Made by a program: the position numbers and the translations under genes. Positions 1-57,836 of a stretch of 57,836 bases of DNA are shown here, piece by piece. How positions within the stretch are numbered: position 1 is the stretch's first letter; each line of letters starts with the position of its first letter. Below the pieces are notes generated by a model. That model did not search any database. It was not told the DNA's origin and saw only the letters and a list, made by a program, of their open reading frames with translations. This DNA is from Chiloscyllium plagiosum (lineage: Eukaryota), in assembly GCF_004010195.1 (NCBI RefSeq), contig NC_057753.1, forward strand, positions 14,052,485 through 14,110,320, read 5' to 3'.

Positions 1-249
1 AGGATATCTGTCAATAACTCACCTCCTTCCTCCTCAATTTCGATTTATCATCTTAAAGCTACACACACGTGTGCTAAGAAACGCAACCAGTCTGTCTGGA
101 TGGGTACAGTTCCAATATTACGCAAGGAGGTTCACTTAATGTAAGTAAAAAACAGTCAGATTGATTGGAAATTAATTGAACATATCTGATATTATTCAGC
201 ACAGGCGCAGATTTGCAGAATTGTGCAAATTTGAGCTTTACTTTTAAAA

Positions 250-1150
250 ACATTCACTCTTGGACCGTGGGCGTTATTGGCTAACTGATTTATTTCCTTT
301 CCCTAGTTGCCCTTGAGAAGGCGCAACTGAGCCACCGTCTTGAAATGCTGCAACTCACGTGCTATATTTCAAGCGGGTTGCATCGCCTTCTGTAGTGGCA
401 AATGGATCGAGTGTTGCTTGCTCTGCACCCATCCAGGCAATTGAAGAATATTCCATTACACGGCTGATGTTCACGTTGTAAATGGCAGACAGAGTTTATG
501 AAATTCGAAGGTGAGTTAAGTTCCACAGTACTGCTATTACCTGACCTGCTCCTGCAGGTTCTCGATATATAGTCGTTACAGTTGAATTTCTGATCACATG
601 TTACAACAAACACGTTGATAGTTGAGTATTCACATCAAGGTTCTGTGATTAGATTGCGTCAAATTGGTGAAAGTCATTGTCCACAATTGTGTGCTGTGAA
701 AATCACTTCCCACTTGTCAGTCTTAGCCTGTCTAGATCTTCTTGCATTTGAACATGTAATAGCTCAGAGTCTTCGGAATATACTGAATTTTTGTGCAACT
801 ATCGCCAAACATTATTCCATCTAATTTGATGCCAGGGATGACTGTAAAAAGCGTCGAATTTATCCCTGGTGCTCATTGATTCCAGTTTTGCTACCGTTCT
901 GTGATACCCGGTCGTAGAATAAGGGCTTGATGTCAAGAGTTGTCAAGCTGACCGCATCTCTTTTGTTCAGTATTTTTGTCCCTGTTTGAACCACGGCTGT
1001 AATGAGATCAGGAACTGATTTGACCAAGCGGAACCCAACCTGGGAGACCGTCAGCAGAGTACTGGGAAGCAGTTACTACTTGATAGCATTGCTCATGGCA
1101 ACTTCTATCACTTTCTGGAAGGTCGGCAGCAGATTCATAGGAGAGCAACT
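250..1150 (-). mobile_element. Old decayed non-LTR retrotransposon (CR1/L2 group), RT region and 3' part
   Basis: Minus-strand translation at ~1145-900: PMNLLPTFQKVIEVAMSNAIK**LLPSTLLTVSQVGFRLVKSVPDLITAVVQ...LDIK, matching LINE RT motifs PISLL/QFGFR/LDIK, with stops. Confidence 0.75.
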
Positions 1151-1153
1151 TTC

Positions 1154-1462
1154 GGCATGGTGGCTCATTGGTTACCACTGTTGCCTCGCTGGTTCGATTC
1201 CTGCCACGGGCGACAGTCTGTGTGCAGTTTGTACATTCCCCCCATGTTTGCATTGATTCCCTCCAAAAATCTAATGATATCCCGGTTTGGTGAATTGGCC
1301 ATGCTGAATTGTCCATAGTGTTCATGGATGTGTCGGTTAGGTGCATGAGTCGGGGCTAAATGTAGAGAAGCAGTGGAATGGGTCTGTGTGGGTCACTCTT
1401 CGGATGTTCAGTGTGAACTTGTTGCGCTGAGGAGCCTCTTTCCACGCTGTAAGGATTCTAAG
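1154..1462 (+). mobile_element. tRNA-derived SINE (HE1-like)
   Basis: A-box TGGCTCATTGG, B-box GGTTCGATTCC, and a body homologous to the copy at 47638-47961. Confidence 0.8.
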
Positions 1463-2367
1463 AACTGTCTGGATTGACTTTGTCAAGTTTATGTACAGAA
1501 GAAACACTCCACAACAATTCACAAGCACCAGTGATGCGAATACTGAAAGATGCGCTCCAAAAGCTAACTATGAATTCTTGAATAACACCTTCAAAACGGG
1601 GACTAAATGCGATCAAGAAGGGCAAAGGCATTCAATGTATATGAACAGTAGCAACTGCAAGTTCTTCTCGAAGCCACATGTCATATGAAATAGAACTATA
1701 TCTCAATTTCTTGACTATGAATCCATCGAAATCAGAAACTTTCACAATGTGTGTATCTAGACGACATTCCTGCACCGACAAAATAAACTCAATTACAAAT
1801 ATCTTGATAGGGAAGGTGCGGGATAGAAAGTTCATTTTCTTCGAGCCAAGCCACTGTCATAGAGCGGACAAATGAAAAGAAATTTCAACCATATTCAAAA
1901 ACAGTGCCTCGCAATGTCATGGCCCTCTCAGTCCAGCCTTAATTCATCTAGGTGCATGATGACAATTGTCACTTTTTTTTTATTGCTGCTCAATCTTAAC
2001 TTCGTCCATTTTTAGAACACTTTGGAGAATGTGTCAGCTCCACTCAGTTTAAAGCTGCAGTTCTCACATTTTTATAGCTTCTTTCTCGTGACTCGTGAGC
2101 ATGGAATGTACCACACAAGTTAAACATTTTATTAATTATTTGCCGAAAAAATCATTCAGTATGTCAGAATAAGCCTATGAAATATGGTTGTGTGCTTATA
2201 CGATTGCAAATCCCTGGCTTCTTGAAATTCACGTCAGCCTCTGTCTGTTTGAGGACTTCACTGGTACCTGATCATTGTTCGTTTGCTTCATAAGTTGACG
2301 ATACATCTTGTGTTGGTTCAAATGATCCAGAGACTTATCCATATAGACCCAACGTTTTGTTAAATGA

Positions 2368-4070
2368 AGTCATAGAGTCACAGAGATGTACAGAACGGAA
2401 ATGGGCCCTTCTGTCCAAATAGTCCATGCCGACCAGATATCCCAACCTAATTTAGTCCCGTTTCCCAGCACTTGGTCGATATCACTCTAAACCCCTCCTT
2501 TCAATATACCCATCCAGATGTCTTTTAAATGTTACAATTGTTCCAGCCTCCACCACTTCCTATAGCAGCTCTTTCCATACAAGCGCCACCATTTGCATAA
2601 AAAGTTGCAACTTAGGTCAGTTTTATATCTTTCCCTTCTCACCCTAAACCTATGTCCTCTAGTTCTGGACTCCCCTACCCCAGGGAAAATGCTTTATCTC
2701 TTTATCCTTACCAGGCCCCTCATGATTTTACAAATCTCTATGTGGTCATCCCTCAGCCTTCGTCGCTCCAGGGAATACAGCCCCAGCCTATTCAGGCTCT
2801 CCCTATAGCTCAAACCCTCAAACCCTGACAACAACCTTGTAAATCTTTTCTGCACCTTTCAAGTTTCACAACATCCTTCCGATAGGAGGAAGACCAAAAT
2901 TGCACGCAATATTCCAAAAGTGGACTTCCCAATGTTCTGTATAGCCGCAACGTTACCTCCCAACTCCTGTACCCAATGCGCTGACCAGTAAAGCCAAACA
3001 ATCCAAACGCCTTCATCACTATCCTAACTGCCTGCGACTTTACTTTCAAGGAGCTATGAACCGGCATTCCAATGTCTCTTTGTTCAACAACAGTCCCTGA
3101 GATCTGACCATTACGTGTATAAGTCCTGCAAACATTTGCCTTTCCCAAAATCCAACACCTTGTATTTATCTAAATTAAACGCCATCTGTCATTTCTCAGC
3201 CCATTGGCTCATCTGACCAAGATCCTGTTGTGTTCTGAGTTAACATTTTCGCTTTCCATCACACCTCCAATTTTGGTGTCAGCTACAAACTTACTAACTA
3301 TACCTCATAAGTTCATATCCAAGTCATTGGTATAAATTACAATAAAGTAGTGGACCCAGACCGATCCTTGTGGCACTCCACTGGTCACAGTCCTCCAGTC
3401 TGAAAAAGCAACCCTCCACCACCACCTTCGAGCCAGTTCTGTGTCCAAATTGCTAGTTTTCCCTGTATTTAATGATATCTAATCGTGCTGACCAGTGTAC
3501 CTTGGGGAATCATGTCGAAACCCTTACTGAAGTTCATTTAGATCACGTCTACCACTCTGCCCTCATCAATACTCCTTCTTACATTTTCAAAACCTGTATC
3601 ATGTTCGGGAGACATGATTTGCCACGCACAAAGCGATGTTCACTACCCCCATTCCGTCATTGCCTTTCCAAATATGTGTCAGTCCTTTCCATCAGGATTC
3701 CCTCTGACAACATGCCACCACCGACGTCAGGCTTACTGGGCGGTACATCCTTGGCTTTTCGTTACTAGCTTTCTTAAATAGTTATACCACGATAGCCAAT
3801 CTCCAATCTTCTGGCACCTCAGCTGTGACTATCGATTATGCAAATATCTCAGCAAGGGGCTCAGCAATCACTTCCCGAGCTTCCCTCAGAGTTCTAGGGT
3901 ACACCTGATCAGGTGCTGGGTATTTGTCCAACTTTATGCGTCTAAAAACATCCAGCACTTCTGCCTCTGTAATATGGACATTTTTCAAGATGTCACCGTC
4001 TCTTTCCACACATTCTAAATCTTCCATGTCCTTCTCCACAGTAAGCACTGATGCAAAACACTTGTCAGAG
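2368..4070 (-). mobile_element. CR1-type LINE, 5'-truncated and decayed
   Basis: ORF fragments LRLYRTLGSPLLEYCVQFWS and IKLDKYPAPDQVYPRTLREAREVIAEPLAEIF. Short-repeat 3' tail at ~2370. Confidence 0.9.
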
Positions 4071-4514
4071 GAAGAGGTCATTGTAGTGTGAGCACTGTAC
4101 ACTCACTATTTGCATTATAGTGAGTGTTTGTTTTCGAATTCTTAAATTCGCACAGTACAGGATCACATCAAAGCATAGATTCTACTTGATTTGTTCACTG
4201 CTTCTATGGCAATGATCTTGTGCTTGTTTATGTACAAGCCTGGACACCATTTCTGCATATATTACAAAGGATCAGATCCGTAATGACATCACACTGAGTA
4301 CCGTTCCTGTGTATATTGAATTTCAATTGCTGTTATTCACTCAGATTTTACAGCATTGGGACATTTACCATTGTACATTAATTTGACACATGTTTTGTAA
4401 CTGCTGAACTTGATGCTATACTTTTGAAATGTATGCACTAACTATTTAACTTGAGTATATTACTTATCTGTTACGGTATGAGGCCTCTCTTCTTTGACCA
4501 TGCACAAGTAAAAC

Positions 4515-4700
4515 AGCGTGGTATGTGAAAACGCACAGCAAGTCAGGCATCATCAGAGGAGCAGGAGAGATGACACTTGAGGCATGACTCCTTCATTTCT
4601 CTCCTGGTCCTCGTATGCTGCCTGACCAGCTGGGCGTTTTCCAGCACAACACTTTTCGACTCTGACTCTCCACTATCTGCAGTTCTCATTTTCTCCTAGT
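4515..4700. repeat. Short interspersed repeat with internal inverted arms (probably Penelope-terminus derived)
   Basis: gcacagcaagtcaggcatcatc...tgctgcctgaccagctg form inverted arms. Homologous to 31810-31940 and 41700-41830. Confidence 0.55.
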
Positions 4701-5149
4701 TGACAATGCACAAACCAATAATTTATTTTGACTAATCTCGGTGCCAAGTACAACAATCTCCTATGTATGTGTACCATGATAGTTGGCGCAGATTTAATTG
4801 CTGCTGTAGGAGTATATGTCAATTTGTCTGTGATGCAAACAGTTGCCTATGCTCACATGGGAATATTTCCTGTTATTTACGGTCTACAGCATGCGTTCTA
4901 ATTAGCTCTGGCGACGTTTGCACTGATGTCAATTCTCATATCACCAGCCACACATCAACAATTATTCTCATTGTTTCTCATTTTGCATTATTAATGATTA
5001 CTTGTCAATTTTGTCCTTCAGCGCGAAATTCTGATTTTGGAAGTAATTTCTGCACCTGAGATTTCGAAGAACACATTAAATGTTCTGAAATCAACATTTC
5101 ATGCAAGGGTCGCAGGTGTCGGGCCTTACCTCAGGTATCCACCATGTTA

Positions 5150-5605
5150 TAGATGCACAGCATGGAAATACTTCCTTACATCCAAACTTCCAAAATCGAA
5201 CAGATATCCAAAACTAATATGTTCCCATCTGCAAGGACTTGATCCACACCCCTGTAAACCCTTCATGCCGTATATCCATCCAGATGATTTTAGATGTGGT
5301 AATTCCACCAATCTCCACCACTTCCTCTGGCAGTTCATTCGAAACATGCACCACCCTCTGCGTGAAACGAATGGCCCCTTTGGGCCCTTTTCAGAATTTC
5401 TCATCTGACCTTCAACCAATTAGCTTTTTTTTGCACTCTCTTAACGAGCAAAACGACCTTGACTATTCACCCTGTTCATGCCACTCATGATTTTACAAGC
5501 CTCTGTATGGACACCCTTGAGCCTCTGACGTCACAACGAAAATAGCTTCAGCATTTTTGCTTCAGCCGATAACTGAACCTCGCCAACACTGGCTAAATCC
5601 TTCTA
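5150..5605 (-). mobile_element. CR1-type LINE 3' fragment
   Basis: Similar to 2370-2850 and 9540-10010. Confidence 0.8.
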
Positions 5606-7939
5606 AAACGAAGTAGTGGATACAATTTGCTCAGATAGAAATAAACAACATTCTTTCTGACCTGCAACTGCAGTTTATGGCCGCTGTTATTTAATGCTGT
5701 AAGCATATTTTAAATTGAAATTTTATTTCTAAATATATATCTACCGTTACAACTCTAAAGAAAATTAATTACAATCATCTTACTTTAATGAAAAGCATTA
5801 TTTGAATTCCACTGAGAAAGGTGAAATACAAGGACAACTTTACCAAACCATTAAGCTTGTTTACATTCCACATGACCACATCTTCATGTTGTAAAGCTAA
5901 TTTGGCTTTGTGACCCTTCCCTTGATCATTGAACATAATAATTCGTTTGAATTATCTACATCTACACTTAACTCTCAATTGTTGATCGCTCCCAATCGTG
6001 TCCTCTCTTTTTATAATCTGGTCAATGATTTTATTTTTTGAAGGCCGTATTTAGACCATTTCTTACTTTATCTTCTCTTATATTTGGACTTTTCATTGCC
6101 GAGAGACAATTGATCAAAGAATGCAACCAGTACATTCACAATTTTATTGTTTGCCTTTCAAATTCTAAAATTACCTAAATAGTTCAACTAATGTAGCACT
6201 AGTCTTTTTCTTCTATTTTTTGAAAAAGAAAACAACTTGGGACTGCCGCGAAAGGAGAATTTACAAAAAATGATCTAGAAGCATGTTTAGATTTACAGAA
6301 ACCTGATAATTTCCCTCACGTTTCTTTCTGCAGACAATCTGTTCTTATCGAATATAGAGACCACAAGTGTAGCTGTAAACATCTGTTGCATATACCTGTG
6401 AGATCTTATTGGGCACATTGTGTTAGCTTAAAAAGCCCCAAGCGGCCATCTTACCAACTGAATCACGGGCAGTTACAAAACTTGCCAGATACCAATCGTA
6501 GTGAAAGGAGATCTTCACGCTCTCTGTCGACAACTGGGAATGGCCTCAGGCCAATAAGCATGAATATTGTTTTGTGGCTTCTTCCCGCCCAGTATTTCAC
6601 AATGTTCAGCAGAGAGCTGAGCCTTTTCTTCACCTAAAGAGAGAATGTGAGGAATCTGTCTGCACGTCTGGTGTTGTTGCGAAGGTGTAAACACCTTGGA
6701 TTATTCCCTTCCTCTGGGTAAAGATACCTTCCAAGAAAGTCATTTTAAATTATGTACCAAATACAATACCAATGAAATGAATTACCCAGTAACATTCTGG
6801 ATCGACATATGCCAATAGTGAGAAAATGCAATCAATCGCATGGTGATTATAATTTTCAGACAGCATATTGTTTAACAACGTGCTCACTTTGAGAACAAAC
6901 TTTCTCTGTTTTCTAGCTGCAGTTTGTCAAGATTCTAATCTCTCCTAATTTGGCAAATGTCTCAGTCATTTCCAAAACGCCTCCCTCTGACTTCCGACAT
7001 ACATCATTTTAGAACTTATTGATTGTCTAGCTGCGTGCAACACCTCCCCCTTTTTCATAGTGGCATGTCCTAGACTCTCAGCCTACACTCTCCCGAAACT
7101 CGTGAACTCCCATGATGTGTTAGGTCGCCTACAGAAGGACTGGTTAAGAGCTAAAATTAAGAATGCTGAGAATTTTCGACAAGCAATATAAATTTTTGAT
7201 GTTCGTTCTCACTGCAGCTAGGACGGGTAATTTCCTGTTTTGACCGAACAAGGCAGGTCACATGGTGCACACTGCAATGACTGACACCATATTACCTGAG
7301 AAAGAGCACGGAATTGGCTATTTATGACTTTCTGTAAACGCTAGAGAGCTGTTTCCCAGAACAACTCCATTTGCTGCGGTGAAACAATATGATTGAGCGT
7401 TAATCAGTTCATAGGATCATTAACATAGAAAACTCTGGAGACCGAGTCAAATTTTGAGATAAAAGTCATGGAAAAAAGAATTGTGGGGAACAGGCTTCAA
7501 TACGACATTTGAGAAGCACATACCTTGAACATAATTTCAGAAAGGGAAAAGAGCAAAGATTCAGAACATACCATGAAAGCAAAGTTGGACACATCACTCA
7601 CATCGGACGGTATTTGATTCGAGTGAAACTTTTAGAGTTAAAGTAAGAGATAGAGTTAAATGTGAATTCATTAATGTGAAGCGCCATTAAATGAAATGAT
7701 GTAAAGTTGAAGTTAAGTTAAATGAAGGGAGACGCCAGTATTGCAAGGAATGTGTGTTTTATGCTGAGTATTATACTAAGGAGTCAAAATGAGCAATGGT
7801 TTATTTCAGTAAAGTCTGAGTCAGTTCCCTTTGTCAGGCCCCACATGAGATGACTACCTATGTAAAAGTTCGAATCACTGTTTTTTGCACAATAATTTCC
7901 TTCTTTTGTATGAATACTGAGGTAAAGTTTTAATTGAGC

Positions 7940-8640
7940 ACTTCCCCACCCCACTCTTGCTCCGTGCAAAAAACCCTCCATTATCCCTGATTGTACATAC
8001 CCTTATCATAGTTGGCCTCTTCACCCTTATATATGTTTCACACGCCATGCGACCTTTCTTCATTCTGTTTGACTGACACATTTTGTAGACCATCTCCTCC
8101 CTCCTCTGTCCTTACTTGAGTTCTTTCCTTTTCTGTTTGTATTCTTAAAGGAACGTGTACTCCTTTAGTTTATTGAACCTTACATATGCCTTTTTTTCCC
8201 TTTTTGCCTTAGCTCTCAATTTCACCTGGTCCATCCAAGGTTCCTTACTTTTCCCATCCTTAGCTTTCATTTTCACAGGAACATGCTGGCCTAATTAACA
8301 GGCATTTCCAATATTGCTGAGTGCCAAATATGCATTTATGTTCAGAACAAATGACTGAACCTACATTCCCCGGATCTTGCCTTATCTTGTGGTCGTTAGT
8401 TTTCACCGTTTAGGAGCTGCACCCGAAGGCTTTCTTATATTTAATGGTCAGAAAATTAAAACTAATTAATAAGCAGAATTATGGTCTTTGTTCCTGAAGT
8501 GCTTGTCCATTGAATCTTCCAAACCCTGTTTGACTTTAATCCCCAAAACAGGTCCAATCTGACCACTTCTCTGTTTGGACTATTTAAGTACATTATCAAA
8601 AAAAAAGTTCTTGGATGCACCTAACAACCTAGACACCCAC
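7940..8640 (-). mobile_element. Old CR1-type LINE internal fragment (endonuclease-RT linker)
   Basis: Peptide ETYIRVKRPTMIRVCTIRDNGG resembles the CR1 linker seen at ~19870-19950. Confidence 0.55.
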
Positions 8641-9539
8641 CCCAATCACTAGCACTATTTCCCAGTCTATAAACCTTTTCAACATCAAAATGCACTTTTG
8701 TTTCAACATCAGCTCTCCACATAGGTATCTTTTTTGATCTGCTGCTCACAAACTGCCAGTCTTTTCAACCTGCTCTGTCTGATCCAACTTCATTTATGTT
8801 GTCGGAGGTATTCGCCTTTTAAAAACAAAATTCATTCAGCGTACGTGAATATCATTCCCCGTCCCCAGTTGCCCAATGTTAAGAGACAACAACGTTGTTG
8901 CTGCTGGAAGTCACGTGGAGGTCTGACCAAGTAAGAACAAATGTTCCCTCCAAGCAACAACGTTACGAAGCCAGGTCTTTTTTGCCTGGCAGTCAGCAAT
9001 ATTTCATGTTCATCATTAGCTTCTTAACTCCAGATCCTTTCTTATATCGTGGTTGTATTCGAACCTCAGGCCTAGGTCACTAGATTAATAGCCTAGTTCG
9101 AAGACTAAAATGCTATCACTACTGACTGCCTGTCCTCCACGTCGAACAATCACACCGCTATGTTTAAACTCATGCAATCACAATAGTTATCTGCGCTCTG
9201 CTTTCTTTTAGCGATAGTAAAATCTAAATTTAATTATGGAGATTCATTAATGGGGGAATTAACCAACAATACTTGCATGGTATGAGCTATCTCCCATTAC
9301 CCGATTCAGTTCTCACATGGCAATGTCAAGAAGACCAATTTTTTGCCCCTCTGAATCCTAGAAATGGAGAATAAAGGCAAAACGAGCGTTCACGTGTTAG
9401 TCGCTGACTCTGTCAACATTGCGACAATCAGAGATTCAGGATATATCTCAATATTAACAGGATACGAGGGTTTAACAATTTCACCATCAATCACTTTGTG
9501 GAAATCCGCATTATCTGTTTACAAACATGTTTGTTACTT

Positions 9540-10010
9540 AGAGTCATAGAGTCATAGAGACATACATCATGGAAACAGACCCTTCTGTCCAACCCGTCCA
9601 TGCCGAACAGATATACCAACCCAATCTCGTCCTACCTGTTAGCACCCGACCCATATCCCTCCAAACCCTTCCTATTCATATACCCATACACATGCCTCTT
9701 AAATGTTGCAATTGTACCAGCCTCCACCACATCCTCTGGCAGCTCATTTCCATACACGTACCACCCTTTGCGTGAAAAAGTTGCCCCGTAGACCTCTTTT
9801 ATATCTTTCCCCTTTCTCCCTAAACCTATGCCCTCTAGTTCTGGACTCCCCGACCCCAGGGAAAATACTTTGTCCATTTATCCTATCCATGCCCCTCATA
9901 ATTTTGTAAACCTCTATAAGGTCTTCCCTCAGCCTCCGAAGCTCCAGGGAAAACAGCCCCAACCTGTTCAGCGTCTCCCTGTAGCTCAGATCCACCAACC
10001 CTGGCAACAT
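9540..10010 (-). mobile_element. CR1-type LINE 3' fragment
   Basis: LSYRETLNRLGLFSLELRRLREDLIEVYKIMRG...FFTQRVVRVW and a (gagtcata)-type tail. Confidence 0.9.
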
Positions 10011-10899
10011 TACTTCATAATTGTCTTCGCAAATGCAGCATCTTGAACACAAAACTAATTTTAAAACTGCATCCTCTTCCATATGCAGGCCCCACAGGCA
10101 ACATTCGGAATGTACTTTATTTCTACTTCGAATGTATCAAGTCATCAGATAATATTGTGTATCATAACATAATGATACATAGTTAAGTTCAGTATTTTGA
10201 AATTTCCACACGTATTAGGGGTGCAGACTCAGTCTACCAGGAGTGATTTCAGTGATGAGGTTTACTGAAGACATGGTGAGCATTAATTGCAATAATTCGA
10301 CGACTGCTAATAGATATTCTTTGCAAAGAATTGTCAGGACTGTTACAATTTCGCTACGTTCCAGGTCTATATCCCTAATGATGGGTATGTTATCAGATTA
10401 TGGGGCCATGGAGCCTCTACTTTTTGCTCATATAGAAAAGTAAGCATAATGCTCCCCTCCTGAACACTTGCTATCCAAATATGCTGCGCCTTATTCCGGC
10501 CCGTGAGACATTGATTGAAATCAAACAGAGCCATGGGCGTAACGTGTGTGATGCATTGATTATCAGCAATTATCGTAGTATTTCTTCGAGACAGAACGTC
10601 TCCACTAAACTACCATCAGTTCTAAACAGAAGAGCGAGTTTCCAATTTCGTTTTCTTCGTGATAAGGAGTTAACAAGGAGTTTACTGATATTAAACCGTT
10701 TTTTAATGCATGCAAAACGAACAGTAACTCTAGTTGTTTGGCTTTTTTGCCCCTCGTTGTTTGGCTGCTGCCAACACAGAATGGCAAGTGAAAATCTTTC
10801 TCTTGTGTGTCTCGGGAAGATTGTATCAGAACTCACCACTCTGCACACTTTGACTGATGAGTAACAGTGAGTGGGGAAAAGTTCTTCTCATTATAATTT

Positions 10900-11420
10900 A
10901 AGAGGAATATTGAGCGCAGTTTTGGACCCATGCCTCAGCAATGATGTACTAGTACTGGATCGGGCACAGAGGTTTACGAGAATAATTGCAGGAATGAAAA
11001 GCTGAAGATATGAAGAAGATTTGAGAATGCTGGGTCTACACTCGATGGCATTTAGAAGGATGAGGGTACTTCTAAATGAAAATTACAGAATATTGATTGT
11101 CCTGGAAAATGTGAATGTTGCGAAAATGTTTCCAGTGGTTGGAGAGATGTGGACCGAAATGCACAAATTTAGAGTGAAGGGAAGACATTTTAGATACGGG
11201 TAATGGGAAACTCCTTCAGCCGCAGAATGGTGAATCTGCAGAATTCATTGCCACAGAAATCTTGTAGACCAAGTGTAAATGTTTCTAAATTGCCAAGGGG
11301 ATGAAGGGTTACAGAGAGAAAGCGGGAGAATGGGTTTGAGAAACTTTTCAGCCATCATTAAACGGCTGAACGGACTCGATGTGCTGAATATTCTAATCTC
11401 TGCTGCTCTGTTTTATGCTC
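10900..11420 (+). mobile_element. CR1-type LINE 3' fragment (older subfamily)
   Basis: LRMLGLHSMAFRRMRVLLNENYRIL resembles the CR1 ORF2 C-terminus. Confidence 0.75.
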
Positions 11421-12194
11421 TCGAAGACTTGCACTTCTATTAGTTGAGATACTTGTTTCATACCACGAAACTCTCTGATTGGACATCTAGCTATCTGGCA
11501 GGTCAGTTTGAAATCAATCTGTCTGCCATATTAGTTAAACATCAAGATATATGTCAGGCCACTTTGAACAAAACTGCCTTTCAATTTTGTTCATGATCAA
11601 TTGGTTTCTACATTCAGTGTGAGTTCAACCTGCTTCTCAGCTGCGTAAATGAATACTTGTCTATGCCAATCATATTTTTGAATCAACAGACTGCACCGTT
11701 AAGGCGTCTCCTCTCTGACAGAAACATGTGCTTGTGGTTATTTACGTCAGCAAACCATCACATCCAGGCCATCCTATCGTATGTTCTGCAGAAAGTGACA
11801 TCAAATTAAAATTGTTCAGTACGTTCAAATTTCCTTTTGTCGAATGGCTTGCAAGTTTTCCACGTACATAAACAGCCCTCCAAAAGAGGATTACCATGAA
11901 TTTGGCTCTCCCTTCTCTCTGTTTGGTGCATCTTTCATTGTTGATAAGAAGCTAAACTTTCAAAGTACTCGTAATGTTCGGAGACATATATTTGAGAAAG
12001 CAAAGACTCACATTAGATAAATATCCGCAATTAAATTATACCACAGTTGGATTACTGCAGATAGTTATTGTCTCAGCCTTACGTGAAAATGAAGGGACAC
12101 AAAACTGATTATAATATGTGCTCTTGGTAACCTTTCTCGAACAAAGTGAAGAATAACGGTTAACTAGACTTTTGTCTTTGCAATGGTGGAAAGA

Positions 12195-13270
12195 CTAGAT
12201 GTAGGTTTGCTCGCTGAGCTGCAAGGTTCGTTTTTAGGCGTTTTGTCACCATACTAGGTAATATCTTCAGTGAGCCTCCGTATTAAGCACTGGTGATGTA
12301 GCCCGCTTTCTGTTTATATGTTTGAGTTTCCTTGTGTTGGTGGTGACATTTCATCGGTGACATCATTTTCTGTGTTGATGCCACTTACAGTTCTTTTTCT
12401 CAGGGGGTGTTAAATGGGATCTAAGTCAATGTGTTTGTTGAAAGACTTCTGGTTGGAATGCCATGTCTCTAGGACTTCTCGTGCGTGTCTCTGTTTGGCT
12501 TGTCCTAGGATGGATGTGTTTTCGCAGTGGAAGTGGTGTCCTTCCTCTTCCATATTTAAGGATACTAGTGAGAGTGGGTCATGTCGTTTTGTGGCTAGTT
12601 GATGTTCTTAAAACCTGCTGGTTAGTTTTATGCCTGTTTGTCCAATGTAGTGTTTGTTACATTCAAAGTATTGCAAAGTATTTTGTAAATAAGATTAGTT
12701 TTGCTTATTGTCTGTATAGGGTCCAGCAAGTTCATTAGCTGCTCTTTTAGGGTGTTGGTGGGTTTGTGGGCTACCATGATGTTAAGAGGTCTGATAAGTC
12801 TGCCAGTTATTAGCGACATGTCTTTGATATAGAGGAGACTGGCTCGGGTTTCTGAGCATATTTTGTCTGTTTGTTTAGGGTGGTGCTCAGAAATTAGCTG
12901 ACTGTGTATATTGGATACCCGTTCTTTTTGAATACACTGTACAGGTGATTTTCCTCTGCTCTGTGTGGTTCCTCTGTGCTGTTGTCTGTGGTGGCTCGTT
13001 GAAATAATGTTCTAATGCAGCTTCGTTTGTGGATGTTGGGATGATTGCTCTATAGTTGAATATTTGGTCTGTATGCATTGCTTTCCTGTAGACGCTGGTT
13101 TGAATTTCCTCATTGGCTTTTCGTTCTACTGCGATATCTAGGAATGGCAATTTCTTCTTGTAATCCTTTTCTTTTGGTGCATTTTATGCCATTAAGATCA
13201 TCTTGAAGGTTTCTTCTAAATTGTTTTATTTAGTGATGTCAAAGGTGTCATCCACATCATGGACCCAAAA
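12195..13270 (-). mobile_element. Penelope-like retroelement fragment (RT C-terminus and GIY-YIG endonuclease)
   Basis: PFLDIAVERKANEEIQTSVYRKAMHTDQIFNY (Penelope RT) and KTNLIYKILCN...HYIGQTG (GIY-YIG), frameshifted. Confidence 0.85.
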
Positions 13271-15089
13271 CTATCTACTTGACAATGTGCTTGGCAGCAT
13301 GCATGTTTCTGAATGACAGTCTAAACGTCTTACTTTTTTTATATTGAAGTGGTAGGAAGTGTTTGAAATAGATGGTAGATTTAAGCATTCATCACACATT
13401 TCAAATAACATAAATCTGATGATTATTCATCTTAGTGATAGCGATGCTTTCGTAACAAACTGCACTGTTAAATTCATTCCCAGTGCAAATTAACTGTGCA
13501 TCATCCTCACAAGTTTTTCAGGTAAAGGCCATTTTGTTCGAAGTATGTTAGATTTTATATGAGGCCAAGGGACCCCCATTCATTCTGGGTCTCAGAGCAT
13601 AATCATACATGATATATCTGTCATCTTCATATCTTACATGGGCATTCGGAAAATGCCCTCTGCCAACTTCAATTTCCTCTTGAAGTGTTCAAAGTTGTCT
13701 CCTTCTTGCCATGCCAATAGGCGTTGAACAGACAGTGAGAACCTGGCACTTATAATGGTGGTGCCAGAATACAGCATACATATTTATTGCAATATATGCA
13801 GCATAATGCTGAATCTTCACCTGCTTCTGTGCCCACGTCATTATTGACTGGGATACGCAGTGTCCTTGTTTTCAGTGCAAAGATTTGGACACGCTGACTT
13901 GTGTACAATAACCGGCAGATACGAACGCAGAGATGTGCTAACAAATGCAAGCAGAAAAATCACCATGTTTGAATATAACATCTATTGTCATATTGAGATT
14001 TGACAAAGATGTTTGGTTGAGATGGTTATGAAATAAGTCCTTTGAATATTGATATGCAAAGACGTTTCATGATCGTGAGACGCCCATTAAATCTAAAATA
14101 AGACAGTCTGCAGAGAGAGTTGAAGACACCATGAGGGAACCGTTGTTATTGAAAAAAAAAACACTGAAACATGGGCCTGGGTATGACGTAACACACCAAT
14201 AGAAACAAAGACAGATACCAACAGCCACAGATACACAGACAATCTTAACAGACGCACAGAATATCTCATCAAGCACGCAGATAAATACTGGTATGGATCA
14301 ATTATGGTAGACATGAGCAATACCTTCCATAAGCATACCAAGCAGTGAATGTCGTGTGTGATAAGTCCATCTATTTGATTTTACAATCAATTTATAAAAT
14401 ATATGATCAACACAAATGGTGCACCAGACGTAAACGCTGAAGAAATCAGCAACTAAGTTGAGGGGCCACAGATACCACCAACCCCCTCTTTCTATTTTTC
14501 TATTCACTCGTGCACGTGGCAGGCTGAGCCAGGATGTGTTTCCTGCCCCGAATCGCTTTTGAAAGAATGGTGCATTGCATTGCTGAACTGCTGCATGCCA
14601 CGTGTTCTTAGTTGAATTATGGGAAGTCCTGCAGAAAAGCGTAAACAAAATGATTACATTAATCATCAATTAGAAGTACTGAATGAATGTTCCATTGGTG
14701 CCTCCTCCTCTGATTCCAGGTAGCAGATGTTAGTCTTCCACAATTTGATTAACTCTAATTTTCTTTAGTAATGGTTGGCTGCACTCTTTGAAAAGAAAGC
14801 AACAGCGCTGACAACGTTCATGAAATACTCTTCCAGAAAATCTGAGCTCAAGCCAAGCTGTTCTAGTACAGCAACGATGCTGGAATCGAACCAACATTGT
14901 TGAAGTCTGCGCAGCTGTGTTCATTACCTGAAAGAGCCGCGGCAAATCCACACTAAACAATTGCCAGCCTGCTAGTCCATCCTTGATGACTGTTAAAGAG
15001 AATTGAGAAATAATCGACAGTGCAAAAAACATATATTTATGTAGAAACAACCTGATAAGTTGCTCGTAGTTTCCTTGATACGAAAGTCA

Positions 15090-15860
15090 CACCAATTCCG
15101 ACATGAATTCAGTCTCGTTTCAACATGTGCACGTTAGAGGATCAGAGGTTTCCTTCAGAAAAGGGCATTGCTGGAGTAAAACCCCATCTGCCATTCATCT
15201 ACCCATCTGACCAACCTTTTGAAATATTCCTGCAAATTAAGACTTTCTTAAACTCCATTAACCACACTGTCCCTTGTGTCCTTTACAAATGTACGTACAC
15301 TCGCCTCAAAACCTAATCTATATCGTTTACATATACGTCATAAACAATAAAGGACTCATCACTGATCTTTGTTACACCACTGCAACACTGAGCTCCATTT
15401 ACACAAACAGGCCATGACTGTCATTCCGGCTCTCCTACCAATAAGCCAGTCCTAAATCCAAATTGTCATATTATCGTTGATCCCGTCTGAGTTTACAATC
15501 ATTTTCAATCTCCTATGTGGGCTTTGCTGAAATGCATAAAAATAACAGCAACGACATCTGTGCAACGGACTTTATCTACATAAGTGTCTCCTCATCAACA
15601 AATTCAATTAATATGTTAGAAATTACTTCCTTCAGACAAAGCCATACTGATTATCTCTGTTGAAACCAAATCTCTTCTAATCGAGATTAATGCTGCATTT
15701 CAGTATATTCTCCAATGATTTCTCTAACATTGATTTTGTAAACACTACATCGTAATTTTCTGGTTTATCCCTATCATCCTTCTAAAAAATTGAATCACAT
15801 TTTCTTTTCTCTCGTCAACTGACAACTTCCCTGTAGCCAGCGAGAAATTAAATGTTTTAT
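15090..15860 (-). mobile_element. Highly decayed CR1-type LINE RT fragment
   Basis: Nucleotide similarity by eye to the CR1 RT region at 3150-3830. Confidence 0.5.
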
Positions 15861-16459
15861 TCAGGTCACTGTGTGTTCTTACCTCAATCCACACCAGCCT
15901 GTGTGATAATACATCTCAACCTCGAAATGATCACTTCACCTCCCTCAATAAGATTTAAATAATGCAGACTCGAGAAAAAAAATTACAGTAATTATTCACT
16001 GCGACAGTCAGTAAATCGGTGCGTTTGGAGTCACTTACCCTCCATGACAATTACTATGCTCTCAGGTCCATGGAGAATCGATAATAGTTCCAGTGGTGAC
16101 ACAGGCTTTTAAGGCAGTTCCGCAATGCTCAACTCTCGAACCCTGGAGGAAGTATGCTTTTCTGCTTTATTTATTTGGACAACCTATCACCATGTGCTGG
16201 AGATCTGCTTTCTCTACAAGTCTGGATCTTCTGGAGGCAATGCAATTCTTGGAAAGGATGACATTAGTTGAGACTGCAATAAATACAGTGCATCTGAGAG
16301 ACTGACACTTCTTACAGTTAACAGTTTCGGGAGTTTGCGTCACTCAAAAAACAGAGAAGGGTTACTTTGTGGAGCCAAGAATAAAACATGTTGAGGGCAA
16401 ATGTTTGGCCCAGGAGGATCCCACACTCGTTCTTCTTCCGACAGCAACAAGAGTTCTTT

Positions 16460-17280
16460 GGTATTGTCAAAAACATGGCACGTGGAGTACAATGTGGGAA
16501 AGCGCAAGGTGCAATTTGGTAAGAAGAATGGAGGCATGGACTATTTTCAAACTGGGGAGTAAATTCAGAAGAATGAAATGCAAAGACAGTTCAGAGATCG
16601 AGTCCATAACTCTCTCAAGGTAAACTTGAAGACTGAATCAATCATTAGGAAAGCATTTGCGATGATAGCATTTATTTTGAGAGGACTTGAATATAAAAGC
16701 AGAGATGAACTTCTGATGGTCGCTACAAGTCTCTGTACAGACCAGATTTGCTGTACTGTGCGTAGTTTTGGGCCCCTTGTCGGAGGATGGATGTTCTGGC
16801 CCTGGCGCATTTTCAGAGGAGGTTCACAAGATTTGTCCCAGGAATTAAAGTTTTAACATATGAGGAACGTTTGAGGACTCTAAGTTTATACTCGATGCAT
16901 TTGAGAAGGTGAGAGCGGATCTCATTGAAAGTTACAGAATATTGAATGTCTGGACAGAGTAGTTGATGGGAAGATATTGCCATTGGAATGAGAGACGAAG
17001 ACCGGAGTGCGTAGTCTTAGAATAAAAGTAAGATATTTTAGAGCAGAAGCAAGGAGAAACTTCTTCAGCTGGAGTTGTCAGTCATGGAATTCATTGCCAC
17101 ACAAGACTGTGGAGGTCTGTTCATGGGATATCTTTAAGATTGAGATAACTGGGTTCTTGAGTATGAAGGGGATCAAGGGTTACGGGGTGAAAGCAGAAGT
17201 TTGAAAAACTAGTCAGCCATCAGCCATCATTGATGGGTGGAGCAGACTCAATTCCTATTGCTATGCCGTATGGTCTTACG
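16460..17280 (+). mobile_element. CR1-type LINE 3' fragment
   Basis: VHNSLKV...IRKAFAMIAFILRGLEYKSRDELL and WNSLPHKTVE...KGIKGYG. Confidence 0.85.
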
Positions 17281-17932
17281 TTCTTATTGAATTCACTGGA
17301 GGGATGCTGATGCAATGCTTAATGGACAGAAGGCACATCGGTTCCGTGATATTTTCCATGTAGACACAAATGAAAAAAAAAATACACTAAGAATAAATTT
17401 TCACTGTCATTTTAGAAAATGTTTTGAGAATACTTTCCCAATGCAAATATGCATCGAAACCATGATTTCGATTTTGAGTAATGATTAATTTTCCCTTCCA
17501 TATCATACACAATTCGGAGATACAGTCACCGAAAATGAATTGCCACAACGACTGTCAATTGGTATTAGGTAACACATATTTTTAAAATTCATTATGAGGA
17601 CGTGAATGTCACGGTCTTCATTCCTACCTCTCCTTGATTGCATGGTCTTGAGTTGCATTCTTCATTTCTGTAGATCATTTAGTTTGAGGGTTGCTGCAAA
17701 AAGCATGGTAAGTATGAAGTGGAGCATCCTCACTATCATGCAAATTGTTTCTGAAAAGGCAACACACTAAATTAAGCTCCGTGGACGTGTAATTGTCAAA
17801 TGCTTCTGATATCATCAGAATACGTGGGGAAATATCTATTTAATATTCGAATCAGGCACGAAACAGGTGGAAAATGATAGTTTGCTCGCAGTTAATATCT
17901 TAAAATCAGAATATCTCTGATTTGGATTGTAT

Positions 17933-20545
17933 TAGAACATACAACATAGAACAATACAGCACAGAACAGGCCCTTCGGCCCACGATGTTGTGCCAAACAT
18001 TTGTCCTAGCTTAAGCACCTATCCATGTACCTATCCAGTTGCCACTTAAAAGTCACCAATGATTCTGACTCTTCCACTCCCACAGGCAGCGCATTCCATG
18101 CCCCCACCACTCTCTGGGTAAAGAACCTACCCCTGACATCCCCCCTAAACCTTCCACCCTTCACCTTAAATTTATGTCCCCTTGTAACACTCTGTTGTAC
18201 CCGGGGAAAAAGTCTCTGACTGTCTACTCTATCTATGCCCCGATCATCTTATAAATCTCTATAAAGTCACCTCTCATCCTTCGCCGTTCCAATGAGAAAA
18301 GGCCTAGCACTCTCAACCTATCCTCATACGACCTATTCTCCATTCCAGGCAACATTCTGGTAAATCTCCTCTGGTAAATCTCCAAAGCTTCCACATCTTT
18401 CCTAAAATGAGGAGACCAGAACTGCACACAGTACTCCAAATGTGGCCTTACCAAGGTCCTATACAGCTGCAACATCACCTCACGACTCTTGAAATCAATC
18501 CCTCTGCTAATGAACGCTAATACACCATAGGCCTTCTTACAAGCTCTATCTACCCGAGTGGCAACTTTCAAAGATCTATGAACATAGACCCCAAGATCAA
18601 TCTGCTCCTCCATCTTACTAAGAATCCTACCGTTAACCCTGTATTCCGCATTCTTATTTGTCCTTCCAAAATGAACAACCTCACACTTGACAGGGTTGAA
18701 CTCCATCTGCCACTCCTCAGCCCAGCTCTGCATCATATCTAATTCGCTTTTCAGCCGACAACAGCCCTCCTCACTATGCACAACTCCACCAACCTTCGTA
18801 TCGCCTGCAAATTTACTGACCCACCCTTCGACTCCCTCTTCCAAGTCATTAATAAAAATTACAAACAGCAGAGGACCCAGAACTGATCCCTACGGAACTC
18901 CACTTGTAACTGGGCCCCAGGCTGAATATTTACCATCTACCACCACTCTCTCACCTTAACCTATGCCTTTTAGTTTTAGATTCCCCTACCCTGGGGATAA
19001 AGACCTTGGCTTTTCACCCTATCCATGCCCCTCATGATTTTATAAACCTCTATAAAGTCACCACAGCCTCCAACACTCCAGGGAAAGTAGCCCCAGCCTA
19101 TTCAGCCTCTCCCTATAACAAAACACCTCCAGTCCTGGCAACATCTGTGTAAATCTTTTCTGCACCCTCTCAAGTTTAACAACATTTTTCCTATAGAAGG
19201 GTGACCAGAATTGGAGACGGTATTCTAAAAGTGGCCTCACCAATGTTGTGTACAGCCATTGCTTCATTAATCACATATACTTCAGCTTTTCTATGAGATC
19301 AATTGTATTTGTCACTACCATAATTAGTTTATAATTTATTAAAGGAATAATGGTCACATTAACACAGATTCTTAGCATACCTTCTCAAAGGTCAATCCGT
19401 GCTGGCTGTCCCTAATCAAGCAGTGTCTTTCCAGATACTCATAAATCCTATCCATCAGTACCCTTTCCATTACTTTGCCTACCACGGAAGTAAGACTAAC
19501 TGGCCTGTAATTCTCGGGGTTATCCCTATTCCCTTTTTTGAACCCTGTCAAGTGTGAGGTTTTTTGAACATTCGCCACTCTCCAGTCCCCTGGCACCACC
19601 CCCATTGACAGTGAAGACGAAAAGATCATTGCCAACAGTTCTGCAATTTCCTCTCTTGTTTCCCACATAATCTTAGGATATATCCTGTCAGGGCCGGGGG
19701 ACTTGTCTATCCTCAAGTTTCTCGAAATGCCCAACACATCTTCCTTCCTAACAAGTATCTCCTCGAGCTTACCAGTCTGTTTCATACTCCCTTCTTCAAC
19801 AAGAAGGTCCCTCTCATTTGTAAATACTGAAGAAAAGTACTCATTCAAGACGTCTCCTATCTCTTCCGATCTACTGTCCTTGATCGGACCTACCCTCGTT
19901 CTCGTCATTCTCATGTTTCACACATACGCATAAAAGGCCTTGGGGTTATCCTGATCCTACCCGCCAAAGATTTTTCATGCCCTCTCATAGCTCTCCTAAT
20001 CCCTTTCTTCAGCTCCCTCCTGGCTGTCCTGTATCCCTCCACTGCTCTGTCTGAACTTTGTTTCCTCAACTTTATGTAAGCCTCCTTCTTCTTCCTTACA
20101 AGACATTCAACCTCCCCCGTCAACCAAGACTCCCTCACACGACCATCTCTTTCGTGACTGACAGGTACATACATATCAAGGATACGTCGTATCTGTTCTT
20201 TGAAAAAGTTCCACATTTCAACGACATCCTTCCCTGACCGCCTATGCTCCCAATTTATGCTCCTCAGATCCTGTCTTGCAGCTTCGTATTTATCCTTCCC
20301 CCAGTTGTAAAACGTGCCCTGTTGCACGCACCTATCTCTCTCCATAACCAAGGTGAAAGTCACAGAATTGTGGTCACCATCACCAAAATGCTCACCCACT
20401 AACAAGCCCCTCACTTGTCCCGGTTCGCGACCAAGTACCAAATCCAATATGGCCTCCCCTCTGGTCGGACAATCTACATACTGAGTTAGAAAAGCTTCCT
20501 GGACACAATGCACAAACACCATCCCGTCCAATCTACTTGATCTAA
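17933..20545 (-). mobile_element. Composite CR1-type LINE: relatively young copy (17933-18950 and 19375-20545) interrupted by a different CR1 subfamily fragment (18951-19260)
   Basis: ORFs 19911..20531 (PTRGEAILDLVL...GDGDH, endonuclease), 19372..19914 (KSPGPD, NYRPVSLTSVVGK, SQHG) and 18233..18844 (SKFAGDTK, LVRPHLEYCVQFWSP). (agaacat)-type tail. Confidence 0.92.
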
Positions 20546-21499
20546 TTTATTTTCTGTAACCTTCTGTATTCATTCTGTCAACTTCTTTTGCACCATGCAG
20601 AGCTCTACGTTTGATGGTTAGCCCGTCCCTGGTTATTTCTGTATTGGTCTCTGGAATATCATATTAGTTTCTGAATTTTTGTTAAACGAATTCGTTTTGA
20701 TTGCATTTATTGCTAGCGTTCTTATTTTTAAACGAGATAATTTATTTGTTAAATTACACTGAACCTGTTTCTATTTAGATTATACTTCACATATTCTCAT
20801 TTGATACTTAGCACATCCCGCCTTGTTTCTGTTACACTGCCCTCTGTAACAAGTCATAGAACACCGGGACATGCACTTTCTGCAGTCCACACGAAACTTG
20901 GTACTATTTCTATTAGAATACAGATCATTTTTGTTTTCATTGTGATAGACAATGCCTCCTTGTTTTTGCAATACGCTACCTATTTTCTCTACAAATACTG
21001 CCCATTATCTTGTTTCCGTTCCCATTGTGTTATGGCTGTCCGCACTTTGTGGCAGTTTGTGACACTAGAGCAAATGTTTATATTGCATACATCTCCCCGA
21101 TTAGACCTGAACCTGTCGGCATGCCTCGCAAAATTACTTGACATGGTCATATTGCAATATACATGACACCATAGGTCTTACCTCCATGAAGTTTTATTGA
21201 GCGATTCCTTTGATCCAATTGAATTGGAAAACACTCGAGAGTACATGAGCTAACAATACAGGGGGCCTGGACGTGATTACTACTGCTATTGTTAATTACA
21301 CTATTCACTGTTACTGATTTGATTACAGTCAATTCTGTCTCAATTATTACTGCGCTACATTAGGCATAAATGAATGTTATATTGACTGTGCCTCCTTTTG
21401 CATCACACTTCGTGCTATTATTTCTAAGTCGTGTCTTGCACTAATGCTCCATGTCTTCATCTCTTATCCCATTACACAGTGTCAACTGTTCACTCACCC

Positions 21500-21890
21500 T
21501 ATACATATGAAGAATAATGTGGAAAAGTGAGATTATTTAGTCACTTTGGCAGAAGAACCGCATGCGTGGACTTAAATTGTAAGGGGTTGGATAGCGAAAA
21601 TGTCTAAAAGGACATGGGCCTTTTTCCAAAAGTAACTGAAGGTGTGCATGCGGCTGAAGAAGATATTAAGAAGGATGATCGAAAGGCAGCCTGTATTGTG
21701 ATAGAGTTTGAGAGCAAGTGTAGTGATGATTTGATTCAGGTGTATTTGGACAGTTAAATGCGTTGGAAAGATTTCCAGGGATGTGGGCTAAATTCAGGCA
21801 ATTGGAAAAGGTTTACTTTGGGAAAATAAATTAGCATGGACGAGTTTGATCAAAGGATATGTTTCCCTCCTATATGGATCTATGAATGTA
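21500..21890 (+). mobile_element. Decayed CR1-type LINE fragments
   Basis: Similarity to the CR1 3' region and tail (gcatggacgagtttgatcaaagg...ctatg). Confidence 0.55.
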
Positions 21891-21987
21891 TGCCCCTCAC
21901 ATTGCTTCGAAAACATCGAGAGAACCTCGGTGCATTTTTTTCTCAGCCTAATCTCGTGAAAGATAATATTGTCACACACGAGTGCAA

Positions 21988-22322
21988 TAGAACATAGAAT
22001 ATAGAAGAATACAGCGCAGTAAAGGCCCTTAGGCCCTCGATGTTGCGCCGATCCAAGCCCACCTAACCTCCACTAGCCCACTATTCTCCATATGCCTATC
22101 CAATCCCCGCTTAAATGCCCATAATGAGGGAGAGTCCACCACTGCTACTGGCAGGGCATTCCATGAACTCACGACTCGCTGAGTAAAGAACCTACCCCAT
22201 ACATCTGTCCTATACCTACCCCACCCCCCTTAATTTAAAGCTATGCCCCCTTGTAATAGCTGACTCCATATCTGGAAAAAGATTCTCACTGTCGACCCTA
22301 TCTAAACCCCTAATCATCTTGT
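21988..22322 (-). mobile_element. CR1-type LINE 3' end
   Basis: (atagaac)-type tail and similarity to 17933-18250. Confidence 0.85.
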
Positions 22323-22487
22323 GGGGTATATCAGGGTGTTACAGTGTTACAGTGAGGAGTGTGGGGTATATCAGGGTGTTACAGTGAGAGCTGTGGGGTA
22401 TATCAGGGTGTTACAATGAGAGGTGTGGGGTATATCAGGGTGTTACAGTGAGGGGTGTGGGGTATATCAGGGTGTTACAGTGAGGGG
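22321..22487 (+). repeat. G-rich 32-bp minisatellite, 5 copies (GTGGGGTATATCAGGGTGTTACAGTGAGRGST)
   Basis: Unit starts at 22321, 22361, 22393, 22425 and 22457. The first unit carries an 8-nt internal duplication. Confidence 0.95.
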
Positions 22488-23664
22488 CAATGAACGCACT
22501 CCAGATTTTTTTCCAAACTGTGACACGGACTTATGAATTGAGGCAAACTCGGCACATATTCTCGAGAGTTCAAACACAATGAAAGGTGATCACAATGAAA
22601 TTCACAATGTACTTTGGCGGGTGGACATACTGGAGGTTTCAAATAGATGGGAGTCTAGAATTATGTCACTATTCGAAACTGAAGTAATTGCCTCTGAGTT
22701 CTGATCTGGAAAGAAATATTTTTTATCGATGATTAGAATACCTTCGAACTCTCTACTCCAGAGGACCGTGGATGCTCAGTCTTTGACCATGTTTAAAGTA
22801 GAGTGGGGTATGTTTCTAATCATTAAAGAGGTGCAAGGTTATTGGATTGGGGGAGAATAAAATTCGACATGGTGGATGCATGCCAATCCCTCACAATATA
22901 CGTACGAAGAAGGAGAAGGAAAAATAGAAGCAGAAACTATAGAATGCGTCAAAGAGTTACCATCCTAACGTCTCAAACAAAAAAAAAATGTCGATTTATC
23001 GGAATGCTATTAACAAAATAACTATCGTTGAATAGAGGAAAGAAACGCAAGAAATTATAGTTAGGATGCAGTAAGTCAGAAATAAGCTGCTGAAGCTTGA
23101 AAAAAAATAAACACAAACATACCAATAATAATGTGAATGTTGAACACAGAGAGACAACACTAAAGTTTCAAACAGCATTGTTAAGGACAACAAATTCGCA
23201 AAAATGTTTTTTTTTACAACACATATGCTGAGCAATATAATAATGAGGAAAGAGGAAAGTGACCTATGATACGGCCCAGCTAGTCATAGCTGTACCAGAT
23301 GGGAGCAACACTTTAGATTGATACTGCAAAATCAGGGCACTGCAGTCAAGCAGTTAGATTTTTTTTTAAAAATCAATAAAGTGAATGACATATTAGAAAG
23401 GAGATTGCAATAGATTGGGGGGGTCAAGAGAAGGGGAGGGAGGGTGGGAGCGAGTGTTTGCCAACGACACTGATAGGTGGAAATAGAGACTGAACACAGA
23501 AAGCATGGCTGAGCATCAAGGAATCGTCGAAACTTGAGAATGAACGTTTTGGGACTATAGTCAAGCAAACCAAATGCAAAACCTTTTAATGAAAGTTTGC
23601 TAAAAATTAGTACCTAATGAGACAACGTGATACAAATAAAAGAGGGAAACTTTTATTTTTCTTT

Positions 23665-24566
23665 TCATTGCTTTATGCAACTAGTGAAGATAGTGAAGGG
23701 AGACATCAACGTATTCTTTAGCTCCTCACGGAATTTATTCTGGGCTATTGTATATATGAAGACATTGTTGCAGGAATTGATCATTTGGAGCATGATAGTC
23801 GTCTCTTGAAGGATGTACTGAGGGTCATTGAAGTCCAGTCCACCGAAGTAACCTTCTCCTGAAATCTGTACGTACAAAAACCGTCCAACATAGGTGGCCC
23901 ACAAGAAAAGGAAACTAAGAGAGATCGCAAAAAGGAGCACAATAGATTTCTTGCGATTGGAAATCTCCTGATCACTTCGATTCTCGGCGCTCCTGATCCT
24001 TTTCCGGGCTCTGCTGGCTGCTAATATGTTAGTTACAGTGATTGCATTGAGCAGCAGAATAAGGAGAAATGGGAGAAATGGAACGAGGATGTGATCCAGC
24101 CAGTCGTAAGTCTGCCAGATGGGTGAAATATAATAGCTTGACTTGATAATGCAGAACCAGGGTACACCTTTCAGTGTGTATAATGGCCTAAAGATGAAGT
24201 AAAAGGGGGTGTTTTTGATGCAGCTCAGGATACATACGATTCCTATCACCATCGATGCAGTTTTGTGAGTGCAGTACCTGATCTTCAAGCTCTGGAAGCA
24301 AATAGCCACAAAACGGTCAAAGGTGAAAGCAACCGTTAACCAGACTGACCCATCCCGTATTGTAAAAATCAACATGGTGCTCAGTTTGCATGCAAGTGTG
24401 GTGGAAAGTAAACTGTCTCGAAAGTAAATACGGCCGATTCGATTCAGGATGCACCCATTGATGATTACAAGGAAATCAGTCACTGCTATGGCCACTAGGT
24501 AGTAGGTGATGCAACAGGACAGTCCACATCGACCTCGTGATAGGATTATAATCGCCACCACATTTG
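23665..24566 (-). CDS. GPR139/GPR142-like class A GPCR, paralog A, coding exon 2 (spliced product 323 aa)
   Basis: Acceptor ttcgttcctcacag|CA AAT GTG gives ANVVAIIILSRG. 902 nt open to TGA. Motifs: LVAIAVTDFL (TM2), C3.25, SVWLTVAFTFDRF (TM3), PFLPFLLILLLN (TM5), NNVFIY (TM7). Intron 24567-29650. Confidence 0.95.
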
Positions 24567-24734
24567 CTGTGAGGAACGAAAAGAACTGTTGTTGAAAGAA
24601 TCTTATTTTTTCAGCGAATCTTTAGCAGTAATCCTCATGCAATCTTTCGCTGTAACTTTTCTTTCCCACCTGTTTAACAACGCTAGCCATCGTCTATTTG
24701 AAAAATAATGCTCAGAATTTGGCATCTCATAATC

Positions 24735-25990
24735 AATTAATTGAATTGAATTGAAGTGAGTTGAATTGAATTGAATTTATTGACACATGTACCGAGGCAC
24801 ACTGAAAAGCTTTGTCTTGTGAGCAATACAGACAGATCACAGAGTTAACAAGCATTGATAAGCAAATAATAGGTAAATGGCAGCAGAAACAAAAACACAG
24901 GTGCAGGCGTATGTTAAGAATTTGTGAGTCCATTCAGTATTCTAACAAAAGTAGTATACAAACTTTTCGAAACTGGCTGGTGCATGTTCTCAGGCTTCTG
25001 TACTTTCTCCACGATGATAGATGTTGTAGAAAACTATTTCCAGGGTGGGATGGATCTTCGAGAAGGCTGGCAGACGTTCCTTGACAGCAGGTCTGATAGA
25101 TGGATTCTGTAGATGGGAGGTTGGCCTTTGTAATTGTCCAGGCCGAGTTCACCACTCTCTGTAACCGTGCCTGATCCGGAATGGTACAGTTGCCATAACA
25201 GGCAGTGATGACATCCAGACAGAATGCTCTCGATGGTGCACCTCTAAATGTTGATAAGGGTACTGACAGTCATGCCAAATTTCCTCAGCATCCTGAGGAG
25301 GAAGAGATATTGTAGGGCTTTTGTAACCAGTGAGTCCACATGAAGCGTCCAAGAAAACATGTTGTGAATGCCCCCTCCCAGGAGCTTGAAACTTTCCAAT
25401 CTTTCCATCTCTGTGCTGTTAATGTGTGTATGTGAGTGTGTGCGTGTGTGTGTGGGGGTGGGGTGGGGTGCGGTGCGGGGGGAGCATGAGCAAACCCCGC
25501 TGAAAGTCAATAATGACTTCCTTGATTTTGCCAGTATTGAGAGCTCGGTTGATGTGAGTGCACCATTTATCCATATCTTCCACCTTCAGTTTTGTCGCCA
25601 TCTAAGAGTTGACCAACTATAGTGGCATCATCAGCGTACTTGTAAATGGAATTAGTCTGGTATTTGGCGATGCAGTCATGGATATACAGTGAGTACAGAA
25701 CGAGGCTGAGTACGCACCCCTGGGAGGGGGGTGTCTAGTGTTGAGTGTATTTGAGAATGAAATGTTGCCCTCAGTCTTCACTGATTGTGGCTTGCAGGTC
25801 AAGACACTGCGGATCCAGTTTCAGAGAGTGGGGCTTAATCTGAAATCACTAAGTATGGTAATCAGTCTAGAGAGGATAACAGTGTTGAATGCTGAACTGG
25901 AATCAATGAGTAGGTTTTTTTACGTTGCTGTTCTTGGTGTCAAGATGTTCTAGGGAGGAGTGAAAGGCAAGTGATATGGCATCTGACGTA
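24735..25990 (-). mobile_element. Rex1/Babar-like non-LTR retrotransposon 3' half, in the intron of paralog A
   Basis: KWCTHINRALNTGKIKEVIIDF and ERLESFKLLG...SWTLHVDSLVTKALQYLFLLRMLRKFGM. YADD-type motif near 25630. (AATTC)n tail at 24735-24778. Confidence 0.8.
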
Positions 25991-27052
25991 GATGCTTGCT
26001 AATACAGAATTCTTTGCAATCTGTCCCGAGCACACACTCCATCCTCTGTTCATGATGGCAAGAAATGTGGGTAGTTCCCAAACTTAGAGACATCCAAGCC
26101 AGTAACCGCCCATAGCCCTCTTTCTTAAAACCCCATTCATTCGTCAAGCGTACACTTAATGAAATACATTGATTTTTGATTTTAACAGTCTCTTTGCTCA
26201 ATTGTGACTGTGGGAATGTTCAATTCAACTTTGGCTGTAAGACCATTACCCACTGATCCTTATTGGGATTAGCAAATGTGCACATGTTTTAGTTCCTCAA
26301 GGATGTATTTTCTTTTCTGGACTGCCTTGGAAGAAACATTGTTTTTTTTTTATTTTAGTATTGGGTAGTTACTGGACCACGCAGAGTATGAGCATATTTT
26401 ATGTCTTTATCTATTTTTGTCACAATCAGGGTGCACTTAAAATACTTTTTTAAAAGGCATTGTATCAGCCGCTTCATTCATCATCTTGCAAATTTTGACT
26501 GCCAATGTGTATGTCCTGTATTTTTTTTTTAATTCTTCTGACTGTTCATCTGATTATGTACCTGACTTCCTTGCATTATGGATGAGTAATTGCTTTGCCT
26601 TTGTAGCAAATGGTTGCCTTTATTCATTCTTATTCCAGAGAGCTTTTGTTTTGCCAACATATGAAAAATGTATGATCACTCTCAGATCATCTATTTTCCT
26701 AAGTGTGATCATTCAATGATATTTCTTCCTGTGAACTTATGACTGTATTGAAGACATTTCAATTGTTTGTCAGAACATCGTTCTCATCACAAATTATTCA
26801 CTTTTGTTTCCAATGCTTTATATTAGGGCAAAGTAGTAGTGCCCAAATTTTGAAGAAGGTAAGATTTGGGTTCAGATCGCAACTGATCCAATAGAGTGCA
26901 CCAACATCTCTCAAGTGGTTAATTGAAAATACTAGAATTTTCCACTGGATGGCTTTTGTGGCAGAATGTCAGTTTCCCTCATGCTCTTGCAAGAAATACA
27001 GAAGTTCAACTAACAACAAGATAAATCATCATTAGGTTAACAAGTCGCTAAA

Positions 27053-27265
27053 ATCCGAAGTCACGTGACGAGAGCTTACAGTCTAATGAGTGTATTTGAA
27101 ATCACAAGCTATCGGAGCTCTGCTCCTTCATCAGGTGTTATGACTTCACCTGATAGAGGACCAGTGCTCAGAAAGTTTGTGATTTAAATAAGCCTGTTAG
27201 ACTATAATCTCGTGCTGTGAGATTTCTGATTTTGTCCACACCAGTCCAAAACCAGGACCTCCATA
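27053..27265. repeat. Short palindromic interspersed repeat (probably Penelope-terminus derived)
   Basis: Inverted arms tttgaaatcacaagct...atcaggtg / cacctgat...tttgtgatttaaa. A related half copy lies at ~32075-32190. Confidence 0.6.
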
Positions 27266-29650
27266 TTTCATTTCATCAAGACAAATTTCGTCACATGGTT
27301 CAGATGAAGACTGTCGAGAAACAGCTCTCTATTTCCATATTATTACAGAATGGGAACTGGTTTTCACCCACACCAATATTCTAAGCAGGAAATCAACACT
27401 ACAATATCATTTACCCAGTAACAATTTGCAGTTGGCTCGGGAAGGGAAACTAATGTCTTTACCTTTCCTCATATTAATTCAACACAGAACTACAACGCCT
27501 CAGCGCAACCTCTTCCACTTTCCTATGTCATTGGTACCTCATGGATAATGACGACTGGACTCTACTCTCCCATTCCAAGTTAAAGTCTCTCCTAGAAGAG
27601 AAATATTGACTTTTGGAACCAGGTAGGTAATACAGATTTAAGATCATTCAATCTTTGCTACTGGAAACTGCATGGATTTCCCAAACAATGTTGTCGCCAT
27701 TTAGTACGATATTTGTCCTTCCACACTTCACTTGAATGACCCTCCGAGCCAAGGTGCCTTTGGCAGTTCGTTCATGCTCCCCGCACTCTGTGGTCTCGTC
27801 CATACTGTGAGCAAAATCCATTATTTCCAGGATAAGGTACTGCTGATGCTCCTGTAAAGCTGAATTCTGCAACTTCGCTGCTGCTTCATTTGCAGTCACA
27901 CCCTCCCTTGTCTGAGCGTGATTGATTGCGAAACATTATTAAAGTATCTCCCTCCCTAATGTAGTGCAGTGTGTACAGCTCAGACTCCAACTAATCAAAT
28001 CCGATCCGAAAATTTTCAGTCAGCTAACATTTGCTGTGCTGGTGTCCAGCAACTCTCATATGGTGTCGCGGCAGAATATGACTTGCTCACGGATATTTTT
28101 CATTTCATTAAATTGGATTTTAAATAATTTAATGGTGAATGTCTTAATTGTATTCTTCAGATATATTAATGTCTCGTGATTTAAACCAATTGGTCAATCG
28201 AAAGGTAACGAAGAAATGTCGAGCAATCACCTAACAAGTTGTCACATTGTGGTTCTTTCAGGAATTTACAAATTGGAATGACTTTCTGCCGCTGCCATTT
28301 TTTTCTCTCCAGGGTTCACTGTCCTCTACACTCGGGTTAACTTGGTCTTTTATAATGTTGCTGACCTGCTTTCAGGTAGATTGAGAAGCAGTTCACATTG
28401 CTCTCTCTCTCTCTCCTGATTTTATGAAGCTGCTATATCCATTAATCCATTTTGCCTTTTAGACTTGATCTAAAAATGAACATTTTGTGAACCATGTCTG
28501 GTAAACTCTTTGCAGTAGCTGATTAAAGAGAGGAATTCCAACTGCACAAGTAGAAACTAAGCAATGCCAAGAAACATTGACCTTGTCAGAGGCAGTCACA
28601 ATCTACTGACATTCCAACCAATACTTTCCAAAAGAACAATTCAAGATCAAATCGTAACTGCACAGGATGAAATAGACAATAACTGTAAAAAACACTTTCC
28701 TCTCAATGTACCTCCTTCGAACATTTCCATATTTAATTGTCAATATCATATTAACAAAGGAGACTGCCCAGTAAGAGTTCACGAGACTGTAACGGATACA
28801 TCCTTCCAGAGATCGCATTGTAACTATGCAGAATTGCTATGTGCATTCCATACCAAAGCGCAAGTATTATAAGGATGACTTTGTGTATTATTTTGTTCTT
28901 CAATATCATTACGAAATAAAAATGCCGTTTATTGCTCAGTGGAACACAATTGTGTGAAACACACTGGATGACAATTAAGTATATTATAACGACACTGAGT
29001 GCTGAGCAGTAAAGTAAATTAATGTTCCTATACTGACATGCATTTCATTGCATAATGGCTGCAGCCATTAAGAAGGACATTCTGCCCATTACGTTCAGAC
29101 TGGCTATTGAAATGATTATCCCACTCAATGGAATCACCCTACCAAAACACTAAACACATAACATTGTTAATTTTGATGTGAACGCCAAGTTCCCTTATGA
29201 AAGCCTTGTTTGAAAATTCTTTTTACCATACAGTCAAGAATGAAAATACAGACTGACTCATTTCCTGAATGTAGAGTCTATTCTTAATATTATGTTTACT
29301 CTTTTAGCGAAGTCTTTTTATGTTTTTTTTTTATTTTATGGTGCCCAGATCTCTATCATTTTATGAGAAGTGACATACTTCAGCTATCTAAGAAACGATA
29401 ATCCAATAAATGTGTGGCATTATAAATGGAGCAATGTCCTTTGTTACCCCTAAAGTAATTCCAAGGAATGCGCGAAATTGATCATAGCATGATATTGCAT
29501 TCAGTATCACATTACTTTAAAGCACTATTCCAACTGTATTTATTTACGTCCCGATCATCCTGATTTTTTTTAAATCCTGATCAGGAAATGGAAGAGATAA
29601 AACCCCTGGAATTTAGCGACTTCATACACTGTAGAGCATTTGTTTCTTAC

Positions 29651-29720
29651 CAGGGGCACCAATAGCGGCGAGAATGGGATAACAAATGGCAAAGACCGGT
29701 CCGTTCGCGGGCGCGTGCAT
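29651..29720 (-). CDS. GPR139/GPR142-like class A GPCR, paralog A, coding exon 1 (MHAPANGPVFAICYPILAAIGAP)
   Basis: ATG at 29720. 70 nt (23 codons + 1 nt) ending at donor G|gtaaga. Same length, phase and similar peptide as the first exons of B and C. Not in the ORF track. Confidence 0.9.
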
Positions 29721-29796
29721 CCTTTTTGAAAAAAAAACAATGGATATTCCCGAAGTTTTAGGCCGTTGCTTTGTGACACGTTGAAATCATCCAATA

Positions 29797-29834
29797 TTTA
29801 TTTAAAGCGAGAGTCTCCAGAGGAGTAATTAATT
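29797..29834 (-). promoter_or_regulatory. Candidate core promoter of paralog A: homeodomain + O/E(EBF)-like motif and TATA-like AATAAA
   Basis: Sense strand AATTAATTACTCCTCTGGAGAC at 29834-29813 and AATAAA at 29802-29797. Positionally conserved in B and C. Confidence 0.6.
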
Positions 29835-30759
29835 TGAAACCTGCACCTTACAACTCAGTGAACAAATAGATTAACTTATTTCCCATTAAATCATTGACAT
29901 TACGATTGTATTTATGCGAGAATCGATAGATACAAATTGTGTGCTTCTCCCCATGTCAGAAACTATATTTTTAAATTTTCATCACTGTAAGCGTAAATGG
30001 CAGATTTGAGTTGAAGTCTCATCTCAACCTTCAATCTGTATCTCTCATCTCTTCAAACTTCCAAAATATTTCCTTCTTTCAGCTGACAGATCGGTTCATG
30101 CATTATCCTCATGACTCACTGATTTTGAATTCAGCAATTCAATCTGACCGAAATCTTAAAATGATTCAATGTCTGAAACATTTGAAATCATGTTTTGGGT
30201 AATAGGGTGGAGTGAAGTAACAACAGAAACATGCCTTGGAAAATTAGCATCAAGGTGACTGGCAGTGGTGAAATCCAAATTGCAAATTGCAAAAGTAAAT
30301 GTTTTGTATAATAGCTGATATAACAGAGTCATGTATCATGTCATTTAAAAAGAATTATGGTCTCAGTCTGAAACAATTTGCACATGGTTTCGTGAAATAA
30401 AAGGACAAGCATATCGTCTTCTGGAATGAAAGGAGCGTTTAATGTGATCAGGCTGCAATATCAGTGAACTAATGGCATGACAAATGTGATAGAAACTGTA
30501 TAGTACAGAAAAATGAGATGATTACTTAATGTAGTTAGAAATTACCAATGAGAAAAGTTTTTAAAAAGGATTTATGTAACACAGTGCAGTCTTGCAATAA
30601 CTGTGCAAGTGCTAAACGGTAGCATAAATCAATGGTGCAAGTTAATCTGAACCGAAACAGAATTTAGTCATACTATCTCGCAGTGCATGGTCTAATGTTA
30701 TATGCACAGCATCAAAGATAAAAGACAGCATAACCAATTGACCGGTTTATTTTCACATA

Positions 30760-31560
30760 AACTGCTGTCGTCCTGGTGAAGGTGGTGGTTGGCAGTAGGA
30801 ACTGATGTAGAGTGCCGAAGCGTTCATTGTGATGAGGAATATTCCAGCTTCGACTGCTCCGTGGGGACTGAGTTTCTGCAATAGGTCTGTAGTGTCCCGA
30901 AGGAAACTGGGGGTTCCTCTTATAATGGGTTAAAAGATGGCCTCGATGTTGCCAGAGAAGCTGTCACGCAGGTCTTCGGGCTGATACGATAACATGTCCA
31001 GGTGTGTTGGCTTTGTGTATCTGGAGAAAGCAGTTGTATTCTTCTATACGAAATATACGCGGGATGAGAGTGACTAGGACAATGTGAAAATCTGGATCTA
31101 AGATGTTGATTAGTCTGTTGAGTCGACAGATATGTTCATTGGTCAAATAATTAGGTCTTTGTTATAGATATTGGCATCAAACGTGGGAACACCACCCACG
31201 ACCTTGTCGGCAGATACTCTTGTAACAAGGCCACTGTCCTCCACTTCATACCGTGTCGGCAATGATGCCACGAGACATGGTAGATTGGCAAGACCATGCA
31301 GATGCAACGACTATGGATGAATTGATACCACATAACAATTGGCAGAAGCTAGACCGCCTCCCCACACATTCTGGAGCAATTCAGTCGTCATGGACATTTA
31401 GCCTTCAATCTTTGTGAGAGCGTCCTTGCAATGCAGAACAACCATGCAGAAACTGACAGATCCATACTTATTAACAGAGCCTCAACTGTGGCCTTGGGTA
31501 CATGCCGTACTACATGTAACCCAACCATCCACTTCTCTATCTATAATTTTTTTACTGTTC
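30760..31560 (-). mobile_element. Decayed Penelope-like RT fragment
   Basis: Minus-strand peptides LQIHKANTPGHVIVS and GTPSFLRDTTDLLQKL...ITMNASALY. Confidence 0.75.
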
Positions 31561-33589
31561 TGTTTGGACACAATAAACGTAATAACTTGTTACAAACTCT
31601 CTATTTTAACTAGTTTATACAATTTTGAATCTCTGGTTAAGTTGGTTCAATTATCAATATTCGACTCTTGTACATACAATGTTATTTCAGACATTCAGTT
31701 TGTCTCCAGAACTACCTCATTTTTATGGTTTTTAAAAATTATCTCTTTGCCTCAATTAAAAGGATTATTGATCCTCCCTTCAATTGTTCAACTGTTGACA
31801 CTTGATATGCATCCTGATGAAGGGCTTTTGCTCGAAACGTCGATTTTCCTGCTACTCGGATGCTGCCTGATCTGCTGTGCATTTCCAGCACCACTCCAAT
31901 CTTGACTCTTATCTCCAGCATCTTAGTACCCACTTTTGCCTACATTTTACACGTCATCTGATGTTTTTCATCACCAGGAGGACTTACTTTTCAGTTTTTC
32001 GACTCCTGACTTGCAACATATGTATACTCTTTTAATCTTTCTGCCATTAATTCTGTGCCCCGTGTGCTTCTCTTCACTTCACCTGATGAAGGACTAGCGC
32101 TGCTAAAACGTGTGATTTCAAATAAATTTCCAAAACTATAACCTCCAGTCATGTATCCTCTGACCTTATCCAACCCATTTGTTCACCAACACCTTTATTT
32201 CAGTGATGAAGACGGAACTCAAAACACCACTTTGTTATCTTCCCCACCTGTGTGTGTGAGAGAGACAGCGTGTGAGAAAGAGAATATATATGTGAGAGTG
32301 AGACAGACAGAGAAAGACATCACATGTTGTCTTTATGTGTGTGTGAGAGTTACAGAACGTGTGTTTGAGAGACAAGGACGTGGAGAGAGAGATAAATCCC
32401 GCCTTATCTCGACCTAAAATGAGGCAACCATAATCTTAAACCGTGTCAGATAATTTAAGGCTCTTCCTTCAAAGTCCAAAAGTTACCAACACATTCAAAT
32501 TCTCGTAATAATATGAATATATTCATTTTGGAAGATGCTTTGGTGAAGTTTGATGTTTTGCACACAGAAATCAAAGGTCTCAGCCAGAGCATATCATTGC
32601 AGAATTCTTCGTGGTAGATTTCTCAAGCTAACCCTTCATCAAAATCATCAATGGCCTTTCCTCCATCATAATGTCAGATGCAGAAATTCACTCATCATTG
32701 CGCAATGTTTGCCTCACATGAATCTTTAGGGACTGAAGCAATCTGAGCTTAAATGTAGCAATAGCACATCGCACTCAGGTTTGGCTGGAGCTGGAACAGG
32801 TACCATTCATGCAATGAAATATCTGGAAATGGAAATCTCGAATGAGAAATAATCAAATCATCACTGCGGGACATTACTGGATTGCACATGCTAAATTACT
32901 CATAGTGTTCAGTGATGTGCATGTTGGATATGTTTTCCGTGTGAAATGCAGGAGTACATGGATAGGGTAAGGGGATGGATCGGGGTTGGTTGCTGTTCGG
33001 AGTTATGTGTGGTTTCGTTAGGATCACTGACTAACTTTCACAGTAAAGGGATTTTATTAACAGTGACTTTCTAAATTGGGCATACGTTTACTGTGGAATT
33101 CGTGGGGAAAATACATAGGCCCCCTCCAGTTCCTTAAAATATGCTAACGATCTAGAACTTGGTGCACAAGGAAACATTTCCAAAGATACAGACAACAAAA
33201 AAATGAGAGCATTGTTCACTAAAATGCGACATTGTAAAGACACCGACAGAAAGCAAGCTGGTGGAATGAACCGCTAGGTGGCAGATGATGTTCGATGTGG
33301 AGATGATACTACTGAGCATCCTTACAGAACTTCTGCAGTCCACATGTTGGAAATCAAGCGCGTTTCGTCGCCTGAGATGGTTCTACTGAGCATCCCCCTT
33401 AAACTTCCACAGCCCACCTTTTGTAAATTAACCTGGTTGCAGCACCTGAGAGGTTTGCTAGCCCTGTATTTACCAACAAATTGGAGATTATTCTATTGCA
33501 CTCTCGACGAATGCGACGTGAATGTCAGGCAGGAGATAGGAAATTCGGAGAAGAATTCTTTGCCGCTATATTTCTATATTCTGACCTGC

Positions 33590-34099
33590 TCCTGTACTCA
33601 CTTCTTCAGTTGCGGGTATCATTTGAGTTTTGGGTGAAATATCACCACTGGGATGTTGTTGTGGGGAATTCAATAACAGCAAAATAATTGAATGTCAAGT
33701 TGAAGTGGTAAGATTGTGATTCAATGGAGATGACTATTGCCTGCATTTGTGTGTAGTGAATGTTACGTTCCCCTTGTCAGTCCCAGCCTGTGAATACTTT
33801 CTTGAATGTAATGCTTCAGGATGTAAGGATACTGCTTCAGTATCGAAATATGCTGCATATTCTGAATATTAAGCAATCATTGTCGACCATCTTCACTTAT
33901 GAATTTATGATGGATGGAAGGGCATTCATACAGTAACGAAGATGGTTGTGCCGAGGACATTAACCAAAGGTATTCCTGCAGAAATGTCCTCGATCTGAGA
34001 TGAGTGATCTCTAACACCTACAACCATCTTGCAATGTGTCAGGCATAATTGTAAAAAACCGACAGTTTACTTACGATGACCACTGATTTCAGTTTTGCT
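33590..34099 (-). mobile_element. Decayed CR1/L2-group LINE fragment
   Basis: Similar by eye to the old LINE at 250-1150. Confidence 0.45.
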
Positions 34100-34811
34100 T
34101 GTTACGACACTGGTAACCCCCTCCTCCCACTGCTTAATTTAAACCAGCAACACATAAAACATTTATCGCGTGCAGTAATCTGTGAAAATTCGAGAGGCCA
34201 AGAAGTATTTAAGGTAAAAATTAAAAACTTTATTTCTTAAAGTATAACAGAGAATAACTAACAGCTCTTTAGAACTCCTTTATCTAACCTATTTTAAACC
34301 TTCCCCTTTTACAAAACTAGTCTGATAAAATTCTCAGTTTAAATGATCAAAAATTTAAATTTCAAAATCATTCAAATTTTCTCTTGGTATTTTCCTCTCT
34401 AAGGTATTTCTGTTTCACAGGTCACTGATTGATAAAGGTATCTTTAAGAGACTTGTTTTTCGGGCAGTGTGTATCTTTAAGAGATTTGTTTTTCCCCGGG
34501 TACAAGAGAGTGTTACAAGGGGACATAAATTTAAGGTGAAGGGTGGAAGGTATAGGGGAGATGTCAGGGGTGGGTTCTTTACCCAGAGAGTGGTGGGGGC
34601 ATGGAATGCGCTGCCCGTGGGAGTGGTAGAGTCAGAATCAGCTTTTAATATTGCTAATATACTGAATTCAAACTTGATTGGAGTTTGGAATTTGGTATTT
34701 TTGGGGGTAAAATTTAAATCGATTGGTCTAATTCGAATGTGTTTCTGGCTCCAGGCAACGGGATACGCTAGTTGCTGGACCAAAAGGTTACATTATATCT
34801 TGTTCATAACA
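34100..34811. mobile_element. Probable solo LTR with an internal CR1 fragment (34489-34642)
   Basis: Begins TGTTACG and ends CATAACA, LTR-type inverted termini like 46522-47168. No clear target-site duplication. Confidence 0.55.
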
Positions 34812-35419
34812 GTTGGTGCTGTCAAGTATTTCTGCTAACTTTTAACTTCCTTAAAGGTACAGTACACTTCTGCACCATCATAACAGTGTTATACCATTAA
34901 GGTGCATACAATAATTGTTTTAATCTGACCACATAACATGTTTTGTCATGCTACCGCGCCTGTCTCATTTGACAATGCATAAACAATGCATTGGCTTCGA
35001 CTGAACTTGGTGTCAAGTACAGCTGTCGCCAATTTCTGTATGACGATATTAGGCCCAGCTTCATTAGCTACTCGAATGCATATCTGTTCGTGTATTATGC
35101 TACCATTTGTCACTGATCGCATGTCACTATTTTCGAGCTCAGTTCTATCCACAATACAGAATGTGCCATTATATTTTCTGTGTCTGCTTTGGAAATGTTC
35201 TCAATGCTAATATCACTGGGCCCACACCTCAATAATTACTCGCGATATTTCTCAGTTTCTATTATTAAGTGGTAACTTTTAGGTTCTTCCTTCCGTGAAA
35301 ATGTTGAATTTAGTTTCAATTTCAACACCTGAGAATTAAACGAACACATAAAATGCTATGCAATCCATATTTGATGAAATATTTGCATATTTTCCATCCA
35401 CGTCATATCCAAATATGTC

Positions 35420-35860
35420 ATAAGGTCATAAAGATATACAGTATTGAATAGGAACGAACTCATCCATGCCGACCTGATGTTCTAAATTAGTCTCGTCCCA
35501 TTTGGGCAGGGTCCCTCGAAACCCTTTCTGTTCATATACTCATCAAGATACTTTTAATATATTGCAATTGCATCAAACTCGAACACTTCCTGTGGCTGTT
35601 CATTCGACACATGAAGAAGGCTTTGTGTGGATGAGTTGCCTTTCATATCTCTTTTAAATCTTTCCCCTCTCACCTTTAACCTATGGCTTCTAGTTTGAAA
35701 CAACCCTAAGCTGGGAACAAGACTCTCTCCATGCCCTCGTGATTTTATAAACTTCTGTAAGGATACCTCTTGGACTCCAATGTTACTGGTACAATATCCA
35801 CAGTCTATTCCCTATTCTGCCTCTGACTGTAGCTCAAACCCTCCAAACTAGGCAACATTC
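35420..35860 (-). mobile_element. CR1-type LINE 3' fragment
   Basis: Similarity to 2370-2850. Confidence 0.8.
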
Positions 35861-35880
35861 TTATACATTGAAACAGATCA

Positions 35881-35945
35881 TGTGTATGCGTGTGTGCGTG
35901 CATGGGTATGTGTCTGCGTGCGTGCGCACGTGTGTGTGTGTGTGT
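35881..35945. repeat. Imperfect (TG)n microsatellite
   Basis: Direct reading. Confidence 0.9.
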
Positions 35946-36235
35946 ACTTCAGATTGTATCACCAGCAAGAACAATATAATTAATATGATATCTAAAAGAG
36001 AGAAAATAATTTTGAACTGGTCAGAGATGAGAAAACACGTTTTTTTTTATTTGAGATCGACCTCAACTCATTGTCAACAGCGGAAGTGAATGTGGCTGCT
36101 GAATGTATTATCAGTTCTTCACCCACAATCAAAAACAAAGAACCACTGCATCTCCCCTTGCAATGTTAGACATTAAAGGCATGAAACTGTGAGTTAATTT
36201 GTTTGTTTGTTGAATGGATGTAAAAAATTCTGTCA

Positions 36236-36271
36236 TAATTAACCCCTCTGGAGATAATCATGCAGAATAAA
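36236..36271 (+). promoter_or_regulatory. Candidate core promoter of paralog B: homeodomain + O/E(EBF)-like motif and TATA-like AATAAA
   Basis: TAATTAACCCCTCTGGAGAT at 36236-36255 and AATAAA at 36266-36271. Confidence 0.6.
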
Positions 36272-36344
36272 TGAGAGATCTTTAGAAAGTGTCTCAGAAA
36301 CAAGCTGCACAACTTGGACAACACCATTATTTTCCAAAAAGGCG

Positions 36345-36414
36345 ATGCATGGTCCAGCAAATGGTTCTCTCTATGCTATTTACTACATACTTCTCGCTGT
36401 TATTGGTATGCCAG
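36345..36414 (+). CDS. GPR139/GPR142-like class A GPCR, paralog B, coding exon 1 (MHGPANGSLYAIYYILLAVIGMP)
   Basis: ATG at 36345. 70 nt ending at donor CCAG|gtaggg. Homologous to the first exons of A and C. Confidence 0.9.
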
Positions 36415-37773
36415 GTAGGGGATGGAATTGATTTTGATTTTTATTCGGTCAAAAGGAAAAAAAGAATCCCTTTTAGAACGCGACTTTACTTAAGGAAACC
36501 TTCAGCTCTGTCTGACCGTAAGATATTTCAGCTGATTCTGATATTTATACGAATTATATAACATGCCGTTATACTCTAGTAAATTACATTACATATACTC
36601 AAAATGAACTGTGAAGCAATGCATGATTATAATATGCTTTACCGCGCAAAATTATGGTTCAATAGTCTATTCAGTAATGGAAAGACAAAGTGCAATTTGT
36701 CCAATTGCATGACTTCATCGGTGTGAATACTGAACATTACATTCAATAATATTGCAGGAAACAGCAGTGTCTTGTTTTCATTTGTTCGTGTGTGTGGTCT
36801 GTTGAGTTATAAAGTATCCTGGTGTAAGAATCATTTTTCTTTCATTGCAATTTCAGAGACTGCATTCCAGATCAATTAATGTTTACATATAAAACACGGG
36901 CATACATTGTAAGAATCTACAGTGCGAACTCAAGAAAATATTAGTTGGAGCATATTGAATTGTGAATGAAAGGCTAATTTATAATATGATATCAAGAATC
37001 AACTATGAAAATGTTTGAGGTGCATTAAATGATCTCGCATATGTCTTGCTTTTGTGTGTAAACCTTGTGGATTTGGATTTTTTTGGACATTATTTTGGTG
37101 AAAACCGGGATTTTTTGCTGTTTCTGGAAATGTCAATATCTATTGTCCATCAATTGTTTTCATCATCAATGGAGTTGCATTACTTTCCTCAACCACGAAT
37201 TATGCCGGCCGTAGGAATATTTCGAGAGATCTGTTTTCTAAAGAAAGACAAACATGACACAAAATGACATCAAAAGAAATTGGAAAAGCACGTGAATTCA
37301 ATGATAATGGAGTTTAAGTTGAATGCAGCACCGAAAACGGCGAGAAGGAGATGGAGAATTTGAGCAACTGAGGCAGTAGTCAGTTGGTATGGGGAGAAGT
37401 GGGGGAGGGGGAATGGATTCAACGGTTTGCACCAGTTCAAAAACAACATCAGAAACATCATTGAGGCAATCATCAACATGCATGCATAAAAGGACAGCAT
37501 TGGAGGCAATTTTCGATTTCCGATAATTGGAGCTTATTCTTTGGTTGGCAAGAGCTGAGAAATAGGAGGAATTTGCAGTGAAGGCAGTGAGTATTAGAAT
37601 TGAAAATCTGGTGGGGTGGGAGAAGAAATAACTCAACCAGTGCAGTGGTAAAGCTGGTATGAAGTAAAGTTTTGTGCCTCTTGGCGCAGCAAGGGTGCCA
37701 TGGTAACAGGTTGGAGGAAGCAGTAACTGATGTTTCGAGAACCTTTGGTAATGTCTCTCTTTATCTCTCACAG

Positions 37774-38675
37774 CCAACTTCATAGCAATCATAATTCTAT
37801 CCCGAGGGCGGTGTGGACTCTCCCGGTGTATCACTTTCTATTTGGTGGCCATAGCGGTGGCTGATTTCCTTGTCATCACCACTGGTTGCTTACTCAACCG
37901 GATCCCCAGAATGTACTTCAGGTACAGTATACTGTCTACAACCCCAGCGTGCAGCCTGAGTGCCGTGCTCGTGTATGTCACACGGGATGGCTCCGTTTGG
38001 TTGACAGTGGCTTTTACCATCGACCGTTTTGTGGCCATCTGCTCCCACAGCCTGAAAACAAGATACTGCACTGACAAAACTGCTTCGCAAGTCATGGGAA
38101 TTATCTGTGCACTAAGCCTCATAAAGAATATTCCTTATTACTTCATATACCAGCCTTTATACGTTCTGGACGAGGTTTCCTGGTTCTGTGACATTAAAGC
38201 CATCTACTATTCCTCGCTAGCCTGGCAGGCCTACGATTGGTTGGACCGGATATTAACTCCTTTTTCACCCTTTCTCCTCATTCTCCTACTCAACGCCTTG
38301 ACGGTAAGACACATCCTTGCAGCCAGCCAAGCCCGCAAGAGGCTCCAACGAAGTCAGAAGGGTGAAGACCAAGAAATAGCCAACCGAAAGAAGTCTATTG
38401 TCCTACTTTTCGCCATCTCTCTCAGCTTTCTTCTTCTTTGGATTACGTATGTCATTTATTTTCTGTATGTGCGAATTAAAGGCGATGCCTATTTCAACAG
38501 TTTGAATTTTAATGACCCTCAATACATCCTTCAAGAGACTACGAAAGTGCTCCAATTACTAAGTTCTTGCAACAACGTTTTCATTTACGCTGTGTCTCAG
38601 TCCAAGTTCAGAGAGCAGATGAAGAATGTGCTAATGTGTCCCTTCACCATTGCAAGTCGTTTCTTCAGTACATAA
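37774..38675 (+). CDS. GPR139/GPR142-like class A GPCR, paralog B, coding exon 2 (spliced product 323 aa)
   Basis: Acceptor ctctctttatctctcacag|CC AAC TTC gives ANFIAIIILSRGRCGLSRC, in frame with ORF 37842..38675. 902 nt with DRF and NNVFIY motifs. Intron 36415-37773. Confidence 0.95.
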
Positions 38676-38819
38676 AAAAACCCTCATTTTTCTTGCATTA
38701 AAATTGCCCCGTGTGCCACTCTCTTTTTCTCTCACCGGAATGAGGAAGTTCTGCATTTAAGATCCTGACGTTGTCAGAAATAGAAGGCTAATTGTGTTAA
38801 TTCCCGGAGATGGGGTATT

Positions 38820-39514
<695 letters not shown>

Positions 39515-41699
39515 GTGTGCTGCTCACCTGATTAGAGAAAATCACATTTAACATGCCTCTGTGCACTTCACCTGTCGTAACAGTTGTAAGATTCTGAAGC
39601 TCGGCCAACTGAATGTTTAAACATTTCTGTCAGTTTGTCTGGGAAAAGCTAGTCCTTTGCAATTGCTTCACATAACGGCGTGGATACGTCTGTACAGATC
39701 GACCACACTCTGTCACATTGCGCCATCATCACATAATGAGGCATTCTGGCATTCTCGATAATGTTGTCATTACTTAAGATAGCCTTGGACTCCTTCAGCC
39801 CACCGAAACACAGTGTATTGTTTCCCCTAATCATATTCCCCTGGTATACAGAGCTGATAAAATTTCCAGTCCCTCATAAACTTGCTTTCTTTTCCTTCTA
39901 TTCTGTACAACAGCATCTCTTAATTTATTCAACACAGTTTTATTATGCATACATGTTACAATCTATTTAGTTCCACTGATTACATTCACTTTTATATATC
40001 GATATTTATAGTTGTACACTGGTGTCCATAGGAATTGAAGATTTGTAATCTCCATAATCATGAAATACGGAACATCACCAGAATTTACTTTGATTATTTG
40101 AGCAAATCAAATCGCTCCCTTCGCTGAGTAATTGCTGATTTCCTGAGTTCATGTCATTCAGTACAATTTCAGATCATAATGAATAAGAACACAGATGGAC
40201 CATTCCGAAAATTTAGCCTTCCTTGTTTCGCAATTTATAAGATCACATCTGGACGACATCTAACTCCTGTTTTCTACCATTTTGTCTAACCTATCAATTC
40301 CATGATACTTAAAAAAAAACACTTGCCTCTTGTTAAATGTTTCAAGTGACTTGCCTCCATAGGTCTCAGGATGAAGAATTCCAGGCCTACACTGCGGTCT
40401 TCCAGAAGAAATTCCTTCGTATCTCAGGTGTAAATAAGTTTCTCTATATCCTGTAACTATGACTCGTAATGAAACGTTACCAGGGTAGATAGGACAGACA
40501 ATGCTATCAAGTGGACTTCGTTCCATGCTGTAATTTTAGAAGAAGGCACAAGGAAAACAAAACAGAACCAAATGCAAAACGTTTTGGATTTGGTATGGTT
40601 TAAATGTGCAGTGAATGATGAAACATTTTCATTTGTCGCAAGAGAAAAATGTCATTTGGTGGAATTGTATGGAAGAAAAGCCTTGCATATTTTCGCTAAA
40701 AAATTAATTTCCCTTGTGTCTCTCTGAAATTCCAAAAACCGTTGGGATTGTACACTTCACAGTCCAAGGTTAATAATTTCTGCTCCTGGATTCCCAAGTG
40801 TTTGTTTCTCTCTGTCTTAGTGTACAGTGACAGGCTGCAGCGTCTGACAGTCAAACAGATTTAATAGTGTGAGTAGTTAAATGTTTCCCTTGCTCCATGA
40901 ATCCGTGAAACCTTCCTCAAACATTTTTGATTCAGAATGTCGGATTATATGTTGAGAACTCGAACGGTGAAATGTTCATATCAAAAATGTAAGCAAACCT
41001 GCAGCGAAAACAGATTGGTCTGTGCTTCGGCTCTTCATTCGAAATGTCACACTATCGCATAAAAGTGCTTCTGTAACAAAACGGTGAACATAATAACCCT
41101 CGAGCATCAGTGCAGAAGACCAGTGTGCACATACAGCAGCTACTAAGGAGATGGGAGAGAATTGATTTCATCTATTTCGAAAAGAATGGAGTGGGGAAGT
41201 CGAAAGGTGTTGCAGCCAAGGTACACGACTCTAGTGAGGCCAAATGTGGAATACTGCGTACAGATATGATGCACTTACATGAGGAAAACTGTACTTGCTT
41301 TAAAAACAATTCAAAGGTGTTAATCAGATAAATTCAGTGATTTAATATATGTATATGAGGAGAAAGTGTGTAGTTTCGACGTCTATTCAATATAAGTTAG
41401 TAGAATCAAAAGAGATTTAACTAGATCTGTAAGACAGCAGCTGGGACTGACCACATGAAGGTAGAGTGGATGTTTCACGTTGTGGAATAAAATAGAACAA
41501 CAGGTTGTAGTTTTAGGCCTCGGGATGACATATTAATAGCGGAGTGGAACTACCAGTTCTCTCAAAGGGACGCGAATCTGGGGAATGCATGAATTCTGAG
41601 TGCAGTGGATGCCTTGACTAAATAAATTTGAGGAGCTAGACAAATATTTAATAATGAGTGAAAGAGTTATGAGCAACACGCAGGAGAGTGAACTTGAGG

Positions 41700-42050
41700 C
41701 AAAACTGAGGACTGCAGATGCTGGAAACCAGAGTTTAGATCAGAGCGGTGCTGGAAAAGCACAGCAGGTCAGTCAGCATCCAAGGAGCAGGAAAATCAAC
41801 ATTTCGGGCAAAAGCCCTTCGTCAGGAATAGAGACAGGAAGCCTCCAGTGTGGAGAGTTAAAGAGGGGAGGAGGCTGGGGAGAAGGTAGCAAAGAGTATA
41901 ATAGGTGAATGGGGGTGGGGATTGAGGTGATAGGTCAGAGGAGAGGGTGAAGCGGATAGGTGGGAAGGGAGATTGGCATGTAGAACAGGTCATGAGGACA
42001 GTGCTCAGTTAGAAGGTTGAAACTGAGGTAAGGTGGGGGAGGGGAAATGA
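41700..42050 (+). mobile_element. Penelope-terminus-type interspersed repeat
   Basis: gaggactgcagatgctgga...gctggaaaagcacagcaggtcag followed by a purine-rich tract. The reverse complement matches 31810-31940. Confidence 0.65.
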
Positions 42051-43274
42051 GAGTGATCTTGAGGCCTATCTCAAATGAATCATGAGCATATTGTTGAGTA
42101 GACTCATGCATTGTATTACCTACTCCTGCTAGCTTTTACGGTTTTTGTCTAATAATTTGTACGAGGAGAATTAATTGTTTTTTTTCATCTTGAAAGGCAC
42201 GATAAAATAATCTATCTGTCTCCCTATCTCTTCTCTCTCTCTAACCTCCCCCTACCCATACCCCTCACTGTCCATAAAGAGAAGGATTGCAGTGACGCAA
42301 GAATAAAACAATTTTTTTATTGCAATTTCGAAAGTCAGTTAGATTCTCTAACATTACCCGCTTCCTTTCAATGTTTTCTTAATAAACGGATGGCTTCGAA
42401 CAGCTAAAACATTTAATAATCTCGACAAAATTTAGGCTGCAATTGGATATACTTCATTGCAGGAGTTTCAATTCCAGATGGCCAGCAAACCAATCAATCG
42501 GTGTTTGATTCCAAGACGAGGACTTCCTGCCGAATTGAAAATTACCTATGATGAAAACGGGAGGAGAGAGTATAATCTTACTTTTGCCTGATTCGGATGG
42601 GTCCACCAAATACATTATTGTGCTGTGACGGCAGTCAGTCTTCCAAAGAAGGATTGGCTGTTACAAAATCGACACTCTTTTAGCAACACTACTCCAATAA
42701 TACAGAGAGCCAAGCTAATGCTCAGATTTTATGGATTGGAATCCAATCACTGCAAAAAATGAAATTCAAATTTCATTGAACGGTAATCCAAGAACCATTG
42801 TCAATTGTTTAAAAGACTAACGTGCTCGCTGTGTATTTCATAAGGTGCTGGTAATGATGCCGAGGTGACAATTTATTACACATACTTACTTGAGTTTAAG
42901 AACGTGGTTAGGGTTGACATTCTTCAGGCTCTGCCGGTCATATGGTGTAGGTTGAGTTTCTATGCTGTCCGGGAGAGATTTTAGGCCATTGACCCAGGGA
43001 CACTGAACGAATGACAATATGTTTCCAAGTCAGGTTGGTGAGAGGTTTCGAGGAGAATTTTCAAGTGATGAGGTTAGCATCTAACTGATGCCCTTGTCTT
43101 TCTGATAACGGTAACCATTGCTTTGGAAGACTATGTCTCAAGATCTTTGCAGAATTTCTGCAGTGCTTGTTGCACATGGAAGACTGCTGATAATGAATGT
43201 CTGAATGTCATTGTGGATGGAGTGAGAATTTCTGGAATGAGTGATCAAGCGGGTTACTTTGTAGTAGCATAATG

Positions 43275-43860
43275 GAGTCATACAGCAATGCAGGTACAGA
43301 ACTTTGAAAAAGATCCTTTCGTCGAAATCATCCATGCCAAACAGGATTCCCAAAGTAAACGACTTCCACTTACTTGCGTTTGACCCATATCCCCTGCAGC
43401 TTTCCTGTAATGAGCCTATGTATACTTTCTTATATTGCGTTTATACCTGCATCTAACTCTCCCTCTGGCAGTTAATTCCACGTGTGCCCCATTTTCTCCA
43501 TGACAACATTATCCCTCAGGCCCCTTTTCAAGCTACCTCCTCTTATCTTAAAATTATGATCATTAGTTTTGAACTCGCACACTCTCGGGAAACACTTCTG
43601 GTATTCAATTAATCAACACCCCTCATGATTTTATGCGCCTAAACTCCCTATTCTAAACTGTAAAATGCCCCAGTCTATCCAGCCTCGCCTTACCAATCAA
43701 ACACTCCAGTCCAGGTAATAGCCTGGTAAATATTTTCTGAATCCTTTCAACTCAGTAACATCCTTTCTATCGTAGAGTGACAGGAACTGCATACATTTCT
43801 CGAAATGAAGTCTCACCAACGTCCAGTACATCTCAAAATGACGTTCCAACTCCTAAACTT
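43275..43860 (-). mobile_element. CR1-type LINE 3' fragment
   Basis: Similarity to 2370-2970. Confidence 0.75.
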
Positions 43861-43899
43861 CATAACTAAATCACTGAGCCTGAACATCACTGAAGACTG

Positions 43900-44097
43900 A
43901 ATGCTATTTAGCATATCTAATTTACCTAACTTACACATCATTGGACTCTGGGACTAAACCAGAAAACCCAGCAGAAATCTATGCAAGGATCCGAATAATG
44001 CACAAACGACAGACAGACAGTCGCATGAAGGTGGAATCAAGCCAAGATCCCTGGTGCTGTGAGTACAGCAGTGCCAAACACTGAGCTACCGTGCTGT
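43900..44097 (-). mobile_element. HE1-like SINE (partial)
   Basis: Homologous to 47780-47961 (ccctggtgctgtgag...cactgagctaccgtgc). Confidence 0.75.
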
Positions 44098-46521
44098 GTT
44101 CGACCAAGCATGTTTTAGGAATCTATGGCGGGAGCTTGGTCAAAAGTACATTGAGTTTGAAGGGTTCTACCGAAAACAGAAATTGACATTTCGATAAAGA
44201 TGTTAAAAATAAATGAAGCATAAGACGTTCTTCTGGGGGCAACTATTTTGGAGGACTTTGAGAAATCACTTCCAGAAGTAGCGACAAATCATGCAGAAGG
44301 GTGGACGATGAGAGTTGTAAGATTAGTTATGGAAATTCAGAGACAGCAAGTGATAAAAAGTTCGTTCATATATCAAAGTTTGGCTTCTGACATCACATAC
44401 AATGTGTGAGGGAAAAATTGAGTCAAAGGTAAAAACAACAGGTGATAAACGAAAATAAGATCTCATTGCCCAAGTAGGTGTATTTAAATACATGGATAAA
44501 AGGAAAACCGTTGAAAGGACAGAGAATAAAATTTTCAGTAGTTTTCAGCGTTCGTGGTTTAGAAAAAGCACTGGGAAGACGGGTGTGTGAAAACAAGATA
44601 AGCCAGTGATGTCTGTTGAAATATGAAATGTACGTACAGTGGAAGCGAAAAAGCTGCAAGAGAATGTACGACATGGCAGTAGTAGATTTGAGAAGAAAGT
44701 GCGAGATCTCTTTAATTAAATTATTTGTCTGGGTAAGGTCTACTCGCATATACCAGGAGCAGCAGGAAAAGAACATAATTTTTAAAAAAGTATCAAGTCA
44801 CTCTTTGATGGTGAAAGATGAGGCGATTTGTAACTCAGACTAAGCATTGCTGAATAAGGCGGTGATGTATGGAATATTGCATTTGGAGATTCTGGTAAAA
44901 AGTGCTAAAGTGTTTGCAGGAATGATAGAGCAGTTCTCTTTTCCCGAAACACTGTTTATCCTTGATAATATAGTTGGATCACAAATGGGAGTGATGTCTA
45001 CTACGGTTGAAAAGCCATTGAAAGGTCAGGCAACTGAGGTGTACAGGAGGTATATTTTGGGATTTCTTCTGGCTGCGTGGTTACAAGGTCACAAAGCCAC
45101 AGGTTGAGACAAGAGAAGAAAAAAAGAAATAAACATAAGAAAATTGAAGGTCGGTTATCAGGAACATTGTTGGATCAAATTCTTGAGAGAAGAAGATAAC
45201 AAATGTTTGTCGAAGAAAAATGGACATATCTGTTTCGGAGAAATTAGCTGAAATACACCGGAAGAAATGAAAAACTTTAACAGTCGTATCAAAAGCAAAG
45301 ATAGAAAAGGAATCTGATACAATTCCTGAAAGTTACTGTGGTGATTGGAACGAGGTCAGCCACATGGATTCCGTAGAATATGAGTTCAGTGAATGGGTTG
45401 GCAATCTGATTCAATCAAGGAAACTTGCCAGATAGATATATACAGTCATTTAACAGGTCCTGTTCTCTCCAGGAGCCGGCTCTGTCTTAATTGGATCAGT
45501 GTCATATACTGTGCACATGTGAATAAAACGTGGTTTGGTGACGTGAGCTTTCATGGAGGCATTTTCAGTTACTATTCAAAAAATGATGAGGAAATAGAGA
45601 CTATCACATGTTCAGGGGGATTAGAGTTGGGCAGGCATTCATCTATTACTGATGGGATTTCAAAAGGAGGTATTTCATGTAGCACATGAATTACCAAGCA
45701 GAGTCCAGTTGTGAGTAGAAAACCTCAAGCCAAAATGCAAAAACGTTTTTATTCCCCTGTGCTACAAAAAAGTCTGGTTGAATTTCGCTGGCTATTCAGA
45801 TCATTAGAAAACCTCAGACATTATTAACACCAATGCCCTCAATACCTATTCCCCCCATTTGAGTAATATTTTAGAAGAATCTTAATGATTGCATTGGATG
45901 TCTACCAGAAATAAAATGTGAGAACCAGTATTTGTTGAACATAATGAATATTAGATTTTCAGAGGGTATTCTATTACAAAGTATTATGGCTCTCTGAATT
46001 GTCGAATAGTCAGTCAATTTCTTTACTAGATACGGACAACCCACAGAGTTGGAAGCAGACAAAGGGTCAAACGTTCCATTCGGTTTCTTTCAAGGAATTT
46101 ATGAAAAGCTTAGGAATAAAGCAAGAAATCCACTGCATAGCATCAAGATTGGCAGGGAACAGACGAACGGTGGCATAAAACGTTAAAGACAATGATGAGG
46201 GCCTTTAGTCAAAACTTTAAAGTGAATTAGGGGAATGTAATCCGATTTGTACTTACAATTAGGCAAGAACCGACTGAATCACGTTAATTCAGTTTATTTT
46301 CATTAGGTGTGGGGCATGAGATGAGAGGAAAACTGAAACTAATTAAGGAGAAAATAATGAGTCAGAGTTCAGAGACCACATATCTGGACGATGTTTGAAA
46401 TTTTACGGAAATATAAAGTAGACTGATTGAGTACACTACACCGCATTTGTAAGTAGCACAGCGTGGGATAAAATAGGAAGCTGATCAGCCATCAAACATT
46501 TGCACTTTGGCTGGTGGAGGC

Positions 46522-47168
46522 TGTCACAAAGCTTGTCCCCTTTTTTCCTAAAAGCTCTTCCTTGGCTCAAGGAGACATTGCCCTTGAAGTTTTCAGAGGG
46601 GCAATAAACCGTGCCCGACTCTGATCACTCTAGTTTGGTACAGAAATGAAAAGGATTTCGCTTATATGTAAACAAATGAGACTTTAGGCCGAATTGGTCA
46701 TGCTTTGTAAGTGACGTGTATAAAGAGACGGGAGTGTTCAGCTCTCTCGTTAGCTGAGCTGACCTGAGCTGAGCAGTTTTCAGTTCAGTCTTGAACTGAG
46801 AAGTTCAACAGAAAGCTGTGTGAAAACTCTCTGCCTTTTCTGCCCTTCAACTTTAACGTGTAAACATGAGTTCCGTTTATTCTGCTTTTTAAAGTGAGTT
46901 TGCTTATTGGAGCTGTTGTGTATATACAAAACAGCATAATTAAGTCGAGCTGGATAGGTTGGGCTCTGCAGGGGTTCTTTATTCTGTTCTTCCCGTTTCA
47001 TTGTGTATTTTTGTGAATAAAACTGTGGTCTGTTTTAAAATGTAGCAGTTAACAGAGCTATCTTTCTGTGGGTATTTTCCACTGTACACTTACCAAAATA
47101 AATTGCAGAGTTAATTCTCTGGCTGCCTGCTTAAGAATGTTTTGAATGGTTTGGCCTAGTCCATAACA
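46522..47168 (+). mobile_element. LTR nested in the Gypsy integrase region
   Basis: TGTCAC...CATAACA termini, TATAAA near 46719, AATAAA near 47016, and a purine-rich PPT-like ggtggagg just upstream. Related to ~50420-51050. Confidence 0.7.
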
Positions 47169-47637
47169 ATACAAAGAGCTAGGGCCACTTCCAGTCCGAT
47201 GTGAATCTTTAAAAGCAACGATTAAAATTGAAACTATATAGACTCAGCTCCACGATTTAGCCAGTTGGCCAGAAAGGATGAAATCTCACAGTATTTGCCA
47301 TGTGAATATGCTCAAAAGGTATTTTGATGCGACTGGAAAGTAAAAAGAGTGTGTGGTATTGGTCTTAACATAGAGTGAAGAATGAAGTTCAGAGGTTTCT
47401 GAGTTGGGCATTCCTCAGATTTAATTGCATAAAGAGGAAATTCTCAAAATTTGGCAAATACTTGTGTTACCTTCCAGAAGAAAATCGAAATGATCTGAAA
47501 AAGACATTGCAATCACTGGGGAAGGTGGATAGGAACAAGCAGGAAAATTTAAAAAAAAATCAGCTTGATGCAGCTGTAGGAAATGCTGCTCCAATTAAGT
47601 AACATACTTATCGACTTAATCCTCTAAAGTTGGCACA

Positions 47638-47961
47638 GATTAGATTAGATTCTCTACAGTGTGGAAACAGCCCCTTCGGCCCAACAAGTCCGCAACGGCC
47701 CTCCAAAGAGAAACCCAAGCAAACCCATTCCCCTACCCTATATTTACCCCTGACTAACGCACCTAACACTGTGGGCAATTTATCATGGCCAATTCACCTG
47801 ACCTGCACATGCTTGGATTGTGGGAGAAAACCGGAGCACTCGGAGGAAACCCACGCTGACACAGGGAGAACGTGCAAACTCCACACAGACATTCGGGAAA
47901 TTAACCCAGGACCCTGGTGCTGTGAGGCAACTGTGCTAACCACTGAGCCACCGTGCCGCCC
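47638..47961 (-). mobile_element. HE1-like tRNA-derived SINE, near full length
   Basis: Reverse complement starts GGGCGGCACGGTGGCTCAGTGGTTAGCAC (A box) and ends with a CR1-like tail and (TCTAA)n. Confidence 0.9.
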
Positions 47962-48943
47962 GTAAAAACGATTGAACGTCTGCTCAAAGGCAATATAACA
48001 GAAGGTAGTTGCAGCGAATGCAGCTCACGTATTGTAATGATGAAAAAAACATATAGTACAAAACAATAATGTGTAAATTATTCAAAGGTAGATGTGGTTA
48101 CAAAATCTGATTCAGATCATTTTTCCACGTTTGGAGGATTGTTTGGAGAAGATGGCACAAGCCAATTTATATTTCGAAGATAGACTTGTTCAGAGGATAT
48201 TGGCCAGTACCTTTATCCAAAATAGCAATAGGAATTGCGTTTTTTATGACATCAAAATGAGACTACTAGTTTAAAGTTATGCCATTTGGTTTGGAAAGCA
48301 CGCCAGCCATGTTATAAAGACTACATAATAAAATCATTTTGGGATTACCCAATTGCGTGGCCGAAATTGCCAATGTGGTGATTTTTAGTTGCACGTGGAA
48401 AGAATATGTGGAATCTCTACGGGTATTGATTGATCAACTTTTGAAGGCTCACTTGGTGCTAAGCCTGGCTAATATTAAGTACTCAAAGTCTATGTCGCGT
48501 TAGTGGGCCATGCCATTTGACATTTGATGATGCCCCCATGTGATTTGATAACCCTTTGTCGAACTATTCCTGGGACTAAATGGAACTCTATCAGAAGTGC
48601 ATACTGAATTTTAGGAGAGTGGCTGCACACCTGATTAACTTTTTGAAGAAGTGCAGAACTTTTAATGGTCTGAGGGACGTCAGAAGGCATTTAACAACCT
48701 GAAATCTGTGTTAACTACTAAGCCAGATCGCCACAACTAATTATGCAAATCCTTTAAAGGTGGCTTGCGGTCCGACTGATGTGGGTGCCGGTGCTATAGA
48801 CGAGCAAAAAGATGATAAGAAGACAGAAGACCTATTGGGTACTTCTCTGGAAGATTCCAATAACCATCAACAGAAATATTCCACGATTTAGAAGAAGACC
48901 TTAAGTATAATGTTCACATTGCAGCATTTTAAAAAATAGTATT

Positions 48944-50067
48944 GCAGGGTTAGATTTCATGGAATACAGGGTGAACTAGCATTTGGGTATTGAACTGGCT
49001 CAAAGGTAGAAGATGGGGGTGGTGATGGAGGATTGTTTTTCAGACTGGAGTCCTGTGACCAGTGGAGTGCCACAAAGATCGGTACTGTGTCCACTTATTT
49101 TCATCATTTATATTAATGATTTGGATGTGAGTTTAAGAGACATAGTTAGTAAGTTGGCAAATGGCACCACAATTGAAGGTGTAATGGACAGCGAAGAAGG
49201 TTATCTCAGATTACAACCGGATCTTGATCAGGTCGGCCAATGGGCTGAGAAATGGACAGATAGAGTTTAATTTATATAAATGTGAACTGCTGCATTTTGG
49301 GAAAGCAAATCTTAGCAGGACTTACGCACTTAATGATAAAGTTCTAGGAAGTGTTGCTCAACAAAGAGGCCTGAGAGTGTAGGTTCCAATCTCCTTGAAA
49401 GTGGATTGACAGGTGGATAGGATAATAAAGAAGGCATTTGGTATGCTTTCCTTTATTGGTCAGAGTATTGAGAATAGGACTTGGGAAGTCATGTTGCGGC
49501 TGTATAGACATTGGTTAGACCACTGTTGGAATATTGCGTGCAATTCTGTTTTCATTCCTAACGGAATGATGTTGTGAAGCTTGAAAGGGTTCAGAAAAGA
49601 TTTATAAGGATGTTGCCAGGATTGGAGGATCTGAGTTACAGGGAGAGGTTGAATAGGCTAGGGCTGTTTTCCCTGGTGCGTCGGAGGCTGATGGGTGACC
49701 TAATAAAGGTTTACAAAATCATGAGGGGCATGGATAGGATAAGTAGACTTTGCTTTTGCTGAGGTGGGCGAGTCCAGAACTGGAGGTCTTAGGTTTAGGG
49801 TGTGAGGGGAAAGATATAAAAGAGTCCTAAGGGACAACGTTTTCACGCAGAGGGTAGTATGTATATGGAATGAGATGCCAGAGGAAGTGGTGGAGGCCAG
49901 TACATTTGCAACATTGAAAGCAAAACTGGGTGTGTATATGAATAGGAGGGATATGAGCCAGGTGCTGGCAGGTGGGACTAGATTGGATGGAATATCTGGT
50001 CGGCATGGACGAGTTGGACCGAAGTCTTTTTCGGTGCTGTATATCCCTATGACTGTATGGCTCTAAG
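48944..50067 (+). mobile_element. CR1-type LINE 3' part inserted in the Gypsy RNaseH
   Basis: SDWSPVTSGVPQRSVLCPLIFIIYINDLD and KLERVQKRFIRMLPGLEDLSYRERLNRLGLFSL. Confidence 0.92.
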
Positions 50068-51233
50068 TAACGTTTACGAGATAATTGCATAACCAATTAA
50101 AGATTTTGGAAAGAAAATTAGGAGCGGAAATTCCTAACTGTTTAGATGGAACTTATTACTTCTGCCATTCAGTTTGAAACTTATACATGTTACAATACAA
50201 GCGAACGTAATTGCAGACACCTTGTCATAACTTTGACGAAGGAAGTGGGAGGCTTTTAGTGGCAAGAAACAAAATGGCCTTAAATGAGTCATGGTAGTGA
50301 ATGTTTGCACGTTTAGAGTCAACCTGATGCATATGTATTATAATGTACTGATAAAGTAACACAAAAGACTTTTAAAACTGAGGCCATCTCCACTGAATTA
50401 TGTTTCACGTTTTAAAGAGCTAGTTGTGGTGATAGTGTGGCTTTAAATTGCGTATTTTGTTCTGTTATTTTTACGCAGAATGGTTGCGATAGAGATGCCT
50501 AACCATTCAGTCACAGAACATTACTTCCTTTTCTTAAATTTGGAACAATATAACCAACCTGCACGGGGAGTGGCAACCTTCCACAGAGCCAGGATTGTTA
50601 ATTTTTGCTAACCAATAGCTGCGGCATTGAAGCTGCGCTTGGACGTTGGAGTGCTTCTCTCCCTGCTACGCTCTCTGTCTCAGAAATTTATCTTGGTGTA
50701 CTTTCCTCCTGGACTGGATAACTGCATGCAAGACCAACTATTTAACTGAATTTCCCTTCGCCAAGAGTGTGTTGATTCGGTGTTACTATATTGGAAGAAC
50801 TGATTTTTCGTTAAAATAATCTATCATTCTGTTAAGTTTTCCAATAGAGTTTAAAAAGATTCGGATTTCTTCTTTATTTTGAGGTATTTTAACTATCGTG
50901 TCTTAATAGAGTGTGCTTTGCATCAAGGCTGGCAGCTTTATAAATCGAGTTACACCTGCAAAGCAACTCGTCTCACTCGACTTTAAAATAAGATAAGGTT
51001 ACTGTCTAAGCTATTGTTTTACTATATTTTAAGGAAGTTTGGTCTGGTCTGTCGGGAGATGTTCAAACTGCATAAATGTTTTGCAATGGAAGACAGATCT
51101 TCATCTCGATGAAACCGAAGTAAATTGGCAACTACAGAAGGAAGCAAACATGCATACCAAGTTGGTGAAATGTTCTGTTGTCTGAGACGATCTGTTTATT
51201 GCAGCTTGATCAATAGAAGTTAATCATAAAAAC

Positions 51234-51285
51234 TGTGTGTGTGTGTGTGTGTGTGCGTGCGCGCGCGCGCATGCATGCGTGTGTG
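51234..51285. repeat. (TG)n/(CG)n alternating purine-pyrimidine microsatellite
   Basis: Direct reading. Confidence 0.9.
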
Positions 51286-53867
51286 TTCTGACACATTTTT
51301 GCACGTGCCAACTATACATAAGCACATTTTTTTAAAACATAAAAGGTATGTATTTGAGCACATTGGGCAGGATTCATATATGTGTGGCGTCAATCAACCA
51401 TATTCCACCACTTGGTCACAATTTTAATGCCGAGATGCGCACATATTTTGGTTCAGCAAATCATGCATCTGCCACGAAAGCAAACTGAGATGGTCACCCC
51501 ATTGTACCCGGGCCATTACTGCTTGATTTGTGGTATGTCTAATTACTCCTACAAAAACAGAAATGTCGGAATTAGAATCAAATAATATTATTTTTTTAAA
51601 AAAAGTGTTGGCAGCATTCGGGGCAGACTCCAGTATCAATTTATTGCCAGACTTCAGAAAAGTAAAAAAAAAGAAACGATATTTCAGTGTGATGTTCAAA
51701 CTCAGGTGGCAAAATTGAAATCTCAGATCACAGCAGGCTTTGCTCTAACATGACAGCGTTATTAGCAAATGATGGAATGTGTAAGGCATGAATATTAAAT
51801 TAACAGACTATTTACGAAAGCAACTGTTTTCACGAAAAGATGTTCTTAAGAAAAGTCAAGTTAGATTGGACATGAAGCGAACAGAAAGTGGTAATATTTG
51901 CAACAGAACTGTGAACGAACAATACACATTTCTAAAATGTACCAAACGCCACTGTAAGGTTCAATGTGAATATTAATTTAAAAGAAAATTAACTTGGATG
52001 CTGGAAATCTGAAACAGAAACAGACAGTGACAGAGAGACATTGCATTTATCATAGTATCCGCGGAGAGACAGAGTTAACATTTTGATTTCAATAAGACTC
52101 TGCTTATAAAATGTTCTGATACTTCCAAAGTACATTCTATATTCACTTCAGCCTCCGAGTAATCACGGTATCCATCTCTGGCATCCAACTAGGAGCAAAA
52201 TATGTGAGTATGATAAATGAAAGTCGCTTTTGCAATTTTTGTCGCAACATAATTCGTTCATTTGATTAAAAAAAACTGAATTCGAAACAACAAATTGAGA
52301 ACGGTGGCATGTGTTAGAAAATAATTTGTTTACTTGTCCCGTTTGTAAATTTTAATCCTTTTCAATATTAAAGGGAATCACTTTTGAAAATAGGGTTATA
52401 AGAGCAGGCTGATAAAACAATCTAGCAGAAAATGTGGAGGAAATGTACGGCAATGATGGTGAGGAATCAAGGAAAGAAGTAGAAGCTATGAATACTGGCT
52501 TTGATTGAACAGAGAGCGTCGGGGCCTGCCGGTTTGGGATCTAATTTATGGTCTGCCACTGAATTCAAGCATTTATTTCTTTCTGTGATTCTAACTATGC
52601 ATTTACTAAAACAAGCTCGCTCAATTTTAGTCTTTCAGTCTCGTAATCTCAGTTTCGATCGATTGAGATTCATATTCAACAGTCTTTTTTGTTACACGTT
52701 GCTGATTTCTTGTGTGAATTCTCGATCTCAATTTCTCTGGAAGTGCCGCTGTGGTCAAACTGAATTTTTCCTATGCCACTTTTGCGAACCTCACATTTAT
52801 GGCATTTGGAGTGAAAACAACATCTGCTTCCCTGGAAGAGTGAGAGATAATTGCTGCCATTAAACGATTTTAATTTTTATTAATGTAAAAAACTGCCATG
52901 GTTTGAAACAGGTTGATAGACGAATGAAATACATAGAGCCAACAGTATGAGAATCGACACGTACAGCGGGACTGGAAACGGCAGGTCAACATTGAACTGT
53001 AACCGGATCTGAATTATTATGATATATTAAACCAGGCGAGTGTATTGAAGAACACCTCCTAAAACGTAATCAGGTCAAAGTATGCTGAGGAGACATTAGA
53101 CAAATTACATTTATTTTCCGGAGTGAAAGGTGGAACAGGGTACAATTTGGTGCAGCGATGATACCACTTATTTTTGGGAGCCATTACCGCGAATTCCAAT
53201 ATGACAGCTGTAGAATTTGATTTCCAATCAGTAAGTGTTGAATTGGAATAGTCACTGGAATGTTAACTGCACAATCACCATGTGATTTTCGAATGTCACT
53301 TAGGGAATATCATGTTGAAGACTAACCATGTCTTGTCAACATATGCACAACAATGTCGTAAGACCTTAAAATTGCTCTATAAAGACCGGGCAATATTTCC
53401 CGTTTAAGCGTAATTTGGAATGGGGATCTAAGAAAGGAACAATTTTGCTGTCTGTTTTAAGAGGTCATGGCATCTCAAAGCATTTGCAACAAATTCAATC
53501 ATTTTCTGTTGCGAAGCAGTAAACGTGACACATAAAGTGACAAGCACAGTATATCATAAAATTAATCACACAAGTAAGCGAAAATTCGTCCGTTTCAGTG
53601 GTTTGAAGAGAGTGATAAATGTTGGCCAATAACTCTTGTTTCATTTTGAAACAATGAATGTTATTTTTTTTCCCTCAGCCGTTGGGCATCTCATTCGGGA
53701 AGACAGTGACTTCATTCTTTCAGTTTCTATTTAGTACGTTCAAAATAGCATGGGTGGGGATGACAGCCTGAAATATGTCTGAAAGGCGTTTCGAGTGATT
53801 TGAGAGATACTTCTCCAAACTTAAGCGTCCTGATGGAAATAATAAAAGAAACAGATTTGATCAGTTT

Positions 53868-54769
53868 TCATTCTTTGGAGCAACTGGTGACAGCGTCAAT
53901 CGGAAAAATCAGTAGCTTCTTCAACTCCATTCGAAACTTCTTTTGGACTATTGTGTAGATGAAGACATTATTGCAGGAACTGATTATCTGGAGCAAGTTG
54001 GTCGCCTCTTGAAGGATGTAATCAGGGTCATTGAAATCCAAACCAGCGAAGTATGCTTTTCCAGGAATACGCACATAGAGGAAATGTATGACTTGTATGA
54101 TCCATAGGACGAGGAAGCTGAGAGAGATAGTGAACAGCAGGGCTATGGACCTCTTGCGGCTGGCCAACTCCGGGTCTCTATCATTATCTGTGCCATGTAG
54201 TCTCCTGCGGGCTTGGTTGCTTGCCAAGATGTGTCGCATGGTCAGGATGTTGAGCAGTAGAATGAGGAAGAAAGGAAGAAACGGGATTAAAATGTGATCC
54301 AGCCAATCATAGGCCCGCCAAGCGAGTGAGCTGTAATACGCAGACTTGATATCACAAAACCAGGCCACACCATCCACAATATACAAAGGTTTGTAGGAAA
54401 AGTAAAAAGGCACGTTCTTGATAGCATTAAGCAGGCAGACAATTCCTATGACCAGCGACGCTGTTTTCTTGAGGCAATATCTGGTCTTCAGGTGTTGGCA
54501 GCAGATAGACACAAAACGGTCAATGGTGAAAGCCACTGTTAGCCATACTGAGCCATCTCGGCTAAAGTAAACCAGCACAGCACTGAGAGAACAGCCGGTG
54601 GTTGTGGACAGTACACTGTAGGTAAAATAGATGCGAGCAATTCGGTTGAGAATGCATCCGGTGATAATCACAAGGAAATCGCTCACTGCTATGGCCATCA
54701 AATAATAAGTCACACACCGAGAAAGTCCACACTGTCCACGGGACAGAATTACAATGGCCACCAAGTTGG
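53868..54769 (-). CDS. GPR139/GPR142-like class A GPCR, paralog C, coding exon 2 (spliced product 323 aa)
   Basis: Acceptor ttttgtttcactctgatag|CC AAC TTG gives ANLVAIVILSRG. 902 nt open to TGA with the same TM motifs. Intron 54770-56351. Confidence 0.95.
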
Positions 54770-56351
54770 CTATCAGAGTGAAACAAAAAGGGAAATATTG
54801 ATTACACGACATGAAACATAAAGTACTCTCTTATCCAATATTTGACAGGGAAAAAAAACTCTTGACCTGTTTGCTTTGTCTCGATTCAGTAGAAAATAAA
54901 CATAAACTGGATACCACCCAATGTTAATTTAAGCATTTGCTAATCCACGACTCTAACACAACCCATTACAAAGTCTGAATTCTGGCCACGAAGTCCATCC
55001 ATGCCATTCCATTTCAGCTCAGTGGAAACAATTGTTGTCGAAGCTTTTGAGCACAACAATTTCCACCCAATCAACAAACTTATTCTCGCTGTTTGGCATT
55101 TTCTCCCTTCCCAGCAATTGTCTAGCTTCAATAATCTCGTCCATTCAAGGTCAAATCATCCAACGCTATACCAATCTAGCTCAAGCAACAGCTAGAAGTT
55201 TCTTGAAGTATCAGTGCACCAGCAATGCCTCCGTGCTATGCATCCCTGGTATTAATGATCCATCAGTGGCAATTGTGCCTTCACCTTTTGAACTCCAATC
55301 TCGTGAATTCCCTATCTGAATTGACATTGTTTCTCCTTTCTTCTTCAGAACATTCTTCTAATCTATATCTTTAGTCAAAGCTCTGGTTGTCTCATGCGAA
55401 ATATCCACTTTGTGCTGTGATAAAATGTGTGTGTTAAAGTTCCTAAACAAGATTTTCCATGGCGTAATGCAATCATTGAAGAAATATACTTTGTAAATTG
55501 TTAATTGGAAATTATCAATAATGCTCATTTTTCCAGACAGCAATAGCCTGCTATTGACAACAATCTATTTTCTGAAAATAAAATCGAATGTTTAAAATCT
55601 ATCAGAACAAGCAATAGTACATCATCAGTTAGAAACATTGCAATGCATTCTGTGGCAAGATCGTCATTAATTGCCTATAAAATTTCTTCCTCGGCTATTT
55701 CGGGGTGCAATTACGAGTCACCAACATTTTTCTGCGTTTTGAGGTGCACGAAGGACAGAACAGGCAAAGACGATAGATTTCCATCCCTGCAGGACATAAC
55801 TAAACTTGGTAAGATTTTGTTTCATAGCTTCCAATGCATGCCGTGACCTCCACTGCCAGGTTTTATAAACTTAAACCGCACCAGTTGGTATATTGAAATT
55901 GTAAGTTAAAGCTGCCAGTGACATCTCCGGTGTGCTACCAGCACGTTCTCTTGCTATATAAAGGTTTGTCTTTTCCCTGCAAATTAAATAGAGTTGAATG
56001 CATTGTACTCACTTATAGTAAAGCCCAATGCTGATGGATTTTCATACTTTGCGATTCATATTTCAGCAATTCAAGTAGCTTTTTTTTTTACAAAGGACAT
56101 TCAGCATAATATGTAGGGAATATTTTGAAACACTCCATAATATCAGTATGAAAATGGATTTTAATTTACTAATTAACAAGATAATACGCTCAAAAGTAAT
56201 AGGTTTCTGGTTCAGGTCACTTATACTCAGGTAGCATTGAATATTTAGCCAAAATGAAAACGAATCTGTATAGAGAAGAGGCAACATTTTCTGGGGCGTT
56301 TTAAAAAGTAAACACACTAATTCAATAATTTTTTTGCTCATCAATAATTAC

Positions 56352-56421
56352 CTGGAACACCAATAACAGCGAGAACTGGATAACCAATGGCATAAACGAT
56401 GCCTTTTGCTGGCCCATGCAT
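56352..56421 (-). CDS. GPR139/GPR142-like class A GPCR, paralog C, coding exon 1 (MHGPAKGIVYAIGYPVLAVIGVP)
   Basis: ATG at 56421. 70 nt ending at donor CCAG|gtaatt. Homologous to the first exons of A and B. Confidence 0.9.
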
Positions 56422-56492
56422 CGACCTGGGGAACCTGAAGAAATCTCAATAACTGTGGCCCTGAGACTGTCAAATAGTCGACGCTTTCCTGT

Positions 56493-56528
56493 TTTATTCC
56501 AGGTGCTAGTCTCAAGAGGAATGATTCA
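56493..56528 (-). promoter_or_regulatory. Candidate core promoter of paralog C: degenerate homeodomain + O/E(EBF)-like motif and TATA-like AATAAA
   Basis: Sense strand TGAATCATTCCTCTTGAGAC at 56528-56509 and AATAAA at 56498-56493. Confidence 0.55.
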
Positions 56529-57412
56529 GTTGTGACATGAACTCAGATTGTAAAAATAAACAAAAGTTTTTTTTTCATGGCATATGTTTTCTTTCTATAG
56601 TTTTCACAAAGCGAATGTGTTTTTGTTTTACATGTGTATGACGTGCAGGTTGCAAACGCTGTCATTTTTCAAACCTCATGAGCCATGAACCTATGTTTCA
56701 GTGCAGCGAAAACCACTGAAGTTAGATACAATATTGAGATCCGAGATGGAAGGGAAATAAAAGTCTCTTCCATTCTCTGCCTTGTTCACAAATATTTCTA
56801 AATGTTACATTGTTCTAGTGTCCAATAATGTCCCTATCAGTGATGTAACACTCGGTGGCCTTTTATTCAGTAAATCATCCCCGTTACCCTTCTGAAAAAT
56901 AGGAACAACGTTGGCTATTATCTAATCTTCTGGTGAAAGCCGATACGAAAATATCTTCCAAGTTCCAGAGGCCGACTTCCTTGCATCCTTTGTATCTTCA
57001 TATATATTCCATCAGGGCAAGGGGGACTGATCTACCTTAACAGTATTCAAAGCACACAGTCATCCTCCTTCTTAATAACTATATATCACACGCATTTACT
57101 TTTTTTTCTGCCAACCTTTAGTGCTTTAAGTGGGGCGAGAGGTCAAATGCTATTACAGTACCTTACAAGCCATGACATTTATGCTTTTTGTGAAGATGAG
57201 GTATTTTACTACAATGATTCCAAACTCGCTTTAAAGCAACAGGCCAAGTTGAATTTGAAACATGGCACCACTGTCGTTTATGGAAGATCTTCGAAACACT
57301 TTTGTCGATATCAGTATTGGCGCTTGTGCAGCACGTTGATATTGGCAGCAGTCCAAGACACCATTTCACTATCTTCTTCTCCAGGGGAATAAATGCCGCC
57401 ATTAGACCACAA

Positions 57413-57836
57413 GATAATAGACAATAGACAATAGGTGCAGGAGTAGGCCATTCAGCCCTTCGAGCCTGCACCGCCATTCAACATAATCATGGCTGATCAT
57501 TCCTAATCAGTATCCTGTTCCTGCCTTATCTCCATAACCCTTGATTCCACTATCTTTGAGAGCTCTATCCAACTCCTTCTTAAATGAATCGAGAGAGAGG
57601 GCCTCCACTGCCCTCTGGGGCAGAGCATTCCACACAGCCACCACTCTCTGGGTGAAGAAGTTTTGCCTGAGATCTGTCCTAAATGGTCTACCCCGTATTG
57701 TTAAGCTGTGTCCTCTGGTTCGGCACTCACCCATCAGTGGAAATATGTTTCCTACTGCCAGAGTGTCCAATCCTTTCATAATTTTATACGTCTCAATCAG
57801 ATCCCCTCTCAATCTTCGAAACTCAAAGGTATACAA
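57413..57836 (-). mobile_element. CR1-type LINE 3' end (runs off the window)
   Basis: EFRRLRGDLIETYKIMKG...FFTQRVVAVWNALPQ and an (agacaat)n tail. Confidence 0.92.

Follow-up and report, generated by a model that had tools for sequence, protein, structure and literature searches.

Three intact receptor genes (A, B, and C) within 57,836 nt of the Chiloscyllium plagiosum genome (NC_057753.1, positions 14,052,485–14,110,320 of the forward strand; this entire stretch is termed the window, and all positions are relative to it) would, with a probability of about 0.5, be members of an unrecognised chemosensory repertoire, most likely one of olfactory neurons. For the family as a whole, a chemosensory role in sensory cells of any kind is considered probable. 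By homology, the genes belong to a large, clustered, and lineage-restricted family of cartilaginous fishes, and the predicted binding pockets of this family are far more variable than those of single-copy relatives, which suggests that its members are likely chemical sensors that have escaped description. Shark olfactory organs are large, whereas the published receptor repertoire is tiny.

Gene A is encoded on the reverse strand, with an ATG-containing exon 1 of 70 nt at 29651..29720 (short N-terminus and first half of TM1, family HMM positions 1–23), a predicted phase 1 intron of 5084 nt (GT..AG) at 24567..29650, and exon 2 of 902 nt including the stop codon at 23665..24566. Gene B on the forward strand consists of exon 1 (70 nt, ATG; 36345..36414), a predicted intron of 1359 nt (GT..AG; 36415..37773), and exon 2 (902 nt including the stop; 37774..38675), and gene C on the reverse strand of exon 1 (70 nt, ATG; 56352..56421), a predicted intron of 1582 nt (GT..AG; 54770..56351), and exon 2 (902 nt including the stop; 53868..54769). 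Hence, a 70-nt ATG exon running up to GT and a 902-nt exon behind AG were found in 3/3 genes, and the spliced proteins are 323 aa each, free of internal stops, and 66–69% identical in pairwise comparison. Spliced A and C are 100% identical over 323 aa to the C. plagiosum RefSeq models P0028 and P0027, respectively, both named “probable GPR139,” which compares prediction with prediction, possibly from the same assembly, and is not RNA proof; spliced B is 96.6% identical to C. punctatum P0001. The locus was confirmed by a DNA sequencing run covering 23000–38790 (genes A and B) with sequence differences from the window. Dispersed repeats, including a reverse-transcriptase remnant, are abundant around the genes. 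All structural claims of the original prediction (three intact 323-aa 7TM genes of 70 + 902 nt in mixed orientation in repeat-rich DNA) were confirmed. A family HMM scan of the window retrieved no fourth copy or remnant, an Rfam scan of the window gave 0 matches, and scanning metagenome contigs for the exon-1 pattern gave a single chance match in a GC-rich bacterial flagellar gene.

A, B, and C are under purifying selection (dN/dS 0.11–0.20 at dS 1.2–2.1 among the three). The contrast in dN/dS between extracellular and intracellular parts was inconsistent among them, with dS near saturation, and their introns could not be aligned with one another. A largely non-adaptive amplification in repeat-rich DNA, leaving most copies redundant or silent, would be in keeping with these surroundings and with the many short representatives of the family; it is very improbable and already disfavoured by the low dN/dS at near-saturated dS, by protein length and exon structure being exact in 3/3 genes, by a promoter block kept despite unalignable introns, and by the occurrence of the family from chimaera to rays.

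The three proteins are class A (rhodopsin-like) GPCRs: 7tm_1 was found in each of them by Pfam scan (E 7e-21 to 7e-19), they carry the class A motifs N1.50/D2.50/DRY/W6.48/NxxxY, and their G-protein face is conserved (D3.49–R3.50, N7.49, Y7.53). Membership in the canonical OR, TAAR, V1R, or V2R families was rejected, as the Pfam profiles specific for these families were matched by none of the 3/3 exon-2 products, which retrieved solely 7tm_1 and a weak Srx match. The structural model of P0001, the ortholog of B, reached a pLDDT of 88 and shows seven helices plus helix 8, as well as an ECL2 hairpin of the peptide-receptor type. Helix 1 starts at residue 7 in this model, which bears out the very short N-terminus described previously; its use as a mark of chemoreceptors was abandoned, since the N-terminus is equally short in the single-copy relatives (N1.50 at residue 25–28). 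In a fold search with the same model, CXCR2 took ranks 1–5 and GPR139 rank 7, the leading matches being chemokine and peptide receptors. Leukocyte receptors for microbial or host peptides, i.e., an immune expansion resembling FPR or MRGPRX2 under EBF1-type control in blood cells, would agree with the hairpin and these matches, as well as with some shark ORs being spleen-enriched, and immune receptors, too, typically have hypervariable pockets and arise in a lineage-specific manner. This explanation is rated as unlikely: the fold matches are unspecific (all near E 1e-9, at 15–22% identity) and uninformative beyond “peptide-type class A,” the nearest solved receptor by sequence is GPR139 (E 2e-12 for P0001; 1.6e-8 for gene C exon 2), and a homeodomain site abutting an O/E site (see below) would suggest neurons more than B cells.

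Homology searches yielded 955 clusters (90% identity) at E ≤ 0.001 among 3186 candidates. Among the best 120 of these 955, 117 carried the names of 16 species of sharks, skates, or rays and 3 carried none, with the 120th-ranked homolog still sharing 58% identity; at E ≤ 1e-30, 104 representatives (50% identity), many of them short, were obtained. Fifteen family-side representatives were looked up, of which 13 were named chondrichthyan, including Callorhinchus milii, and 2 were without species. The window has 3 copies, and the 120 matches listed contained 8 clusters of C. plagiosum and 17 of H. ocellatum. Clustering was apparent among the listed matches of whale shark (10/11 on one 11.7-Mb sequence), horn shark (11/14 on one 59.5-Mb sequence), and C. 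plagiosum (4/8 on one 15.3-Mb sequence). The lineage-specific expansion proposed initially is therefore large and clustered, while “shark” was too narrow a label, as rays and a chimaera are included. Low copy number or 1:1 orthology with GPR139/GPR142, which had been named as refuting the proposal, was not what the copy search and the comparison gave.

A literature search, which extended to papers outside subscription, retrieved no paper describing the family. GPR139 names were absent from the searched supplement files of the whale-shark paper (12/24), the catshark habenula paper (4/5), the skate genome paper (2/3), and the catshark cartilage paper (8/8). In catshark, 65 chemosensory genes have been reported, mostly ~35 V2Rs, in a survey that was queried with known families only (PMC6368271), and the present family would thus have escaped it. 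Genome papers have described cartilaginous fishes as poor in GPCRs (PMC8455134), which is contradicted by a big GPCR family hidden under “probable GPR139,” whatever its role.

GPR139 and GPR142 are orphan class A receptors that L-Trp and L-Phe activate via a pocket comprising F3.33, H5.43, W6.48, N7.38, and R6.51 (PMC5430874). Orthology with them was rejected, in agreement with the original prediction: human GPR139 gives 38–50 bits, whereas two unnamed relatives in vertebrates score 145 and 129 bits, the shark genes have many copies, and the pocket is mostly replaced. Of the six pocket residues of GPR139, W6.48 alone is kept in A, B, and C; H187 corresponds to D in all three, R244 to Y/Y/Q, N271 to I/K/N, and E108 to I/V/V (A/B/C). 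Scored against the Trp/Phe pocket, W was present in 3/3 proteins, F or Y at position 3.33 in 3/3, H in 0/3, R in 0/3, and N in 1/3. The earlier argument for amino-acid ligands by analogy to GPR139 was dropped on these grounds.

The closer relatives include an unnamed “probable GPR139” gene of amphibians and sturgeon (25 hits, in which sturgeon and 20 amphibian species are represented, the latter by one cluster each), of which no description was found. It grouped with the family at an SH-aLRT of 99 in one tree and 95/91 in another, both calculated without GPR139 itself. The best tree places the family beside this single-copy gene, while an AU test was not decisive, as the alternative of the amphibian gene grouping with other single-copy genes was not rejected (p 0.143); monophyly of the family against the amphibian/sturgeon gene was weak (54/89). 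Further neighbours of GPR139 have been described as GPR210A/B, orphans of gar, coelacanth, and fishes, in a survey without sharks (Rinne et al. 2019; PMC6504862). In language-model features, the next clusters were FMRFamide-receptor-like sets with Srw on 17–74% of members, and the next sequence matches were annelid and nemertean orphans.

Variability of the predicted pocket was determined at 24 positions, which we take to be the Ballesteros–Weinstein pocket set. Across 49 diverse family members, entropy was 2.69 at the pocket and 1.89 at 50 other outer-helix positions (P 0.0001), and the difference persisted in the 23 members of normal length alone (2.48 vs 1.78). The order was reversed in 22 amphibian/sturgeon orthologs (pocket 0.10, elsewhere in the outer helices 0.58), and the same was true of a second single-copy relative (53 orthologs; 0.62 vs 0.99). 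The nearest subfamily (120 closest homologs plus A, B, and C) showed no pocket excess (1.06 vs 1.01), i.e., the excess appears solely at the scale of the whole family. A predicted pocket that is hypervariable across the family and near-fixed in a single-copy relative is the new observation here. Endogenous neuromodulator or peptide receptors of brain or endocrine tissue would be consistent with the 15/24 pocket positions identical among A, B, and C and with GPR139 itself, a receptor of the habenula whose relatives include the MIP/SPR, proctolin, and FMRFamide receptors (PMC12208981). We regard this as highly unlikely, since a single ligand predicts a fixed pocket and low copy number, which fits the single-copy relatives and is the opposite of what the family shows. 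In the local subfamily, the pocket is polar and charged (N2.61, R3.36, D3.37, D5.39, D5.42, E7.36, Q7.42) and would be expected to accommodate amines, amino acids, or short peptides, with no specific ligand predicted.

The sole upstream stretch conserved in all three genes is a short block approximately 100 nt before the ATG. It is part of an upstream module located at 29797..29834 (−) in gene A (TAATTA, O/E-like core at 29823–29814, and the TATA-like AATAAA), at 36237..36271 (+) in gene B (TAATTA, O/E-like core at 36245–36254, and AATAAA), and at 56493..56526 (−) in gene C (a degenerate homeodomain-like site, O/E-like core at 56519–56510, and AATAAA). CCTCT(G/T)GAGA was found 3 times when both strands of the window were counted, namely at −103, −100, and −98 relative to the ATGs, and 9/10 columns of the block are identical in A, B, and C, compared to no more than 6–7 in introns and flanks and no more than 6 across 30 shuffles. 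Using the published O/E (YYYCARRRR) and homeodomain (TAATKR) definitions (PMC5638857), the former was matched in 3/3 genes, with 0.37% of window 10-mers matching, and the latter 2–3 nt from the O/E-like core in 2/3 genes (A and B). Three promoters of common ancestry constitute one observation. The three promoters are not preceded by a 26-bp satellite array. The shared homeodomain plus O/E-like module proposed initially thus holds for the O/E-like core in all genes and for TAATTA in A and B, the hexamer being degenerate in C. The block appears to have been selectively kept while synonymous sites came near saturation. Together with the predicted-pocket hypervariability relative to the single-copy controls, it adds support to the chemosensory reading.

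Mouse OR promoters are enriched in O/E and TATA sites (PMC3247239), and OR enhancers are characterised by abutting Lhx2/Ebf sites (PMC5608512). Such regulation has been described for OR genes in ciliated neurons, a cell type absent in sharks, whose olfactory neurons are microvillous Go/TRPC2 cells with V2Rs (PMC10116579). A chemosensory role outside the nose, e.g., in taste buds, solitary chemosensory cells, ampullary canals, gut, or MRGPR-like in somatosensory ganglia, would explain expansion, clustering, and pocket data equally well. Ebf and homeodomain factors act also in other neurons and in B cells, and expanded, pocket-variable GPCR clusters are also known from immune and somatosensory systems (FPR, MRGPR). 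Additionally, MAS1 and related receptors are absent from cartilaginous fishes (PMC8455134), which would leave such a role vacant, and expression of OR and V2R-like genes in gills, ampullae, and other organs is frequent in catshark (PMC11979771). A non-nasal role is rather unlikely, given that pairs of O/E and homeodomain sites are familiar mainly from the genes of olfactory receptors.

Sequencing runs compared with genes A and B gave no evidence of expression. In ~2% of one single-cell RNA run of unspecified tissue, exon 2 of A had zero depth, exon 2 of B did not exceed 0.03, and no reads crossed the splice junctions of A or B. From one run of unspecified tissue, 261 reads matched 23000–38790, almost all being partial repeat matches, and another run, RNA by guess, covered only repeats in this region. 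A catshark brain-plus-olfactory library contained no GPCR among its 50 most specific genes (PMC11979771); this is weak counter-evidence, as V2Rs are missing from the list too.

For the olfactory reading, the following course of events is proposed. One ancestral gene, still single per species with a near-fixed pocket in amphibians and sturgeon, would have been amplified before the chimaera–elasmobranch split, and its copies would have acquired diverse pockets for different ligands. The upstream module may be bound by Ebf (O/E) together with a homeodomain factor, for example Lhx2, which would drive transcription from the TATA-like box in olfactory neurons. There, water-soluble compounds would be the stimuli of each receptor, and signalling would proceed via a heterotrimeric G protein. 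More tentatively, these genes may represent a fifth vertebrate olfactory receptor family and the largest one of cartilaginous fishes. Each genome would then carry hundreds of these genes or more, the family would have arisen >400 million years ago from one peptide-type receptor of the GPR139 branch, and each neuron would express one member under Lhx2/Ebf control. An olfactory role would resolve the mismatch between organ size and repertoire and give vertebrate smell one more receptor class of independent evolutionary origin; a fifth family would overturn the view of a shark nose running on ~35 V2Rs and would parallel the chemosensory use of the FMRFamide-receptor/Srw branch in invertebrates. 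The single-copy amphibian relative offers a laboratory model (Xenopus, axolotl) for the ancestral ligand and site of expression.

Compared to known systems, the family resembles OR, TAAR, V1R/ORA, V2R, FPR, and MRGPR genes in its compact clustered paralogs and variable pocket, and the O/E-like plus homeodomain promoter block would be a further likeness; the family differs from OR, TAAR, V1R, and V2R in sequence membership and in its independent origin from the GPR139/FMRFamide-receptor branch. GPR139, the source of the RefSeq label on the shark genes, shares W6.48, the aromatic residue at 3.33, and the NxxxY motif without P7.50 with A, B, and C, but is single copy, unlike the many clustered copies of the shark family. 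The amphibian/sturgeon gene (X. tropicalis XP_031757816.1, Pleurodeles XP_069092602.1; 27–29% identity to A, B, and C) has an equally short N-terminus and differs by one cluster per species, a near-invariant pocket, and a retained P6.50. The coelacanth-type gene (XP_005988539.1; short N-terminus, 26–28% identity) is present singly in sharks too (3 species, one cluster each), falls outside the family in trees, and keeps R6.51, unlike A, B, and C. The invertebrate FMRFamide-receptor-like/Srw-type expansions are distant (24–31% identity), and the nesting of the shark expansion among vertebrate genes points to a separate, parallel amplification.

Among the six-frame open reading frames of the window, three long GPCR exons were found. 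In each of the corresponding genes, designated A (−), B (+), and C (−) and located within 23665–56528, an AG acceptor lies precisely 902 nt upstream of the stop codon and an upstream 70-nt ATG exon ends at a GT, with introns of 5084, 1359, and 1582 nt, respectively. The spliced proteins are 323 aa long, share 66–69% mutual identity with zero indels among them, and all (3/3) matched Pfam 7tm_1. For both A and C, the protein matches, at full identity across all 323 aa, a RefSeq model called [quoted passage not shown]; the gene B protein is 96.6% identical to a C. punctatum model. Open reading frames, splice signals, 7tm_1 matches, and the RefSeq identity of A and C thus bear out the original prediction of three real, intact GPCR genes, which are already catalogued, but under a misleading name; the protein matches also mark the window as bamboo-shark DNA. 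DNA of sequencing run X1 covers 30/30 bins of the A–B region, and the gene A differences shown include N287S, I286V, V26L, and one silent change. Summed X1 contig depth was 2800–7000 over positions 23527–24580 (gene A exon-2 bins) versus 14–19 over gene B exon 2; this depth is not a copy number and probably reflects short repeat-like contigs. No fourth family copy was found within the window.

Between A, B, and C, dN/dS was 0.11–0.20 at a dS of 1.2–2.1 (Nei–Gojobori), and the genes are therefore old duplicates under purifying selection. This constraint speaks against non-adaptive amplification, the least likely of the explanations weighed. Many dispersed repeats and a LINE reverse-transcriptase remnant surround the genes. 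Broken LINE copies, presumably CR1-like, and related fragments are located at 17925–20546 (−), with an RVT_1 match at 18236–18889, and at 2356–3488, 9530–10136, and 48944–50071. A (TTCT)n array of ~175 copies (38818–39514) begins ~140 nt past the gene B stop, and the region downstream of gene A contains 4.5 copies of a 32-bp unit (22344–22487). Two self-complementary MITE-like hairpins were also observed (27050–27233; 4527–4641).

The three genes belong to a large cartilaginous-fish family. One homolog search examined 3186 candidates and returned 955 clusters (90% identity), and 117 of the best 120 of these clusters were named to 16 elasmobranch species, with three carrying no name. Among the matches listed (best 120 of 955), a single sequence per species carries 10/11 matches in the whale shark, 11/14 in the horn shark, and 4/8 in C. 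plagiosum. A library of 50%-identity representatives contained 104 with E ≤ 1e-30; of 15 family-side representatives checked, 13 were chondrichthyan and two were without species, and the chondrichthyan ones span sharks, skate, stingray, electric ray, and the chimaera Callorhinchus milii. The cluster number, the chondrichthyan names, and the frequent location of same-species matches on one sequence agree with the clustered, lineage-specific expansion proposed earlier. Since the chimaera protein was placed inside the family in both trees (70 and 28 rows), the expansion predates the chimaera–elasmobranch split, dated to 420 Myr in PMC6368271. That catshark survey queried known families only and counted 65 chemosensory genes, and the whale-shark paper (PMC8455134) describes cartilaginous fishes as poor in GPCRs. 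No paper describing the family was found in the literature searched, mostly open-access papers; new in the present analysis are the identification of a single-copy relative, the difference in pocket variability, and the statistics on the promoter block.

By sequence, human GPR139 was the nearest solved structure, scoring 50 bits with P0001 (the C. punctatum ortholog of gene B) and 38 bits with exon 2 of gene C, versus 145 and 129 bits for two unnamed vertebrate genes that are far closer to the family, and the earlier statement that A–C are not true GPR139 orthologs accordingly stands. The first of these relatives occurs as one cluster per species in 20 amphibians and also in sturgeon, with no teleost or amniote among its 25 matches, and is apparently a GPCR without published description that is single-copy in amphibians and sturgeon. 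Its predicted pocket is near-invariant (R2.61, K6.51, K6.55, E6.58, R7.35), and it is a candidate receptor for one conserved ligand, probably acidic or a peptide. The second relative is conserved from sharks, with one cluster each in three species, to squamates; the 120 matches listed also contained teleosts, amphibians, and turtles, and no bird or mammal. It retains R6.51 and D7.36, as GPR139 does. Two of its records are named TMEM183A isoforms, which suggests from the record names that it adjoins TMEM183A, and it may be a GPR210 in the sense of PMC6504862. The family and the amphibian/sturgeon gene were joined with an SH-aLRT of 99 (70 rows) and support of 95/91 (28 rows) in trees from which GPR139 and GPR142 proper were absent; an alternative grouping of the amphibian/sturgeon gene was not rejected by the AU test (p 0.143), and monophyly of the family relative to it was weak (86; 54/89). 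Outside vertebrates, the next matches were annelid and nemertean orphans as well as FMRFamide-receptor-like or Srw-bearing clusters, and GPR139 is grouped with MIP/SPR, proctolin, and FMRFamide receptors in a review (PMC12208981). The family is a chemoreceptor-like expansion from a GPCR branch not expected for one.

The AlphaFold model of P0001 (pLDDT 88, pTM 0.86) comprises seven helices plus helix 8 and an ECL2 beta-hairpin, with helix 1 beginning at residue 7, and its fold matches were generic peptide-type receptors. The short N-terminus had been taken as a chemoreceptor mark, a use that has to be dropped: both single-copy relatives are equally short (N1.50 at residue 25–28), and the trait is therefore ancestral and not diagnostic. 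Signalling motifs are retained (D3.49, R3.50, P5.50, N5.58, F6.44, W6.48, N7.49, Y7.53), and P6.50 and P7.50 are missing. Position 6.50 is T in 51%, V in 20%, and P in 12% of 49 family members, the proline being kept in the amphibian relative, and its loss may alter activation mechanics. As read from sequence alignments and position numbering, only W6.48 of the GPR139 Trp/Phe pocket (PMC5430874) is retained in all of A, B, and C; 3.33 is aromatic, H187 is replaced by D, R244 by Y/Y/Q, and N271 corresponds to I/K/N. The pocket of the local subfamily (123 sequences) is polar and charged (R3.36 87%, D3.37 88%, D5.39 77%, D5.42 82%, E7.36 99%).

Pocket diversity is the strongest new evidence in the analysis. 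For 49 diverse members (near-full-coverage sequences plus A, B, and C; fragments excluded), entropy at 24 class A pocket positions, a Ballesteros–Weinstein set, was compared with that at 50 further positions in the outer half of the helices, yielding 2.69 versus 1.89 (P 0.0001, 10000 resamples). The excess was also found in 23 normal-length members (2.48 versus 1.78) and persisted with residues grouped by chemical class. By comparison, pocket entropy was 0.10 versus 0.58 elsewhere in 22 amphibian/sturgeon orthologs and 0.62 versus 0.99 in 53 orthologs of the second relative, the groups being unequal in overall divergence (mean identity 43% in the family, 74%, and 59%). The relatives would therefore guard one ligand site, and the family varies it. 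That the family consists of endogenous-ligand receptors is quite improbable next to this variation, beside which it has to be noted that the 120 nearest homologs have no pocket excess (1.06 versus 1.01); A, B, and C differ at 9/24 pocket positions.

Introns and flanks of A, B, and C were unalignable (best 10-column window 6–7 identical; ≤6 in 30 shuffles), and one block ~100 nt 5′ of each ATG has 9/10 columns identical. The full module, AAT(T/C)A, CCTCT(G/T)GAGA, and AATAAA, is present in three copies across the window, one for each gene. Its core fits the O/E (Ebf-type) consensus YYYCARRRR in 3/3 genes, as do 0.37% of 10-mers window-wide, and a TAAT core lies ≤9 nt away in 9 of the 106 O/E-consensus sites (consensus definitions from PMC5638857). 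Of the shared homeodomain plus O/E-like module originally predicted, the O/E part holds for all genes and the homeodomain part for A and B, where TAATKR lies 2–3 nt from the core; it is degenerate in C. A copy of the core with one mismatch, preceded by AATTAA and followed by neither AATAAA nor an exon-1-like frame, was observed in the gene A intron (26918, −) and is a chance or decayed element. A further CCCCTGGAGA site lies at 57387 (−), ~870 nt upstream of the gene C module, with no adjoining homeodomain site.

Because the three copies descend from one ancestral block and Ebf and homeodomain factors also act outside olfactory neurons, the module is a pointer and not proof. Expression in other sensory cells is conceivable, if unlikely, and a role as leukocyte receptors is slightly less likely still. 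In a single-cell run (unspecified tissue, ~2% read), depth was zero over gene A exon 2 and ≤0.03 over gene B exon 2, and no splice joints of A or B were seen; the partner run contributed no reads. Judged from sequence, the most likely reading, at a probability of roughly 0.5, is that a single ancestral receptor underwent amplification early in chondrichthyan history, that the copies diversified their pocket, and that an Ebf/homeodomain/TATA-like promoter would drive their expression in olfactory neurons, where they would detect dissolved polar compounds. Shark olfactory neurons are described as microvillous and TRPC2/Go-positive, with ORs not expressed there (PMC10116579), so that a function in smell would require an OR-like promoter to work in microvillous cells. 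Mouse OR promoters are enriched in O/E and TATA sites (PMC3247239), and the Lhx2/Ebf composite probe of PMC5608512, with an ambiguous register match, resembles the module in its abutting layout.

Follow-up and report, generated by a model that had tools for sequence, protein, structure and literature searches.

Does the short element that lies about 100 nt ahead of three receptor genes of the bamboo shark Chiloscyllium plagiosum act as their promoter, and in which cells would it be used? The window, i.e. the whole 57.8-kb stretch of DNA that we analysed, carries three class A GPCR genes (Pfam 7tm_1), here called A, B and C, which are all intact, consist of two exons and are GPR139-like. In each of them coding exon 1 (70 nt) is followed by a GT-AG intron in phase 1 and an exon 2 of 902 nt, and the products of 323 aa show 66–69% pairwise identity:

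29651..29720, minus strand: coding exon 1 of gene A (70 nt, GT donor, phase 1; ATG at 29720)
23665..24566, minus strand: exon 2 of gene A; the spliced product of 323 aa is identical to P0027 (C. plagiosum 'probable GPR139')
36345..36414, plus strand: coding exon 1 of gene B (70 nt; ATG at 36345)
37774..38675, plus strand: exon 2 of gene B; the product of 323 aa is 96.6% identical to P0001 (C. punctatum)
56352..56421, minus strand: coding exon 1 of gene C (70 nt; ATG at 56421)
53868..54769, minus strand: exon 2 of gene C; the product of 323 aa is identical to P0024 (C. plagiosum)

P0027 and P0024, the records for A and C, are both annotated as 'probable G-protein coupled receptor 139 [Chiloscyllium plagiosum]'. 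A tblastn search found no fourth copy within the window. Decayed interspersed repeats (e.g. 2356-3488, 9530-10010, 18233-19917 and 48944-50071) fill both the DNA between the genes and the 5-kb intron in gene A, and some of the copies carry reverse-transcriptase-like reading frames and are presumably of the LINE type. Furthermore, a (TTCT)n array of ~700 bp (38818-39514) starts 140 nt past the stop of gene B. A 26-bp satellite is not present ahead of the A, B and C promoters.

The upstream module and its predicted start site

The sequence-only reading had described a homeodomain plus O/E(EBF)-like motif ahead of all three genes. On re-check the motif strings and ATG-relative coordinates that it quoted for A, B and C were all exact, and AATAAA follows the motif in each gene, always 11 nt past the core. 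The following features were located, with the start site predicted as described below:

29814..29823, minus strand: gene A O/E(EBF)-like core CCTCTGGAGA, -103..-94 from the ATG and -51..-42 from the predicted start
36245..36254, plus strand: gene B O/E-like core CCTCTGGAGA, -100..-91 from the ATG and -51..-42 from the predicted start
56510..56519, minus strand: gene C O/E-like core CCTCTTGAGA, -98..-89 from the ATG and -51..-42 from the predicted start
29826..29831, minus strand: gene A homeodomain hexamer TAATTA, 2 nt from the core
36236..36241, plus strand: gene B homeodomain hexamer TAATTA, 3 nt before the core
56522..56528, minus strand: gene C TGAATCA at the place of the homeodomain site, without TAAT; it also fits TGANTCA
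29797..29802, minus strand: gene A AATAAA, a likely TATA-box variant judged by its spacing, -82 from the ATG and -30 from the predicted start
36266..36271, plus strand: gene B AATAAA, a likely TATA variant, -79 from the ATG
56493..56498, minus strand: gene C AATAAA, a likely TATA variant, -77 from the ATG
29771..29773, minus strand: gene A predicted initiator CA, predicted +1 at 29772
36296, plus strand: predicted +1 of gene B at the predicted initiator CA
56468, minus strand: predicted +1 of gene C at the predicted initiator CA
29862..29868, minus strand: gene A forkhead-like TATTTGT, -96 from the predicted start
36200..36206, plus strand: gene B forkhead-like TGTTTGT, -96 from the predicted start
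56556..56562, minus strand: gene C forkhead-like TGTTTAT, -94 from the predicted start

The order of the module is therefore a forkhead-like site (-95), a homeodomain-like zone (-60), the core (-51), AATAAA (-30), CA (+1) and the ATG. Exact CCTCT(G/T)GAGA occurs three times in 57.8 kb, each time ~100 nt ahead of an A, B or C ATG, and the core followed by N11 and AATAAA likewise gave three exact matches in the window, plus one unrelated match with 3 mismatches. When one mismatch was permitted, the core alone was found 7 times with 7.4 matches expected, which is chance level, so that the signal lies in position and conservation. The parts of the composite motif differed in how well they were kept. 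TAATTA is present in A and B, although at unequal spacing, whereas the claim that a homeodomain site is conserved in all three genes fails in C. The proposed O/E-like pattern YYYCARRRR fits all three cores, but in registers that lie one base apart between A/B and C; a single register, YCTC-NN-GAGA, fits A, B and C, and the sole variable base falls in the NN spacer. The heptamers at -96, -96 and -94 are ones that we take to be forkhead-like from the general forkhead consensus. A match to TRTTTRY is common to the three promoters, was spotted post hoc and has a window background of 1.8 per kb; the heptamers are T-rich, which makes chance matches easier. Gene C carries in addition an E-box between core and AATAAA.

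Column identity was scored across A, B and C without gaps, anchored on AATAAA. Nine of 10 columns of the core and 6/6 of AATAAA are identical in all three genes, compared with 1/11 in the spacer, 4/9 in the homeodomain zone, 9/40 downstream and 5/30 upstream; for these three paralogs the motif is thus not, as the earlier reading had thought conceivable, merely as conserved as its neighbours. Fourfold-degenerate sites are identical in A, B and C at 19 of 78 positions (0.24; 37–53% in pairwise comparisons), and three-way retention in the promoter flanks is 0.09–0.23. As core and AATAAA are kept above the fourfold rate, the module is under constraint. We simulated chance blocks in 130 columns at per-column retentions of 0.24, 0.35 or 0.45: at 0.24 a block of 9/10 arose in 0.0018 and both blocks in 2e-5 of the simulations, and at 0.35 these fractions were 0.034 and 0.004, respectively. 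Furthermore, no alignment was found among the introns of the three paralogs, and gene C groups with its whale shark ortholog at 100/100, which indicates that the duplications of A, B and C are old. We are highly confident that the module of core and AATAAA is under selection in these genes, while the identity of the motif counts as about one observation, since the three promoters share a common ancestry. Unspliced genomic reads of a slightly diverged relative were also compared with the window: none of the 10 displayed upstream differences fell in TAATTA, core or AATAAA of A and B, with 0.94 expected (P0 = 0.37) and 49 further differences outside the displayed set, and we attach no weight to this comparison.

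A TATA box lies ~30 nt ahead of a pyrimidine-A initiator. In all three genes the distance from the first base of AATAAA to the A of a CA (29772, 36296 and 56468) is 30 nt, so that at the level of sequence each has an AT-rich box at this distance from a pyrimidine-A; the earlier expectation of a start ~25–30 nt past AATAAA agrees with this prediction. We consider it quite probable that AATAAA is a TATA variant and that transcription would begin at the CA 30 nt downstream, which would make the element a core promoter with a predicted start. The predicted leaders are 52, 49 and 47 nt long for A, B and C (full range 47–52 nt) and contain no upstream ATG. That AATAAA serves as a polyadenylation signal is unlikely, since it stands at a constant position between core and CA and no other gene of the family ends there. 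No RNA run was listed as carrying exon 2 of gene B. Over 23400-38750, reads of two RNA runs (one sampled at 2/100) lay on repeats with essentially none on the exons of A and B, a third run placed no reads, and no pile-up of read starts was listed, which we do not regard as evidence on expression.

Candidate binding factors

The core of the V$NOLF consensus is given as TCCCyngrga in PMC3247239. Compared with this consensus as written, the shark core matches 8/10 positions; the right half is full and both misses fall in TCCC, which would make it a relaxed site. Against TCYC-NN-GRGA, a pattern that we symmetrised from the right half of V$NOLF, the core scores 7/8 in each of the three genes. The window contains 62 sites of this type (1.07 per kb), and at this density the O/E match is suggestive, not diagnostic. 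Only two of the 62 have TAATTR within 3 nt, namely those in the A and B promoters. That an EBF (O/E)-family protein would bind the core is in our estimate somewhat better than an even chance. We infer that a homeodomain protein such as Lhx2 would bind TAATTA in A and B and that a forkhead factor would bind near -95.

Several other factors were considered and rejected. A GATA site (AGATAA) is present in B only and is altered at 36255 in the genomic DNA of the slightly diverged relative; the STAT pattern TTCN3GAA has no match; and no octamer, CCAAT or RUNX site is common to the A, B and C promoters. The BANP/Kaiso motif is TCTCGCGAGA, and the CGCG core that it needs is absent.

The receptor family and its possible role in olfaction

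Of the 2872 candidates from an exon-2 query, 1624 protein clusters passed E<=0.001. Among the best 120 of the 1624 clusters, 117 carry shark or ray names, two were resolved to whale shark and one is unnamed, i.e. 119/120 are elasmobranch; chimaeras are not among the family matches listed. Eight of the 120 clusters belong to C. plagiosum and four of these lie on one 15.3-Mb contig, hence the gene cluster extends past the window. A tree was built from 47 rows selected from 430 proteins plus the three window proteins, and canonical GPR139/142 is absent from it. Its 27 elasmobranch rows form a clade (95/87) that is sister to four amphibian/sturgeon rows (96/83). A search with the sister lineage yielded 25 hits, of which 20 were amphibian clusters, four elasmobranch and one sturgeon, corresponding to about one gene per species in amphibians and sturgeon. 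With 119 of the 120 listed clusters from elasmobranchs and a sister that is nearly single-copy, these results describe a large, lineage-specific and clustered GPCR expansion, and in these data the expansion looks elasmobranch-specific. A natural outgroup for it is the sister 'probable GPR139' gene (P0226, P0407-P0426), which seems to exist as a single copy in sturgeon and, among amphibians, in frogs, salamanders and a caecilian. A second GPR139-like gene (P0225, P0289-P0406), conserved and also about single-copy, was seen in sharks, ray-finned fishes, coelacanth, amphibians and reptiles. Two of its records wrongly bear the name of TMEM183A isoforms, a hint of linkage, and the gene possibly corresponds to a 'GPR210' subtype described in PMC6504862.

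The best relative with a solved structure is human GPR139 (PDB 7vug/9m42, E 4e-10). The window genes are not one-to-one orthologs of mammalian GPR139: the match is distant, and they belong to a multi-copy clade with a different, single-copy sister in a tree that lacks canonical GPR139. The proteins are not members of the OR, TAAR, V1R or V2R families either: Pfam reports 7tm_1 and, for A and B only, a weak Srx match. In 82 homologs of the closest subfamily variability is higher in the extracellular than in the intracellular half (1.29 vs 0.70 bits), as is usual for GPCRs, and 33 deep-pocket positions average 0.90 bits, below the value of the extracellular half. NPxxY is replaced by NxFIY in this alignment. 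A charged pocket is conserved: E7.36 in 82/82 homologs, R3.36, D3.37 and D5.39 in 68 each, D5.42 in 67 and N7.39 in 69 (numbering assigned here). The ligand pockets of ORs are hypervariable; the conserved deep pocket of this family differs from them, which counts against an olfactory role. The conserved charges suggest that the receptors share a zwitterionic class of ligands, e.g. amino acids or peptides. GPR139 is activated by Trp/Phe.

Gene catalogues contain proteins of this family under automatic names. No paper on the elasmobranch expansion was found in the CC-licensed full text of PMC and bioRxiv, a scope outside of which subscription papers lie, and GPR139 had no match in the main text of PMC11979771 and PMC7677710 or in 12 of the 24 supplements of PMC8455134. 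Two metagenome scans contained no shark loci; one of them gave 25 loci at 25–44% identity, which were not used.

We propose that the module is the likely core promoter of three paralogous GPR139-like genes. A dimer of the EBF (O/E) family would bind the YCTC-NN-GAGA core, helped by a homeodomain factor, and the promoter would drive the genes in olfactory sensory neurons. The family would represent a chemosensory repertoire of microvillous olfactory neurons. Duplication would have supplied each copy with a compact promoter of its own, and the likely ligands would be amino acids or peptides. The olfactory reading follows from the anatomy of the family and the likeness of the motif, and we give the reading as a whole, a candidate olfactory receptor family that would be driven in olfactory neurons by a likely EBF-type core promoter, a little less than an even chance. 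The very small olfactory repertoires known in sharks (PMC11979771) count in its favour; that of the catshark comprises, as described in PMC11979771 and PMC10116579, 2 canonical and 6 OR-like genes, a few ORA/TAAR genes and ~34 V2Rs. On the other side, PMC10116579 reports that all olfactory neurons of the catshark are Go/TRPC2-positive, probably without the ciliated class, in which OR promoters are used, and attributes shark olfaction to V2Rs. If these neurons are all microvillous, as it appears, the cell type in which OR promoters normally act is removed, which argues against the olfactory reading. According to PMC3247230, O/E-like sites occur in 39/39 V1R promoters, which shows that O/E promoter logic is not confined to ciliated neurons. 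The lack of TAAT in C and the 1-nt spacing difference between A and B, compared with the spacing-sensitive composite of the mouse, are further points against the proposal. No GPCR is among the 50 most specific genes of a catshark 'brain & olfactory epithelium' library, a weak result given that V2Rs are GPCRs as well. The broadest form of the olfactory reading is plausible, at somewhat less than an even chance: sharks and rays would have formed a fifth, hitherto unrecognised olfactory receptor family from a GPR139-related amino-acid/peptide receptor, which would have adopted the Lhx2/EBF promoter logic of ORs independently and might outnumber the V2Rs. In that case cartilaginous fishes would not, as is currently held, rely on a few dozen receptors for smell.

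Mammalian GPR142 serves as an amino-acid sensor in gut and islets. This would suit an alternative in which the core promoter is real and is read by another factor, e.g. a zinc-finger protein recognising CNTCTGG, with the family acting in sensory or secretory cells of another kind, e.g. in taste buds, gut endocrine cells, sensory neurons of the skin or solitary chemosensory cells. CNTCTGG is found in A and B and is, according to PMC3247230, an RP58-like motif separate from O/E; the core is only a relaxed EBF match, and the forkhead-like site is present in all three promoters compared with two for the homeodomain site. Gene C, however, breaks CNTCTGG (CCTCTTG) and yet retains YCTC-NN-GAGA; the one position that varies lies in NN, where a dimer that reads a palindrome would tolerate it. 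We regard another factor and tissue as unlikely, at something over one chance in five.

EBF1 acts together with FoxO1 in B-lineage cells, and mammalian GPR139 is expressed in the habenula. An EBF protein might bind the module in a lineage other than olfactory neurons, either in immune cells, of the B lineage or another, or in central neurons, e.g. those of the habenula. The EBF-like core with a forkhead-like site in all three genes and the E-box of gene C would agree with this, some catshark OR-family genes are spleen-specific according to PMC11979771, and mammalian GPR139 is expressed mostly in the CNS (PMC8514136). The TAATTA adjoining the core in A and B is an olfactory-type pairing, though, and the size of the family would be hard to square with a central neuropeptide role. 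In the readable supplements of the catshark habenula study PMC11589584 (all but one file), in which gene ids may lack names, no GPR139 label was found. We rate this lineage as unlikely too, at about one chance in five.

It is also conceivable that the element is intronic. An unseen non-coding first exon would then be spliced to an AG close upstream of the ATG, and the conserved blocks would act as an enhancer within the intron or as an alternative promoter. A T-rich tract followed by AG|G lies within 7 nt of the ATG in all three genes and may represent a weak splice acceptor; the tract of gene C has 13/18 pyrimidines with CAG, and a 5' intron is common in mouse V1R genes as described in PMC3247230. 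However, these tracts reach 11–13 pyrimidines of 18 vs 14–16 at the genuine acceptors of the three genes, A and B carry AAG instead of CAG, and the exact 30-nt spacing from AATAAA to CA in all three genes suits a start site, so that we consider an intronic element improbable. That the module has no function, being a neutral remnant of the ancestral gene before duplication or a product of gene conversion, is very improbable: only three sequences are compared, and at a lenient retention of 0.45 a block of 9/10 arose in 0.21 and both blocks in 0.077 of the simulations, but the retention measured at fourfold sites and in the flanks is lower and the duplications are old.

If the preferred olfactory reading were true, an orphan GPCR clade of large size, equipped with an olfactory-type promoter, would alter the picture of tiny cartilaginous-fish repertoires, and homeodomain/EBF logic would have been recruited to an unrelated receptor lineage. 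If the tissue is immune, gut or skin, the module would still offer a first entry point to the regulation of this large family, on which we found no paper.

Comparison with known systems

The GPR139 gene carries an intron in TM1 after the first coding exon. The window genes share this intron position, as well as the class A fold, with GPR139/GPR142 and the fish 'GPR210' subtypes (PMC6504862), and the acidic residue at 7.36 of the window receptors aligns with an Asp of human GPR139. The window genes are distant from GPR139/GPR142, not their orthologs, and belong to a clade that expanded in elasmobranchs. GPR139/142 have a common origin with the protostome MIP, FMRFa and myosuppressin receptors (PMC8514136). 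A precedent for a peptide-receptor lineage giving rise to chemoreceptors is offered by the nematode srw genes, which derive from peptide receptors as described in PMC3963977. Some shark homologs have PF10324 Srw hits, and their Atlas neighbours are Srw/FMRFamide-receptor-like; srw is nevertheless an independent lineage, and the window proteins score 7tm_1, with a weak Srx match in A and B only.

At the level of regulation we compared the module with the Lhx2/Ebf composite motif of the mouse Greek Islands (PMC5608512, PMC11643329, PMC7804114), in which the two sites lie 1 bp apart (PMC11643329). The frame TAATTR-N-YYYY-NN-RRRR was taken by eye from the Sfaktiria probe (PMC5608512 supplement 7). 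Gene A fits it in 8/8 positions (TAATTA and the next 11 nt) as in the probe; B fits in 7/8 and C in 7/8 with GAATCA in place of TAATTR, so that only gene A fits the frame of the mouse composite in full. According to PMC5608512, the Ebf half tolerates pyrimidine/purine runs, binding is impaired by a 2-bp insertion, and the tight composite marks enhancers more than promoters. The mouse motif is mainly a feature of intergenic enhancers, with fixed 1-bp spacing, whereas the shark instances all lie ~100 nt ahead of an ATG, within what is predicted to be a proximal promoter; in B the spacing is 1 nt off, and in C the hexamer is missing. We therefore rejected the element as a Greek Island. A lone match to the frame was seen at 51540 (plus strand) between genes B and C, off any promoter, where about one is expected by chance.

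Among the nearest known counterparts are the proximal promoters of mouse OR and V1R genes. PMC3247239 reports a conserved O/E site within 200 bp in 246/314 mouse OR promoters, with O/E enriched near the start and TATA boxes enriched at -60..-10. The differences are that the shark receptors are GPR139-related and not OR, V1R, V2R or TAAR, that the spacing is rigid across the paralogs and that the O/E core is relaxed. At the level of sequence the A/B/C module resembles an OR/V1R proximal promoter: both have an O/E-like site near the start, a nearby homeodomain site (in the shark, in A and B) and a TATA-like element within -60..-10, both lie in an AT-rich, non-CpG context, and both belong to a clustered multigene GPCR family.
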